The notes below the pieces were generated by a model. That model saw only the letters and a program-made list of their open reading frames with translations. It had not been told where the DNA came from and ran no database searches. Shown one piece after another: positions 1-64,000 of a DNA stretch of 64,000 nucleotides. Numbering within the stretch: the first letter of the stretch is position 1; each line of letters opens with the position of its first letter. Source of the DNA: Nitrospirota bacterium. GTDB taxonomy: Bacteria > Nitrospirota > Nitrospiria > 2-01-FULL-66-17. Where the stretch lies: contig JBMOMC010000043.1 of NCBI GenBank assembly GCA_049325335.1, positions 277,852 to 341,851 of the forward strand, in the 5' to 3' direction. The translations under genes were made by a program, and so were the position numbers.

Positions 1-160
1 GGGAACCAAATCCGCGCTCACCTCGTTGGGTGAGTCGCTCCGGGAGTTGCGAAAAAAAGCGGGCGCGTCGCAGCAAGGCGTTCGTGAACAGCTCCGGAAG
101 TTGGCGAGGAAGTTGGATGAGGTGGCGCGGAACTGGGAGTAGAGGGCTCGTTCCGCAGGT

Positions 161-979
161 TCACGACGAAAGCAGTCGACGGATCGCGGCGATGTTCGCT
201 TGCGTTTCCGTGGCGCCGATCTGCACGCACTCCATGGCGCGCGAGGCGTCGTGCAGCGCGACGTGGCCCGTGGGGGGGATCAGCAGCAGGTCGGCGCGGC
301 GCGCGGCGAGGCGGGCGAGGTGGTTGCGCGTGATTTCGGCGGCGCGCAGCGCGATTTGCAGGCCGGTCTTGGGTTGGCTGGGCAGAAACGGGTTGTCGGC
401 GTTGTCCGAGACTTCGACGCCCACCACCCGATCTGCGCCGATTTGGCGGGCCGCGTCGACCGGAATGCGGCTGGTCCAGCCGCCGTCCACGAGTAGCCGT
501 CCGTCGTGCGGCACCGGCGGGAACACGCCCGGCAGCGCCACGCTGCCCAACACCGCGGGACGCACCGGCCCGGACGTGTACACGACTTCTTCCCCGGACA
601 CCAGATCCACCGCCACCACTGCCAGCGGGACGCGGGCCTGTTCGAACCCCACGTCCGGGATGAGGTCGTCGAAGTGCTGGTGGAACACCCCGGCTTCCAG
701 CAGCGAGGGTTCGTCCAGCGCGATGCCGCCGCGGCTTTCAGCGACCCGCGCGGTCAGGCGGCTCAACGCCGGGGCAAAGCGGGTAAAAAAATCCGCCATG
801 CGTTGTTCCACGGCGGACAGCGAGGGCGATAACGCGTACAACGCGGCGATCATCGCCCCCATGCTGGTCCCGGCGATGGCGCGGGGGGCGAGCCCCTCGC
901 GCTCCAACACGCGCAACACGCCGAGGTGCGCGAACCCGCGGACGCCTCCTCCGCCCAGGGCCAGTCCGAGCAACGCCAT
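161..979 (-). CDS. Patatin-like phospholipase
   Basis: GGGGVRG glycine loop, GTSMG nucleophile elbow, DGG motif. Confidence 0.92.
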   Translation of the reverse strand: MALLGLALGGGGVRGFAHLGVLRVLEREGLAPRAIAGTSMGAMIAALYALSPSLSAVEQRMADFFTRFAPALSRLTARVAESRGGIALDEPSLLEAGVFHQHFDDLIPDVGFEQARVPLAVVAVDLVSGEEVVYTSGPVRPAVLGSVALPGVFPPVPHDGRLLVDGGWTSRIPVDAARQIGADRVVGVEVSDNADNPFLPSQPKTGLQIALRAAEITRNHLARLAARRADLLLIPPTGHVALHDASRAMECVQIGATETQANIAAIRRLLSS

Positions 980-985
980 CGGCGG

Positions 986-1210
986 TTACTCGGCTTTCGC
1001 AGCCTCCCCGCCGGTTTTGGCCGACTTGGCGTTCAGGCGCGCGTGTTGCGCCGCGGCGGCGCGACGACGGCGCTGAAGCCGTTTCAGCGTTTTGCGAAGG
1101 CCTCGCAACGCGGCGTCCTGCCGCACGGACTCGGACGCGGCGCGGCGCGCCGTCACGTCTTTTTTGGCTTGAGCGATTGCTTTGGATAACTCGTCTGATT
1201 GCGCCATCAC
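986..1210 (-). CDS. Small basic helical hypothetical protein
   Basis: 74-aa ORF with AGGAGA SD, ends 6 nt before the patatin start. Confidence 0.7.
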   Translation of the reverse strand: MMAQSDELSKAIAQAKKDVTARRAASESVRQDAALRGLRKTLKRLQRRRRAAAAQHARLNAKSAKTGGEAAKAE

Positions 1211-1340
1211 GTCTCCTTTTCAATGCGGGTCAATGCGGGCGCGAGCCTACCATACTCACTCCCGCGAGGCAACGCCGTCCCGCGGCCGTGTGTTCGCGTT
1301 GCGCGGCCATCCCCATGTCGATATAATCGAATCACGCGCG

Positions 1341-1517
1341 ATGATGCCGGACGAGCTCACCCAGTTGCAAGGCCGGGAGGTCGAGGTCACCTACGAGGGC
1401 ATCGTGTACCGGGGCCGTCTCGTGGGCGCCGATGAATCGGAGTTGTATCTCATGACTGCCGGCGGAGCATTCAACTTTCCCTTGACGAGCATTACGTCGG
1501 TGCGACCGGCCGCGTAA
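1341..1517 (+). CDS. Small Sm/LSm-like or SH3-like beta-barrel protein (58 aa)
   Basis: LQGREVEVTYEGIVYRGRLVGADESELYL resembles the Sm1 pattern; TTGCGC-17-TATAAT at 1299-1327 precedes ATG 1341. Confidence 0.6.
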   Translation: MMPDELTQLQGREVEVTYEGIVYRGRLVGADESELYLMTAGGAFNFPLTSITSVRPAA

Positions 1518-1540
1518 CCTCCATCATCGACCCCCGATTC

Positions 1541-2482
1541 ATGGCCGACCAATCGGATTCCGCCTCTTGGGCCCCATCGCTCCCCGCCGAACCCGCGGCG
1601 CGCGAGATCTTCGTCGAGGAGCCGCCGCCTCGTCCCGCGTATGGGCTGGCGCTCACATTGTTCATGGCCACCCTGGGGACGACGGTCGCGGCGGGCGCGC
1701 TGATGGACGGAGCGGACATCTTTGCCCGGCCCGCGGAGTTGGTGCGGGGCATCCCGTTTTCGCTCACGTTGATGGCGATCCTGCTCACGCACGAGATGGG
1801 GCACTACATTACGTCGCGCCACTACGGCGTCACCGCCAGTCTGCCGTATTTCATCCCCGCCCCGCCGATTTTTTTCATGATCGGCACGTTCGGGGCGTTT
1901 ATCAATATGCGCTCGCCGATCATGCGCCGCGGCCCCTTGTTGGAGATCGGCGCGATGGGGCCGATTGCGGGGTTCGTGGTGGCGGTGGTGGCGGTGATCG
2001 CGGGGTTAGTGCAGTCATCGGTCCAACCCGCGAACTCGCTCGAGGGCATGAAGCTGGGATCGCCGTTGCTCCTGCACGGTCTCGGCGCGTTACTGATCGA
2101 CGCACCGGGTGAAGGGTATGATCTCGTCCTGCACCCGGTGGCGTTCGCGGGATGGATCGGTCTCTTCGTCACCGCGTTGAATCTCCTCCCCATCGGGCAA
2201 CTCGATGGCGGTCACATCACCTACGCGTTGTTCGGACGACGGCACAAAATGATTTCCATCGTGACGGTCTTGGTGCTCGGGCTGATCGGCTCGCTCGGGA
2301 TTTTCGGGGTGGAGGCATGGCCGGGGTGGCTCGTGTGGGGTATCCTGGGGGCGATGCTCGGCTTGCGTCATCCGCCGGTCATGGATCAAGACGTCCCGCT
2401 GACGCGCCGCCAACGCGTCATTGCGTGGGCGAGTGTCGTTATTTTCGTCCTGACGTTTACGCCCGTGCCGTTTTCGATGTAG
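1541..2482 (+). CDS. Site-2 protease, M50 family membrane metalloprotease
   Basis: HEMGH and NLLPIGQLDGGH motifs, multiple TM segments. Confidence 0.93.
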   Translation: MADQSDSASWAPSLPAEPAAREIFVEEPPPRPAYGLALTLFMATLGTTVAAGALMDGADIFARPAELVRGIPFSLTLMAILLTHEMGHYITSRHYGVTASLPYFIPAPPIFFMIGTFGAFINMRSPIMRRGPLLEIGAMGPIAGFVVAVVAVIAGLVQSSVQPANSLEGMKLGSPLLLHGLGALLIDAPGEGYDLVLHPVAFAGWIGLFVTALNLLPIGQLDGGHITYALFGRRHKMISIVTVLVLGLIGSLGIFGVEAWPGWLVWGILGAMLGLRHPPVMDQDVPLTRRQRVIAWASVVIFVLTFTPVPFSM

Positions 2483-2516
2483 GGGGTCGAGATGTCGAAC
2501 CCGTAGGGGCTACGGG
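2479..2516. repeat. Degenerate GTAG-type REP-like palindrome plus hairpin between convergent genes
   Basis: GTAGGGGGTCGA..TCGAACCC followed by CCCGTAG-GGG-CTACGGG. Confidence 0.4.
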
Positions 2517-3769
2517 TGATCGACGGCCTCTCCCCGTCCGCGCGCCTCGTTGACCCGCTGCAGCAGGATCAATCCGATCAGGAACAAGGCGCCGATGGAC
2601 AACACCGCGGTGCGATGACTCCCGCTCACGCGGGCGATCTCGCCGTAGAGCAATGGACCGATCGTGGCCGCGAACTTGCTCGTCAGGGAAAACAACCCGA
2701 AGAACTCCGCGCCGCGGCCGGGCGGCGCAAAGTGCGCCAGCAGGGTCCGGCTGGCCGCCTGGTTCGCGCCCAATAACGCACCGGTGAACAGGCCGATCGC
2801 GTAGAACTCCTCGGTCGACTGGACGCGCGCGGCCCAGAGGGTCACGCCGATCAACGCCACGAGCGTGATGGAAATGGCGCGCACGGATCCTAACCGGTCC
2901 GTGACCCAGCCGAATCCGCCGGCGCCGGCGGCGGACGAGAGTTGCATGATCAGGAAGAAAATCACCAGATCCTGCGCGGTGAACGCGAGCACTTGGGTGG
3001 CGAAGATGGCGGCAAAGACGAACACCGTATTCACCGCGTCGTTGAACATGAAGTACGCAAAGAAATAGCGGATCAGATTCGGATACCGCCGAAGACCGCG
3101 CAGGGTCGCGCCCACGCGTCGGAGCCCCGCGGTCCAGCGCGAGCCCACGATCGGAACGGGCACAGCGCGTTCCTTGAGCCAGATGAACGTGGGGATGGCG
3201 GCGATGGCAAAGAACGCGGCGGTCAGCGGGAACGCCAGCCGGTACCGCGCGGCGGCCTCGCCGTCCATTCCGCCCGCAAGGAACGGGTACACCAGGGCGA
3301 GCGACGCGAGCCCGCCGATGTACCCCAGCCCCCATCCCCACCCCGACAGGCGGCCGACCGCGTCCGCGGGGGTGAGTTCCTTGAGAAACGCGTCATAAAG
3401 ATGCAGCGCCGCGTTGTACCCCACGTTGGCGACGATGAACAGTCCCAACCCCCACGCCAGATCGCGTGGGCCCACCCACCCCAGGAGGGCGGTCGGGACC
3501 ACGCAGACGGTGGTCATGACAATGAGGTAACGACGTTTGGACGCGGTGGCATCGGCGACCGCGCCGAGGATCGGCGACAATAGGCCGGCGAGCAGCATGG
3601 ACGCGGCGTACCCGCGGCCCCACCACGCCTCGCCGGCCTCCGGCGCGACCACGCGCGTAAAATACACGCTGTACGCGACCGTGACGATGATGGTGGTGAA
3701 GGCCGAATTGGCGAAGTCGTAGCCGGCCCAGGCCCAGCGTTCCCTGATCGGCGCCGACCCGTCAGTCAC
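2510..3769 (-). CDS. MFS transporter, UMF1/Atg22-like family
   Basis: WAWAGYDFANSAF N-terminal motif, about 12 TM helices. Confidence 0.9.
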   Translation of the reverse strand: MTDGSAPIRERWAWAGYDFANSAFTTIIVTVAYSVYFTRVVAPEAGEAWWGRGYAASMLLAGLLSPILGAVADATASKRRYLIVMTTVCVVPTALLGWVGPRDLAWGLGLFIVANVGYNAALHLYDAFLKELTPADAVGRLSGWGWGLGYIGGLASLALVYPFLAGGMDGEAAARYRLAFPLTAAFFAIAAIPTFIWLKERAVPVPIVGSRWTAGLRRVGATLRGLRRYPNLIRYFFAYFMFNDAVNTVFVFAAIFATQVLAFTAQDLVIFFLIMQLSSAAGAGGFGWVTDRLGSVRAISITLVALIGVTLWAARVQSTEEFYAIGLFTGALLGANQAASRTLLAHFAPPGRGAEFFGLFSLTSKFAATIGPLLYGEIARVSGSHRTAVLSIGALFLIGLILLQRVNEARGRGEAVDHP

Positions 3770-4574
3770 GCGAGGACGCGGACGATTGGTTCAGCACGGC
3801 CAACATGGCGTCGTGGATCTTGCCGTTGGTCGCGAGCACTTCGGGAATGTCGGGGGAGAAGGGGCGGCCGGAAAAGTCGGTCACGCGTCCGCCCGCTTCT
3901 TCCACGATGATCTGTCCCGCTGCGGTATCCCAGGGTGAGAGCGAGAGTTCCCAAAACCCGTCGGAGCGGCCCGCCGCCACGTAACACAGGTCCAGCGCCG
4001 CGGACCCCGTGCGTCGCACCCCGCGCACCACGCGGCTCACGGCTTCAAAGTGCGTGAAGTTCGCATTGGTGTCGTGTTTGGGGTCGTACGCGAATCCGGT
4101 GACCACCAAGCTGTGGCCGAGTTTCTTGGTCGCCGAAACCGAGAGGGCAGTCCCGTTGAGCGAGGCGCCGTGGCCGCGGACCGCGGTGAACAGCTCATCG
4201 CGCACGGGATCGAACACCACGCCCAGGATCGCATGGTCGTCCTGCCGCAGCCCGATGGAGACGCAGAAAAACGGGAAACGATGGGCGTAATTGGTGGTGC
4301 CGTCGAGTGGGTCGATCAGCCAGCGGTACTGGGCGCCGGTGGCGCGGTTGGACCCTTCCTCCGCTAAGATGTCGTGGTCGGGCGTGTGGGCTCGCAGTCG
4401 TTCCACCACGGCCCGTTCCGCGGCCACGTCGATCTGGGTCACCAGGTTGATGGCGCCCTTGTACCGAATGTCGAGCGCGTCGGACATTCCGCGTCGGATA
4501 ATGTCCCCCGCGGCGCGCGCCGCGTCCACGGCCAGGCGAAGCCATGCCGCGTAGTCCGTTTCGGTGCGAGGCAT
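3762..4574 (-). CDS. suhB: Inositol monophosphatase family protein
   Basis: WLIDPLDGTTNY, GSAALDLCYVAAGR, WDTAAG motifs; start placed 7 nt after a TGnTATGAT -10 box. Confidence 0.92.
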   Translation of the reverse strand: MPRTETDYAAWLRLAVDAARAAGDIIRRGMSDALDIRYKGAINLVTQIDVAAERAVVERLRAHTPDHDILAEEGSNRATGAQYRWLIDPLDGTTNYAHRFPFFCVSIGLRQDDHAILGVVFDPVRDELFTAVRGHGASLNGTALSVSATKKLGHSLVVTGFAYDPKHDTNANFTHFEAVSRVVRGVRRTGSAALDLCYVAAGRSDGFWELSLSPWDTAAGQIIVEEAGGRVTDFSGRPFSPDIPEVLATNGKIHDAMLAVLNQSSASSRD

Positions 4575-4599
4575 GGGGGGCATCATACCACGCGCCGCA

Positions 4600-4629
4600 T
4601 TGACACGTTCTTGGACGCGGCGCTACGAT
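4600..4629 (+). promoter_or_regulatory. Sigma70-type promoter
   Basis: TTGACA-18-TACGAT. Confidence 0.6.
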
Positions 4630-4662
4630 CGCCGGGGACCAACCGTAACCAGGAGGTGGGTG

Positions 4663-4959
4663 ATGCGAATGGTGACGACGATACTGACGGTCGGCGCGGC
4701 GGTCGCGTTGACGCTCGCTCAGCCGGAGGGTGCGCTGGCGTGTAAGGCCGCGGGTACGTTTACGCACGTGGGCGTGGTGACGGCGGTGGATCCGACCGCG
4801 CTGACCGTGACGATCAACGACGCGGAAACCGGCCATCCGATGACGTTTTCCGCCACCGCCGAGCAGCTCAAGACCGTGAAGACCGGCGACGAGGTGGTCA
4901 TCGGATTTTTGGAAGAACAAGGCGGGAAAATGACCGCGGTGAAGATTCGTACGACGTAA
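4663..4959 (+). CDS. Small secreted OB-fold protein, CusF-like, possibly metal-binding
   Basis: AGGAGG SD, signal peptide ending ALA, GVVTAVD...VTI...MTF...VKTGDEV pattern. Confidence 0.65.
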   Translation: MRMVTTILTVGAAVALTLAQPEGALACKAAGTFTHVGVVTAVDPTALTVTINDAETGHPMTFSATAEQLKTVKTGDEVVIGFLEEQGGKMTAVKIRTT

Positions 4960-4985
4960 CCGCGTCCCGGTCGGGACTACCCGGA

Positions 4986-5990
4986 CTACGGCGCGGGGAC
5001 GAAGGGAAGCGATACCACGGTCGCGAGGATTCGCGGCTCCGCGCCGAGCGCGACCGTGGTTCCCGGGGCTTCGAGCGAGCGGTGCACGTAGCCCAGCGCA
5101 ATGACGCGGCCGAGCGCGGGCGAGACGATGGATGACGTGACGTAACCGATGTCCTTGGCGTCGTCGGCGGCGACGATCCGCGTTCCCGCGGGCAGCGGGC
5201 GATCCGTGTCGGGATGGAGGCCCACGAGCAGGCGATTGACGTGCCCGTAGGTTTTGATGCGGGCGATGGTTTCCTGTCCCATGTAGCACCCCTTGGTGTA
5301 GCTGACGGCCCGATCCTCGATCCGGGCCTCGGGCGGGAAGTTCTCCTCGCTCATGTCGAGGCCGAACCGAGGAACGCCGCTTTCGATGCGGACGATCTCC
5401 AAGGCGGAGGGATCCGCGGCGCTCGCGCCGGCCGCATGCAGCGCGTCGCGGATGGCCGCGGTTGCTTCGGTCGGCGCGAGAATTTTGTATCCCGGCGTTC
5501 CCGGATACCCGGCTTCCGCGACGATGACGCGGTGGTGGTTCCACTCCATGTCGCATACGGCCAAGGTGCCGGGCGGGAATGAACGTGTGGGCAAGGCGGC
5601 CGCCAGCACCTTCGCCGCTGAGGGACCGAACAGACCCAGCAGGCCGTGCGACGCGGCGAGGTTCGACACCACAGCGTCGGTGCCGATGGTGTACCGGGAC
5701 AGGAGCGCGGGCAGCTTGTCCGCCACCTCGGGTTCAGCGTCCACCCACCACCAATCTGATAAGGCATACACGGTGAGATCGGCTTGCATCTTGCCTTTGC
5801 CGGTGAGCACGGCCGCGTACAGACCCTGCCCGGGATGCAACGCGCTGACATCGTTGGTGAGGATGCCCTGCAAAAATTTGGCGCGCGCCGCGCCCGTCAC
5901 GCGGAGCCGCGGACGCGGCGTACAATCCAGCAGCCCGGCGCCGGCGCGCAACACGCGATAGTCGTGATCGATCCCTTGGGTGGTCGCCAT
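4986..5990 (-). CDS. ygfZ: YgfZ/GcvT-family folate-binding Fe-S maintenance protein
   Basis: KGCYMGQE signature, GcvT-like fold motifs. Confidence 0.88.
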   Translation of the reverse strand: MATTQGIDHDYRVLRAGAGLLDCTPRPRLRVTGAARAKFLQGILTNDVSALHPGQGLYAAVLTGKGKMQADLTVYALSDWWWVDAEPEVADKLPALLSRYTIGTDAVVSNLAASHGLLGLFGPSAAKVLAAALPTRSFPPGTLAVCDMEWNHHRVIVAEAGYPGTPGYKILAPTEATAAIRDALHAAGASAADPSALEIVRIESGVPRFGLDMSEENFPPEARIEDRAVSYTKGCYMGQETIARIKTYGHVNRLLVGLHPDTDRPLPAGTRIVAADDAKDIGYVTSSIVSPALGRVIALGYVHRSLEAPGTTVALGAEPRILATVVSLPFVPAP

Positions 5991-6070
5991 ACACGGGCCT
6001 CGGTGGTGGTTCGGCATCTTACCACAGGCGTTTGGAGCCCAACAATGAACCGGGTTTTGGGCGCTTTTCG

Positions 6071-6099
6071 TTGACAACGTCGTGACGTTGGAGGATAAT
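6071..6099 (+). promoter_or_regulatory. Sigma70 promoter with palindromic spacer
   Basis: TTGACA-17-GATAAT; CAACGTC-GT-GACGTTG inverted repeat at 6075-6090. Confidence 0.6.
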
Positions 6100-6127
6100 G
6101 CGGACCGTTTAGCTACGGAGGGGATAC

Positions 6128-6571
6128 ATGTCGGGTCGGAGTATGGTGGTTGCTGGTGCGGCGGCGTTGATGGTGATGGCGGCCGGGACGGGGTGCTACG
6201 GCAAGAAGGAGGCGCCCAAGCCCGCGACCATCTCGGGAACCGTGACGGTGGCTCCTGAGCTGGCCAAAGACCTGACGCCGGAGCACATTTTATTTATCGT
6301 GGTTCGCCCGGCCGACGCGCCGCCGTTCGGTCCGCCGGTCGCCGCGCATAAGATGACGAACTTGACGTTTCCGGTTCAGTTCACGGTGTCGCAGAAAGAC
6401 GTGTTTTTCGAGGGCGTGACGCTCGAAGGCAAGGTGAACGTCTACGCGAAGCTGGACAAGGATGGGAATGCGGGGCCTCCGGAGCCCGGAGATCTTGAAG
6501 GAGAATTCAAGGGCAATCCGATTATGGTCGGAGCCACCGGCGTTGACATCGTCGTCGATAAGATCCACTGA
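6128..6571 (+). CDS. Lipoprotein resembling the CcmI/CycH C-terminal Ig-like domain
   Basis: Lipobox-like GTGC; ISGTVTV...LFIVVR...PVAA...FPVQF...YAKLDKDGNA...GDLEG pattern. Confidence 0.7.
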   Translation: MSGRSMVVAGAAALMVMAAGTGCYGKKEAPKPATISGTVTVAPELAKDLTPEHILFIVVRPADAPPFGPPVAAHKMTNLTFPVQFTVSQKDVFFEGVTLEGKVNVYAKLDKDGNAGPPEPGDLEGEFKGNPIMVGATGVDIVVDKIH

Positions 6572-6620
6572 TTCCCCACCCCCTCAGAAGCCGCCGTCTC
6601 CGGCCGCCGGCCCTCCCGCA

Positions 6621-6716
6621 GTGTCCTGCGAACTCTGCGGCGCTCCCATGCTGGACATCCATTGTAAACTCGTGTGTCGCCGCTGCGGGTACATGCGCGA
6701 CTGTTCGGACCCGTGA
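6621..6716 (+). CDS. Tiny CxxCG-type zinc-finger microprotein (start uncertain)
   Basis: CELCGAPMLDIHCKLVCRRCGYMRDCSDP. Confidence 0.6.
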   Translation: MSCELCGAPMLDIHCKLVCRRCGYMRDCSDP

Positions 6717-6871
6717 TTAGGCGGCCGCTTCCCAAGATAGTCCTTTACAGCGGAGTGACCTCCGGTTACCTTGTACCGCGCCAGGGCGGGCGCGTAGGCC
6801 TCTCCACCGCCAAGCGGGCCCTCAACGATGCGGGTCCGGCATTACACACCTTCAGGGAAGGAGGAACCAGA

Positions 6872-8251
6872 ATGAAACGACATCTGGTGTTCGGAACGGT
6901 CCTTGCGGCCTTGGTCGGCGTGTCAACGCCGTCATGGGCGCTGGATGTCAAATGGGGCGGGGATTACCGATTGCGGGGGTTCTACAACAACAACCTGACG
7001 GATCAGGAGTATGGTCGTGATACTGAGAACGACAGCGCGGCGTACTACTCGTCGCGGTTCTTACTCACGACGGCGTTTACCGAGGAGAACGTCAGCGGGG
7101 TCACGACGTTGATCATTGGCCAGACGGGCGGAAACGGGAATCGGCTGTTGGGTGGCGGCATCGATGCAGGTGATCCTTCCGGTGTGTACGGTCCGGAGGC
7201 CGGTAGTACCGTTGGTTTTTTGGAAGCGTACATCAAGGCTGATTTTGGTGGGTGGGGATTTGCGGGCGGCCGCAAGGTCTATAAGCTCGGGCACGGCATT
7301 GTGTTGGATGACGCGGTTGATGGTCTGTGGTTCGATGCCAGGCTTGGAGAGACGGATGTCACGTTCGGGGCCTTGAAGCTGATCGAGCACACGAACGATC
7401 CTCTTATCGGAATCGGCAATACCACCACTGGCAGGGGAACCGGCGGCGACACGGATTTCTACGTGGTCAACGCGGCCTTCGGCAAAATGTTCGGCGGCAT
7501 GCACACGGACGTATTCCTCGGATACCTCAGTGATCGTGAGGCGGCTCTGTTCGGTGGCGGCGGGGTCGGTGCCAGTGGCGATGACGCGACCATGTGGGTG
7601 TTGGGTGCGATGGATGGCCGCGTGGTGGGCCCGGCTCACCTGCACGGAGAAATCGACTTCTTTCACGGGAAGGCTTCGGTTGGCGGCGTTGACGATGATC
7701 TCAAAGGTCTGAACCTGACCGTGGGCGCGAAGCTCGACGGGGCGGTGCCGCTTGGGGTCGACCTCATCTATACGAGCGGACAAGACGCTTCGTCCACGGA
7801 CGAAAGGAATGTCAACGGTTTAAACGGCAATTACCCGATCGGGATCATCATCACCAATACCGGCGCGCGTTCGCTGGATACCAAAGACGGGACGTGTTTG
7901 TCTCTCGGCGGTCCGTCAACGTCCCTCGGAGGGTCAAACGGGTGCATCGACGGGGCGGGCCTGACGGCGGTGAAGCTCTCAAGCGGGATGACGCATGGAC
8001 CCCACGTTATTGATGTTGCGCTCATCTGGGCCCGGTCAACCGAGGACCCGGATGGCAGTGGTGCTGGGAACCCCGCCGGGGAGGATATCGGGGTCGAACT
8101 TGATGCCACCCTTACCTGGGCGCTCACAAAGAAGCTGAGTTTGTTGGCGGGCCTGGGTTATTTGCGGGCGGGAGATTTCTTTGAGGACGGAACGAATGAC
8201 GATCCTGACGCAGCCACGGTCGGGGTGCTGCAAGTCAGCTACACGTTTTAG
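6872..8251 (+). CDS. Outer-membrane beta-barrel porin (alginate-export/OmpJ-like)
   Basis: AAGGAGG SD, signal peptide, WGGDYRLRG, amphipathic beta strands, C-terminal YTF. Confidence 0.82.
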   Translation: MKRHLVFGTVLAALVGVSTPSWALDVKWGGDYRLRGFYNNNLTDQEYGRDTENDSAAYYSSRFLLTTAFTEENVSGVTTLIIGQTGGNGNRLLGGGIDAGDPSGVYGPEAGSTVGFLEAYIKADFGGWGFAGGRKVYKLGHGIVLDDAVDGLWFDARLGETDVTFGALKLIEHTNDPLIGIGNTTTGRGTGGDTDFYVVNAAFGKMFGGMHTDVFLGYLSDREAALFGGGGVGASGDDATMWVLGAMDGRVVGPAHLHGEIDFFHGKASVGGVDDDLKGLNLTVGAKLDGAVPLGVDLIYTSGQDASSTDERNVNGLNGNYPIGIIITNTGARSLDTKDGTCLSLGGPSTSLGGSNGCIDGAGLTAVKLSSGMTHGPHVIDVALIWARSTEDPDGSGAGNPAGEDIGVELDATLTWALTKKLSLLAGLGYLRAGDFFEDGTNDDPDAATVGVLQVSYTF

Positions 8252-8273
8252 ATCTTACACACAGGGTTTCTCG

Positions 8274-8308
8274 CAGGGGGCCGGTCCATGACCGGCCTCC
8301 TGTTATTT
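8274..8308 (+). terminator. Intrinsic terminator of the porin gene
   Basis: CAGGGGGCCGGTC-CAT-GACCGGCCTCCTG followed by TTATTT. Confidence 0.7.
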
Positions 8309-8337
8309 GTGGGTCACGGCGACTTGCCACCAGCGGC

Positions 8338-8365
8338 TTGACAACTCCGCGCCTCCTGCTATCGT
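8338..8365 (+). promoter_or_regulatory. Sigma70 promoter of the riboswitch-lipoprotein transcript
   Basis: TTGACA-16-TATCGT with extended TG. Confidence 0.55.
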
Positions 8366-8391
8366 CAACCACGTTGTTTGCGGGATGGAGC

Positions 8392-8485
8392 CCGGAACAA
8401 AGGCAAACCAGTCGAAAGGCTGGGACGCAAAGCTTCAAGGCTTCGCTGTCGAATGGTCGACGGCATGCTAGTTGGGCCGCTCCGG
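8392..8485 (+). ncRNA. c-di-GMP-I (GEMM) riboswitch aptamer
   Basis: GGCAAACCAGTC-GAAA-GGCTGGGACGCAAAGC core; P1 CCGGA/TCCGG; residues equivalent to G20, A47 and C92 present. Confidence 0.93.
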
Positions 8486-8523
8486 TCATACTCCGTCTCG
8501 TTACACGGAGGTTGATTTGTGCG

Positions 8524-8558
8524 GCCCAGTTCTGGAGGGAACTGGGCTTTTTCTTTTT
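8524..8558 (+). terminator. Riboswitch expression-platform terminator
   Basis: GCCCAGTTC-TGGAGG-GAACTGGGC followed by TTTTTCTTTTT, upstream of SD and ATG 8575. Confidence 0.85.
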
Positions 8559-8574
8559 GGGGAGGAGGAAGGTC

Positions 8575-11115
8575 ATGGGGAAGCGACGGGCAGTGGCAGG
8601 GCAGTGGGTGGTGTGGGGCGTGCTGGCGCTCGCGGCGGCGGGGTGTAACAGCGGCGGCGGGAGCAGCAGCACGGTGACGGGCGTGGGCCTGGAAATGCCA
8701 ACGGAAGTGTCGGCGGTGCCCGCCAGTGGAAGCGGGGGGTCGAAGATGGTCGCGGCCATGATGGCGCTCGGCGCGGCGGCCGACCCGGGCACGGATTACA
8801 CCAACGCGCAAACCGTGCGGTTCGTTAACGAGCCCACAATCGAACAGTTCGAGATCATCTCGGAGATTCTCGATGCGTTGGCACAAACACACTACGCGGA
8901 CGCGGAGAATATCGGCGCCGGCGCCTACAAGGCCATGATTGCGTTTCAGGACGAAAAAGACGGCGTGGCGACCAAGACGCTCGAGCCCTGGGTCGTCCAG
9001 TCCGACGTCATCACGGAAGGCGGCCAAGCCGTGCTCCGCGTGCGGTTATGGATCGAAGAGAACGACGGCGGGATGGTCCGCACTATCAAGGCCGAGGTCA
9101 AAATTTACGAAGCCGCGACCAAGAATTCGGACGGCTCGTACGCGGATTACGGCGTGTGGACCATCAACGCGAAAATGAGCGAGGACGGCGCCAATTTCTT
9201 TGCGGCGTCCGCGGACCGCGGTTCAAACGGCGAGACGATTTTGCAGCTTCACGAACTGATGGACGAAGGCCCTGGGTTCACGCATGAGGTGAAAGCGTAC
9301 TTGAATAAGTCGGACACCACCGGGCACGGGAAGGTGGAGTATCCGGATTGGAATTCGTGTACCAACTGGCCCTGTACGCCGACCGCTACCACGGCGACGT
9401 ATGCGTATAACAGCACGCACCTCGGCGTCCAACAGGGGAGTGACCCGGCTCAGTACAAGGATCGCACCGCGGTTACGGCGTTGACCAATCGGTACGGCCT
9501 GTTCGACAGCGTGACGGGGGACGATGTCCTCAAGACCCTATCATTCGGGTTCCCGGTGCGATACACCGACGGCGATGGAACGCACTTTGCGTATTACGGC
9601 GCGTGGCAGGGGCGCCACCAACTCTGGTCCAACGGCGGGACGGTGCCGGACGGCACGACCGTGACGCGTGAAGATCATGGGGCGAACCAAACCGCGCAGC
9701 AGTACACCACCGCGTCGTTCACCGGAACGTTGACGAAGCGGACGATGGTGGCCGCGGATATCGCGGATGTGACGAATCTGCCGTTTCAGATCTGGATCAA
9801 CCAAAACGCGGGTTTGATCTATCGGACCAGCGATTCGAGCTGGCACGAGAACCAGTGCCAACCGCCTCCGGGCGGTTGTACGGAAAGTCCCGACGCGTTT
9901 GATCTGAACAAGTTGGTCGTGGAATCCAATAACAACCAGAAGTTCGTCAATATCAATCGGTTCGTCATGGGGTCCGGTATGGTGCAGTACATGTATGACC
10001 CAGCCGGTGACACCACCTTTAATCCCAACAACAACAGCGGACCAGGATTCTACGTGTTAACCGGCTCACCACCAAACTTTACATCGAGCGGGACGCTGTT
10101 GACCCCGACGGACGGCATGGATGTGTGGGCCAACATCGGCGGGTCGATCTACATCGAGTACCAAGGTGAGCCCACCGGCTGGGTGGAAAAAGAATTAGTG
10201 AACTTCAACCAGCAGACGTGGACCCCGGAATTCGGAGACGGAACCAACGACCGGCCCTTTACGCTGGATTTGAACCGGGAATACTACATCAACAACCAAG
10301 GCGCGAACTACGTGGTCAAGAAAACCAATGATTCGCCGGTCACGTATGAAACCATGATCGAACTTCAATCCGTGGCGAATCCGGTCAACGTGGCCACGGT
10401 GTTGAGCGGAGTGGACCATTTCCGCGCGCAATGGGGAGGCAATACGTATACGTTCGATACCGACCCGACCAGCCCCACGTTTCTCAAGTTGCTGTATGGG
10501 ACTGGGACGGACAACCAAGGGAATGCGGTGACGGCGGGCGCAGTGGTCGAAGACGGCCAGTGGGGGTTGGTCGCGCAGGATGCCGGCGACAATGATCTGC
10601 TCGACGGGAACAGCCGTCCAGTGCAGTTCAACTGGGAGTATCCCCGTGACGGCGAAACCTGGGGCATCATGACCTACCTGATCGACTCGAACAGCGATTA
10701 CCACCTGCTCGATGATCCGGTCGCCTTGGCGCCGGTGACGCTGACCAATGGCGCGGGCGATTCCAAGACCCTGTCGCTGCGGTACGACGGCTGGATGCAC
10801 GGGTTGCCGAATCTATTCGAGGAACTGCGTAAGAACGACTTCGTGGTGACGTCGGATATTGCCGACAAGATCATCAACATTCCGGCGGGTACGGAAGTCA
10901 CGGACGCCACGGATTCGTCGCAAAGCTACGTGATCAAACCGCTCGAAGTCAGCGAGTTCCTGGAAGTGGTGGCTGATCCCGGGACGTTGGGCGCGGCCAT
11001 GACCTCGGCATCGGCCGTGGATCTCGACACGGTTCCGGATTTTGTGGAGCACGGCATGGGTGCTATGCCGAGTGTGGACGCTCCCAAGTACTCGGAAGGG
11101 AACCTGATTGAGTAA
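8575..11115 (+). CDS. Large lipoprotein of unknown function (846 aa)
   Basis: GGAGGAGG SD, lipobox AAAGC, Gly/Ser linker, acidic Thr/Asn/Gly-rich beta-type body. Confidence 0.85.
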   Translation: MGKRRAVAGQWVVWGVLALAAAGCNSGGGSSSTVTGVGLEMPTEVSAVPASGSGGSKMVAAMMALGAAADPGTDYTNAQTVRFVNEPTIEQFEIISEILDALAQTHYADAENIGAGAYKAMIAFQDEKDGVATKTLEPWVVQSDVITEGGQAVLRVRLWIEENDGGMVRTIKAEVKIYEAATKNSDGSYADYGVWTINAKMSEDGANFFAASADRGSNGETILQLHELMDEGPGFTHEVKAYLNKSDTTGHGKVEYPDWNSCTNWPCTPTATTATYAYNSTHLGVQQGSDPAQYKDRTAVTALTNRYGLFDSVTGDDVLKTLSFGFPVRYTDGDGTHFAYYGAWQGRHQLWSNGGTVPDGTTVTREDHGANQTAQQYTTASFTGTLTKRTMVAADIADVTNLPFQIWINQNAGLIYRTSDSSWHENQCQPPPGGCTESPDAFDLNKLVVESNNNQKFVNINRFVMGSGMVQYMYDPAGDTTFNPNNNSGPGFYVLTGSPPNFTSSGTLLTPTDGMDVWANIGGSIYIEYQGEPTGWVEKELVNFNQQTWTPEFGDGTNDRPFTLDLNREYYINNQGANYVVKKTNDSPVTYETMIELQSVANPVNVATVLSGVDHFRAQWGGNTYTFDTDPTSPTFLKLLYGTGTDNQGNAVTAGAVVEDGQWGLVAQDAGDNDLLDGNSRPVQFNWEYPRDGETWGIMTYLIDSNSDYHLLDDPVALAPVTLTNGAGDSKTLSLRYDGWMHGLPNLFEELRKNDFVVTSDIADKIINIPAGTEVTDATDSSQSYVIKPLEVSEFLEVVADPGTLGAAMTSASAVDLDTVPDFVEHGMGAMPSVDAPKYSEGNLIE

Positions 11116-11132
11116 CGATTGGTAGATGACAA

Positions 11133-11166
11133 GAAGGGGGAGCGCCTGGCCGGGCGCTCCCCCTTC
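11133..11166. terminator. Hairpin between convergent genes
   Basis: GAAGGGGGAGCGCC-TGGCCG-GGCGCTCCCCCTTC. Confidence 0.75.
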
Positions 11167-11194
11167 AGTGTTTTGGGACCAGGTTGGAGTGGAG

Positions 11195-11800
11195 TCAGCC
11201 CGCGGCGCCGACCGTGGTCCGGCAAGACGCGCAGAGTTTCTTGCCGCCGACTGCTACAAGGCGCTCGATGTTGGTGTGTTCACCGCATCCGCCGCACGGC
11301 TCGGCCTTGTACTTGCCGACCTTGGGCGGGGCCGGGAGCGTGACGCGTTGGATGGTAAAGAGCATGTCTTCGGGTGCGCGGAGGATTTCTTTGATCTTTG
11401 AATTGAGTTCCCGATCGAACAGTTGTTTCTCTTCGAGCGTGGCATCGGGCGACCCCGCGTGTTTGCGGCGTTTGCCGAATGCCCCGTCCGGATCAAACGT
11501 TTCCCAGTATTTGGCATAGATCCGTACCGACACCCCGGATTTGGCGTTTTGGAGGATGTATCCGGGTTTGCCGGTGCCCGCGAGAATCAAGTTGCGTTTG
11601 CCCAACGTGCAGCCGGTAAACTCCTGGATCGCGTCCACCGCGCAGGTTTCGTTTTCCACGATGGCGAACACGTCCTTCATGTTGCGCAGTTCCTTGCCCA
11701 TTTCCCGCACCAGGGCCTTGCCCGCCCGATACCCCATGGCAATATCCAGGCACAGGTGCCGGTGAAAATCCACCACGTCGTCGAACGATTTTTCCATCAC
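11195..11800 (-). CDS. FmdE/FwdE-family protein with C-terminal C4 zinc finger
   Basis: FHRHLC...CAVDAIQEFTGCTLGKRNL; CGGCGE...CASC. Confidence 0.88.
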   Translation of the reverse strand: MMEKSFDDVVDFHRHLCLDIAMGYRAGKALVREMGKELRNMKDVFAIVENETCAVDAIQEFTGCTLGKRNLILAGTGKPGYILQNAKSGVSVRIYAKYWETFDPDGAFGKRRKHAGSPDATLEEKQLFDRELNSKIKEILRAPEDMLFTIQRVTLPAPPKVGKYKAEPCGGCGEHTNIERLVAVGGKKLCASCRTTVGAAG

Positions 11801-11950
11801 AACCTCTCACGGTGAGCCGTGAGGACGCGGGATCAGGCGCGAACCCTCGACGGCAAGCGGATGATCGAATTACGCCCAGTATAGGGGATGCCGCCGGGCG
11901 AAGGCAATCACTGATTGATCGACGCCGAGGGGACTGCTATGATCCCGGGC

Positions 11951-12313
11951 ATGTACATCGAAGTCGAAGACGGACCCAATGGTCCGGGGTGCGATCCCAT
12001 GCGATTTCGCGAGCTCGATCCGCCATGGGTCGTCACGCGGGTCCGGTTGTTCGACCGTCGCGACGACGGCGAGTGGTGCCTGGTGACCGGGGTGAGGAAG
12101 GGGGACGCGCCGTGGGAACCGGCTCGCGTCCGTAAAGTGGAAGACTCCGGCGTGGGCGTGGCATACCTGATTTACGGAGGGCTTTGGGGCATTCGACTGT
12201 GCCCCGCGGACATGGGCAAGCCGTGGCGGTTTGACGACCGTGACCAATGGGGCGCGCCCTACCTGTTGTTGACGGACGCGACGGATATCGTGATGACCCC
12301 TCCCGTGACGTGA
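11951..12313 (+). CDS. Hypothetical protein (alternative start 11939)
   Basis: ORF overlaps the response-regulator start (GTGA); TTGATC-17-TATGAT just upstream. Confidence 0.65.
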   Translation: MYIEVEDGPNGPGCDPMRFRELDPPWVVTRVRLFDRRDDGEWCLVTGVRKGDAPWEPARVRKVEDSGVGVAYLIYGGLWGIRLCPADMGKPWRFDDRDQWGAPYLLLTDATDIVMTPPVT

Positions 12314-13008
12314 AAACCGCCCTCGTCATCGAGGACGAACCCGATATCGTCCGCCTGCTCACGCATTACCTCGAACAGTCCGGCTACCGCGTGCGGACCG
12401 AGACCACCGGGTCGGCCGGTCTCCGCGCGGCGCTCGAACGTGTGCCGGACGTGATTATTCTCGATGTGATGCTGCCGGGACTGGACGGGTACGAGGTCTG
12501 TCGCCGTCTGCGGAACGACCCCGCCACCGCCACGGTGCCCATCCTCATGTTGACCGCCCGAGGGGAGGAAACCGACAAGGTGCGCGGTCTGGAGATCGGC
12601 GCGGACGACTACGTGACCAAACCGTTCAGCCCCAAAGAAATTCTCGCCCGCGTCAAAGCCCTGCTCCGCCGATCCGGGGGAGAGGCCGGCGGGACCAGAT
12701 TGGAGTACGGCGTCCTGACGCTTGATGCCGAGCGGCACGAGGTATTGGTCAACGGTCGGGAGACGACGTTGACCGCCAAAGAGTTCGCGCTGTTGGAATA
12801 TCTGCTGCGTCACCGCGGGAAGCTGGCGACGCGCGAGGCGTTACTCAACTCGGTGTGGGGGTACGACGCCGACGTCACGACCCGCACGGTGGACGTACAC
12901 ATCCGACGCTTGCGGGAGAAGATCCCGTCGCTTGCCGCCGCGATCCACACGGTCAAACCCTACGGGTATAAACTGGCGGAGACCCCTTCGGATCGGGAGA
13001 ACGCATGA
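12310..13008 (+). CDS. OmpR/PhoB-family response regulator
   Basis: Receiver (IEDE, LDVMLP, TKPF) plus wHTH (TRTVDVHIRRLREK). Confidence 0.93.
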   Translation: MKTALVIEDEPDIVRLLTHYLEQSGYRVRTETTGSAGLRAALERVPDVIILDVMLPGLDGYEVCRRLRNDPATATVPILMLTARGEETDKVRGLEIGADDYVTKPFSPKEILARVKALLRRSGGEAGGTRLEYGVLTLDAERHEVLVNGRETTLTAKEFALLEYLLRHRGKLATREALLNSVWGYDADVTTRTVDVHIRRLREKIPSLAAAIHTVKPYGYKLAETPSDRENA

Positions 13009-14408
13009 CCCGCGCCTGGCGCCTCACCGTGGTCGGCGCGGGGGCCGGGGCCGCCATAGCCGGGGTGGCGGCGACGGTCGGTTACGTCACCAGCCCTTCG
13101 GGGAGGAGTTGGTGGCTGCCGTCGATCGGGGTCGCCGTGGGCATGGGCGCCTTGGGCGGTTGGTTCGCGGGGCGGTGGATCGCCCAACGGCTCGCGCCGC
13201 TGATCGCGGCGGCCTCGGACGTGGCCGAAGGCCGTCGTCCGCGCGTTCCCCGCGACGAGGGCGCGCCCGCCCTGGATGAGATCGAACAGTTGGCCTCCGC
13301 GTTGCGGAGCGCGGCGGACGGCGTGGAGCGGCGGGTGGCCGCCGCCGCCGAAGACCGGACGCGGTTCGGCGCGATCTTGTCCGGGATGGTCGAAGGCGTG
13401 CTCGTGTTGGACCGGGCCGGCCGGATCCTGTTGCTCAACCCGGTCATGGAACGCACGTTGGGCGATTCGGCGCGCCGGGCCGTGGGCCGGCACTGGTTGG
13501 AGGTGGTGCGCCAGCACGACCTCAACGAGCTGATCCGCGCCGTGATTCTTCACGCCGAGCCCCGGGCCGCCGCGATCACGCTCGATGATCCCGGCGAGCC
13601 CCGGACGTTCGCGGTGCAGGGGTCGGTGGCGCGGCGGCCCGACGGCGGCGAGGATGACGTGCGCGCGGTGTTCGTGTTCCACGACGTCACCGCGCTCAAA
13701 AAGCTCGAACGCGTACGGTCGGATTTTATCGCGAACGTGTCCCACGAACTGCGCACGCCGCTGACCGCGATCATCGGGTACCTGGAAGCGTTGCTCGACG
13801 GCGCGCAGGATGACGCGCGTCAACGCGAGGAATTCCTTCGTACCATCAAGACCCACGCGGACCGGCTCGGCGCGCTGGTCCATGACCTGCTGCAACTCTC
13901 GCAGATCGAATCCGGGGACTACCGGTGGCGTCACGAGTCCGTGGACGTCGTGGATCTGGTGCGTCGGACTGCGGAAATGCTCCAGCCGCTTGCCCAGCGC
14001 CGTCATATCGCGGTCAAATGGGCGAGCGAGGCGCCTGCGGCGCGGGTGGTGGCGGACGAGGAAAAGCTCACCCAGGTGCTGGTGAATCTGCTGGATAACG
14101 CGGTCAAATACACCGAACCCGGCGGCGCGGTGGACGCGACGGTGAGCGCGTCGGACGCGGGGGTGGTGATCCGCGTGCGCGATACGGGTATCGGCATCGC
14201 TCCGGTGGACCGCGATCGTGTTTTTGAGCGATTTTATCGCGTGGACCGCGCACGTTCACGCGAGTCGGGAGGCACGGGGCTGGGTCTTTCGATCGTCAAA
14301 CACGTGGTGGAGGCGCACGGCGGGACCGTGAGCGTGGACAGCCACGTGGGCCGCGGCTCTACGTTCACGGTGACGCTGCCTCGCGATGGAGAGCATCACA
14401 CGGCATGA
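13005..14408 (+). CDS. PhoR-like sensor histidine kinase (TM-HAMP-PAS-HisKA-HATPase)
   Basis: [40 protein letters not shown]. Confidence 0.93.
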
Positions 14409-15196
14409 GCGATTCGTGGTGGTTGCCCGTCCTCTTGGGCGCGGTGGAAGGACTCACGGAGTTTTTGCCGGTCTCATCCACCGGGCACCTGATCCTCGCC
14501 GGTGCGTTGTTGGGATTCACGGGCGAGTTTGCGAAAACGTTCGAGGTGGCGATCCAACTCGGCGCCATCCTCGCGGTGGTCGCGTACTTTCGCGAGCGGC
14601 TGTTCGGGCTGGCGCGCGGGTTACCCACTGATTCCGGAGCCCGCGCGGTGGCCACGGCCGTGATCATCGCGTTCCTCCCCGCGGCGCTGGTGGGATTTGT
14701 CGGCCACGACGCCATCAAGGCGTATCTGTTCAACACGCAGACGGTCGCGTGGTCGCTGGTCGTGGGCGGGGTGGCGATTTTGGCCATCGAGTCGATGCGA
14801 CTAGAGGGCCGCGTCACGCGGCTGGAAGCCGTGGATATCCGGACGGCATTGTGGGTAGGCGTGGCGCAGTGCGCGTCGCTCATCCCGGGCGTGTCGCGGG
14901 CGGGCGCCACGATCATGGGCGGTCTGCTCGCGGGGATGGACCGCAAGACCGCGTCGGAGTTCTCGTTTTTCCTGGCGCTGCCCACCATGTTCGCGGCCAC
15001 GTTCTACGACGGATACAAGAATCGGGCGCTGCTGGTCGAGGAAAACTTGGTCTGGCTGGCGTTGGGATTCGTGTCGGCCTTCATCACCGCATTGGCGGTC
15101 ATCGCCGTCTTCATGCGGTTTATCCAACGGCACACGTTCCGGCCGTTCGCGTATTACCGCATCGTGGTCGGGGGGTGGTTGCTGTTGTTGGCGTGA
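14405..15196 (+). CDS. uppP: Undecaprenyl-diphosphate phosphatase
   Basis: EGLTEFLPVSSTGHL and PGVSRAGATI motifs. Confidence 0.96.
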   Translation: MSDSWWLPVLLGAVEGLTEFLPVSSTGHLILAGALLGFTGEFAKTFEVAIQLGAILAVVAYFRERLFGLARGLPTDSGARAVATAVIIAFLPAALVGFVGHDAIKAYLFNTQTVAWSLVVGGVAILAIESMRLEGRVTRLEAVDIRTALWVGVAQCASLIPGVSRAGATIMGGLLAGMDRKTASEFSFFLALPTMFAATFYDGYKNRALLVEENLVWLALGFVSAFITALAVIAVFMRFIQRHTFRPFAYYRIVVGGWLLLLA

Positions 15197-15305
15197 GCCG
15201 GTAGCCCCGCGTTGCGTGTCGGCGGCCGATACTGGCCGTATCCCCGCGGTTTGGTATACTGTGTCCAGCGCGGGGTCACGTCGGTTTCAGTCACACCAGC
15301 ACACC

Positions 15306-16736
15306 ATGTCGTCGGCACACGGGTCCACTCCAGCAGTCGTCACGCCTCCCTCGCGCGAAGCCGTCCGCCGGAGCCTCACCTATTCCACGCGAGACGGGGT
15401 GTGCGCGTCGGTCATGTCGGGCGTGGGCGACACCTATCTTGGGGCATTCGCGATTTTTCTGCACGCGTCAAACTCGCAGATCGCGTTTCTCACCGCGGTC
15501 CCGCAGTTGTTGGGCGCGTGGTTTCAATTCGTGTCGGTGCGCGCGCTACACCAGTGGCAACGCCGCAAACCGCTGATCATCGCGGGCGTGTTGGGGCAAG
15601 CGTTGACGTGGCTGTTGATCATCGCCACGCCGTTCGCGTTCGACCAGGGCGGGGTGTGGTGGCTGCTGTTGGGCGCCACGTGTTATCACCTCTTGGGCAA
15701 TTTCGCGGCGCCGCCCTGGAACAGCCTGATGGGCGATCTCGTGCACCCCAATCAGCGCGGCCGATACTTCGGGCAACGCAACCGTGCCATGAGCGTGGCC
15801 GCGTTCGCGGCGCTCTGCCTAGGGGGCGTGTTGCTGCACCGAGCCGAACAACGCGGCGCGGTGGTGGCGGGGTTTGTGCTGGTGTTCGTCATTGCATTAG
15901 CCGCCCGCCTGCTCTCCGCCTACTACCTGTCGCGTATGGTTGAGCCCCCCTATGTCTCGACCCATGAGGACCGATTTTCGTTGTGGCAGTTTCTGCGCGA
16001 CGGTCGCCGGACCAACTTCGGACGATTCGTCGGGTACGTGGGCTCGATGCACTTTGCCGTGCAGGTGTCCGGCCCCATGATCGCTCCGTACCTGCTGCGG
16101 GATCTGCGGTTCACGTATCTGGAGTTCATGTTGGCCACGGCGGCCGTGGTGGTGGCGCAATTCCTGACGCTTCCGTGGTGGGGCCGGGTGTGCGATCGGT
16201 TCGGCAATCGGCGGGTCCTGACCGTGACCGGGCTTCTGTTGCCCGTCATTCCGGTGTTCTGGCTCTTTACCACGAGTGTGTCCGGTATTGTCGCGGTCCA
16301 GATGTTCGCGGGCGCGAGTTGGGCGGGGTTTGCGTTGGCGATGGGCAACTTTCTTTTCGACAACGTCAAACCGGCCAAACGGCCGCAATGCGTAGCGGTG
16401 TACAGCGCGGCCAATGCCGGCGGGGTGTTTCTGGGCGCATCGCTCGCAGGTCTGTTGGTGCTCAAGCTCCCGGATGCGATTTCGGTCGGCAGCCTACACA
16501 TACCCCTCGTGTCGAACCTGCAACTGCTGTTTCTCCTCTCCGCCGTCCTGCGCCTTGGGGTGTCGCTCAAATTTTTACCGATGATCCGGGAAGCCCGCGC
16601 AGTCGCGCCGTTCGACGTGGCCGAGGCGTCGCCGCGGTTTTTGGTCATGGGCTGGCAGGCGGGCGCGCGGGTGGTGGGGACGCTCGGACGCGCGGTCACC
16701 GTGGTGATCTTGGTCGTGGTTGGTCAGCGGCGTTGA
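15306..16736 (+). CDS. MFS transporter
   Basis: About 12 TM helices, WGRVCDRFGNRRVL motif A. Confidence 0.85.
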   Translation: MSSAHGSTPAVVTPPSREAVRRSLTYSTRDGVCASVMSGVGDTYLGAFAIFLHASNSQIAFLTAVPQLLGAWFQFVSVRALHQWQRRKPLIIAGVLGQALTWLLIIATPFAFDQGGVWWLLLGATCYHLLGNFAAPPWNSLMGDLVHPNQRGRYFGQRNRAMSVAAFAALCLGGVLLHRAEQRGAVVAGFVLVFVIALAARLLSAYYLSRMVEPPYVSTHEDRFSLWQFLRDGRRTNFGRFVGYVGSMHFAVQVSGPMIAPYLLRDLRFTYLEFMLATAAVVVAQFLTLPWWGRVCDRFGNRRVLTVTGLLLPVIPVFWLFTTSVSGIVAVQMFAGASWAGFALAMGNFLFDNVKPAKRPQCVAVYSAANAGGVFLGASLAGLLVLKLPDAISVGSLHIPLVSNLQLLFLLSAVLRLGVSLKFLPMIREARAVAPFDVAEASPRFLVMGWQAGARVVGTLGRAVTVVILVVVGQRR

Positions 16737-16838
16737 AATTGACTATAAGATAAGTAAAAACAATGTGTTGTATGTTCATGAGACTCCGGTCAGTCCGGAG
16801 CGACTCGCGGGAAAATATGCTTTTTTCGAATACTTTGC

Positions 16839-16868
16839 TTGACACGTTCTCCCGCGAGGGAGTATAAC
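16839..16868 (+). promoter_or_regulatory. Sigma70 promoter
   Basis: TTGACA-18-TATAAC; inverted repeat CTCGCGGGA (16804-16812)/TCCCGCGAG (16850-16858). Confidence 0.55.
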
Positions 16869-16883
16869 GAGGCGGATTCAGGC

Positions 16884-17144
16884 ATGATGCGTCTGGCCCT
16901 GTATGCTGGACTGGCTGTGCTTGCCCTGCTGGTACTCTCCATGTTGGCGGGGGGCGGCCGGGCGCGGCGACGGGCCGGATCGGAGCAACCAGACGACGTC
17001 ATGGTCCGTGATCCGGTCTGTTCCATGTACCTGCCGAAAGCCAAGGCGTTGGCGCGGCGGATCGGTGACGCCACGGTGTATTTTTGCGGCGAGGCGTGCG
17101 CGGACCGATATGAATCGCAACGAAGGGACTCGAAGGCGCCATGA
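16884..17144 (+). CDS. Membrane-anchored YHS/TRASH domain protein
   Basis: N-terminal TM helix; DPVCSMY...YFCGEAC. Confidence 0.8.
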
Positions 17145-17791
17145 AGCTCTTTATTGATACCGCCAGCTTAAAGGAAATCCGCGAAGCCGCGGCCATGGGA
17201 TTGGTCGACGGCGTCACCACCAACCCCACGCTGGTGGCCAAAGAGGGCCGTCCGTTCCGGCAGATCATCGAAGAAATTTGCCAGGTCGTGGACGGCCCGA
17301 TCAGCGCCGAGGTCACCGCGGTTGACTGCGACGGGATGCTCAAGGAAGGTCGTGAACTCGCTAAGATTCATCCCAACGTCGTGGTGAAGGTGCCATTGAT
17401 TCCCGAGGGGCTCAAAGCGGTCCGTCGGTTCAGCGAGGAAGGGATCAAGACCAACGTCACCTTATGTTTCTCCGCCACCCAAGCGTTGCTGGCGGCCAAG
17501 GCGGGCGCGCATTTTATCAGCCCGTTCGTGGGGCGATTGGACGACGTCAGCGAGGAAGGGATGGGCCTGATTCGCCAGATCGTGACCATTTATCGCAACT
17601 ATGATTTTAAGACCCAAGTGTTGGTCGCGAGCGTACGGCATCCGTTGCACGTGGTGGATGCGGCCATGACGGGCGCGGACGCGGCCACCATGCCGTACGC
17701 GGTGATCATGCAGTTGTCCAAACACCCGTTGACCGACCTTGGGTTGAAACGATTCCTGGCGGACTGGGAAAAGCTCCAAAAGTCACCTTAA
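17141..17791 (+). CDS. tal: Transaldolase, TalC/Fsa family
   Basis: [19 protein letters not shown]; Glu in ISAEV and Phe in SPFVGR favour transaldolase over FSA. Confidence 0.9.
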
Positions 17792-17849
17792 CGCGGGGCC
17801 GCGGCGGGCGTCAACCGACCCCGCGGATGCGCTCGAGCGAGGCACGTAC

Positions 17850-19187
17850 CTGGCAGCGGAGCACACAAAGACCCGACAAGTACTCACCGCACTTTTTGCC
17901 GCGGCCATTCGGGCGGCAAACCCCGCGGTGCTCGTCAAAAAATCCCTGTCGATCAAGAATCGCCGACTGATCGTCGGCAAGCAGTCCTACGCGCTCGATA
18001 AGTACGAGCGCGTCATCGTGGTTGGCGGCGGCAAGGCCGTGGTGCCGATGGCCGCCGCGGTCGAGCACCTCCTCAAGAGCCGCCTCGACGCCGGCCTGGT
18101 GGTCACCCGCTACGGCCACGGCGGCACGCTCGGCAAAATCGAAGTCGTGGAGGCGGGCCACCCCATTCCGGATCGGACCGGGTTGGCTGCGGGCCAGCGC
18201 GTGCTGGATATGCTGCGCAAAGCCGGGGAACGCGACTTGGTGATCGCGTTGATTTCCGGAGGCGGCTCGGCGTTGCTGCCCGTGCCGGTGGACGGCGTTA
18301 CGCTGACCGATAAACAAGTCGTCACCGCGTTGCTGCTGCGCGCGGGCGGCACCATCCAAGAGATCAACACGGTGCGCAAGCACCTGTCGCAACTCAAAGG
18401 CGGCAACATGGTCACGGCGGCGGCACCGGCCACGGTGCTGTCCCTGGTCCTTTCGGACGTGGTGGGCAACGACCTGGCCAGCATCGCATCCGGCCCCACG
18501 GTTCCCGATCCCACCACGTTCCAGGACGCCGCCGCGATCCTCCATCATTACGAACTGTGGGACAAGATCCCGCAGGCGGTGAAGGACCATCTGGTGCAAG
18601 GCAGCCGCAGCGGGTCGGGAGACACGCCGAAACCCAGCCATCCCGCGTTCGCCAAGGTGAACAACGTGATCGTGGGCGACGTGCGTGTCGCGCTGAATGC
18701 CGCCGCGGCGCAGGTCAAACGTCTTGGCTACCATCCGCTGGTGCTGACATCGTCTCTGGTCGGCGAGACGCGCGAGGTGGCCAAAGTGTTCGGCGCCATG
18801 GTGCGGGAGCTGGCGGAATCAGACCGGCCAATCAAACGCCCCGCCGCGCTCATCGCGGGCGGCGAAACCACGGTCACGGTGCGCGGTCAGGGTGCCGGCG
18901 GACGTTGCCAGGAGTTCACGCTTGCGATGGCCCTGGAAATCGCGGGGATGAAAAAAGTCACGGCCTTTGCCTTCGGCACGGACGGCACCGACGGATCGAC
19001 CGACGTCGCCGGCGCCATGGCCGACGGCAACACGCTCGACAAAGCCCGCGACCTCGGCCTCCAGCCGCAACGCTTCCTCGACCAAAACGACTCCTACACC
19101 TTCTTCCACACCCTCGCCCAAACCATCCAAACCGGACCCACGAGAACCAACGTCACTGATATCTACTGCGCGCTGGTCGGGAAGTAA
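17850..19187 (+). CDS. Glycerate 2-kinase, MOFRL/TtuD family (probable CTG start)
   Basis: GGGKA, GHPIPD, LISGGGSAL, GGETTV, GTDGTDG, TGPTRTNV; conserved first helix lies upstream of GTG 17928. Confidence 0.9.
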   Translation: MAAEHTKTRQVLTALFAAAIRAANPAVLVKKSLSIKNRRLIVGKQSYALDKYERVIVVGGGKAVVPMAAAVEHLLKSRLDAGLVVTRYGHGGTLGKIEVVEAGHPIPDRTGLAAGQRVLDMLRKAGERDLVIALISGGGSALLPVPVDGVTLTDKQVVTALLLRAGGTIQEINTVRKHLSQLKGGNMVTAAAPATVLSLVLSDVVGNDLASIASGPTVPDPTTFQDAAAILHHYELWDKIPQAVKDHLVQGSRSGSGDTPKPSHPAFAKVNNVIVGDVRVALNAAAAQVKRLGYHPLVLTSSLVGETREVAKVFGAMVRELAESDRPIKRPAALIAGGETTVTVRGQGAGGRCQEFTLAMALEIAGMKKVTAFAFGTDGTDGSTDVAGAMADGNTLDKARDLGLQPQRFLDQNDSYTFFHTLAQTIQTGPTRTNVTDIYCALVGK

Positions 19188-19336
19188 CCGCGCCGTCGGT
19201 TGACGGTCGTCGGCGATCCGACGGAAACGCTGTTCGTGTTAATGACAGGCCACAGGATTACGTAGGTCCTAACGATCAAAGATTTGACCCTGCGCGATGC
19301 TGATCCGAACCCTTGCAACATTCGCAAGAAGGCTGT

Positions 19337-20062
19337 ATGAACGCCCGTGACACTGTCGACGCATTCGTTGCCCATCTCGCCGCGAACGGCCACCCCGGCT
19401 TGAAGGTAGAACGACGACCCGATGATGAGAACCATAGCTCTCCGGACATCGATGCCATTGCTGGTGCCTTCGCGATTGAGCACACCAGTATCGACACCCT
19501 GCCGAACCAGCGTCGCGCCGCTGATTGGTTTATGCGCGCGGCGGGTCGCCTAAAATGCGAACTTGAACACAAGCTGCCGTTCCGCTTGAACATTACGATC
19601 GAGTACGATGCGGTAGCCAGAGGTCAAGACTGGCCCGCCATTCGCTCAGCGCTCAAGACCTGGGTGGTGACCGAAGCCACGCACCTTGCCGACGGAAGGG
19701 TCATCGTCGACAGTCCGACGGGCATCCCCTTCCGTCTTCACGTCGTGAAGTCGAGTGAACGTCGTCCGGGCGTCCTCTTGGCACGCTACCTGCCAGATGA
19801 CGACACTCTTCTTGCACGAGTGAGGGCCGCATTCGATATAAAAGCGGCGAAGCTCGCGAAGTACCAGTGCCCAGGGGTTATAACCGTTTTGCTCGTCGAG
19901 AACGACGCTCTCATGAGCGAATGGAAAATGATCGAAGCGATCAGGGCCGCCTTTCCCTCCGGCCCACCGGCTGGTGTCGATCGGGTTTGGGGCGCGGATA
20001 CGTCGATCCCGAGCGCGATTGAGTTTCGAGACTTCACGCCGGAGATTTGGTACACACAGTGA
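19337..20062 (+). CDS. Hypothetical protein, possible PD-(D/E)xK-like nuclease
   Basis: PDIDAIAGAFAIEHT motif; atypical codon usage. Confidence 0.5.
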   Translation: MNARDTVDAFVAHLAANGHPGLKVERRPDDENHSSPDIDAIAGAFAIEHTSIDTLPNQRRAADWFMRAAGRLKCELEHKLPFRLNITIEYDAVARGQDWPAIRSALKTWVVTEATHLADGRVIVDSPTGIPFRLHVVKSSERRPGVLLARYLPDDDTLLARVRAAFDIKAAKLAKYQCPGVITVLLVENDALMSEWKMIEAIRAAFPSGPPAGVDRVWGADTSIPSAIEFRDFTPEIWYTQ

Positions 20063-20067
20063 TTCCG

Positions 20068-20874
20068 TCAGGGCAGGAATCTCCTTTCCGTGGAGGGCTT
20101 CTGCGACTTCAATAGGATCTCCTTTATCCTTCTGTATTCTTCCATTGAAAATGGCGGGATCGGAACCTGAAAGTGTGGCGCGAGCCTATCTTCGAGTACT
20201 GCCCGGTCCCAAAGTGATATGCGTCGATCCTTCACTGCCAGCGCCGTAGCTCCCTTGGTGAACGACGAGGTTGTCACTACAATCCCCTTGCTGCACTTAT
20301 GGAAAAGCATTCCGCCAAGGAGTTCTTGGATCGCTTTGTTGCTTATGGGACTCGACGATCTCTTGGCTTGGACGACGATATACTCATTTGGCGGGCCAAC
20401 TCGCTTCAAAATCAGATCGGCGCCCTGATCCCCAGCCCCTCCTGTAGTTTTGACTTGGTAACCCTCTTTCGCGAAGTATACGGATAAGAGATGTTCAAAC
20501 TCATTACCGGTCATCGTGTCGATCTTATTAAACTGCAATTCGTGATGGAGAGATTCCCATTCTTGCTTGGCAAGATTCTCATTTTCCCTTTCACGGTTTG
20601 CTTGCAAAATCAGAGACCACTCACGCAGAACCGTCTTGTAAACAGCACAGGCCCGATCATACTTTTCCTTTTCCTGGACGTTTTCACCCCACAACAAAGT
20701 AGTCAGTTTGCCGATTATTCCCTTCCGCTGGGACGGGTCTTGAGGTATCGTCGGAGCGCCTTGGGAATCTAAAAAAAACAGCACCTCGCGACAGCGACCA
20801 CAAATCGCCTTCCACCCAGGGGCTGGCCATTGGACGTTGTTTTGAGCACTACATTTCGGACAGGAAACTATCAT
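20068..20874 (-). CDS. Mrr-like (type IV) restriction endonuclease with N-terminal zinc ribbon
   Basis: MTGNEFEHLL...GDQGADLI...VVQAKR...VVTTSSFT; CPKC...CGRC; visibly lower GC. Confidence 0.85.
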   Translation of the reverse strand: MIVSCPKCSAQNNVQWPAPGWKAICGRCREVLFFLDSQGAPTIPQDPSQRKGIIGKLTTLLWGENVQEKEKYDRACAVYKTVLREWSLILQANRERENENLAKQEWESLHHELQFNKIDTMTGNEFEHLLSVYFAKEGYQVKTTGGAGDQGADLILKRVGPPNEYIVVQAKRSSSPISNKAIQELLGGMLFHKCSKGIVVTTSSFTKGATALAVKDRRISLWDRAVLEDRLAPHFQVPIPPFSMEEYRRIKEILLKSQKPSTERRFLP

Positions 20875-20956
20875 TCTTTCACAGAGCAGCAAGCAGGGTT
20901 AAGAGTATTGACTCTATTAAATTCATCGGTGTTGCATCGTTAGTATCCCCCCCGCG

Positions 20957-21376
20957 TCAGCACTCCTCGATCCACAGCACGTTCTGCGCAAATGGCGTGG
21001 TCTTGATCACCCGGCACAAGGCGCGGTCGGCGGTGACCAGAGGGCACCCTTCGAGAACCGCCAACGCGATGTACACGCTGTCGTACATGGTTCGCCCGAG
21101 GCCGACGGCGATCTCGAAGGCGGGATCCAGAAGCGGAGCGGAGGACACGATGTCGAACGGGACGATCTTGATCGCCTTGAGGATTTCCCGCCCTTCATCC
21201 CGGGTGATGTCGCCCAAACGGGTCTTCTTCCACAAGATGTTGCCGAATTCGGCCAGAAAGAGATCGGGAACCGCCAGCGAATGGTCTCCTTCAAACAGGC
21301 GAAGCGCCGCGTCGCTGTGCACTTCCGGAATGAACCACTTCGCCGCCACGCTGGCGTCGACGACGTAGCGGCTCAC
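20957..21376 (-). CDS. VapC-family PIN toxin
   Basis: YVVDASVAAKW, E, YDSVYIALA, LVTAD acidic residues. Confidence 0.92.
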   Translation of the reverse strand: MSRYVVDASVAAKWFIPEVHSDAALRLFEGDHSLAVPDLFLAEFGNILWKKTRLGDITRDEGREILKAIKIVPFDIVSSAPLLDPAFEIAVGLGRTMYDSVYIALAVLEGCPLVTADRALCRVIKTTPFAQNVLWIEEC

Positions 21377-21603
21377 CGCGAGCGATCTTCGGCAAGCAAG
21401 TCGGCGCTGTCGTGGTGTGAACGCCCCGCAAGACGCTTCCGGATTTGCGCGGCGAGGGCGCGGGCTCGACGCATCTCACTCCGCGCCGCCTGCTCGATGA
21501 CCGCTTTGAGCTCCGCTTGCAGCGATCGGCCATGTTGTTTGGCGCGTTGCTTCAGGCGCTCTACCACATCGGGGGCGAGACCTCGGATCAAGACTTGAGA
21601 CAT
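21373..21603 (-). CDS. FitA-like ribbon-helix-helix antitoxin
   Basis: MSQVLIRGLAPDVVERLKQRAKQHGRSLQAEL; overlaps the toxin start; GGAGG SD. Confidence 0.9.
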   Translation of the reverse strand: MSQVLIRGLAPDVVERLKQRAKQHGRSLQAELKAVIEQAARSEMRRARALAAQIRKRLAGRSHHDSADLLAEDRSR

Positions 21604-21782
21604 GGGGTGCCTCCGGGACAAGAAGATAGCAATACGATAGCATAACCCGCCGCACAATTCATGGCAGGTCGGGGGCAGCTCCAACATGGTCCTGCTGGAG
21701 TCGGAGTACTATTTCTGGCAAGTCCGAACCCCGTCCACTCAAGAGGCCGACGTTGCATCCACCTTGGCATGAGGAGTAGTCT

Positions 21783-22001
21783 ATGACTATGAAACAGTCA
21801 ACGGTTTCCTGCAGTCCCGACGTGATGGGGGGGACCCCGGTTTTCTCCGGTACCCGGGTTCCCGTTCAGACGTTACTCGACTACCTGGAAGCCGGGGAGT
21901 CGATCGATGATTTTCTTGAAGGCTTTCCCTCCGTCACCAGAGAGCAGGTCGTCGCCTTCCTCGAAGAGGCTAAAGATCGAGTGATCGCCTCGGCGTCGTG
22001 A
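21783..22001 (+). CDS. DUF433 antitoxin (VapB45-like)
   Basis: PDVMGGTPVFSGTRVPV...GESIDDFLEGFPSV. Confidence 0.92.
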   Translation: MTMKQSTVSCSPDVMGGTPVFSGTRVPVQTLLDYLEAGESIDDFLEGFPSVTREQVVAFLEEAKDRVIASAS

Positions 22002-22318
22002 ACATCCTTCTCGACGAGTGCGTGGATTGGCGGCTCTCGCGCGACTTGGTCGGTCACGATATCAAGACCGCGCGTCAGATGGGATGGGCCATGATCAAGA
22101 ACGGTGAGTAGCTGTTGCTCGCGGAGCAACAGTTTGACGTGTTCGTCACGGTCGATCGCAATCTGTCGTTTCAACAGAATCTGGTGTCGTTCAAGATCGC
22201 AGTTGTTGTCCTCCGAGCCCGGACCAATCGACTGGCTGATCTCAGACCGCTGGTGCCCAAACTCCTTGCGGTTCTCCCAAGTGTTAGGCCAGGTGCCGTG
22301 ACGTATATCGGCGTCTAA
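21998..22318 (+). pseudogene. DUF5615/VapC45-like PIN toxin interrupted by in-frame TAG at 22109-22111
   Basis: MNILLDECVDWRLSRDLVGHDIKTARQMGWAMIKNGE*LLLAEQQFDVFVTVDRNL in one frame. Confidence 0.88.
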
Positions 22319-22364
22319 CCCCGCTGGTCGAGCATATCCTTCAACATGCGGTGGCTGGCGCCGG

Positions 22365-23852
22365 TCAGAACAAGTTTTGTTGGATCTCCCGTTCCGGCGG
22401 TTTTCTCGGCGCCTGCACGTCTTCCATTCGCCGCAGCTCGTCCTGAATATCCGCCAAGTACCGCGACGGCTCGGCGTGGCGCGTTTCGCCGTAGAGAAAC
22501 CGCTTGACGGCCGACGAGAGGAACAGCCGCTGCTTGGCGCGCGTCATGCCCACGAAAAAGAGGCGGCGCTCTTCCTCCAGGTCCTCGGATCGCTCGTAGG
22601 GTAATAGCCCTTCTTCACAGCCCGCGATAAAGACCACGGGGAATTCCAGGCCCTTGGCGCGATGGAGCGTCATCAGGTTGATCGCATCGCCCCGAGGGCC
22701 TTCCTCGCCTGAGATCAACTGCTCCATGTCTTCGGTGGGGTGGGGCTTGCCGAAGCAGCGACAGGGGAGCCCGGAGCGTTCGAGCGCGTCCGTGATCACG
22801 CGGGCTTGGGCGTGCAGACGGTAGAGGATGGCGATATTGCCCAGGCCGTAGGCGTGACGTTCGTCGTCGGCCTGAGCCCAGCCGCTGTCGATGGTGAAGT
22901 GGCTGGAGCCGCCCAGAAGACCCTCGATCTTGCGCACGATCATTTCCGCTTCTTGTCGATCCGTGCCGTACCGGGCGATGGCGAGGGGCAAGCCGTTGGC
23001 CAGACGGGCGGTCAGTTGCCGAGGCAGTTGCGCCGGGCTTTTGGCGATGACTTGCGTCGCGGCTCCGACGATCACGCCTTGCGACCGGTAGTTCTCTGAG
23101 AGGCGGCAGACGCGATGGTTGGGGAAGTCCGTTTTGAACGCTTCGAACGCGCGAAAACTTCCGGCGAAACCGTAGATGGCCTGGTCGGGGTCCCCGATCA
23201 CGCAGAGTTGGTGCGATGTCAGCGACCGCATGAATTGATACTGGGCAAAGCTCGTGTCTTGGAACTCGTCGATCACGATGTGCGTGAAACGGGGGCGATA
23301 AGCCGCCGCAACGTCGGGGCGCTCTTTGAACAAACGAGTGGCGTAGAGGAATAGGTCGTCGAAGTCGAGTTGCCGCCTTGCCGTGAGCCGTTTCTGGTAT
23401 TCCGACGCGGGGCCGTCCTCGGGCCATTGGAGTCGCTGCTTCGTTTGTCGAACCGCGTCGAGAAACGACGACCGATCTTTTCGAGACACAAGGCCTTCGA
23501 GCAGTGCGGGCTTGTCTTCGTCGGTAACGAGCGAAAACTCGACGCCGGGACCGAAGGGATATGCGTGTTCCTGCAGGATGCGTAAGGCCGCGGCGTGGTA
23601 CGTCTCCACCCACAGGCCATCGGGCAGCGTTCCCAACAGATTCCCCAGTCGCTCCTTCATCTCCGCGGCTGCGCTGCGCGTGAACGTGACGGCCAGGATG
23701 TGTTCGGGTGGGACGTGGTGATCTTGAATCAGGTGCGCGATATGGTGCGCGAAGGTCCTGGTCTTTCCTGTCCCGGGGCCCGCCACGATGATGACCGGGC
23801 CGTCCACGGCGTGGACCGCGGCCAGTTGCGCGGGGTTGAGGCGCTCAGGCAT
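22365..23852 (-). CDS. Compact UvrD/Rep-like SF1A helicase
   Basis: AGPGTGKT, DEFQD, GDPDQAIY, ENYRS, TLHRAKGLEF, EEERRLFFVGMTRAK. Confidence 0.93.
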   Translation of the reverse strand: MPERLNPAQLAAVHAVDGPVIIVAGPGTGKTRTFAHHIAHLIQDHHVPPEHILAVTFTRSAAAEMKERLGNLLGTLPDGLWVETYHAAALRILQEHAYPFGPGVEFSLVTDEDKPALLEGLVSRKDRSSFLDAVRQTKQRLQWPEDGPASEYQKRLTARRQLDFDDLFLYATRLFKERPDVAAAYRPRFTHIVIDEFQDTSFAQYQFMRSLTSHQLCVIGDPDQAIYGFAGSFRAFEAFKTDFPNHRVCRLSENYRSQGVIVGAATQVIAKSPAQLPRQLTARLANGLPLAIARYGTDRQEAEMIVRKIEGLLGGSSHFTIDSGWAQADDERHAYGLGNIAILYRLHAQARVITDALERSGLPCRCFGKPHPTEDMEQLISGEEGPRGDAINLMTLHRAKGLEFPVVFIAGCEEGLLPYERSEDLEEERRLFFVGMTRAKQRLFLSSAVKRFLYGETRHAEPSRYLADIQDELRRMEDVQAPRKPPEREIQQNLF

Positions 23853-25128
23853 CGAACAGCGCCATTTGGCGCTTGGACGTCAAATCCTCTTCCGACAGGA
23901 GTGAGATGGTGCCGTATTCGCCGTCGTAGCCCGCATCGATCCTGACCTTGCCGCGGCGCATGCGGTCCACCGCCAGCGCGACCAACGGGTGTTCCTTCTC
24001 CAGGCGGGGGAGCGGGAGTTCGCGCAGGATGAACAGTTCGTTGCCGAACGATTCGAGCAGGCGACGATAGAGCGCATCGACCCTGACGCTGGTCGGGCCC
24101 ACGCGCAGGACCTCACTCAAGACCTCCTTGAGCGGGATCAGATTCTCAAAATCCGCGGCGCCGGCCGGCTGGTTCGCTTCGGGCCGATCCGCGAGGCGCT
24201 CGACGCGGTGCAGCACGCCCACGGTCACCGGCTTGTTGCAGACCGGGCACAGGCCGTTGCGCTGGAGCGTTTCCTTGGGATCAAGGCGCGTCTGGCACTT
24301 GCGGTGCCCGTCCACGTGGTACTTGCCCTCTTCGGGGAAGAACTCCAACGTCTTGAGGAACCGGCCGTCGCGGGATTTGATCGCGTCGAAGATGCCAGCG
24401 TAGGACAAGTCGGTGTCTAACAGGTTGGCTTCACGCCCCAACTTCTCCGGCGAGTGTGCGTCGGAATTCGAAATTAGCGTGATACCGTCCAACTGGGACA
24501 ATCGCCAATTCATCGCCGGGTCGGACGACAGGCCGGTCTCGATCGCGAAGATGTGCGGGGTGAGGTCTTCGAAACATTCTTCCAACGAGTCGAACCCGGA
24601 CTCCGACCCGAACACCGCAAAATGGGGCGTCCACGCGTGCGCCGGAATAAGCACGCCGTGCGGGTCGGCCTTCAGGACCAGTTCGAGCAGGTTGCGCGAG
24701 TCGAGTCCGAGAATCGGCCGGCCGTCGGAGCGGATGTTGCCGATCTTGGCCAGGCTGGCGTTGAAGCGCTCGGCCGACTCGAACGACGGCATGAAGACCA
24801 GGTGGTGGACCTTGCGCACGCGCGGGCCCTTTTTGTAAATGCAACTGATCTCCACGCCGAGCATAAAGCGCACCGGCGCCCGGCAGGACGGGAACAGGGC
24901 GTCATCAACCGGCTTGGCGATGTCCGGTTTGAGCGTGAACAGGCCGGCTTCGGACTCGATCAGCATGTCCCGCAGTTCCGCAAACCACGCCGGATGCGTG
25001 AAGTCCCCGGTGGCGAGCGCGGTGATGCCCTTGAGCTGGCACCACTCGTACAGGCGCGCGGGGCGAAGTTGGGGGCTGCACGCGCGCGAGAGATAGGAAT
25101 GGATGTGGAGATCGGCGACGATTTTCAT
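23845..25128 (-). CDS. Endonuclease Q family PHP-domain protein
   Basis: DLHIHS, TGDFTHP, PAHAWTP, ETGLSSD, SNSDAHS, GKYHVDGHRKC...CPVC, GYDGEYG. Confidence 0.92.
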   Translation of the reverse strand: MKIVADLHIHSYLSRACSPQLRPARLYEWCQLKGITALATGDFTHPAWFAELRDMLIESEAGLFTLKPDIAKPVDDALFPSCRAPVRFMLGVEISCIYKKGPRVRKVHHLVFMPSFESAERFNASLAKIGNIRSDGRPILGLDSRNLLELVLKADPHGVLIPAHAWTPHFAVFGSESGFDSLEECFEDLTPHIFAIETGLSSDPAMNWRLSQLDGITLISNSDAHSPEKLGREANLLDTDLSYAGIFDAIKSRDGRFLKTLEFFPEEGKYHVDGHRKCQTRLDPKETLQRNGLCPVCNKPVTVGVLHRVERLADRPEANQPAGAADFENLIPLKEVLSEVLRVGPTSVRVDALYRRLLESFGNELFILRELPLPRLEKEHPLVALAVDRMRRGKVRIDAGYDGEYGTISLLSEEDLTSKRQMALFDA

Positions 25129-25185
25129 GGGCGGCGTATCGTATCACGACCCCGAAGAGGTGACTAGTCCCGACTCGCCGGTGTC

Positions 25186-25211
25186 GTCATTCCCCGAAGG
25201 CGGGAATCCAG
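25186..25211. repeat. dRS3/REP-like ATTCCC-N7-GGGAAT palindrome
   Basis: GTCATTCCCCGAAGGCGGGAATCCAG. Confidence 0.6.
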
Positions 25212-25216
25212 GACGT

Positions 25217-26413
25217 CTATCCATTGTGATCCGTTCGCTCTTGCAGCATCACGCACTGCAAGTACTCAGTCTCCGGAATCCCCAGCACGATCGGATGATC
25301 CGGCCCTTGCGTGCGGCGTTCGATCAGGCGGAACGGGCGTTTGGCGTCACCGGCTGCATCGACCAGGGCCTCGTGAAACGTGGCGGCGTCGATCGGGTGC
25401 GAGCACGAACACGTGACCAGCACGCCGCCGGGCGCGAGCAACGACATCCCGATCCGGTTGATCTCCTCGTAGCCACGTAGCGCGCGGGCTTTGTCTTTTC
25501 GCGCTTTGGCGAATGAGGGCGGGTCGAGGATGATCAGTTCGTATTGAGCGCCGGCGACGAGGAGTCCCCGCAGTTCGTCGAACACGTCGGCCTGACGGTA
25601 CTCCACGCGTTCGCCCAGTCCGTTACGGGACGCGTTGGCCCGCGCCATGGCCAAGGCTTTCTCGGAGGCGTCGAGTCCCAACACGCTCGCGGCGCCGTAG
25701 TGCAACGCGTGCAGGCCCCACGCGCCCGCGTAGCAGAATGTGTCCAGCACCCGCGCGCCTTTGGCCCACGGGGCGATGGCGCGGTAGTTGGCGGATTGAT
25801 CCAGAAACAGCCCGGTTTTCTGGCCCTCCCACACATCGACCTCAAACGACAGACCGTTTTTGGTCACGACCACGCGATCCGGCTTGGCGCCGTGCAACAG
25901 GCGTTTCTCAACGGGTAGGCCTTCGAGTTTGCGCGAACCCGCGTCGTTGCGCGCCACAATCGCGGTCGGCTGAAATCGATCGACCAATGCGTTGACGATG
26001 GCGTCGGTCAGCCGATCCATGCCTGCGGTGAGGATCTGTGCCACCAGAACGGACCCGTAGCGATCCACGATTAATCCGGGCAATCCGTCGGCTTCCCCGA
26101 ACACCACACGATACGCCTCCTCGCCCGGTACCACGGCATCCCGAAGGGCCTGAGCGCGATTGATCGCGCGCGCGATGAACGCGGCGTCGATTTCCACGGC
26201 CTCGCGCGAGAGCAGGCGCACCGCGATCACGGACTTGGGGTTGTAGTACCCGCGGCCGATCCACTGTCCTTGCGCGGTCCGCACGTCCACGATGGAGCCT
26301 GGCGGGGCGGTTTTGGGCGGGCGCGCGAGTTCGTTGGCGTAGATCCAGGGATGCCCGGATTCAAGACGACCGAGCGCGGCCGGTTTGAGCGTGAGCGCGA
26401 GCGGCGCGGTCAT
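25217..26413 (-). CDS. rlmI: RlmI-like 23S rRNA m5C methyltransferase
   Basis: PUA domain GHPWIY, GQKTGLFLDQ, LDTFCYAG, LDPPSF, TCSCS. Confidence 0.85.
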   Translation of the reverse strand: MTAPLALTLKPAALGRLESGHPWIYANELARPPKTAPPGSIVDVRTAQGQWIGRGYYNPKSVIAVRLLSREAVEIDAAFIARAINRAQALRDAVVPGEEAYRVVFGEADGLPGLIVDRYGSVLVAQILTAGMDRLTDAIVNALVDRFQPTAIVARNDAGSRKLEGLPVEKRLLHGAKPDRVVVTKNGLSFEVDVWEGQKTGLFLDQSANYRAIAPWAKGARVLDTFCYAGAWGLHALHYGAASVLGLDASEKALAMARANASRNGLGERVEYRQADVFDELRGLLVAGAQYELIILDPPSFAKARKDKARALRGYEEINRIGMSLLAPGGVLVTCSCSHPIDAATFHEALVDAAGDAKRPFRLIERRTQGPDHPIVLGIPETEYLQCVMLQERTDHNG

Positions 26414-27825
26414 GATGCGGGCGGCTCCGCGCAGCCCGCCGCATCATCGTGGATCTCGCGGGCTTCGGCCGTGACGGCGCCGCGGCCGAGCGTGATCAAC
26501 AGGCGATCGCCGGGGGCTACGTCCGCGGCGGTTCGCACGATGCGGCGCGAGGGCAGCAGTCGGGTCAAGCTGTAACCGCGTCCGAGGATGGCCAACGGGC
26601 TCAACGCATCCGCGCGCGCGGCGAGCGAGACGGCGCGATGCTTGGCGTCCGCCAACGTTGCGCGAATGCGTTCTGCCAATCGTTCGGCCGCGCGTTGATG
26701 CGCGAGGCGCGCGGTCTCAATGCGTCGGCTCGGGTGCGCGGCTGACACGGCGCGGGCCAAGTAGTGTCGCTGGTCGCGACGGCCCGCGAGCAGGCGCGTG
26801 ATGGACTCCCGCAACCGAGCGGACAAGTCGTCCACGCGTAGCGCCGCGCTTTCGATCAGCCGCTCCGGGGTTCGCAGTGCGCGAAGTTCCGTGGACACCC
26901 GCGCGCGCCGGTCGGCCAGCGAGGCGCGGGCCGCCTCCACGAGGCGTTCGCTCGCGGTCTCCGCCGCGGCCACGAGTTGGTCGCGGTGCGGCGTCACCAA
27001 TTCGGCCGCGGCCGAGGGCGTGGGGGCCCGCAGGTCCGCGACGAAATCCGCGATCGTATAGTCGGTCTCGTGGCCCACCGCCGAGACCACCGGGATGCCG
27101 GAGGCCACGATCGCACGCGCCACGATCTCCTCGTTGAATGCCCACAGATCTTCCAGCGAGCCGCCACCGCGGGCCACGATGAGCACGTCCGGGCGCAGTC
27201 GCTCGGTCAGCGCGTTGGCGTCGTCAATCGCGTCCGCGATCCGCCCGGCCGCGCCGGGACCCTGCACGGGCACGGGGAGCAGCAATACCGGGATCGTGGG
27301 GAAACGGCGTTTGAGCACGTGCAGGATGTCGCGGATCACCGCGCCGGATGGCGAGGTGATCACGCCGATGCGAGTCGGGAGAAAGGGGATCGCCCGTTTG
27401 CGTTCCGCGTCGAACAATCCTTCGCGCGCCAGACGTTCCTTGAGTTGCTCGAACGCCAGTTGCAGCGCGCCCGCGCCTCTGGGTTCCACATAGTCCACCG
27501 CGAGCTGGTACTCGCCGCGCGGCTCGTACACCGTGATGTGGCCACGGCAGATCACGGACAACCCGTCCTTTAAGGCGAACTTCACGACCCGCGCCACGGA
27601 CCGGAACACCACGGCGCGGAGCTGGCTTTGCGCGTCCTTGAGGGTCAGGTAATAGTGGCCGGAGCCGGGGTTGCGGAGGTTGGAGATCTCTCCCTCGACC
27701 CAGACGTCGCTAAAGTCGCCTTCGAGGCGCCGACGCACGAGTCCGGTCAGGCCGGAGACGGTGAGAATCTGTCGCGATGGGGGAGTGGGTGCGTCGGATT
27801 GGGCGGAGAACTCGAAGAGGTCCAT
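26410..27825 (-). CDS. xseA: Exodeoxyribonuclease VII large subunit
   Basis: WVEGEISN, SGHYYLTLKD, RGGGSLEDLWAFNEE, GHETD, PTPSAAAE. Confidence 0.97.
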   Translation of the reverse strand: MDLFEFSAQSDAPTPPSRQILTVSGLTGLVRRRLEGDFSDVWVEGEISNLRNPGSGHYYLTLKDAQSQLRAVVFRSVARVVKFALKDGLSVICRGHITVYEPRGEYQLAVDYVEPRGAGALQLAFEQLKERLAREGLFDAERKRAIPFLPTRIGVITSPSGAVIRDILHVLKRRFPTIPVLLLPVPVQGPGAAGRIADAIDDANALTERLRPDVLIVARGGGSLEDLWAFNEEIVARAIVASGIPVVSAVGHETDYTIADFVADLRAPTPSAAAELVTPHRDQLVAAAETASERLVEAARASLADRRARVSTELRALRTPERLIESAALRVDDLSARLRESITRLLAGRRDQRHYLARAVSAAHPSRRIETARLAHQRAAERLAERIRATLADAKHRAVSLAARADALSPLAILGRGYSLTRLLPSRRIVRTAADVAPGDRLLITLGRGAVTAEAREIHDDAAGCAEPPAS

Positions 27826-27838
27826 GCGGAACTCCGAC

Positions 27839-27865
27839 GGAGGGGCGACCGCCGGTCGCCCCTAC
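27839..27865. repeat. GTAG-family REP palindrome overlapping the ymdB stop
   Basis: AGGGGCGACC-GCC-GGTCGCCCCTAC. Confidence 0.7.
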
Positions 27866-28650
27866 AACGGGTCGGTGATGCGAATGCGGCGGATGCTCGT
27901 AGCGCGGCCGGTCGAGCCATCGACCTCGACCACGGCGCCCGAGAGGACCGATGGGCCGGTCGCGGTCTCGAACTTTTTCGGCATCTGCGTGAGAAACTTG
28001 GTGATGGCTTCGTCCTTTTTCACGCCGATAATCGAATTGATCGGGCCGGTCATGCCCACGTCGGTGAGAAACGCGGTGCCCTGCGGCAAGATACGTTCAT
28101 CCGCGGTTTGCACGTGCGTGTGTGTGCCGAGCACGGCGCTCACTCTCCCATCGAAGTGCCAGCCGATCGCGGATTTCTCGGATGTGGCCTCGCCATGCAT
28201 GTCTACTAGGATCACGTGGGTCTCGGTACGAAGCTTTTCCAATTCGCGTTCGCCAACCCGAAACGGACAGTCGAGCGAGCCCGGCATGTATACGCGACCC
28301 ATCAGGTGCAGCACGCCGACCTTCTCCCCGGACGCCGTGGTCACCACCGTGCGCCCCGCGCCGGGTACGCCGTCCGGATAATTAGCCGGACGCAGGAGCC
28401 TCGGGTGGTCGCGAAGGTATCCGAAAATTTCTTTCTTGTCCCAGACGTGGTTGCCGGTGGTCAACACGTCGAACCCCATCGCGAACAATTCCTCCGCGAT
28501 TTTCGGGGTGACGCCGAATCCTCCGGCCGCGTTTTCCGCGTTGCCCACCGCCAGGTCGATGCGGTGTTCGTGCTTCAACACGTGGAGGTGCTGGCTCAAG
28601 ATCCGCCGGCCGGGTTCGCCGATGATGTCGCCGATGAGGAGGAGGTTCAT
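27862..28650 (-). CDS. ymdB: YmdB-family metallophosphoesterase
   Basis: GDIIG, NAENAAGG, GNHVWD, DMHGEATSEK, GTHTHV. Confidence 0.93.
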   Translation of the reverse strand: MNLLLIGDIIGEPGRRILSQHLHVLKHEHRIDLAVGNAENAAGGFGVTPKIAEELFAMGFDVLTTGNHVWDKKEIFGYLRDHPRLLRPANYPDGVPGAGRTVVTTASGEKVGVLHLMGRVYMPGSLDCPFRVGERELEKLRTETHVILVDMHGEATSEKSAIGWHFDGRVSAVLGTHTHVQTADERILPQGTAFLTDVGMTGPINSIIGVKKDEAITKFLTQMPKKFETATGPSVLSGAVVEVDGSTGRATSIRRIRITDPL

Positions 28651-28666
28651 TGGTTGTGGTTTGGTT

Positions 28667-28694
28667 GTAGGGGCGCAGCATGCCGCGCCCCTAC
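28667..28694. repeat. GTAG-family REP palindrome
   Basis: GTAGGGGCGCAGCATGCCGCGCCCCTAC. Confidence 0.8.
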
Positions 28695-28707
28695 ACGGCC
28701 GGATGAC

Positions 28708-30273
28708 CTACTTCGCATACTCCACGTACCGACTCTCGCGGATCACGGTGATCTTGATCTGCCCGGGGTACGTGAGCTCGTTTTCCACGCGCTTAGCCAT
28801 CTCGCGCGAAATTTGCGCGGACTCGGCTTCGGACACGCCGTCCTGGTTCACGATCACGCGGATCTCGCGGCCGGCTCGGATCGCATACGCCTTGTCCACG
28901 CCTTTGAACGAGGTGGCAATCTGCTCCAAGTTCTCCAGGCGCTTGATGTAGGACTCGTACGCCTCGCGCCGTGCTCCCGGCCTTGCCGCGGACAGGCCTT
29001 CCGCTACCGCGACCAGTACGCCTTCGGGCGAGGTCCACTCGATGTCGCCGTGGTGTGCCATGATCGCGTTGATGACGTGCGGGTGCTCGCCGCACTTGCG
29101 CGCGTATTCGCCGCCCAGGTTGGGGTGCGTGCCCTCTTCTTCGTGGCTGATCGCCTTGCCCACGTCGTGCAGGATCGCCGCGCGTTTGGCGAGCTTGACG
29201 TCCAACCTGAGTTCGGTGGCCATGATGCCGCAAATGATCGCGGCCTCCCGCGCGTGGACCAGGTTGTTCTGGCCGTAACTGGTGCGGTACTTGAGTTTGC
29301 CCAGCAATTTGACCATCTCCGGGTGCATGTTCTGAATGCCCAGGTCGAACAGGACTTTCTCAGCCTCTTCGACCATGAGCTTTTCGGTGTCCTTGCGGAC
29401 CTTTTCAACCACCTCTTCGATACGCGCCGGGTGGATGCGGCCGTCGTGCATCAAGCGTTCGAGCGCGACCTTGGCCACTTCGCGGCGGAACGGGTCGAAG
29501 CCCGAGATCAGAATCGCCTCCGGTGTGTCGTCGATGACCAGATCGATGCCGGTCGCGGCTTCCAGGGCGCGAATGTTGCGTCCCTCGCGGCCGATGATTC
29601 GGCCCTTCATTTCTTCGTTGGGCAATTGGACGACCGACACCGTGGCTTCCTGGACGTAGTCGTGGGCGTACCGTTGCAGCGACGACACGATGATTTCGCG
29701 GGCCGTGCGTTCGGCGGCCTCCTTCGCCTCGTCTTCGATGCGTTTAGTGAGCTTGACCGCCTCGAACCGGGCATCTTGTTCCATCGCGGCGATCAGGCTC
29801 TTTTTGGCTTCCTCGGCGGTCATGCCACTGAGCGCTTCGAGCTGCGCCCGCTGCTGGAGGAGCGCCTGATCGACCTGGGTTTCCTTGTCCGTGACTGTGC
29901 GCTCGCGGATCGCCAGCTCTCGTTCTTTCCGCGTGAGGTCGGATTCTTTACGGTCGGCCGTACTGATCTTCTTGTCGAGCGATTGTTCCCGCTGGTTCAG
30001 GCGCCGCTCCTGCTCAATCAACTCGTTGCGGCGGTCGCGGTTCTCTTGCTCAAACGCCTGGCGGGCCTGATACAGCTTGTCTTTGGCTTCGAGTTCCGCT
30101 TCCTTTTGTAGCCGTTCGATGTCCTTGCGCGCGGTCTCGACGAGCCGAGCAGCCTCTTGTTTGGCCTGGTCGCCCGCCTGTTTGGTCACCATGCGCGAGA
30201 TGACAAACCCGATCCCCAGCCCTCCGGCCACGGCGATGATCGCGAGCAGTATCGTTCCAATCGTGGTAGTAAT
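28708..30273 (-). CDS. rny: Ribonuclease Y (probable ATT start)
   Basis: TM helix, coiled coil, KH (GRIIGREGRNIR), HD (LHDVGK); GGGAGG-7nt-ATT in frame. Confidence 0.95.
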   Translation of the reverse strand: MTTTIGTILLAIIAVAGGLGIGFVISRMVTKQAGDQAKQEAARLVETARKDIERLQKEAELEAKDKLYQARQAFEQENRDRRNELIEQERRLNQREQSLDKKISTADRKESDLTRKERELAIRERTVTDKETQVDQALLQQRAQLEALSGMTAEEAKKSLIAAMEQDARFEAVKLTKRIEDEAKEAAERTAREIIVSSLQRYAHDYVQEATVSVVQLPNEEMKGRIIGREGRNIRALEAATGIDLVIDDTPEAILISGFDPFRREVAKVALERLMHDGRIHPARIEEVVEKVRKDTEKLMVEEAEKVLFDLGIQNMHPEMVKLLGKLKYRTSYGQNNLVHAREAAIICGIMATELRLDVKLAKRAAILHDVGKAISHEEEGTHPNLGGEYARKCGEHPHVINAIMAHHGDIEWTSPEGVLVAVAEGLSAARPGARREAYESYIKRLENLEQIATSFKGVDKAYAIRAGREIRVIVNQDGVSEAESAQISREMAKRVENELTYPGQIKITVIRESRYVEYAK

Positions 30274-30454
30274 GGTCGGTCCTCCCTACCTCGCTTGCGA
30301 AGTGCGGTGAAACCACTACCCGCGGTTGTGGGCGACGGGTGAAACGAGGATGGGTGAGCGGGGTCGGTGTGAGGCGCGGTTAGGGTGTGGGAGGAGACGG
30401 GCTACAGTCCACGCAACGGTGGGTTGTGTCCACGGACCTCACACACGCTATCGC

Positions 30455-30481
30455 AAAAGCCGAAACCGTTGAAGTTTCGGC
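30455..30481 (-). terminator. Terminator-like hairpin between 6S RNA and rny
   Basis: Minus strand GCCGAAAC-TTCAACG-GTTTCGGC-TTTT. Confidence 0.55.
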
Positions 30482-30576
30482 CGATTTTCCACTCACTGAT
30501 CCGACAAACCGTAAACCGTTCATCACACCCATATCACTCCGGGCGTCGCCCGACAACGCCCCCATTCAATCTTCCG

Positions 30577-30758
30577 GTGACCCCCACCGTGCCGTGGCGG
30601 CGGAATTGTTTGAAGCCCAAAAGGCTTCGTGGGGGCCTTCGGAGAGACTTTAGGCTTCCCCGTCATGCGGGGCTTGCACACCATCCCTACCGGGAAGGCT
30701 CCCGGTTCGATACTGTTACCTCAAACATCCCACCCGCTCGCGCACACAGCAGGGGCAC
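30577..30758 (-). ncRNA. ssrS: 6S RNA
   Basis: About 182-nt rod: 5' GTGCCCCTGCTGTG pairs with 3' CACGGTGGGGGTCAC; TGTTTGA/TCAAACA arms; canonical position between zapA and rny. Confidence 0.82.
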
Positions 30759-30809
30759 ACTGAGCGAGCTTAGCAAAAGGTCGGGGGGAATTCAAGACGA
30801 TCCGTCCGG

Positions 30810-31121
30810 CTACAGCGAGAGGTCGAGATCGTCGAACTGTTCTTCGATGCTGTCAATCAGGTCTTTCGTGCGTTTGGAGGCGTGCGCGATGGCGTGGTCT
30901 TTTTTCGAGCCGTCGTCCGTCAGTTTTGCGTTATCGTGCGCCAGGTTGATGGCGGCGAGAATCGCCAGTTTGGCCAGCGGAGTGCCGGGAAGGTGGCCGG
31001 ACGCTTCGCGGATTTTGCGATCCACGATGGCGGCCAGTCGGCGCACGTATTCGGGGTCGCCGTCTCCCTTGAGGATATAGCGATCGCCGAAAATTTCCAC
31101 CGTGACGGTTTGTGGCGTCAT
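30810..31121 (-). CDS. zapA: Cell division protein ZapA
   Basis: VTVEIFGDRYIL...YVRRLAAIVD...AILAAINLA. Confidence 0.92.
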   Translation of the reverse strand: MTPQTVTVEIFGDRYILKGDGDPEYVRRLAAIVDRKIREASGHLPGTPLAKLAILAAINLAHDNAKLTDDGSKKDHAIAHASKRTKDLIDSIEEQFDDLDLSL

Positions 31122-31282
31122 GGCATGCCTCCGGATTGGGCGTCGTCATCGTGCCCCTCGTGCGCGCGCGCCAGGGCGTCAATGTCGCGCAGCCGTTCGA
31201 TCACCTTCGCGGCGCGGCCGCCCCGTTGTTCCAGGGCGGTCAGTAGGTCGTCGAGCGGCGCGTTGGCGGTGTGGGGCGTCAT
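31118..31282 (-). CDS. 54-aa ORF in the zapB position, shortened ZapB-like peptide
   Basis: MTPHTANAPLDDLLTALEQRGGRAAKVIERLRDIDALAR...; ATGA overlap with zapA; below the ORF-track cutoff. Confidence 0.5.
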   Translation of the reverse strand: MTPHTANAPLDDLLTALEQRGGRAAKVIERLRDIDALARAHEGHDDDAQSGGMP

Positions 31283-31284
31283 GG

Positions 31285-33549
31285 TCAGGGGAGGGGCTGG
31301 AGTTGATTCGCGCGGTCCAGGAGTTCCTGCACGCTCGCGGCTTCTCCCGGGTAGGTGCAGGTTCCCACGGCGAGCCGGACTTCGATCGGATCGCCGTCCG
31401 CGTTGCGCAGGCGGAACGCGCCGAGGGCCTGGTGGAGGCGATCCAACACGTCTTGCATGGTGTCGCCGGTGTCGGGCATCACCACCGCGAAGCGGGCGTC
31501 CTCCAAACGGGCCAAAATGTCTACGTTGCGAAAGGTCTCGCGCACGATGCCCGCCAGCGCGCGCAGCAGTTCGTCTCGGCCTTGGGCCGTAAACGGGCGG
31601 CTCAGCTCCTGGAAATCCACCACCTCCATAATCAGCAGCGAGACCTTGCGTTGGTACCGTTCGGCGCGACGGATTTCTTCCGGCAACCGCAGATCCAGGT
31701 AGCGGCGGTTGCGGAGTCCCGTGACGTCGTCGATGGTGATGAGTCCTTGTCGCTCGCGAATTTCCTGGATTTGGACCAATGCGCGCGCCAGATAAAACGA
31801 AAATTTTTCCAGGATCTCTTGGTCGTCGCGATCGAACGCGCCGCAGGCAAAGGAGTGGTATAACACCTTGTTGTACGCGGATACGGTGCCGACCAGTTGG
31901 TCGCCGGAGAACAACGGTCCGGCCAACACCGAGCGGTAGGGGAACGCCGCCGGAAGGGACACGCCGAACGCGTCGAGCCGATCGCTGCGCAGAAACGTTT
32001 TGGTGTGAGCCGCCTGCGCAGCCACGGCCTGGTCCACTCGGATCAAGGCCGCGTCGATCTCATCGCGGTGCAGACCGTAGGTCCCGCCCACCAAGAGTCG
32101 GTCGCCGCGGCGCTGGCGGACGCGCACCACCACGGCCTCGGCGTCCAAGATCATCGCGGTGGCCGCCGCGCCGGTGATCAGCACCTTATCGCGGTCGGTG
32201 AGGGACAAAATTTGCAGGCCTTCGTCGTTGACCGCGGAGAGTTTGATCACCTTTTGGGACATTTGGTGCCGCTCAGCGTCGCTCGCGATCGATGCGCCGA
32301 AAATTTCACCCGCTTCGGTCAACAGGTTGATGAAGCGACGTGTGACGTCCACGGCGGAGGACGTCTCCACCACCAACACGCCGACGGCGTCTTTGCCCGC
32401 CGCGAGCGGCACCGCGACCAGGGCCCTGCCCCCTGGACTCGGGGGATCTCCGGCAAGCTCTTCGCGCAACACCGCCGGTCGGTTCAAGCGAGCCACCTCG
32501 CCGACCAGCCCGGCGCCCCAGGGGATGCGAACGGCGCCGCCCTGATCGGTCCGCATCGTGGTGGAGGCTTGCAGCAGGATGTCTCCGGATTGGGGGGCGC
32601 GTACATAGAGGTGGGCGCCCGAGGCCTGGAGGATCGCGCCCAAGGTCTCGACGGCGCGTTGAAGTCGATCGCGAATGGGGCCGTCGGCGGCGAGCAACAT
32701 CTTGATGTCGCGTCGCGTGGCCTCGCCGTGGGCCAGGTGGCGGACTTCCCGGAGGGTGCGAAGTTTTTTCATCGCACGAACCGCATGGAGGCCGAATTCG
32801 GCGAGCCAGGCCGCCGTTTCTTGGCCGAAACCGCCGCGCCCGTCGCCTCGCCACAGTTCGATCGCGCCCAAGACGTCCTCGTCGCTCGCGATCGGCGCGG
32901 CCAATCCCGCTTCGGCGCCGGCCTCCTCCAGCAGCCAGGCCGAAGCGATGTCGCCGGCGTCGGCGCCGACGATGCGCCGCTCGCGCGCCGCTCGCGCCGC
33001 CAACGGGGACGGACCGGACGCGCCGTTCCGAGGGCCGAGGGGCGCCAGGCGTTGCGCCGCGTCATCCCACGCGTGGACGCGGACCGTGTCCGCTCCGGTC
33101 ACCAGGCGCGCGGTCTCCGCCATCACGTACGCGAGTTCCCCCGGGGTCGAAACGTCGATCTCGTCCGCGACGGCCTTAAAGCGTTGCAGGCTGTACGGCG
33201 CCCGGTCGGTCGGGGCCAATTCGGCGAGCGACCAGAGGTAACGGGCGGCGGGGGCGCCGATCACGTCCAATTCCGGGGCCACGTGGCTGACGGCTTTGCG
33301 GATGGATCGGAGCGATGCGGCATCGACCACCAGATCCAACGGCATGGCCGCGCGGACCGACTCAATGGCGTGGGCCACGGCCGGCCGCCGTCCGTCCGTA
33401 AACTCGTAGTCGAAGTCGGCTAAATGGAAAATCAGCGCGCCCGGATCGGGATCGAACACCAGGGCGATATGGGTCCGGTTCTGGCGGGCCGCGTGGGCCA
33501 AGGTTTCCAGACCGTGGTGCCCGCCGCCGATGATGGCGATGCGTTTCAC
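31285..33549 (-). CDS. Rossmann-like plus multi-GAF plus degenerate GGDEF protein
   Basis: IAIIGGG N-terminus, GAF-like segments, DDVTGLRNRR, RNVD I-site, LEDARF in place of GGDEF. Confidence 0.85.
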   Translation of the reverse strand: MKRIAIIGGGHHGLETLAHAARQNRTHIALVFDPDPGALIFHLADFDYEFTDGRRPAVAHAIESVRAAMPLDLVVDAASLRSIRKAVSHVAPELDVIGAPAARYLWSLAELAPTDRAPYSLQRFKAVADEIDVSTPGELAYVMAETARLVTGADTVRVHAWDDAAQRLAPLGPRNGASGPSPLAARAARERRIVGADAGDIASAWLLEEAGAEAGLAAPIASDEDVLGAIELWRGDGRGGFGQETAAWLAEFGLHAVRAMKKLRTLREVRHLAHGEATRRDIKMLLAADGPIRDRLQRAVETLGAILQASGAHLYVRAPQSGDILLQASTTMRTDQGGAVRIPWGAGLVGEVARLNRPAVLREELAGDPPSPGGRALVAVPLAAGKDAVGVLVVETSSAVDVTRRFINLLTEAGEIFGASIASDAERHQMSQKVIKLSAVNDEGLQILSLTDRDKVLITGAAATAMILDAEAVVVRVRQRRGDRLLVGGTYGLHRDEIDAALIRVDQAVAAQAAHTKTFLRSDRLDAFGVSLPAAFPYRSVLAGPLFSGDQLVGTVSAYNKVLYHSFACGAFDRDDQEILEKFSFYLARALVQIQEIRERQGLITIDDVTGLRNRRYLDLRLPEEIRRAERYQRKVSLLIMEVVDFQELSRPFTAQGRDELLRALAGIVRETFRNVDILARLEDARFAVVMPDTGDTMQDVLDRLHQALGAFRLRNADGDPIEVRLAVGTCTYPGEAASVQELLDRANQLQPLP

Positions 33550-34376
33550 CGGGTCGCGGCGGCGGTGCGACGAATCAAGCCGGTTGCGGCCAATCTGGCA
33601 AGAAAGTCCTCGTCGGATTCCTCGGACGGGAGCGGGCCGGGCCGGGATCGCTCGGCGTCGGCAACCACGCGCGAGCGGCGGACCGCTTCGGCGAGCAGAT
33701 CAGGTAACGGTTTGGTGACGGTGGAGCGCGGGGGGACGGGGGGCGAAGGTTCCAGGGCGGCCGCGACGTCGGTGACGGGCCGCGCGAAACCCGAATACAC
33801 CGCGTCGTGGCCGCGCACGCCGTTCGCGACCGCATCGGTTAAGGCGCCGCCGACCCACGTCAGCGCCGCCGACCAGCCCGGGGCGGTCAGGCGCAATAGG
33901 CCGGTGGCCGCTCGCCGCGCCAAGACCTGGTACACATCGACCAATGACGCCTCGGCGGTTGGCAGCGCGCCCGATAGCGGGTGGGCCATCAATCGGCCGC
34001 GCGCGGCCGCCCGGGCCGTCATCGCGGCGACCGCGGCGGCCAACGCGTCGGGAGTCAGCGGTTTGCGGACAATGTCGACCAGGCCCGCCTCCGGCGCGTA
34101 AAACTCCGAGGGCAACGCGTCGTGCGAGCCGAGAAACAGGACGGGCGTTGCGGCGAGCGACGGGATCTGGGCCGCCAACCGTTTGATTTCCCACCCATTG
34201 AGTTCGGGCATCATGATATCGCACACTAGGAGGTCGGGCGGGACCACGATGGCTTTGAGCACCGCGTCGTGCACGCGGGAGGCCGTGTGCACCTCGTACC
34301 CGAGGAACGTCAACCGCTCGGACGTCGCGGCCAACAGGCGCAGGTTGCTATCCAATAAAAGGATTTTTACGGCCAC
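33546..34376 (-). CDS. Response regulator with DUF4388/PatA-like domain
   Basis: Receiver PDLLVCDIMMPELNG...RKP; SLVDVYQVLARRAATGLLRL. Confidence 0.8.
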   Translation of the reverse strand: MAVKILLLDSNLRLLAATSERLTFLGYEVHTASRVHDAVLKAIVVPPDLLVCDIMMPELNGWEIKRLAAQIPSLAATPVLFLGSHDALPSEFYAPEAGLVDIVRKPLTPDALAAAVAAMTARAAARGRLMAHPLSGALPTAEASLVDVYQVLARRAATGLLRLTAPGWSAALTWVGGALTDAVANGVRGHDAVYSGFARPVTDVAAALEPSPPVPPRSTVTKPLPDLLAEAVRRSRVVADAERSRPGPLPSEESDEDFLARLAATGLIRRTAAATR

Positions 34377-34552
34377 CCATGCACCCTCCGGCGGGCGGGG
34401 TCACTCTACTGTGAGCCCGGAGAGAAGTCAAGAAATTTCAGGTGTTACGCCGCCGCCGGCGCGTTGCCGGGCCGGTTGCGCGCGACAAAGCGGGTGTGGT
34501 ACAACGACCGCACGAACGGAACGTATCCCCCGGCAGTAGTCTGAATAACGAC

Positions 34553-35756
<1,204 letters not shown>

Positions 35757-35764
<8 letters not shown>

Positions 35765-36659
35765 ACGCGACTTGCTGGCGCTCCGGAACCTGTCATCTCA
35801 GGAAATCCGGCGCCTGATCGACCGCGCCAAGGGGCGGACCCCGTCGCGCGTGCTGGCGGGCAAGAGCGTGGGCCTGTTCTTCGAGAAGGCCTCCACGCGC
35901 ACGCGCGTCTCGTTTGAAGTCGCGATTGCGCAACTCGGCGGCCACCCGGTGTTTCTGCCCGCGCAGGAAATCCAACTCGGCCGCGGTGAAACGGTCGCGG
36001 ACACCGCGCGCGTGCTCTCGCGGTACGTCGACGCGTTGGTGATCCGCACCTTCGGCCAGGACCGCCTGGAGGAATGGGCGCGCCACGCGACCATTCCGGT
36101 GATCAACGGGCTGACCGACGCGCACCACCCGTGTCAGATCCTCGCGGACTTGTTGACGATCGACCAGCACAAGGGCCGTCTGAACGGGATCGTGGCCGCG
36201 TATGTCGGGGACGGCAATAACGTGGCGCACTCGCTGCTCGAGGGCTGCGCCATGATGGGCATGACGTGCCGGGTCGCGGCGCCCTCGGGGTATCACCCGG
36301 ACGCCGAGATCGTGAAGTGGGCCGAGTTGGAGGCGCACAAATCCGGCGGCGCGGTGTGGATCGGCGAGGACCCGCGCGAGGCGGCGCGGGGCGCGGACGT
36401 GCTGTATACCGACGTGTGGACCAGCATGGGGCAGGAGGCCGAAACCGCCGCGCGCGTTGCCGTGTTCCGGCCGTACCAGATCAACTCGGATTTGCTGCGC
36501 CTAGCCAAGCCGGACGCGATCGTCATGCACTGCCTTCCCGCGCACCGTGGCGAGGAGATTACGGACGAGGTGATGGAAGGCCCGCGATCGGTCATCTTCG
36601 ATCAAGCGGAGAATCGGTTGCACATTCAGAAGGCGATTCTGGAAATGCTGGTAGGGTAA
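35757..36659 (+). CDS. argF: Ornithine carbamoyltransferase
   Basis: STRTR, HPCQ, DVWTSMG, HCLP. Confidence 0.97.
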
Positions 36660-36749
36660 CTTCGAAGACGAGGGGGGTGAGGGGGAGATGGGGAGACGGG
36701 GCGAGGAGAGTAAAAGGACGATGGGGGGAGTGGGCGAGGGGGTGACGGG

Positions 36750-38005
<1,256 letters not shown>

Positions 38006-38009
<4 letters not shown>

Positions 38010-39406
38010 GCGTGGGTCGAGAGCCATCGGATAAGCCCTGGGGTGGTCGCTTTAGCGAGCCCACCAAGCCCACTGTTGAGACCTTCACCGCGTCGATTCC
38101 GTTCGACTGGCGACTGTATCGGCACGACATCGCGGGGAGCGTTGCGCACTGCAAGGCGTTGGCCGAAGCCAAGTTGATCACCCGTGCGGAGCGGGATCAG
38201 ATCCTAACCGGCCTCAAGGCGATCGAGGCGGATATTGCGGCGGGCAAGTTTGCGTTCTCGATTCAGCACGAAGACATCCATATGAACGTGGAGCGGGCGC
38301 TGACCGAGCGCGTGGGGCCGGTGGGCGGCAAGTTGCACACCGGGCGGTCGCGCAACGATCAGGTCGCGCTGGATATGCGGTTGTACGTCCGCGAGGAGTT
38401 GGACGCGATCATTGATCTGGTGCGCGGGGTGCAGAAGGCGTTGGCGGACGCGGCGTCGCGGCATATTGACGTGATGCTGCCGGGGTACACGCATTTGCAG
38501 CGGGCCCAGCCAGTGCTGCTGGCGCACCATTTGCTCGCGTATTACGAGATGTTGCTGCGCGACGCGGAGCGGTTGCGGGATGCGCGGAACCGTGTGAACC
38601 GGATGCCGTTGGGTTCGGGCGCACTGGCCGGGACCAATTACCCGATCAACCGCGAGTTGGTGGCTGAGTATCTGGATTTCCCCATCGCCACGCGGAACAG
38701 CCTGGATTCGGTGAGTGATCGGGACTTTGTGATCGAATCGTTGGCCGCGTTCGCGCTGATCATGGCGCATCTCTCCCGCTTTGCCGAAGAACTCGTCATT
38801 TGGTCCACGAGCGAGTTCGGGTTCATCGAACTGCCGGACGGGTTTTGCACGGGCAGCAGTATGATGCCGCAGAAGAAGAACCCGGACGTGCCGGAGTTGA
38901 TCCGCGGCAAGACCGGCCGGGTGTATGGTTCGCTGATGGCATTGCTGACCACTGTCAAAGCGTTGCCGCTCGCGTACAACAAGGACATGCAGGAAGACAA
39001 GGAGCCCTTGTTCGACGCGGTGGATACGGTCAAGGCGTGTTTGGCGATCACGGCGGAGATGATCCCCGGCATTCGATTCAAGACCGATACCATGGCCGCG
39101 GCGGCATCCGACAGTTTCCTGCTCGCGACCGAACTGGCCGATGCCTTGGCGCTCAAGGGCTTGCCGTTTCGCGACGCGCACGAGGTGGTGGGCAAGCTGG
39201 TGCGGCATTGCGTGGAGACCAAACAATCGCTGACCGCGCTCTCGCTCGACGAGTTCCGCCGGTTCTCGCCGTTGATCGATGCGGCGATGGTCGCGGGCCT
39301 CACGCCTCAAGCCGCGATTGCGCGAAAAGCTCAGATCGGCGGGACGGCCGCCGAGTCCGTAAAACAGCGGTTAAAGGAACTTGAAAAGGGATCGAAACGA
39401 GGATGA
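38006..39406 (+). CDS. argH: Argininosuccinate lyase
   Basis: [26 protein letters not shown]. Confidence 0.97.
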
Positions 39407-39426
39407 TTCGGCCGGGCCTCGTTGTG

Positions 39427-39454
39427 GTAGGGGCGCACGGCCGTGCGCCCCTAC
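39427..39454. repeat. GTAG-family REP palindrome
   Basis: GTAGGGGCGCACGGCCGTGCGCCCCTAC, a perfect palindrome. Confidence 0.85.
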
Positions 39455-39463
39455 GGTGACCGG

Positions 39464-39598
39464 ATGATGCGGGCCGTTACGCTTGCATTGTTAATCGGGA
39501 TTTTGCTAGCATCGTCCGTCAGTTGCGGCCGAAAGGGCGCTCCAATTGCGCCGGAAGACGTGCCTAAGCCGGCGAAGCACTCCTCGCAGTCTGAGTAG
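39464..39598 (+). CDS. LptM/YifL/LppL-family small lipoprotein (44 aa)
   Basis: MMRAVTLALLIGILLASSVSCGRKGAPIAPE...; CGxKG motif; argH-lysA context; not in the ORF track. Confidence 0.75.
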   Translation: MMRAVTLALLIGILLASSVSCGRKGAPIAPEDVPKPAKHSSQSE

Positions 39599-39678
39599 AC
39601 GGTTGGCCCGCAGCGACTCGCGTCGTCGTGAGCGGCGATGCGTCCACGTGTCGTCCAGGGACGGACGAAGGAGGGGGT

Positions 39679-41625
39679 ATGGCGTCATCGACGCTCGTTG
39701 AAGCAACGGAGAAACGTTCGCCGGTCAGCGTGCAATCGCGCAAGCGGCGGCTGCTCCTAATCGAGCCGTATCCGGAAGACGGCCCCTATCGCTTCACCCA
39801 AGGCGAGCGTCGTGCCCTGTGGTTCCCCAAACTCTCGTTGCCCGTGATCGCGGCCTACACGCCCGAGCACTGGGACGTGACATTTATCGACGAAGCCGTG
39901 GATCGCGTGGATTTTACGCTCGACGTGGATCTGGTCGGCGTTTCCGCGCAAATGACCTGCTACGCGCCGCGGGCGTACCAGCTCGCCGAGCGCTTCCGCG
40001 CCCGCGGTATTAAAACCGTGATCGGCGGCACGCACGTGAGCTACTGCCCGGACGAGGCGCTTCAGCACGCGGATACGATTCTTATCGGCGAGTCCGAGGC
40101 CATCTGGCCGCAGGTCATCAAGGACTTTGAAGCCGGCCTCATGCAGCGCACCTACCGCATGGCCGAATTCCCCAGCATGGACGACTATCGCCAGCCGCGC
40201 GTGGATTTGTTGAAACACGAAGAATATATGACGACGTCCTGCATCCAAACCACGCGGGGGTGTCACTTTGATTGCGAGTTTTGCAGCGTGTCGCCGTACA
40301 ACGGGAAGACCTCGCGGCGACGTCCGGTGTCGCACGTGGTGGCGGAGATCCAGCGGATCAAGGACCGTCGCCGCAGTTTGATCGTGGACAAGATGACGTC
40401 GGGGCCGTACGGCCAACGGTTTGCGGCGTCGTTCAACCTGCTGTCCGGGATCGAGGACGGCACCATCTTCGCGTTCGTGGACGACCTGCACAACTCCAGC
40501 CGAGCCTATTGCAAGGAATTGTGGACCGCGTTGATCCCGCTCAAGATCAAGTGGGGCGCGCAGTGCACGTTGTTTTTGGGCGACGAACCCGAGATGGTCA
40601 AACTCGCGGCCCAGAGCGGCTGCGTGTCCATGTTCGTGGGGCTGGAGTCGATCATCGAAGAGAGTATCGACGAGACCAACAAGCCGTTCAACCGCGTCGC
40701 GCAGTACGAGCGGGAGATCAAGTGTTTTCACGACCATGGGATCATGCTCAACCCGGGCATCATTTTCGGGTTCGACAACGACGACGAGTCGGTGTTTCCG
40801 CGGACCGTGGAGTTTTTGAACCGCAACCGCATGGAGTTGGCCTATTTCAACATCCTCACGCCGTTGCCGGGCACGGCATTGTTCGAACGTATGAAGGGCG
40901 AGGGGCGGATTTTCGACTTTGACTGGTCCCGCTACGACGGGAAGAACGTGGTGTTCTGGCCCAAGCGCATGAGCCCGAAGACGTTGCAAGACGGGTTCTT
41001 TTGGGCCAACCACGAATTCTTCTCGTGGCCGTCGATCGCGCGGAGGATTCTGCCGACGAGCCAGCGCCTGGTGGCTCGGGCCGCGATGAACGTGGCGTTC
41101 CGGCATCTGGTGCGCCGCACCGCGCCCAAAGGTGGTCTCTCGCCGCTTTCGAACGTGATTCAGAGTCTGCGGGTCAAGCTCCCGTCACTAGCCACGGAGA
41201 ATTTGATCCCCAACGCGTTGCACGCGCTCAAAGAGAAGGCGACCGGCGCGGCGCAACAGATTGACCGGTTCCTGCAAGTGCAGGTCAAACGCAGCGACGT
41301 GGCGCAGGCGGCCGACGCGGCGGCGCCGTCGCGGCCCGCGTTGCACCTCGATCTGGTGGGGACGTTGGACGAATTGGGGGCCAAGGAACTGCGCAAGCGC
41401 TTGCTCGATGCGGTGCGCGAGGCCAAATTGGAAATCGTGGTGAACTTCGAACACGTACAGCACGCCACGCCGCAGGCAGTGCAAGCGCTCATCGACGGCG
41501 AGTACCTCAAAACACTGAAGGCGCACGCTTCGGTGAAATTTATCAACCTGAAGACCGCGTTTCAGGCCGCGTTGGAGCGCATGACGCCGCAGCGCGTGAC
41601 GTGGGGCGACGAAACCATAGGATAA
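39679..41625 (+). CDS. B12-binding radical SAM enzyme with C-terminal STAS-like domain
   Basis: AAGGAGG SD; VIGGTH cobalamin-domain motif; CHFDCEFC; GLES; LDLVGTLDELGA...VNFEHVQHAT. Confidence 0.85.
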   Translation: MASSTLVEATEKRSPVSVQSRKRRLLLIEPYPEDGPYRFTQGERRALWFPKLSLPVIAAYTPEHWDVTFIDEAVDRVDFTLDVDLVGVSAQMTCYAPRAYQLAERFRARGIKTVIGGTHVSYCPDEALQHADTILIGESEAIWPQVIKDFEAGLMQRTYRMAEFPSMDDYRQPRVDLLKHEEYMTTSCIQTTRGCHFDCEFCSVSPYNGKTSRRRPVSHVVAEIQRIKDRRRSLIVDKMTSGPYGQRFAASFNLLSGIEDGTIFAFVDDLHNSSRAYCKELWTALIPLKIKWGAQCTLFLGDEPEMVKLAAQSGCVSMFVGLESIIEESIDETNKPFNRVAQYEREIKCFHDHGIMLNPGIIFGFDNDDESVFPRTVEFLNRNRMELAYFNILTPLPGTALFERMKGEGRIFDFDWSRYDGKNVVFWPKRMSPKTLQDGFFWANHEFFSWPSIARRILPTSQRLVARAAMNVAFRHLVRRTAPKGGLSPLSNVIQSLRVKLPSLATENLIPNALHALKEKATGAAQQIDRFLQVQVKRSDVAQAADAAAPSRPALHLDLVGTLDELGAKELRKRLLDAVREAKLEIVVNFEHVQHATPQAVQALIDGEYLKTLKAHASVKFINLKTAFQAALERMTPQRVTWGDETIG

Positions 41626-41627
41626 GC

Positions 41628-41747
41628 GCCCGTCCATGAGCGGTCATCTGCTGCGTTGTCGTTTCGAAATCCCTCCTCACGTACGCCCCAGTACGCTCCG
41701 GGGGGATTTCTCGCTCCGCCTTGCATCTGACGCGCTCCTGAACGGGC
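41628..41747. repeat. ~120-nt structured interspersed element, copy A
   Basis: CTGC.GCGTTG...CTCACGTACG...AGTACG...CGCCTTGCAT core within long imperfect inverted repeats. Confidence 0.85.
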
Positions 41748-41780
41748 TTGAATGGGTTATGCCGCAATGGGGATTTCCGT

Positions 41781-43046
41781 ATGCATGATTTTCGTGATAT
41801 CGGCGGGCAATTATACTGCGAGCAGGTTCCGGTGGCCAAGATTGCCAAGGCGGTCGGCACGCCGTGTTATATCTACAGCCACCGGACGTTGACCAGGCAC
41901 TTTCAGGCCGTGGACGGCGCGTTTGCGTCGATTCCGCACGTTACCGCGTTCGCGATGAAAGCCAACTCCAACCTGGCGATCCTGCGGCTGTTCGCGTCGC
42001 TGGGCGGCGGTGCCGATATCGTCTCGGGCGGGGAACTGTATCGCGCGCTCAAGGCGGGCGTGCCGCGCGACAAGATCGTGTTCGCGGGCGTAGGCAAGAC
42101 CCGCGAAGAGATCGCGGAAGCGCTCAAGGCCAAGATCCTGTCGTTCAACGTGGAGTCGGCGCAGGAACTGGCCGCGATCGATGAGGTGGCGCGCAAGCTC
42201 AAGACGCGCGCGCGCATCTCGCTGCGCGTGAACCCGCACATCGACCCCAAGACCCACCCGTACATTTCGACCGGGCTCAAGAAGTCCAAGTTCGGGATCA
42301 ACATCGACCAGGCGCTCGCTCACTATAAAGACGCGAGCGGGCGCAAGGGCATCGAGATCGTGGGCGTGCACCATCACATCGGCTCGCAGCTCACGCAGGT
42401 TCAGCCGTTCGTGGAGGCGCTCGCGCGGGTGTTGGAATTGGTCGACGCGCTCAAGGCGCAGGGCGTGGTCATTCGCAGCTTGGACATGGGCGGCGGGTTG
42501 GGCATCCCGTACAAGGACGAAACGCCGCCGTCGCCCCAGGATTTGGCGAACGCGGTGCTGCCGTTGCTGCGCGGGCGCGACCTCACGTTGATCATCGAGC
42601 CGGGGCGCGTGTTGGTGGGCAACGCCGGCATCTTGGTGACCAAAGTGCTCTACACCAAAGAAGGCGCGGAAAAGAATTTCGTGGTGGTGGACGCGGGCAT
42701 GAACGACCTGCTGCGGCCCAGCCTGTACGAGGCGTACCACGAGATCAAACCGGTGCGTCGCGCCCAGCGCTCGCCGCGCGTGGTGGACGTGGTCGGGCCG
42801 ATCTGCGAGTCCGGGGATTTTCTCGCGCAAGACCGCGAACTGCCGTCGGTGGAGCCGGGCGAGTTGCTGGCCGTGATGAGCGCGGGCGCGTACGGGTTCT
42901 CCATGGCCTCCCGCTACAACTCGCGGCCGATGATTCCCGAAATCATGGTGAAGGGCAACCGCTTCGTGGTGATCCGCGAACGCGAGACCTATCACGATCT
43001 GGTGCGGGGCGAAACGATTCCCGCGTTTTTGAAAGGCGGCCGCTGA
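41781..43046 (+). CDS. lysA: Diaminopimelate decarboxylase
   Basis: FAMKANSN, HIGSQ, GGGLG, EPGR, GPICESGD. Confidence 0.97.
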   Translation: MHDFRDIGGQLYCEQVPVAKIAKAVGTPCYIYSHRTLTRHFQAVDGAFASIPHVTAFAMKANSNLAILRLFASLGGGADIVSGGELYRALKAGVPRDKIVFAGVGKTREEIAEALKAKILSFNVESAQELAAIDEVARKLKTRARISLRVNPHIDPKTHPYISTGLKKSKFGINIDQALAHYKDASGRKGIEIVGVHHHIGSQLTQVQPFVEALARVLELVDALKAQGVVIRSLDMGGGLGIPYKDETPPSPQDLANAVLPLLRGRDLTLIIEPGRVLVGNAGILVTKVLYTKEGAEKNFVVVDAGMNDLLRPSLYEAYHEIKPVRRAQRSPRVVDVVGPICESGDFLAQDRELPSVEPGELLAVMSAGAYGFSMASRYNSRPMIPEIMVKGNRFVVIRERETYHDLVRGETIPAFLKGGR

Positions 43047-43462
43047 TGACCCTGGCAGCCGAGACCACGGCGCCGGCCAAGCCGGGCGACCGCAAGGGAC
43101 GCGGGTTCTTCCTGACCCTGATCATCGTGTCGGGCATCGTGATCTTGGGCCTCGCGATCTTGTTCTTCAAAGGGAAGGACTTTTTTATTTTCACCTGGCA
43201 GAAGTTCGTGATCGAGAAAGCGCTGGTGCGCGCGCTGCCGCCCGAGTACACGGTCGAGCAAGTCGAGGGCATTCGCCGCGCGCTCATCGATTTTTACGCC
43301 GCGGGCGGACGCCACGAGATCTCGGACGAAGCCTTGTACGGTATGAGTCAAGGCATCAAAACCATTTTGGCCGACCAGGTGGTCACGAAACAAGAAGCCG
43401 AGGCGCTGATGGCATTCATCAAAGAACATGGACCCAAGGCGGAGGGCGCCGCGGCGCCCTAA
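43046..43462 (+). CDS. Hypothetical single-TM protein
   Basis: Translationally coupled to lysA; hydrophobic N-terminal helix. Confidence 0.7.
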   Translation: MTLAAETTAPAKPGDRKGRGFFLTLIIVSGIVILGLAILFFKGKDFFIFTWQKFVIEKALVRALPPEYTVEQVEGIRRALIDFYAAGGRHEISDEALYGMSQGIKTILADQVVTKQEAEALMAFIKEHGPKAEGAAAP

Positions 43463-43466
43463 GTTC

Positions 43467-44300
43467 ATGGCTCGGACGACCAAGATTCCGTTCGCCAAGA
43501 TGTCGGGAAGCGGCAACGACTTTGTCCTGATCGACAACCGGAAGGAGATTGTCCCGCGTCGTTCCATGCGGGCATTCGTGAAGGCCGTGTGCCGACGAGG
43601 GTTGTCGGTGGGCGCGGACGGGGTGATCTTCATCCAGCCGTCGCGGCGCGCGGATTTCCGCTGGCACTACTTCAACTCCGACGGCGGCGAAGCCGAGATG
43701 TGTGGAAACGGCAGCCGGTGCGCCGCGCGGTTCGCCGCGCTCAAAAAGATCGCGCCCAAGCAGATGACCTTTGAAACCGTGGCGGGCATCATTCACGCCG
43801 ACGTGGGCGCCAAGAGTGTGACCGTGACGTTGCCTTTGCCGCACGATCTGCGGTTGAACGTGACGGCTGAGGTCAACGGCAAATCGTACGACGCGCACTT
43901 TCTCAATACCGGCGTGCCGCACACCGTGCTCTTTCTGGACGATGTCGAAGCCGTGGACGTGCAGGGGTTGGGGCGCGCGATCCGGTTCCATCCGTTGTTC
44001 GCGCCTGCGGGCACGAATGCGAACTTCGTGCGGATCGACGGCCCGCACCGCTTGACCATTCGGACCTACGAGCGCGGCGTGGAGGCGGAAACCTTGGCCT
44101 GCGGAACCGGCTCTGTGGCCGCGGCCGTGCTGGCCGGTCTGCTCGGCAAAGTCAGCTCGCCGGTCACGTTGACCACGCGCGGAGGACCACCGCTGATCGT
44201 CGGGTTCGAGTTGGAGGGGCACGCGATTCGGCGCGTGGAGTTGACGGGCGAGGCGCGGTTGGTGTACGAAGGCACGTTGACACCGGAGGCGTTACTCTGA
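43467..44300 (+). CDS. dapF: Diaminopimelate epimerase
   Basis: GNDF, EMCGNGSRC, ERGVEAETLACGTG. Confidence 0.97.
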   Translation: MARTTKIPFAKMSGSGNDFVLIDNRKEIVPRRSMRAFVKAVCRRGLSVGADGVIFIQPSRRADFRWHYFNSDGGEAEMCGNGSRCAARFAALKKIAPKQMTFETVAGIIHADVGAKSVTVTLPLPHDLRLNVTAEVNGKSYDAHFLNTGVPHTVLFLDDVEAVDVQGLGRAIRFHPLFAPAGTNANFVRIDGPHRLTIRTYERGVEAETLACGTGSVAAAVLAGLLGKVSSPVTLTTRGGPPLIVGFELEGHAIRRVELTGEARLVYEGTLTPEALL

Positions 44301-45172
44301 TGTTTACTGGCTCATACGTCGCGCTGGTCACGCCGTTCAAGAACGGCAAAGTTGATGAGCGGGCGTTCGGCGATCTGATCGAGTGGCAGATCGAACGCGG
44401 CACCAACGGCTTGGTGCCGTGCGGCAGTACGGGCGAGTCCGCCACGCTCACGCATGAAGAGCACGATCGCGTGATCGAACTCACGGTCGAAGTCGCGCGC
44501 CGGCGCGTGCCCGTGATCGCGGGAACCGGCTCGAACGCGACGCACGAGGCGATTCGCCTCACCAAACACGCCAAGTCCGTGGGCGTGGACGCCGCCTTGT
44601 TGGTCACGCCGTACTACAACAAACCCACGCAGGAAGGCCTGTTCCAGCATTTTGAATCCATTGCGCGCGCGGTGGACCTCCCGTTGGTGTTGTACAACAT
44701 TCCGGGTCGGTCCGTGGTCAACATGACCCCGCAGACCGTGGCCCGGTTGAGCGCCATCACCAATATCGTGGGCATCAAGGAAGCCTCCGGGAACCTATCG
44801 CAGATGAGCGATGTGATCGCCGCCTGCGGGGAGCGGTTCGTCGTGCTCTCCGGCGACGACGCCTTGACTCTGCCGTTGATGGCGGTGGGCGGAAAGGGCG
44901 TGATCTCGGTGACCGCCAACGTGGCGCCGGCCGAAACCTCGGACATGGTCAGCGCCGCGCTCAAGGGCGACTGGGACCGCGCCAAGCGGATGCACTACCG
45001 GCTGCTCCCGTTGTCCAACTCGATGTTCCTCGAGACGAACCCGATTCCGGTCAAATCTGCATTGGCCCTCATGGGGCGGTGCGCGGACGAACTCCGGTTG
45101 CCCCTCACCACGATGTCCGATGGACCGAAGGCGCAACTGCGTCAGACCCTCAGCCAGTTCGGTTTGATCTAG
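44300..45172 (+). CDS. dapA: 4-hydroxy-tetrahydrodipicolinate synthase
   Basis: GSTGES, PYYNKP, YNIPGR, GIKEASG, TNPIPVK. Confidence 0.97.
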   Translation: MFTGSYVALVTPFKNGKVDERAFGDLIEWQIERGTNGLVPCGSTGESATLTHEEHDRVIELTVEVARRRVPVIAGTGSNATHEAIRLTKHAKSVGVDAALLVTPYYNKPTQEGLFQHFESIARAVDLPLVLYNIPGRSVVNMTPQTVARLSAITNIVGIKEASGNLSQMSDVIAACGERFVVLSGDDALTLPLMAVGGKGVISVTANVAPAETSDMVSAALKGDWDRAKRMHYRLLPLSNSMFLETNPIPVKSALALMGRCADELRLPLTTMSDGPKAQLRQTLSQFGLI

Positions 45173-45180
45173 CTGTACCC

Positions 45181-46005
45181 GTGTCCAAGTCCGCCGAGAA
45201 GCCGACCCGCCTCATCATCATGGGGGCCGGGGGCAAGATGGGCCAACGTCTCGTCGCGCTCGCGACGGAAACCTCCGGTCTGGCGCTTGGCGCGGCCGTT
45301 GAGCAAGCGGGCCACCAATCCATTGGTCGCGACGCGGGAGAGACCGCGGGGGTGGGACGCCTTGGGGTCGTGATCAGCGATGACGTGACGCGTGCGTTAT
45401 CGGACGGCGAGGTAGTGATCGACTTTACCGCGCCGGTTGCGACCGACGCATTGGTGCCGTTGGCGGTTGCGCACCGGCGGCCGTTGGTGATCGGAACCAC
45501 CGGGATATCTCCCGATGGCTTGCGCGCGATCCGAGACGCCGCAACCAAATTGCCGATCGTGTTCGCGCCCAACATGAGCCTCGGCATGAACGTCATGTTC
45601 AAGATCGTGGCCGACGTGGCGCGCGCGCTCGGGCCCGGGTACGACCTGGAGATCGTCGAAGCCCACCATCGCCTCAAAAAAGACGCGCCCAGCGGCACCG
45701 CGCTACGGTTGGCCGAGGTGTTGGCCGAAGCGACCAAGCGGCGCCTTGACGAGGTCGGCGTGTACGCGCGCCACGGCCAGATCGGCGCGCGTACGCCCAA
45801 CGAGATCGGCATCCAGACCGTGCGCGCGGGTGACATCGTGGGCGATCACACCGTGTTGTTCGGCGGACTGGGCGAACGACTGGAAGTGACCCACCGCGCC
45901 TCCAGCCGCGACACGTTCGCGCGCGGCGCCATCCGCGCGGCGCAATGGTTGGCAGGAAAGCCGAACGGGCTCTACGACATGCAGGATGTGCTGGGCCTTC
46001 GCTGA
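45181..46005 (+). CDS. dapB: 4-hydroxy-tetrahydrodipicolinate reductase
   Basis: GAGGKMG, IDFT, GTTG, EAHHRLKKDAPSGTA. Confidence 0.97.
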   Translation: MSKSAEKPTRLIIMGAGGKMGQRLVALATETSGLALGAAVEQAGHQSIGRDAGETAGVGRLGVVISDDVTRALSDGEVVIDFTAPVATDALVPLAVAHRRPLVIGTTGISPDGLRAIRDAATKLPIVFAPNMSLGMNVMFKIVADVARALGPGYDLEIVEAHHRLKKDAPSGTALRLAEVLAEATKRRLDEVGVYARHGQIGARTPNEIGIQTVRAGDIVGDHTVLFGGLGERLEVTHRASSRDTFARGAIRAAQWLAGKPNGLYDMQDVLGLR

Positions 46006-46126
46006 GCCTGCTCATCAGGGGCCGTCTGCGGCGTTGCCGCTGCGCATCCGCTGCTCACGTACGACCCAGTACGCTGCGCTGCGGGTGCTCGCGTCGCCTT
46101 GCATCCGGCCCTCTGCTGCGCAGACT
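46005..46126. repeat. ~120-nt structured interspersed element, copy B
   Basis: Same core motifs; outer stem AGCCTGCTCATCAGGGGCCG/CGGCCCTCTGCTGCGCAGACT. Confidence 0.85.
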
Positions 46127-46266
46127 GACGGCGCGGACACATCCGCGCCGGGAATACAGCCTTCCGTCGTCTCGATAGTTTCCACTTTGAGTAGCGAAGA
46201 GAAGAGGGATTCTTATCTTGCCTTTGACGACGCTCACGCTCAACCCAACCCTGCGAGGGTAATCTT

Positions 46267-47028
46267 ATGGACTTGATCGCCGATCCCAACGCCTGGCTTG
46301 CGCTGATCACGCTGACCGCGCTTGAAATCGTCCTGGGCATAGACAACATCATCTTCATCTCGATTTTGGCCGGCAAATTGCCGGCCGAGCAGCGCGCGAG
46401 GGCTCGGACGATCGGCCTGGCCTTTGCGATGGGCACCCGCCTCGCGCTCCTGGCCTCGCTGGTGTGGATGATGCGCCTGACGGCGCCGTGGTTCACGGTG
46501 CTCGGGAACGAGATTTCCGGTCGGGACGTCATTCTGATCCTTGGCGGCCTGTTCCTGCTTGCTAAGAGCACGATGGAGATTCACGACAAACTGGAAGGGG
46601 AAGAGGAGTCTTCGAGCGGCCGCGCGGCCGCGACGTTCGCGAGCGTGATCGTTCAGATCGCGATCTTGGACATCGTGTTTTCCTTGGATTCGATCATCAC
46701 CGCGATCGGCATGGCGAATGAGTTGGCGGTCATGGTCGCGGCGGTCATTATCGCCGTCATCTTCATGATGTTTTTCGCCGGCGCGGTCAGCGCGTTTATC
46801 GACCGGCACCCCACGGTCAAGATGCTCGCGCTGAGTTTTCTGTTGATGATCGGCCTGGCGTTGATCGGCGACGGCTTGGACATGCACATCCCGAAGGGCT
46901 ACATCTACTTCGCGATGGCGTTTTCGGTCTTCGTGGAGTTGCTCAATATTCGCATTCGGCGCCGAGTGAAGCCAGTGCATCTGCGCGGCCCCCACGCGCC
47001 GTCGGAACGATCAGGCGTCGAACAATGA
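46267..47028 (+). CDS. TerC-family membrane protein
   Basis: LEIVLGIDNIIF and DIVFSLDSIITAIG. Confidence 0.93.
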   Translation: MDLIADPNAWLALITLTALEIVLGIDNIIFISILAGKLPAEQRARARTIGLAFAMGTRLALLASLVWMMRLTAPWFTVLGNEISGRDVILILGGLFLLAKSTMEIHDKLEGEEESSSGRAAATFASVIVQIAILDIVFSLDSIITAIGMANELAVMVAAVIIAVIFMMFFAGAVSAFIDRHPTVKMLALSFLLMIGLALIGDGLDMHIPKGYIYFAMAFSVFVELLNIRIRRRVKPVHLRGPHAPSERSGVEQ

Positions 47029-48081
47029 CGCTTGCGCGGTCGGGCGGCGGAACGCGGCGGTGGAGAGGTCGGGCCAGTCGGTGAGGCCGGTGCGTTTGCA
47101 CGCCATCGAAAACAGGGCGTGGATTTGGTCCGCGAACGGGCCATGGCCGGCCATGCGCGAGCCGAAGTTGGGGTCGTTGAGTGATCCGCCGCGTAGATCG
47201 CGGATGCGGTGCAGCACCTTGTCCTTCATCCCTGGTCGGTGCTGGTCCAGCCAGGCTTCGAAGAGCGGCGCCACGCCGTAGGGAAGGCGCAAAGGCACCA
47301 GGCCGGCGAAGGTCGCGCCCGCGTTGGCTGCGGCCTGGATGATCTTCGGGATCTCCGCGTCGTTGAGTCCCGGAATCACGGGGGCGACGTTCACGCCCGC
47401 GGGAACGCCGGCTTGCGCCAAGGCCGCGATCGCGGCCAAGCGTTTTGTCGGGCGCGACGTACGTGGCTCCAATGCGCCGCACAGGTCGGGGTCCAACGTG
47501 GTGATCGACACGACCACGGCGACGGCATGGTGCTCGGCCAATCGCGACAACACGTCCACATCGCGCGTCACCAACGCGTTTTTGGTGATGATCACCACCG
47601 GGTTGCGGAACTCCGCGAGTACTTCCAGGCACTGCCGGGTCAGGCGCAGTTTACGCTCGATGGGTTGGTAGCAGTCCGTGACCCCGCTCATGGCAATGAG
47701 TCGCGGGATCCAGCTCCGTTTGGACAATTCACGCCGCAACAATTCCGGCGCGTCGTGCTTGACCATGATCTTGGTTTCGAAATCGAGGCCCGCGGAGAAT
47801 CCCAAGTACTCATGGGTAGGGCGGGCGTAGCAGTACGCGCAGCCGTGCTCGCACCCCCGATAGGGATTGACGCCGGCGTCGAACCCGACGTCCGGGCTGT
47901 TGTTCCGGGCGATGATCGTTTTTGACGCGTCGGGCAGGAACTGGGTGACGGGCAGCGGTTGCTCGGCGTCCGCCGCGTCGATCGGTTCAGGCACGCGTTC
48001 CACGCGTTCGAACCGGTTCTTGGGATTCTCCGCCGCGCCGCGGCCGTGGACACCGTGTGGCGTGGGGTGCTGTGGGTCCAT
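47011..48081 (-). CDS. PA0069/Rv2578c-family radical SAM protein (SPL-like)
   Basis: NPYRGCEHGCAYCYAR, SGVTDCYQP. Confidence 0.9.
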   Translation of the reverse strand: MDPQHPTPHGVHGRGAAENPKNRFERVERVPEPIDAADAEQPLPVTQFLPDASKTIIARNNSPDVGFDAGVNPYRGCEHGCAYCYARPTHEYLGFSAGLDFETKIMVKHDAPELLRRELSKRSWIPRLIAMSGVTDCYQPIERKLRLTRQCLEVLAEFRNPVVIITKNALVTRDVDVLSRLAEHHAVAVVVSITTLDPDLCGALEPRTSRPTKRLAAIAALAQAGVPAGVNVAPVIPGLNDAEIPKIIQAAANAGATFAGLVPLRLPYGVAPLFEAWLDQHRPGMKDKVLHRIRDLRGGSLNDPNFGSRMAGHGPFADQIHALFSMACKRTGLTDWPDLSTAAFRRPTAQASLFDA

Positions 48082-48082
48082 G

Positions 48083-48439
48083 TTACCTCCCCCAGGTCTT
48101 TTGAAATTCCTCGGGCGAAAATCCCACGGTCACGTGCGTGCCGTCCGTTACGATCGGGCGTTTGATCAGCCGGCCTTCGGCGGCGAGGAGTTTGATCACG
48201 GCATCTTCCGGCAGCGACTTGACCTTCTCTTTCATGTTGAGCGCGCGGTACTGTAGGCCGCTGCGATTCAAAAAATCGGTGTAGGGGCGTCCGCTCTTCG
48301 CGATCATCCTCTGCAATTCATCGGGCGACGGCGGCGACGAGGTGACATCGATGTCTTTGAGCTGCCGTCCTGCTTTGGCGAGAAATTTCTTGGCGTTCAC
48401 GCACGTGCTGCACTTGGCATAGCCATAGAACGTCAACAT
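48083..48439 (-). CDS. ArsC/Spx/YffB-family protein
   Basis: FYGYAKCSTC, LIKRPIV, VGF. Confidence 0.9.
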   Translation of the reverse strand: MLTFYGYAKCSTCVNAKKFLAKAGRQLKDIDVTSSPPSPDELQRMIAKSGRPYTDFLNRSGLQYRALNMKEKVKSLPEDAVIKLLAAEGRLIKRPIVTDGTHVTVGFSPEEFQKTWGR

Positions 48440-48595
48440 GGAAACGCTCCGGGAAGGAACGAATGCTACCAAGGAGCCGGTGATCGATGCAACGCGCGGC
48501 CGTACGCGGACGGGGAATCTCACGCGATGTCGGGTTGGCAAATCAAGTTGCGCTCGGTATACTCCTGAGCACTTTCCCCAACCGGGGTGCCCAAG

Positions 48596-49036
48596 ATGTT
48601 TCCTCCATTCGTCATCTGGTTGAGTCTCGGCGTCGGTCTGCTCATCGTGGAAGTGGTGACCGGCGGATTTTGGATCGGGTTTTTCGGCGTGGGCGGTCTG
48701 GTCACGGCACTGGTGCTCTGGACCGAGGTCATTGCCGGATTGAACGCGCAGATCGCGGTCTTCCTGCTCGCGTCGGTTCTCCCATTGGTCGTGCTTCGCA
48801 AGCCCCTCAAGGCGTGGCTGGATCGGGACGCTCAGGCCAACCGAATCAACGATGCCGCGGGCCAGCTCGCGGTCGTGGTGCAGGACATCGTCCCGCCCGG
48901 AATGGGACGGGTGGAGTATCAGGGCAGCACGTGGGAGGCGGAGTCGGCCGCTGGTGAGCGCTTGGCCGCCACCACGCGGGTCCAAATCGTTCGGCAGGAC
49001 GGCACGCGCCTGTCGGTGCGCGCCCTCTCAAGGTAA
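48596..49036 (+). CDS. NfeD/YbbJ-family protein
   Basis: TM region plus OB domain GRVEYQGSTWEA; upstream of the SPFH gene. Confidence 0.88.
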   Translation: MFPPFVIWLSLGVGLLIVEVVTGGFWIGFFGVGGLVTALVLWTEVIAGLNAQIAVFLLASVLPLVVLRKPLKAWLDRDAQANRINDAAGQLAVVVQDIVPPGMGRVEYQGSTWEAESAAGERLAATTRVQIVRQDGTRLSVRALSR

Positions 49037-49049
49037 CCAGGAGGACGAC

Positions 49050-49997
49050 ATGCTGGAATGGTTCATCAGCCCGGCCTGGATGGCGCTGATCGCGTTGGCG
49101 ATCATTCTCTATGCGATGGCCATACGCATCGTGCCCCAGCAGACCGTCTTCATCGTGGAACGTCTGGGCCGATTCCACGCCACGCTCACGGCGGGCTTGA
49201 CCGTCATCATCCCGTTTATCGACCGCATTCAGTACAAACATACGCTGAAAGAACAGGCCATCGACATCCCGGAGCAGATTTGTATCACCAAGGACAATGT
49301 CCAGGTCGGCGTGGACGGGGTGTTGTTCCTGCGGGTGGTGGATGCTCAGCGCGCGTCCTATGGGATCGGGAGTTATCTGTTCGCGATCACCCAACTGGCG
49401 CAAACCACGTTGCGCAGCGAGGTCGGCAAGATCACGCTCGACCGCACGTTCGAGGAGCGCAGCAACATCAATCTACTGGTGGTGAGCGAGTTGGACAAGG
49501 CCACCGAATCGTGGGGGGTGAAGGTCCTCCGTTACGAGATCAAGAACATTACCCCGCCGAAGGACGTGTTGGGCGCGATGGAAAAACAGATGCGCGCGGA
49601 GCGGGAGAAGCGAGCCGTCATCCTCGCGTCCGAGGGCGAGCGCGACGCCAAAATCAACCGCGCCGAGGGCGCCAAGCAGGAAGTGATCAAACAGTCCGAA
49701 GCGGCGAGGCAACAACAGATCAACGTGGCGCAAGGGCAGGCCGAGGCGATCCGCGAGGTCGCGACCGCCACGGCGCAGGCGATCCGTCAGGTAGCCGAGG
49801 CGATCGGCGCGCCCGGCGGGATTGAGGCGATCAACCTTCGGGTGGCCGAGCAATGGGTGGCCCAATTCGGCGAGGTCGCCAAACAAACCAACACGCTGAT
49901 CCTGCCCGCGAACCTAGGTGACATGGCCTCACTCGTGGCCATGGCGATGACCACGATCAAGTCCACGCAGCCTAAGGCGTCGTCGCCGGCCTCCTAA
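49050..49997 (+). CDS. SPFH/stomatin-like protein (QmcA-like)
   Basis: VERLGRF, ITKDNV, WGVKVLRYEIKNI, MRAEREKRA. Confidence 0.93.
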   Translation: MLEWFISPAWMALIALAIILYAMAIRIVPQQTVFIVERLGRFHATLTAGLTVIIPFIDRIQYKHTLKEQAIDIPEQICITKDNVQVGVDGVLFLRVVDAQRASYGIGSYLFAITQLAQTTLRSEVGKITLDRTFEERSNINLLVVSELDKATESWGVKVLRYEIKNITPPKDVLGAMEKQMRAEREKRAVILASEGERDAKINRAEGAKQEVIKQSEAARQQQINVAQGQAEAIREVATATAQAIRQVAEAIGAPGGIEAINLRVAEQWVAQFGEVAKQTNTLILPANLGDMASLVAMAMTTIKSTQPKASSPAS

Positions 49998-50022
49998 CGT
50001 TCCCAGCGAGCAGGAGGCCGGA

Positions 50023-51441
50023 CTACTGACCGACGCGCTGCTCCGTCTCGGTCAGCGCCTGGTGTGGTCCCGCGAGTTCGGCGCCGGCGGTCTTCGGCAG
50101 CTTCACGAACGAGATGACCGACAGTACCGAGACCAGGCTGACCACGAAGAACGCGATCCGAAAGTCCTGGACGAGCAGATCCGGCCCTCCGCGGATCGCG
50201 TGGGCGCCCTGCAGCGCGTAGGCGCCGACCATGACGCCCAGACTCATCGACAATTGCTGCCCCACGCTCATGAGGCTGGTGGCTTGACTCATCTCGCGCT
50301 GCGATACCTCCGCGAAGCAAATCGCGTTCAAGCCCGTGAACTGCAGCGACCGTAGGCAGCCGCCGATCAACAGTACGGCCAGGATCACCGCGTGCGGCGT
50401 TTCGACCGTGAACAACCCGCAGACGGATAGGACGATGGACGCCGCGACCGCGTTCACGCTCAACACGGTGCGAAAGCCCCAGCGGCCCAGGATCGCGGTG
50501 GTGAGCGTTTTCATGAACAACGCGCCCACCGCGGCTGCGAACGTCAACAGCCCGGACTGCAGGGGCGTCAACCCGAACGCAATTTGCAGCATCATGGGCA
50601 GCAGGAACGGGGTCGCACCCTGGCCCGCTCGAAACACCGCCCCGCCGATGACGCCGGCTCGAAACGTCGCGAGCCGAAACAGGCGAAGATCGAGCAACGG
50701 ATGCTCGGTCCGACGGGCGTGCCAGCTATAGGCGGTGAGGGCAACGACTCCGATTGCGACGCAGAACGCCGATGCGCGGGGTGAGAGCATATGCTCCCAG
50801 AGCGTGGCGAGCCCCAGCATGGCCGCGGAGAGTCCGATGCCCGACAGCACGAATCCCACGAGGTCGAACGGGGGGTGATCGGGTTCGCGAAAATTCGGAA
50901 TGAACCGCAATGCCATCCAGATCCCCAGCACGCAGATCGGAATATTGATCAAAAAGATCCAGCGCCAATGAAAATACGTGGTGATGAACCCGCCGATGGG
51001 CGGACCGATCACGGGCCCGATCAACGCGGGCATGGCCAGATAGTTCAACGCGGGAATCAGCTCGCTTTTAGGAATCGACCGCATCAGCACCAACCGTCCC
51101 ACCGGCACCATCATGGCCCCGCCGACCCCTTGCAGAAATCGCGACGCCACGAACGCTTCCAGCGAACTGCTCACGGCGCATGCGATCGAACCGAGCATGA
51201 ACACGCCGACCGCCGACGCAAACGTGGTCTGCGCGCCCACGCGGTCCGCCACCCATCCGCTGATCGGAATGAACACCGCGAGGCCCAGAAGATATGACGT
51301 CAGCGCGAGCTTGAGCGCGATGGGATCAACGTGCAGATCGCCCGCGATCGCGGGCAATGCCGTCGCGATGACCGTACTGTCCATATTTTCGATGAACAGC
51401 CCGCAGGCGACGATCAGCGGGAGACGGAGGGAGCTGCGCAT
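50023..51441 (-). CDS. DHA2 family MFS transporter (MdtD-like)
   Basis: ENMDSTVIATALP, LQGVGGAMMVPVG, WRWIFLINIP. Confidence 0.9.
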   Translation of the reverse strand: MRSSLRLPLIVACGLFIENMDSTVIATALPAIAGDLHVDPIALKLALTSYLLGLAVFIPISGWVADRVGAQTTFASAVGVFMLGSIACAVSSSLEAFVASRFLQGVGGAMMVPVGRLVLMRSIPKSELIPALNYLAMPALIGPVIGPPIGGFITTYFHWRWIFLINIPICVLGIWMALRFIPNFREPDHPPFDLVGFVLSGIGLSAAMLGLATLWEHMLSPRASAFCVAIGVVALTAYSWHARRTEHPLLDLRLFRLATFRAGVIGGAVFRAGQGATPFLLPMMLQIAFGLTPLQSGLLTFAAAVGALFMKTLTTAILGRWGFRTVLSVNAVAASIVLSVCGLFTVETPHAVILAVLLIGGCLRSLQFTGLNAICFAEVSQREMSQATSLMSVGQQLSMSLGVMVGAYALQGAHAIRGGPDLLVQDFRIAFFVVSLVSVLSVISFVKLPKTAGAELAGPHQALTETEQRVGQ

Positions 51442-51530
51442 GGGGGATGTTCGGTGTGGATCTATCGAGACGACAGATGTTAGCCGCGACCGCACCGAGC
51501 GGCAGAATTTACGTCGTTACGTGCGAACGA

Positions 51531-52076
51531 TCAGGCTCCCTGGGTAAAGAGGTTTCGAAGATCCTGTGCGAGTCCTACGGTGGCGGCCAATCGAGCCAGG
51601 TCCTCAATCTGGTGAGGCTTCGGCTGCCGGACCGTGAGTATCGCCCGTGCGTCGGTCATGTCTTGGGGGCCACCCGCATATAACTTGAGCAGGACGAGGG
51701 CTTGCCACGATACAACCGGGACGGGCGAATCGAATACCGTGGCCGGTTGAACATGATTCAGTACAAGGTCGGTCCATCGTGGCGGGAGGACGACCAGTTG
51801 AACGGGAACGGAGTCGCCTCCGCTTTTGATTGAAAGTGAAAAAACCCCCGGAAGAGGATCGTCGGGGCCTCCGGAACGGAATCGGGCACCGAGTGCCTGG
51901 GCGAGCTTTGTGTTGTCGCCGGTAGCGGCCACGGCAAAGTCGATGTCGTGGGTTGCCCGCGGTGAACCCCATGCTCCGGTTGCGAGTCCTCCGATCAGCG
52001 CATAGGCGCGGAGCAAGCCATAGGTCTTGGCCTGTTCAAGTCGGCGAACGATTTCCTCTAGGGCTTGTCGGAACAC
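51531..52076 (-). CDS. Pol-beta-superfamily nucleotidyltransferase (AbiEii/DUF6036-like), TA-associated
   Basis: YALIGGLA...RATHDIDF...LKLYAGGPQD. Confidence 0.8.
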   Translation of the reverse strand: MFRQALEEIVRRLEQAKTYGLLRAYALIGGLATGAWGSPRATHDIDFAVAATGDNTKLAQALGARFRSGGPDDPLPGVFSLSIKSGGDSVPVQLVVLPPRWTDLVLNHVQPATVFDSPVPVVSWQALVLLKLYAGGPQDMTDARAILTVRQPKPHQIEDLARLAATVGLAQDLRNLFTQGA

Positions 52077-52240
52077 GCGCGTTTGAGCAGGAGGCAGACG
52101 TCGGAGAGTTCGAGCGAGAGCAGGAGGCGTTGTTCCAGTGTCATCGACCGCGCACGTTCGATCTTTGCGCGCGCCATCTCGTCACCCAACTTGCTGGCGC
52201 GGCGGCCGGTGAGCGGGGATCTGGGGAAGTCGTCGGACAT
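52058..52240 (-). CDS. Small partner protein of the nucleotidyltransferase
   Basis: ARSMTLEQRL...ELS pattern; overlaps the NTase start. Confidence 0.7.
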   Translation of the reverse strand: MSDDFPRSPLTGRRASKLGDEMARAKIERARSMTLEQRLLLSLELSDVCLLLKRACSDKP

Positions 52241-52351
52241 GGTCGGATTCTATCCCAGGCAGAATCGGCATTCAATCATCGAATCAGAAGTGGCGTTCGT
52301 CGCGGTGCCTTCCAGGTTTGATTCGGGCTTCCGGCCTGGTATGATGCTCGC

Positions 52352-52656
52352 GTGACCGTGAAGAAGCGAAAACGGAAGCCACCCACCAAAGGGTCGGGCC
52401 GAGGGAGTGGGGCGTCGATGAGCAAGCAGGACGCGCGGGCGTTCGTGCGTCGGTGGGCCTTGGTGAATGCGCGGGAGATCGAGGAGCTGCGGGCCACGCC
52501 GCCCGATCAGAAGCTCCGGCAGGTGGCCGTGCTCATGGCATCGGTTCGTTGGACATGAAACGCATCCGACATTGGGTGAAGGAATTCGCCGCGGTCTTGG
52601 AGCGTCCGGAGATGATGACTGATCTTGAACGACTCTTGCGTTCCAATCGCAAGTAA
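52352..52656 (+). pseudogene. Internally deleted small-protein/nucleotidyltransferase pair
   Basis: ARAFVRRWALVNAREIEELRATPPDQKLRQ joined near 52548 to LDMKRIRHWVKEFAAVLERPEMMTDLERLL in another frame. Confidence 0.55.
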
Positions 52657-52784
52657 TGCCGCAACCCTCGCATTGCGTCACCTCATCACTTCGCCATACG
52701 AGTAGCCGCCTTTGTCACAGGCGCGGTTCTGTCTCGCGCCGGTTTCGTTGACTTCACCCAGGCCCTTTGCTAGCATCGCGCCCT

Positions 52785-54356
52785 ATGCTTTCCCCGGAAA
52801 TTCAGGCACTTCTAGATGGGCTTCATCCGCTCGAAGCGCGGGTGTTTCGCGCGTTCGGCGAGCAATCGTCCGCGTCCGAGGCCGCGTTGCGCGAGGGCAG
52901 CGGGATGGCGACGTCGCAGTTGTCTATGGCGCTGGGGTGGTTGCTGACCAAGGGCGCGGTGCGGGTGGAGAGCGAGCGGGTGACGCGGCGCGCGGCCCTC
53001 GCTGAGGCGGGGAAGCGCTATGCGACCAATCTGATCCCTGAAATTCGGATTCTCAATTGGCTGGGCGAAGGTCAGCGCCTGACCGTGGGGGATCTGCGCG
53101 CGAATCGCGGCCTTGAGCCCGACGAGGTCAGCGGCGCGGTGGGCGCGCTCAAGGGCATGGGCGCGATTCGCATCGTGGAAGGCGGGGTGCTGCATGCTGT
53201 GGCCGACGTGGATGTGAGCCATTTGTTGACGCTCCAGCGCGAGATCGAAGGGCTGGAGCATGTGGGCTCGCGGGTGATGAGCGAGCCGCCGACTCCGGCT
53301 GATCAGCTCGTCGAGCAGCATTTCACTAAGCGGGGCAAAGCCAAGGGCATTTTCCGCATCGACGAGGAGACGGAGCGAACGTTCGCGCTGACCGAGGTTG
53401 GCGCTGCGCTCGCCAAGGCCGTACGCGAGCGTGGACTCGGACTCTCTGAAGAAATTTCTCAGCTCACGCCTGACTTACTGAAGGACGGGGCGTGGCGCGG
53501 CAAGGCGTTTCGCAAATACAACATTGGATTGCGGCCCGCGCGCGTGTTCGGGGGGCGCAAACATCCGTATCGCGCGTTTCTCGACGAAGTGAAGACGCGG
53601 CTCGTGTCCATGGGCTTTGAGGAGATGCGCGGACCGCTGGTCGAGAACGAGTTCTGGGACATGGACGCGCTCTTCATGCCCCAGTTTCATCCCGCGCGCG
53701 AGATTCACGACGTGTACTTTGTGCGTGAGCCGCGCGAGTCCACGCCCATTCCGCAACCGTTTGCCGGCAACGTGGCACGGGCGCACGAGAACGGCAAGGG
53801 CACGGGCTCGACGGGCTGGCGGTACCCGTTCGACCCCAGCCGCGCGCGGCGACTGGTGCTGCGCAGCCAGGGCACGGCGGTGTCGGCCAGGACCATGGCG
53901 GCCAAGCCGAAGATCCCCGGCAAGTACTTCTCGGTTGCCCGCTGCTTTCGGTACGACCAGGTCGATGCCACGCATGCCCCGGACTTCTTTCAGGTCGAGG
54001 GCATTGTCTTGGGCGAGGACATGACGTTTCGTACGCTCTTAGGGCTGTTGCGATTGTTCGCAGTGGAAGTCGCGCGAGCGCCCGAGGTGAAGTTCCTGCC
54101 CGCGTACTTTCCGTACACGGAGCCGTCCGTGGAGATGCACGCCAAACACCCGACGTTGGGGTGGATGGAGTTGGGCGGGGCCGGTTTGTTTCGCCCCGAA
54201 GTCACCTTGCCGCTTGGGGTGAAGGTGCCGGTCATTGCCTGGGGGTTGGGGCTGGATCGTATGGCCATGACTGCGTTGGGGTTGTCCGATATCCGAGATC
54301 TCTTCACTCCTGATCTTGAAACGCTGCGCGTGCATCGCGCGACGGTCACTCTGTAG
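52785..54356 (+). CDS. pheS: Phenylalanyl-tRNA synthetase alpha subunit, archaeal/eukaryotic type
   Basis: About 523 aa with long N-terminus; PQFHPAREIHD, FRYDQVDATH, YFPYTEPS, WGLGLDR. Confidence 0.93.
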   Translation: MLSPEIQALLDGLHPLEARVFRAFGEQSSASEAALREGSGMATSQLSMALGWLLTKGAVRVESERVTRRAALAEAGKRYATNLIPEIRILNWLGEGQRLTVGDLRANRGLEPDEVSGAVGALKGMGAIRIVEGGVLHAVADVDVSHLLTLQREIEGLEHVGSRVMSEPPTPADQLVEQHFTKRGKAKGIFRIDEETERTFALTEVGAALAKAVRERGLGLSEEISQLTPDLLKDGAWRGKAFRKYNIGLRPARVFGGRKHPYRAFLDEVKTRLVSMGFEEMRGPLVENEFWDMDALFMPQFHPAREIHDVYFVREPRESTPIPQPFAGNVARAHENGKGTGSTGWRYPFDPSRARRLVLRSQGTAVSARTMAAKPKIPGKYFSVARCFRYDQVDATHAPDFFQVEGIVLGEDMTFRTLLGLLRLFAVEVARAPEVKFLPAYFPYTEPSVEMHAKHPTLGWMELGGAGLFRPEVTLPLGVKVPVIAWGLGLDRMAMTALGLSDIRDLFTPDLETLRVHRATVTL

Positions 54357-54357
54357 G

Positions 54358-54479
54358 AGGCTGACGATAAACGACTATCTGCTGCGTTGGCGCTGCGCTT
54401 CCGCTCCTCACGTACGCATACAGTACGCTCCGGTGCGGTTCTCGCGCCGCCTTGCATCTGGCACGTTTCTCGCCCGCCT
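54358..54479. repeat. ~120-nt structured interspersed element, copy C
   Basis: Same core motifs; lies between pheS and pheT. Confidence 0.85.
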
Positions 54480-54515
54480 CGATTTGCATCGAGCCTAGAA
54501 TTATCTGCTGCTGAC

Positions 54516-56207
54516 ATGCCGACGATAACTGTCCTCAAGTCCGATCTGGAATCGCTCGCCGGAAGAAGGTTCTCGCTCGATCAACTGTCCGACGCGCTTG
54601 CATTGGTCAAAGGCGAGTTGAAAGAGCATGTGATCGCGACCAATGAGCTGCGCATCGAGCTGAACGACACCAACCGGCCTGACCTGTGGTGCGTGGAGGG
54701 GATCGCGCGGCACTTGGGAACGCCTAAGGCTGGCAAGTCGGCTCGATCTAAAGCAGTGCCCGCAAAGGGCACGTACCGAATCCGGGTGACGAAGGACGTG
54801 CGTACGGCGCGGCCCTACCTGGGCGCATGTGTGGCGCGGGGCGTGGGCGTGACCGACACATTGCTGACGCAGTTTATCCAGACGCAGGAAAAACTCGCCG
54901 AATTGTACGGCCGCAAACGACAGACCGTGTCTATTGGCCTGTACCCGTTACAAAAGATCGTGTTCCCGGTGTCATACACCACGGCCGCCCCGGATGAGGC
55001 GAGCTTTGTCCCGTTGGGTGCGGACAAGGTCATGACGTTGCGCGAGATTTTGGTCCGACATCCCAAGGGCGTGGCGTACGGGAAGATTCTCGCAGCTTGT
55101 ACGCGCTATCCGTTGTTGGTGGATTCGCGCGGAGAGATCCTCTCGTTCCCGCCCATCATCAACAGCCAGGCGTTGGGCGCGGTGGCGGTGGGCGATGACG
55201 ATCTGTTGGTCGAGGTCACGGGCACGGATCAGCGCATGGTGGTGCTGGCGGTCAACATCTGGGCGCAGAACCTGCGCGATCGCGGTGCGCGCGTGGACCC
55301 GGTGACCATCGAGTACGCCTGGGCCACGCCCATGGGGCGCAGGGTGGTCACGCCAAAGGAAATCGCCAAACCCGTGTCGGTACCGGTGCAATTGATCGCG
55401 CAGGTCCTGGGTGAAGCAATCAAGCCGGCCGAGGCCAAGCGGCTCCTGACCGGCTACGGCCATCGGGTTGCTGGTTCGGCCACGACCATAAAGGTCACCC
55501 CGCCCGCGCACCGCGACGACATCTTGCACCCAGTGGACGTGGTGGAAGACGTGGCGATCGCGCGCGGCTACAACTCGTTCGCGCCCGAGATGCCGAGCCA
55601 GTTTACGGTCGGCTCGCTCTCACCGATCGAGCGGTACGCGGATCGCGTGCGCGAGTTGTTGGTCGGTCAGGGATTTCAAGAAACGATGGCCAACATCCTG
55701 ACCTCACGGCAGGACGTGGTGGAGCGCATGGGCGGTGGTCGGACTGGTGAAGGGCTTGTCGAAGTCGACAACCCCATGGTGGAGACATTTGCGGTGCTGC
55801 GTCCGAATCTGCTGGCGTCGTTGTTGCGCGTGGAGGCCGCCAGTTCCAAAGCCGTGTATCCGCACCGCGTGTTCGAGGTCGGTGAGGCCGCGAGTATTGA
55901 TCCTGCGTCCGAGGTGGGCTGCCGCACCGAGGTGCGGGCCGCGGTCCTGATCTCGCACGCGGAGGCTGCGTTCTCGGAAGCCCACGCCGCACTGGAAAGC
56001 CTGGCCTACGCGTTGGGCGTGTCGTACCGCTTGGACCCCACCCCCCACCCGAGCTTTATCGAAGGCCGCGCCGGCACCATCATGCTCGGCGACCGCCCCG
56101 TCGGCGTCATCGGTGAAATCACGCCCTCCGTGCTCGAAGCCTGGGGCATCGGCATGCCGTGCGCGCTGTTCGACCTCTCGGTCGATTCCTTGCTGCCTCA
56201 ATCATAA
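54516..56207 (+). CDS. pheT: Phenylalanyl-tRNA synthetase beta subunit, archaeal/eukaryotic type
   Basis: MPTITV, DTNRPDLW, SFPPIINS, RDDILHPVDVVED; about 563 aa, no B2 OB-fold or C-terminal B8 domain apparent. Confidence 0.93.
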   Translation: MPTITVLKSDLESLAGRRFSLDQLSDALALVKGELKEHVIATNELRIELNDTNRPDLWCVEGIARHLGTPKAGKSARSKAVPAKGTYRIRVTKDVRTARPYLGACVARGVGVTDTLLTQFIQTQEKLAELYGRKRQTVSIGLYPLQKIVFPVSYTTAAPDEASFVPLGADKVMTLREILVRHPKGVAYGKILAACTRYPLLVDSRGEILSFPPIINSQALGAVAVGDDDLLVEVTGTDQRMVVLAVNIWAQNLRDRGARVDPVTIEYAWATPMGRRVVTPKEIAKPVSVPVQLIAQVLGEAIKPAEAKRLLTGYGHRVAGSATTIKVTPPAHRDDILHPVDVVEDVAIARGYNSFAPEMPSQFTVGSLSPIERYADRVRELLVGQGFQETMANILTSRQDVVERMGGGRTGEGLVEVDNPMVETFAVLRPNLLASLLRVEAASSKAVYPHRVFEVGEAASIDPASEVGCRTEVRAAVLISHAEAAFSEAHAALESLAYALGVSYRLDPTPHPSFIEGRAGTIMLGDRPVGVIGEITPSVLEAWGIGMPCALFDLSVDSLLPQS

Positions 56208-56241
56208 AAAAGAGAAAGGGCGCGTATGCGCCCTTTCTCTT
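56205..56241. terminator. Terminator hairpin between convergent pheT and rplT
   Basis: AAGAGAAAGGGCGC-GTAT-GCGCCCTTTCTCTT with A-tract on the left. Confidence 0.85.
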
Positions 56242-56265
56242 CAGTCCACGACGGTAAGTTGCTGT

Positions 56266-56628
56266 TTACGCCGATGCGGTCTTGGTCTTGGCTTGGCTCA
56301 CGACTTTTGAGAACCCGGTCGGATCCGCGATCGCCAAGTCGGACAGCACTTTGCGGTTCAGCACGATGCCGAGGTTTTTCAGCGCGGCCATGAACTGGCT
56401 GTAGGACAGGCCTTCCGCGCGGACGGCCGCGGAGATTCGGGCGATCCACAGCCGGCGGAAGTCGCGCTTGCGGGCACGGCGGTCGCGGAACGCGTATTGC
56501 CGGCCTTTATCGACCAGTTCGGTCGCGGTGCGGAAGAGCCGGCTCTTCCCGCCGTACGCACCCTTGGCGAGTTTCAGGCGCTTGCGGCGCCGTTCCTTGG
56601 TTTTTGGTCCACCTTTGACACGAGGCAT
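56266..56628 (-). CDS. rplT: 50S ribosomal protein L20
   Basis: MPRVKGG...RDFRRLWIARI...LNRKVLSDLA. Confidence 0.98.
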   Translation of the reverse strand: MPRVKGGPKTKERRRKRLKLAKGAYGGKSRLFRTATELVDKGRQYAFRDRRARKRDFRRLWIARISAAVRAEGLSYSQFMAALKNLGIVLNRKVLSDLAIADPTGFSKVVSQAKTKTASA

Positions 56629-56664
56629 TTGGTACTCCTTTCTTCAGTCAATCGACCCTGCGGC

Positions 56665-56886
56665 CTAGGTTTTCCCCACGCCGTACGGGAGTAAGCGTTT
56701 GATCATACTTTGTTCCGCAGGCTCCAGCACCACGGACGTGCTGTAGCTGCGTTTGCGCTGCGCGGTCTTGTGCGACAGAAGGTGGCGGTTGCCCGCGCGC
56801 TTGCGCGAGATCTTGCCGCTCCCGGTGGTTCGGAAACGTTTGAACGCACCCCGGTGGGTTTTCATTTTGGTTCCTGTTTTCGGCAT
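56665..56886 (-). CDS. rpmI: 50S ribosomal protein L35
   Basis: KMKTHRGAFKRFRTTGSGK...HLLSHK...LLPY. Confidence 0.97.
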   Translation of the reverse strand: MPKTGTKMKTHRGAFKRFRTTGSGKISRKRAGNRHLLSHKTAQRKRSYSTSVVLEPAEQSMIKRLLPYGVGKT

Positions 56887-56952
56887 TCGACGTCCTTTCC
56901 TCTGCGGCCGGCTTGCGCTCCGGCCGATCTCGTTCTGGTTGGAGCGCCCCCG

Positions 56953-57459
56953 TCAGCCGTGCTTCGGCGCGAGGAGGATGCTCATGTTGCGCCCTTCCAT
57001 CCGCGGTTGTTGTTCCACCTGCGCCGCGGAACCCAGTTGCTCGATCATCTTCCCCAGCACCGTGCGCCCCGCGTCCTGGTGAGCCATTTCCCGGCCGCGG
57101 AACATCACGGTGATTTTGACCTTGTGCCCCTCGGCCAAAAAATCCTTCACGTGGCGGGTCTTGAATTCCACGTCGTGGGTGTCGGTAAAGGGGCGCAGCT
57201 TCACCTCTTTGAGTTGCGTCGCCTTTTGTTTGGCCCCCTGCTGCTTCTTTGACTGCTCGTAACGGTACTTGCCGTAGTCGATGATGCGACAGACGGGCGG
57301 GACGGCCGTCGGCGACACTTCCACGAGGTCCAAACCCGCTTCCTCGGCGCGTTTGATCGCATCGCCGATCGGCAGGACCCCGATCTGCTCGGAGTTGGGG
57401 CCGATGACCCGCACCTCGCGGATTCGAATTTCCTGATTCACCCGGTGTTTTACTGCGAT
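56953..57459 (-). CDS. infC: Translation initiation factor IF-3 (ATC start)
   Basis: AAAGGAGG-6nt-ATC; RVNQEIR, LDLVEV, DYGKYRY, FRGRE. Confidence 0.96.
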   Translation of the reverse strand: MAVKHRVNQEIRIREVRVIGPNSEQIGVLPIGDAIKRAEEAGLDLVEVSPTAVPPVCRIIDYGKYRYEQSKKQQGAKQKATQLKEVKLRPFTDTHDVEFKTRHVKDFLAEGHKVKITVMFRGREMAHQDAGRTVLGKMIEQLGSAAQVEQQPRMEGRNMSILLAPKHG

Positions 57460-57490
57460 AGACGGCCTCCTTTGATTAACGCGGGCGCGA

Positions 57491-59449
57491 TCACGCCCGA
57501 CCCTTGGACGGTTGCGCGGTGGATGGACCGGCGACCCGCGCGCGAATTTCGGTCTCGATGTGGTCCGCCACGGCCGCGACCGCTTGGGCCGGCAATTCTT
57601 GCCCGTCGCGCCGGCGCACCGACACGGTGCCGGCCGCGGCTTCGCGATCGCCGAGCACCAGCATGTAGGGAATCTTGGCCAATTGGGCTTCGCGGATCTT
57701 GAGACCGATCTTTTCGTTGCGGCCGTCGAGCTCGGCGCGGATGCCGCGGCCGGCGAGCGCCGCGAGGACCTCGCGCGCATAGGGGTGCACGCGGTCCGCG
57801 ATGGGCAACACAATGGCCTGCGTGGGCGCGAGCCACGTGGGGAACGCGCCGCCGTAGTGCTCGATCAACACGCCGAGGAACCGTTCTAGCGAGCCCAACA
57901 ATGCGCGGTGGATCATGATGGGCTGGTGGTCCTTATCGTCCTCGCCCTTGTAGTGCAGGCCGAACCGATCCGGGAAGTTGAAGTCCACCTGGATCGTGGC
58001 GCACTGCCACGAGCGCCGCAGCATGTCCTTGATCTTAATGTCGATCTTCGGTCCGTAGAACACGCCCTCGCCAGGATCAACCTGATACGGCAAGCCCTTG
58101 GCGCGCAACGCGCCTTCCAGCGCCGACGTGGCTAGGTCCCAGCGCTCCAAGGCGCCCACGTATTTTTCGGGCCGGGTGGAAAGGTAAATGTCGTACTCCG
58201 GGAACCCGAAGGTGGTCAGGATCGTGGTTACGAAGTCGAGCACGTTGGTGATTTCGTGCTGCAACTGGTCGGGCCGGCAGAAGAGGTGCGCGTCGTCCTG
58301 CGTGAATCCTCGCACGCGCATCAGGCCGTGCAACACGCCGGAGCGCTCGAAGCGATACACCGTGCCCAGCTCGGCGAATCGCACCGGCAAATCGCGATAG
58401 CTGCGCGGTCGTGACTTGTAGACCATGATGTGGAACGGGCAGTTCATGGGTTTGAGTTCGTACTCCACGCCCTCCACGTCCATGGGGGTGAACATATTGT
58501 CGCGGTAAAAATCCACGTGTCCGCTGCGCCGCCACAGATCCAGTTTGGCCACGTGCGGGCTGTAGACCATGTCGTACCCCGCGCGGTCGTGTTCGTTGCG
58601 CCAGAAATCTTCGATGGTGCGGCGGATGCGCGCGCCCTTGGGGTGCCAGAGCACCAAGCCGGGACCGACCTCGTCGGTCATGGAGAAGAGGTCCAGGTCT
58701 CGGCCCAACTTGCGGTGGTCGCGGCGCTTGGCTTCTTCCAGCCGGGCCAGGTGCGCGTCCAACTCCTCACGCGTGGGGAACGAGGTGCCGTAGATGCGTT
58801 GCAGCATCCGGTTCTTCTCGTCCCCCCGCCAATACGCGCCGGCCAATGTGGTGAGCTTAAAGTGCGCGACTCCGGCTGTGGTGGAGAGGTGCGGGCCTTC
58901 GCACAGGTCGATGAATTCGCCCTGTTTGTACAAACTGACCGTGGGATCCGGGATGCCTTCGATAATTTCGACCTTATAAGGCTCGCCGCGATCGCGGAAG
59001 AACCGGATGGCCTCAGCTTTCGATAGTTCTTGACGTTCGATCGTGAACGCGGTGCGGGCCAGCTCCTGCATCAACGCTTCGATCTTCTCCAGATCTTCCG
59101 GCGTGAGCGGCCGGTCATAATCAAAGTCGTAATAGAACCCGTCCTCGATGGCCGGGCCGATCGCGAGCTTGATGCCGGGGAACAGGCGTTTGACCGCCTG
59201 CGCCATCAAGTGCGCGGAGCTGTGGCGAAACACTTCGCGGCCTTCGGCGCTGTCGAAGGAGAGCGGTTCCACCCGTGCGTCGCGATGCAACGGGGCGTAC
59301 AAGTCCGCCACGCGGCCATCCACCTTGAGCGCGATGGTCCGACTCCGATGCGCGGAGTCCAACCCGTTGATCACGGTCTGCGGGGTCACCCCGGCCGGAA
59401 ACGAACGGCTCGTGTGATCTGGAAAGGTCAGGACTATTTCAGACGACAT
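57491..59449 (-). CDS. thrS: Threonyl-tRNA synthetase
   Basis: TGS domain, HSSAHLMAQA, DLCEGPH, KPMNCP, RVRGFTQDD. Confidence 0.98.
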   Translation of the reverse strand: MSSEIVLTFPDHTSRSFPAGVTPQTVINGLDSAHRSRTIALKVDGRVADLYAPLHRDARVEPLSFDSAEGREVFRHSSAHLMAQAVKRLFPGIKLAIGPAIEDGFYYDFDYDRPLTPEDLEKIEALMQELARTAFTIERQELSKAEAIRFFRDRGEPYKVEIIEGIPDPTVSLYKQGEFIDLCEGPHLSTTAGVAHFKLTTLAGAYWRGDEKNRMLQRIYGTSFPTREELDAHLARLEEAKRRDHRKLGRDLDLFSMTDEVGPGLVLWHPKGARIRRTIEDFWRNEHDRAGYDMVYSPHVAKLDLWRRSGHVDFYRDNMFTPMDVEGVEYELKPMNCPFHIMVYKSRPRSYRDLPVRFAELGTVYRFERSGVLHGLMRVRGFTQDDAHLFCRPDQLQHEITNVLDFVTTILTTFGFPEYDIYLSTRPEKYVGALERWDLATSALEGALRAKGLPYQVDPGEGVFYGPKIDIKIKDMLRRSWQCATIQVDFNFPDRFGLHYKGEDDKDHQPIMIHRALLGSLERFLGVLIEHYGGAFPTWLAPTQAIVLPIADRVHPYAREVLAALAGRGIRAELDGRNEKIGLKIREAQLAKIPYMLVLGDREAAAGTVSVRRRDGQELPAQAVAAVADHIETEIRARVAGPSTAQPSKGRA

Positions 59450-59525
59450 ACGCAGACGACATACGCATTCCTAATACGTTTGATGATTGTCATCACCACG
59501 TGGTGGTGGGGCGACAACGTGTAAA

Positions 59526-59600
59526 TGGTAGGCACGGGCGGTCTTGAACCGCCGACCTCTACCGTGTCAAGGTAGCGCTCTCCCCCTGAGCTACGTGCCT
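59526..59600 (-). tRNA. tRNA-Val(GAC)
   Basis: AGGCACGTAGCTCAG...CTACC-TTGACAC-GGTAG...GGTTCAAGA...GTGCCT-A-CCA cloverleaf. Confidence 0.97.
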
Positions 59601-59667
59601 GTCCTGCCGAGAAAGTGATGATCGTACGCAATGACTTTGAATGTTGTCAAGCGGTCGGGGTGACGTG

Positions 59668-59703
59668 CGAGCGGCCGCGGCGGAGGTCCGCCGCGGCCGC
59701 TCG
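59668..59703. terminator. Perfect GC-rich hairpin downstream of hup
   Basis: CGAGCGGCCGCGGCGG-AGGT-CCGCCGCGGCCGCTCG; no U-tract. Confidence 0.5.
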
Positions 59704-59745
59704 AAAGCCATCAATCCCGCGGTCTGACGCGGGGGGGGCGACTCG

Positions 59746-60018
59746 TCAACGAATAGCGGATTTAAAGGTCTTCCCGGCGGAGAATCGCGGAACCTTGGTA
59801 GCCGCGATTTTAATGGCCTCGCCGGTGCGCGGATTGCGCCCGATCCGCGCCTTGCGCTTGGACACCGCGAAGGTGCCGAATCCGACCAACGAGACGCGCT
59901 GGCCCTTCTTGAGCGCGCCCGTGATGCCCGCCACCATGGCGCCCAGCGCCTTCGTGGCGGAGGTTTTGGAGATACCCGCGGTGTCAGCCATCCGGTCGAT
60001 CAATTCTGCTTTGGTCAT
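59746..60018 (-). CDS. hup: DNA-binding protein HU
   Basis: MTKAELI...LVGFGTF...GRNPRTG...PRFSAGK. Confidence 0.97.
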   Translation of the reverse strand: MTKAELIDRMADTAGISKTSATKALGAMVAGITGALKKGQRVSLVGFGTFAVSKRKARIGRNPRTGEAIKIAATKVPRFSAGKTFKSAIR

Positions 60019-60135
60019 GCGTCCCTCCTGGTCCGAGTGTGATGGTGAGCGTTCCCGTTGCCCGATCCCACGTCCCTCGTGGCTCCGCGGCGCGTCCAGA
60101 CGCGGCGCGCGGACCCGCATACCGAAAGTGGCGGC

Positions 60136-60219
60136 AGAATAGCAAGGTCGCGCGAGCCCTGTCAAGCGAGAAACGGCTTCCCGGTTACATTTACATTGCC
60201 CAGAGTCGCTGCGTATAAT
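60136..60219. promoter_or_regulatory. Divergent hup and rnpB promoters
   Basis: Minus strand TTGACA-18-TATTCT; plus strand TTTACA-18-TATAAT. Confidence 0.65.
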
Positions 60220-60227
60220 TCCGTCGC

Positions 60228-60613
60228 ACGCCAGAGCGGGCCGGATGATCGCTCCGGTTTGACCGGAGAGGAAAGTCCGAACTCCGAAGGGCAGGGCGCT
60301 CCGTAACGCGGAGGCCTCGTGAGGGGACGGAAAGTGCCACAGAAAACAAACCGCCTGGTCGGGCGACCAACCAGGTAAGGGTGAAACGGTGGGGTAAGAG
60401 CCCACCGCCCCGAGGGTGACCAAGGGGGCACGGTAAACCCCGCCCGGAGCAAGACCAAATAGGAGGACATGCTCCCTTCGGGGAGTAAAGGGTGGCCCGC
60501 CCGAGTCCTCGGGTCAGGTCGCATCGAGGCCGCGGGTAACCGCGGCCCCAGAGAAATGATCATCACTCGCCGGAAGGCGGGCACAGAATTCGGCTTATGG
60601 CGCGCTCTGGCGT
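60228..60613 (+). ncRNA. rnpB: RNase P RNA, class A
   Basis: GAGGAAAGTCC, GGAAAGTGCCACAGAAA, GGTGAAACGG, GGTAAACCCC, CAGAATTCGGCTTAT; P1 ACGCCAGAGCG/CGCTCTGGCGT. Confidence 0.98.
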
Positions 60614-60736
60614 CTGGCCATCGATACGGGGCGACTGCGGCGTTGTCGCTTCGGGGTCGCGTCCTCACGTACGATACAGTACGTTCCGGCGCGGCCCCTC
60701 GCTCCGCCTTGCATTCGCCGCCGTCTCGATGGTCAG
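60614..60736. repeat. ~120-nt structured interspersed element, copy D
   Basis: Same core motifs; abuts the rnpB 3' end. Confidence 0.85.
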
Positions 60737-60774
60737 CCGGCGCAACTGAGCGCTGGAGGGTCAATACCAATAAG

Positions 60775-62211
60775 ATGCGAGATCAGAGACACAGCGTGAG
60801 TTCCCGGCGGCCGCCACAGTATCAGGGGGCGGCGCTGCTGGCGGATCCGATCCACGGGTACATTACGTTTACGGTGCCCAAGGACGGGGACGACGCGCGC
60901 GAGGCGACCGAGAAGGATCTGATCGACACGCCGTGGGTGCAGCGGCTGCGGTACGTGTACCAGCTCCAAAGCGCGCGGTGGGTGTTCCCCTCGGCCGAGC
61001 ACACGCGCTTCGTGCACTCGATCGGCGCCATGCACGTGGCGGGGCGCTTTGCCACGCACCTCTATCCGTCGCTCAAGGCCGCGGTGCCGGATTGCCCGTC
61101 TGCGGCCTACATCGAGGAACTGATGCGGGTGACCGCGTTGCTGCACGACGTGGGGCACGGCCCGTTCTGTCACTTCTTCGACGACAATTTTCTCGACCGT
61201 TTCGCCGTGACGCACGAGGTGATCGGCCGGCGGATCGTGGTGGACGAGTTGGGCGCCGTGATCCGCCGCATCCGCCGTAGCCCCCACGGATCGTTCGCGC
61301 CCCGCGAGGTGTTGGACCCCGAGCACATTGGGTTTCTCATCTGCAAACATCGCGACCATGACCGCGCCAAGTACCCCACGTGGCTGCAATTTCTCCAACC
61401 CATGATCGCGGGGATCTACACCGCAGACAACCTCGACTACGTGCTACGAGACGCGTACATGTGCGGGGTGGCGATCGGTCCGGTGGACTTGGATCGGTTG
61501 ATCCATTACACGTTCTTCACGGACCAGGGCTGGACCCTGCATCGCGCGGGCTGCTCCGCGCTCACCATGTTCCTCAACGCGCGATTGTACCTGTACACCA
61601 ACGTGTACTATCACCGCACCACCCGTGCGATCGACCTGCACTTGCGCGATCTGTTCACCGAAACCATGGGGTTGATTTTTCCGCACAACCCGCTGGATAA
61701 GATGGACGCGTATCTCGGGCTGACGGACTGGTCATTGCTCGAAGAGGTTCGTTCGTGGCCGCGCGCCGCGGGCAAGATCAAACGACGGTTGGGCGAAGGG
61801 TGGCGCAAGATCTTGCAGCGCGAGGTGATGTGGAAGATGGCGTACGATGCCACGCTGTCCTTGCGCGAGCCCGGGCGCGGGCAGACCTTCATCACCCAAG
61901 AGGCGTTGGAGGACGGCATTCGCGCCGCGTTGCCGACCAAACTCAAGTCATTGGACTTCCGCGTGGACCTGGCGTATCAGGACCCCCGTCCCATCAACCC
62001 GCTGCGCATGGGCGGCAAGCAGATCTACGTGTACAACCCGTCCTCGCGGTTGGTGTCCAAGGAACCGCTCCAGGAATTCCTGGATTTCATCCCTGCCCAA
62101 CTGGTGCAGTGCCGGATCTTCGCGAAGGATCACGCGCATGACCTGGAACTGACGGCGATCGCGGAAAAAGTGTTGGGCCAGGAGGGAGCGCATATCAAGA
62201 CGAACGTGTAG
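60775..62211 (+). CDS. HD-domain phosphohydrolase (SAMHD1/dNTPase-like)
   Basis: DPIHG, QRLR..YQL, HTRFVHSIG, LLHDVGHGPF, ADNLDYVLRD, VYYHR. Confidence 0.9.
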   Translation: MRDQRHSVSSRRPPQYQGAALLADPIHGYITFTVPKDGDDAREATEKDLIDTPWVQRLRYVYQLQSARWVFPSAEHTRFVHSIGAMHVAGRFATHLYPSLKAAVPDCPSAAYIEELMRVTALLHDVGHGPFCHFFDDNFLDRFAVTHEVIGRRIVVDELGAVIRRIRRSPHGSFAPREVLDPEHIGFLICKHRDHDRAKYPTWLQFLQPMIAGIYTADNLDYVLRDAYMCGVAIGPVDLDRLIHYTFFTDQGWTLHRAGCSALTMFLNARLYLYTNVYYHRTTRAIDLHLRDLFTETMGLIFPHNPLDKMDAYLGLTDWSLLEEVRSWPRAAGKIKRRLGEGWRKILQREVMWKMAYDATLSLREPGRGQTFITQEALEDGIRAALPTKLKSLDFRVDLAYQDPRPINPLRMGGKQIYVYNPSSRLVSKEPLQEFLDFIPAQLVQCRIFAKDHAHDLELTAIAEKVLGQEGAHIKTNV

Positions 62212-62306
62212 TGCGCTCACAGCAGACACCTTGCCGAAGAACCCCCTGTAAGTGGCCATGAGTTGGTGGCTCGCCCGCCGAAGATAAAACCGCACCCCAC
62301 GCCATT

Positions 62307-62342
62307 CCCTCCCCCTCAAGGGGGGAGGGTGAGGGAGGGGGT
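62307..62342. repeat. BoxC-like CCCTCCCCC/GGGGGAGGG palindromic element
   Basis: CCCTCCCCCTCAAGGGGGGAGGGTGAGGGAGGGGGT. Confidence 0.6.
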
Positions 62343-63105
62343 GGCCGTGGTTTTGTCTGAGCATCTGGGTCCTGCAAGCCGTCAGCGTAACCCCGTCAGT
62401 CTTGCCCGCGCGCTCTCCAAACTGGGCGTGACTTCGCGCAGCCAGGCGCGCGAGTGTATTGAGGCGGGCCGCGTGTCAGTGGATGGGCGGGTGGTGCGGG
62501 ATCCCGAACGGAGGATCGATCTCGATCGTGTCCGGCTGGCGGTGGATGGCGCGCCGGTTGCGGCGAGCGCTCGGGTGTATCTGGCGCTCCATAAACCCAA
62601 GGGCGTGGTCACCACGCGATCCGATGAACATGGACGTAAAACTGTTTACGATGTCATCGCCAGGGCCGACATCGCTGATGCGCGATGGGTGGCGCCGGTC
62701 GGGCGGTTGGATCGGGACAGCTCAGGCCTGTTGCTGCTGACCAACGACATGCAATGGGGCGCCGGGATCAGCGCTCCGGAATCAGCCGTCACCAAGACGT
62801 ATCACGTGCGCGTGCTGCCCCGGATCACTCCCGAACACCTCACGCGTCTGTCCGCGCCCATGTCCAAGGACTTCGGTCCCCCGATTGCGGTGTCGGTGGT
62901 GCGCGAGTCCCCACGCGGCACGTGGCTAGAGATCGCCTTGGTCGAGGGCAAGAACCGCGAAATCCGCCGCATGTGCGCGCGCCTGGGCTATCGCGTGGAC
63001 GCGCTGGTGCGCATTCGAATCGGCCCGGTGGCGCTCGGCGATGTAAAGCCCGGTGAGATCCGCCGGTTGACGGCGCGGGAAGTGGCGTCGCTACGAAGTC
63101 GGTGA
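62341..63105 (+). CDS. RsuA/RluB-family pseudouridine synthase with S4 domain
   Basis: HKPKG, PVGRLDRDSSGLLLLTND, EGKNREIRRM; start uncertain. Confidence 0.92.
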   Translation: MAVVLSEHLGPASRQRNPVSLARALSKLGVTSRSQARECIEAGRVSVDGRVVRDPERRIDLDRVRLAVDGAPVAASARVYLALHKPKGVVTTRSDEHGRKTVYDVIARADIADARWVAPVGRLDRDSSGLLLLTNDMQWGAGISAPESAVTKTYHVRVLPRITPEHLTRLSAPMSKDFGPPIAVSVVRESPRGTWLEIALVEGKNREIRRMCARLGYRVDALVRIRIGPVALGDVKPGEIRRLTAREVASLRSR

Positions 63106-63110
63106 AGTCG

Positions 63111-63911
63111 TTAGGGCCACGTAACTACTGGCGGCATCGACATCAAAATCGCCTCCACGTCGCCCTTGGTCTTCAAGCCAAACAACGTACCGCGGTCGTA
63201 GATCAGATTAAATTCCACGTAGCGGCCCCGGCGTTGAAGCTGGTGTTGGCGCTGTTCGGGGGTGAACGGGAGGTTCTTGCGGCGGCGCACGATTTCCGGG
63301 TAAATGCTCGCGAAAGTGTCGCCCACGTCCCGCACAAAGGCAAACAGGGTTTCGACCGGCCGGTCGTTGATATAGTCGAAGAAAATGCCGCCCACGCCGC
63401 GCGGTTCGTTGCGATGGGGTAGGAAGAAGTACTCGTCGCACCATTTCTTGAATCGCGGGTAGTAGTTCGGGTCGTGGCGGTCGCACGCGCGCTGCAAGGC
63501 CGCGTGGAAGTCCCGGGTGTCCTCCTCGAACGGGTAGTAGGGCGTCAAATCGGTTCCACCCCCGAACCACCACCGGTCCATCTCAAGATATCGCACGTTC
63601 ATATGGACCGCCGGGACCAAGGGATTGGCCATGTGCGCGACCAGTGACACGCCCGTGGCAAAGAACTCGGTGGTCTGGCTTTGGAGCTTGGCCGCCATGT
63701 CCGGTTCCATGTCGCCCCAGACCGTGGAGCAGTTCACGCCGACCTTTTCGAACACTGTGCCGCGCATCACGGACATGACCCCGCCGCCACCGCCGCCTTC
63801 GCGTTGCCACGCCCGTTGTTCGAACTTGGCGGTGTCCAAGGACGCGAACGCGCCGCAAATCCGGTCGCGAAGGTCCTGGGTGTAGCGTTCCATGTCTTGT
63901 CGCATGGTCAT
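63111..63911 (-). CDS. hemF: Oxygen-dependent coproporphyrinogen III oxidase
   Basis: FEKVGVN, HMNVRY, WFGGGTDLTP, RGRYVEFNLIYDRGTLFGL. Confidence 0.96.
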   Translation of the reverse strand: MTMRQDMERYTQDLRDRICGAFASLDTAKFEQRAWQREGGGGGGVMSVMRGTVFEKVGVNCSTVWGDMEPDMAAKLQSQTTEFFATGVSLVAHMANPLVPAVHMNVRYLEMDRWWFGGGTDLTPYYPFEEDTRDFHAALQRACDRHDPNYYPRFKKWCDEYFFLPHRNEPRGVGGIFFDYINDRPVETLFAFVRDVGDTFASIYPEIVRRRKNLPFTPEQRQHQLQRRGRYVEFNLIYDRGTLFGLKTKGDVEAILMSMPPVVTWP

Positions 63912-64000
63912 GACGAACCTCTTCCGGAAGATATCCGAGTCGGCATTATAGGCCGCGCGCGCCGCGCGAGGCAAGTTAGCCGTTGGAGGTACGCTAGTGC

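What the first reader, a model, noticed from the sequence alone, without database searches (positions are those of the whole stretch)
41628..60736. Family of ~120-nt interspersed hairpin elements with covarying stems and invariant loop motifs (4 copies)
Seen: copies at 41628-41747, 46005-46126, 54358-54479 and 60614-60736 (120-123 nt) share CTGC(T/G)GCGTTG ... CTCACGTACG-N4/5-AGTACG ... CGCCTTGCAT at nearly fixed spacing. Their stems differ in sequence yet stay complementary. Inner stems are GAAATCCC/GGGATTTC, GCATCCGC/GCGGGTGC, CCGC/GCGG and GGGGTCGCG/CGCGGCCCC; outer stems include GCCCGT..GTCA/TGAC..ACGGGC and CTGGCCATCGA/TCGATGGTCAG. All four start at or within a few nt of the 3' end of a plus-strand gene (radical SAM, dapB, pheS, rnpB) in the same orientation. 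No transposase and no obvious target duplication is in the window. Inference: structure, not sequence, is under selection, as for REP/REPIN or attC-like ssDNA substrates or a repeated RNA element. I cannot match it to a named family.
Basis: partly seen in the sequence, partly recalled or inferred. Interest (0 to 1): 0.8.

Follow-up and report, generated by a model that had tools for sequence, protein, structure and literature searches.

The report
ERIC-related hairpin mini-transposons with IS1182 ends
These repeats are small non-coding jumping elements that land on gene stop codons, and their folded core is related to the ERIC repeat of E. coli even though their ends belong to a different transposase family.

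Summary
The four copies are real and belong to a family of about 90 in this 3.25-Mb genome. A covariance model built only from enterobacterial ERIC repeats ranks these four copies first in the window (E 4e-8 to 0.01, minus strand). The reverse model's best hit in E. coli K-12 is the hsdR ERIC. So the 'unnamed' invariant motifs are the ERIC core, which occurs under about a dozen phylum labels. The element is longer than reported. Filled versus empty sites show an insert of about 153 nt: a 124-nt hairpin plus a tail ending in a decayed second terminal repeat. The ends match IS1182-family (type A) or IS5-family (type B) insertion sequences flanked by CTAG, which explains docking at stop codons. 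ERIC itself has IS630-like ends. Best reading: old MITEs moved in trans by DDE transposases, now mostly immobile, whose stems are reshuffled between copies. Not REP/RAYT, not attC. Why the core is kept is unexplained; no RNA data were available. The scan's earlier notes describe similar elements on other DNA. New variant of a known kind.

The parts
41626..41749 (-). Copy 1 hairpin (type A arms), directly after the TAA of the radical SAM gene; the ERIC-homologous fold is on the minus strand
   Evidence: ERIC-only model 40.6 bits, E 3.6e-8
41648..41726 (-). ERIC-type core of copy 1; minus strand reads GCAAGGCG ... GGAGCGTAC-loop-GTACGTGA ... CAACGCAGCAG
41750..41779 (+). Tail of copy 1, inferred decayed right terminal repeat (only 6 of 18 matches left); the spacer to the lysA ATG is 155 nt, against 1 nt in one relative's contig
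   Evidence: (table 5c, run X3); inference from the family
46004..46127 (-). Copy 2 hairpin, overlapping the TGA of dapB; site filled in G001 and G003, empty in G002
54357..54480 (-). Copy 3 hairpin, directly after the TAG of pheS; site empty in G001, G002 and G003, partial copy in G004
54481..54509 (+). Tail of copy 3; the pheS-pheT spacer is 159 nt against 6 nt in three congeners, an insert of 153 nt, the family's full unit length
60613..60737 (-). Copy 4 hairpin, directly after rnpB; kept in 5 of 5 genomes of the family where rnpB was found, with a different complementary inner stem in each
39730..41625 (+). B12-binding radical SAM gene (upstream of copy 1)
45181..46005 (+). dapB (upstream of copy 2)
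52767..54356 (+). pheS open frame (upstream of copy 3; start codon not fixed)
60233..60612 (+). rnpB, RNase P RNA class A (upstream of copy 4)

Best explanation
[quoted passage not shown] Layout (shown): left terminal repeat, core, an internal imperfect copy of the terminal repeat that closes the 124-nt hairpin, an 11-12 nt spacer, then the true right terminal repeat. Movement (inferred): a DUF772-type DDE transposase acting in trans (IS1182 family for type A ends, IS5 family for type B) inserted them at 4-bp CTAG-like targets. Insertions survive mainly where the target is a stop codon, because the end restores it. After insertion (right-end decay, cassette swaps and collapse shown; the mechanism inferred): the right end decays and the copy is fixed. 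Copies then exchange inner cassettes by gene conversion between the conserved motifs, gain optional modules, or collapse to short hairpins. The core's loops are kept. My best guess is that the minus-strand fold is recognised by a host or element protein, but this step is not shown.
For: Insert size: 21 empty sites among 64 syntenic G001 sites (70 loci examined), 14 of the 21 with inserts of 148-164 nt; pheS 153 nt. Right end: 40 of 129 type A copies match the IS end at 11 or more of 18 bases (shuffles mean 4.1, max 11), and 32 of the 40 sit at offset 11-12. The same 17-mer bounds 1.5-kb elements, one of which encodes an IS1182 transposase (NF033551, 355 bits against cut-off 270). Such elements occur in genomes of the same class, and 139 of 154 ends follow a C, giving CTAG. 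Type B ends bound an IS5-family element and show the same nested layout. 64 of 86 copies have a same-strand stop within -15 to +12 nt of the left end, against 4% at random intergenic spots; TAG makes up 32 of these 64 against 603 of 2,882 stops genome-wide. ERIC kinship. A published IS1182-type MITE with 18-bp ends and 4-bp direct repeats exists (PMC11578231, passages).
Against: No insertion sequence with these ends was found in this assembly: 0 matches, and one unrelated DUF772 gene on a short contig. 89 of 129 tails no longer match the IS end. Clean target duplications are visible in only a few filled/empty pairs (e.g. L421, L422); most have drifted. Copy 4 and other type C arms match no IS end that I tested. 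In many phyla the core has outer arms with no obvious shared terminal repeat. The model built from this genome reports only 1 of the 19 E. coli ERICs in a whole-chromosome scan with strict filters, so the kinship is distant.
Confidence: 0.75

Rival explanations
1. Domesticated RNA element: whatever their origin, resident copies are kept because the transcribed hairpin at gene ends controls mRNA processing or stability, as proposed for ERIC in Yersinia.
For: Almost never between divergent genes (1 of 92, and that one follows rnpB). In 19 orthologous pairs the motifs diverge 4.3% against 19-26% for other parts. The rnpB copy is kept in 5 of 5 family genomes with compensated stems. ERIC effects on mRNA decay are reported in reviews (PMC2229807, PMC10969869, passages).
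Against: The purine-rich loops, the two consensus G-U pairs and the tandem GA pairs lie on the strand opposite to the upstream gene's mRNA in most copies. Derived mismatches show no G-U excess on either strand (53 against 48). 21 of 64 syntenic sites are empty in a congener. Gene conversion alone can hold the motifs constant.
Confidence: 0.3
2. Single-strand (HUH/RAYT, REPIN- or IS200-like) element: the one-strand fold is the substrate of a Y1 transposase, and the IS-like ends are incidental.
For: The minus strand folds better in 35 of 48 (RNA) and 38 of 48 (DNA) plain copies. The genome has four Y1 genes. 12 copies have their tip replaced by a GTAG-type REP palindrome.
Against: No family copy or GTAG REP motif beside the four Y1 genes. 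The fixed-offset second terminal repeat and its match to IS1182/IS5 ends are not expected from an HUH element.
Confidence: 0.1
3. Neutral palindromes: the covariation is made by replication template switching and gene conversion, and nothing selects the core today.
For: 4,016 of 4,181 cells in the well-paired columns are Watson-Crick with no strand bias. Whole inner cassettes differ between orthologues. Copies collapse to bare hairpins. Template switching at imperfect palindromes is recalled, not from a call.
Against: Template switching should erase the internal loops, yet they persist in nearly all copies and across phyla. Two columns alternate between two C-G pairs and a tandem GA/GA (54-56 against 51-52 of 113), which makes sense only as a one-strand structure.
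Confidence: 0.25
4. attC-like recombination site of an integron.
For: Size of about 120 nt, imperfect palindrome, one better-folding strand.
Against: Copies sit singly after housekeeping genes (lysA, dapB, pheS, rnpB), not between cassettes in arrays. The ends match IS termini. R and L boxes were not scanned for.
Confidence: 0.03

Closest known systems
ERIC / IRU / RU-1 / MITEEc1 (127-bp enterobacterial repeat; MITEPlu5 in Photorhabdus)
   Same: Same four core motifs in the same order at nearly the same spacing (offsets 24-25/6-7/27 nt here against 27/4/29 in ERIC), same long imperfect hairpin, same placement at gene ends. Covariance models hit each other in both directions.
   Different: ERIC has short terminal repeats with TA ends and resembles IS630 ends (PMC2229807 table, PMC6267812 passages). 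This family has IS1182- or IS5-type ends, a 4-bp target, a nested second terminal repeat and a 153-nt unit. Outer stems do not align. The reviews read place ERIC in Enterobacteriaceae and Vibrionaceae.
IS1182-family insertion sequences and their MITEs (NF033551; MITEPye1 of Paracoccus yeei)
   Same: Terminal repeat, CTAG context, non-coding intergenic unit folding into a long stem-loop (PMC11578231 passages; 4-bp direct repeat of ISPse1 in PMC3281130 table).
   Different: Here the hairpin is closed by an extra internal copy of the end, and the core is not a piece of the autonomous IS: the family model hit none of 19 autonomous-IS loci. Whether MITEPye1 has the core was not tested.
IS5-family insertion sequences (NF033581)
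   Same: Type B copies share the end CAGGCTGCTGAAAAA with 1.3-1.8 kb elements, one of which was scanned and encodes an IS5-family transposase.
   Different: Type B is a minority (17 paired ends) and none of the four window copies.
Second E. coli K-12 repeat at ffh-rpsP and four other sites (probably RSA; that identity is recalled)
   Same: Shares the tip CCGGAGCGTAC-loop-GTACGTGAG and was hit by the family model.
   Different: Lacks GCAAGGCG and CAACGC; E-values 0.13-5.6. PMC5172473 lists six RSA copies of 150-151 bp but gives no coordinates.
REP/REPIN with RAYT
   Same: Intergenic palindromes near stop codons; GTAG-type REPs are present and replace the tip of 12 copies.
   Different: No tagged REP doublet in the plain element, and no copy beside the Y1 genes.

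Membership tests
MITE (IS1182/IS5 type) | Short, non-coding, multi-copy, intergenic | tested here: met
   92 hits, nearly all between called genes
MITE (IS1182/IS5 type) | Terminal inverted repeats at both true ends matching an autonomous IS | tested here: met
   Left ends match 11 or more of 15 in 77 of 129; right ends 11 or more of 18 in 40 of 129 at fixed offset; IS identified. Decayed in the window copies.
MITE (IS1182/IS5 type) | 4-bp target duplication | tested here: inconclusive
   ATGA repeated on both sides in L421, CTAG/CTAA in L422; drifted in most pairs, whose flanks are only about 72-95% identical
MITE (IS1182/IS5 type) | Filled and empty orthologous sites | tested here: met
   pheS, dapB; 21 empty of 64 syntenic G001 sites and 18 of 28 G003 sites
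MITE (IS1182/IS5 type) | Cognate transposase in the same genome | tested here: not met
   Not found in G000 with these queries; present with matching ends in other genomes of the class. The assembly is a 45-contig draft.
MITE (IS1182/IS5 type) | Mobilisation by that transposase | not testable with these tools
   needs a transposition assay
ERIC/IRU | Conserved central core sequence and hairpin | tested here: met
   ERIC-only model: the four copies are its top four window hits; all 19 genome hits at E<=10 are family copies; it finds 19 full-length copies in K-12, the published IRU count (PMC5172473 table)
ERIC/IRU | 127-bp unit with TA termini and IS630-like ends | tested here: not met
   153-nt unit, IS1182/IS5 ends, CTAG-type target
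ERIC/IRU | Co-transcription and RNase E-dependent effect on the upstream mRNA | not testable with these tools
   no RNA holder listed
REP/REPIN-RAYT | Copies flanking a RAYT gene | tested here: not met
Rfam RNA family | Hit above gathering score | tested here: not met
   none on the four copies at E<=1 or on four more G000 copies at E<=10
attC | R/L boxes and cassette arrays with an integron integrase | not tested
   boxes and integrase not scanned; context is housekeeping genes

The most novel reading that the evidence does not exclude
ERIC is one branch of a pan-bacterial superfamily defined by a portable folded module, not by its ends. The same core was picked up by IS630-, IS1182- and IS5-type termini. 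It is kept because a conserved protein recognises its minus-strand structure (as single-stranded DNA or antisense RNA), and some resident copies, such as the one behind rnpB, are now host-selected.
Probability: 0.35. Interest if true: 0.8.

Novelty: new variant of a known kind. Interest (0 to 1): 0.5.

Why it matters
ERIC repeats have been used for typing since 1991 and are described, in the reviews read, as enterobacterial and vibrio elements of unproven mechanism. A core shared with repeats in Nitrospirota, Desulfobacterota and other phyla, riding on ends of different transposase families, separates two questions that were tangled: what moves the element (the ends) and what preserves the core (unknown). 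Both can now be tested, with an IS1182 transposase and an intact 153-nt element, and with loop mutants. It also warns RNA-motif pipelines that such repeats give strong covariation without being shown RNAs.

Tried and rejected
Rfam: no match on the copies; the hsdR ERIC itself scores below threshold against RF02818. A plain sequence HMM from this genome barely sees ERIC (best E 0.003, 44 of 121 pattern-picked loci at E<=10); only the covariance models do. RAYT partner: rejected. Autonomous IS as the source of the core: no hit in 19 loci. Strand test by G-U excess: no bias; a smaller count leaned to the plus strand (28 against 11) but used a fold-biased pair set. The idea that tails turn into hairpins: 36 of 129 against 28 of 129 in downstream controls, dropped. 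Terminator or promoter role: only one 5-pair terminator-like match inside a copy and no promoter match. Expression: no RNA holder listed; contigs laid on the region gave one joint lacking copy 1 in a relative and nothing on strain-level excision. Mobile carriers: 5 matches in viral contigs, none in plasmids or phages by blastn. Literature: ten searches listed no paper linking ERIC to Nitrospirota or to IS1182 ends. Five core motifs were not found as plain strings in the alignment file of PMC2864571 (gaps can hide them). Four motifs were not found in the supplement text searched for PMC2700814 (7 of 19 files not searched, and alignments may be pictures). The supplement of PMC5737381 and the original Yersinia ERIC paper could not be read, and ISfinder was not available, so an existing entry is not excluded.
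Full report
Observation. The core pattern occurs 4 times in the window and never in 100 shuffles. Each copy folds into one long imperfect hairpin on either strand. The flanking genes are as named. Rfam gives nothing on the copies.

The family. Iterated nhmmer from the four copies gives 92 hits in the 3.25-Mb assembly; a covariance model R1 from 24 of them gives 81. Congeners G001 and G003 give at least 125 and 134 (150 candidates scored each), and 83 of 101 genomes of the class have a match. Some bin labels may be wrong. The closest subtypes are in Nitrospirota records, so I infer that lineage for the window. Outer arms differ between phyla; the loops do not.

It is related to ERIC. The minus strand reads GCAAGGCG ... 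GGAGCGTAC-loop-GTACGTGA ... CAACGC(A/C)GC. R1, which saw no enterobacterial sequence, gave six hits at E<=10 on the whole E. coli K-12 chromosome. The best (E 0.005) lies between hsdR and hsdM and is about 85% identical, counted by eye, to the 127-nt ERIC consensus printed in PMC2759123 Table 1a. The other five belong to a second repeat that shares only the tip. R1 reported only 1 of the 19 K-12 ERICs in that filtered scan, but with filters off it scored 32 of 34 ERIC loci at E<=0.006 (33 of these loci were picked by a pattern holding the shared motifs). The reciprocal model R2 was built from 25 ERICs. One of them is the hsdR copy found by R1, and 23 came from that pattern, so it is not fully independent. 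R2 finds 19 full-length copies in K-12, the IRU count in PMC5172473. Its top four hits in the window are the four copies (40.6, 32.1, 25.2 and 20.1 bits; next 15.4), and all its 19 hits in the genome are family members. E-values of these models are rough.

The real ends. At pheS-pheT three congeners have a 6-nt spacer and the window has 159 nt: an insert of 153 nt, 29 more than the hairpin. Of 70 G001 loci, 64 were syntenic with G000: 36 filled, 21 empty and 7 flagged as remnants, of which by eye two are collapsed hairpins, two are neighbouring copies in the other orientation, and the rest are doubtful (a first pass counted 30 filled). 14 of the 21 inserts measure 148-164 nt. The extra tail ends in a decayed inverted copy of the left end. 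A 17-mer of that end bounds 1.5-kb elements in many phyla. The one scanned encodes an IS1182 transposase, and elements with the same ends occur in the window's class. 40 of 129 type A tails match this end at 11 or more of 18 bases, against a mean of 4.1 in 300 shuffles, and 32 of them start 11-12 nt after the hairpin. Type B copies repeat the layout with ends of an IS5-family element. So the unit is: terminal repeat, core, internal repeat, spacer, terminal repeat. In the four window copies the right end is no longer recognisable by sequence.

Why stop codons. IS ends of this type follow a C in 139 of 154 cases, giving CTAG. CTAG is rare in this genome (1,005 against about 10,900 expected), and 125 of them end a gene. 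By my own gene calls (2,882 genes), 73 of 92 copies point away from an upstream gene's end, 17 lie the other way round, 1 follows rnpB and 1 is at a contig end. 64 of 86 have a stop at the left end, and 14 have an opposite-strand stop near the right end. TAG is enriched, but TGA and TAA are used too, so the target is loose. A 4-bp duplication is clear in few pairs. ERIC differs here: TA ends and IS630-like termini (PMC2229807, PMC6267812; passages).

What happens after insertion. In 19 orthologous pairs the motifs differ at 29 of 678 positions, other paired bases at 228 of 1,189, and tails at 141 of 538; 51 pairs changed on both sides to another Watson-Crick pair. Several pairs differ by a whole inner cassette typical of another subtype, which points to gene conversion. 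Optional modules occur: a 46-nt insert (20 matches), two others (7 and 17), and a GTAG REP replacing the tip (12). The rnpB copy is kept in 5 of 5 family genomes, each with its own complementary inner stem, and is absent from the other families' rnpB loci shown (part of the output was cut).

Which strand. The minus (ERIC) strand folds better in 35 of 48 copies as RNA and 38 of 48 as DNA. It carries both consensus G-U pairs and a two-pair position that alternates between C-G pairs and tandem GA. Derived mismatches show no strand bias (53 against 48), and 96% of cells are Watson-Crick. This fits a fold specified on one strand but repaired at the DNA level. In most copies that strand is antisense to the upstream gene, which weakens a simple mRNA role. 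No RNA data could be had.

Mechanism. Shown: family, core homology, nested ends, match to IS1182 and IS5 termini, gain and loss, cassette differences. Inferred: mobilisation in trans by those transposases, stop-codon docking through a CTAG-type target plus purging of intragenic insertions, gene conversion. Not shown: any function of the core. No matching transposase was found in this draft assembly, and the decayed right ends suggest the main expansion is old.

Novelty. The kind is known (MITE; ERIC; IS1182-type MITEs such as MITEPye1, PMC11578231 passages). Ten literature searches listed no report of an ERIC-type core outside Gammaproteobacteria or on IS1182/IS5 ends; ISfinder and some supplements were not seen. 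Earlier notes of this scan describe Nitrospirota stop-codon MITEs, ERIC-related repeats in Patescibacteria, and IS1182-type hairpin MITEs on other DNA; they are unchecked AI notes and are not counted as support. Papers seen: PMC2759123 (first part and passages); PMC2229807, PMC10969869, PMC3184786, PMC5172473, PMC2700814, PMC2996986, PMC11602168, PMC3281130, PMC11578231, PMC6267812 (passages); PMC2864571 (supplement searches only). The name RSA for the second E. coli repeat and template-switch mutagenesis are recalled.

Noticed in passing
L332-L336 (E. coli K-12 2746321, 192646, 1007695, 2543656, 1798997): A second E. coli repeat, probably RSA (recalled), shares the tip motif of ERIC and of this family, suggesting that the two E. 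coli repeats are related.
   Followed up: partly
L331:1498-1621: Rfam RF02818 (Vibrio RNA AS5) matches the E. coli hsdR ERIC at E 4e-7, below its gathering score; that family may be an ERIC copy.
   Followed up: no
window 28667-28694, 39427-39454, 27840-27865: GTAG-type REP palindromes after genes; 56 strand matches genome-wide (about 28 sites, as a palindrome matches on both strands); the four Y1 transposase genes L121-L124 are not flanked by them.
   Followed up: partly
window 8393-8485: c-di-GMP-I-GGC riboswitch above gathering score, upstream of a long gene with no Pfam hit.
   Followed up: no
window 52767-54356 and 54516-56207: pheS frame is long (over 500 aa) with N-terminal winged-helix matches and pheT is about 560 aa, an archaeal/eukaryote-like PheRS layout by recall.
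   Followed up: no
window 30577-30758 and 59529-59600: 6S RNA and a tRNA on the minus strand.
   Followed up: no
L449, L470, L517, L546, L554, L618, L620, L645, L660, L699: Short elements in other phyla with the same IS1182 or IS5 ends; most score with the family model, some hold two cores head to head; many other elements with these ends have unrelated middles.
   Followed up: partly
L135, L137, L177, L184, L187, L206: Records labelled Clostridia carry the ERIC-letter version of the core, GGAGCTTAC...GTAAGTGA.
   Followed up: no
G000:C13, C33: Short contigs whose longest frames look by eye like group II intron reverse transcriptases; no link to the repeats tested.
   Followed up: no
window 62290-62345: Another palindromic repeat type (CCCTCCCCCCTTGAGGGGGAGGG) near the start of the pseudouridine synthase gene; similar ones sit next to family copies in relatives.
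   Followed up: no
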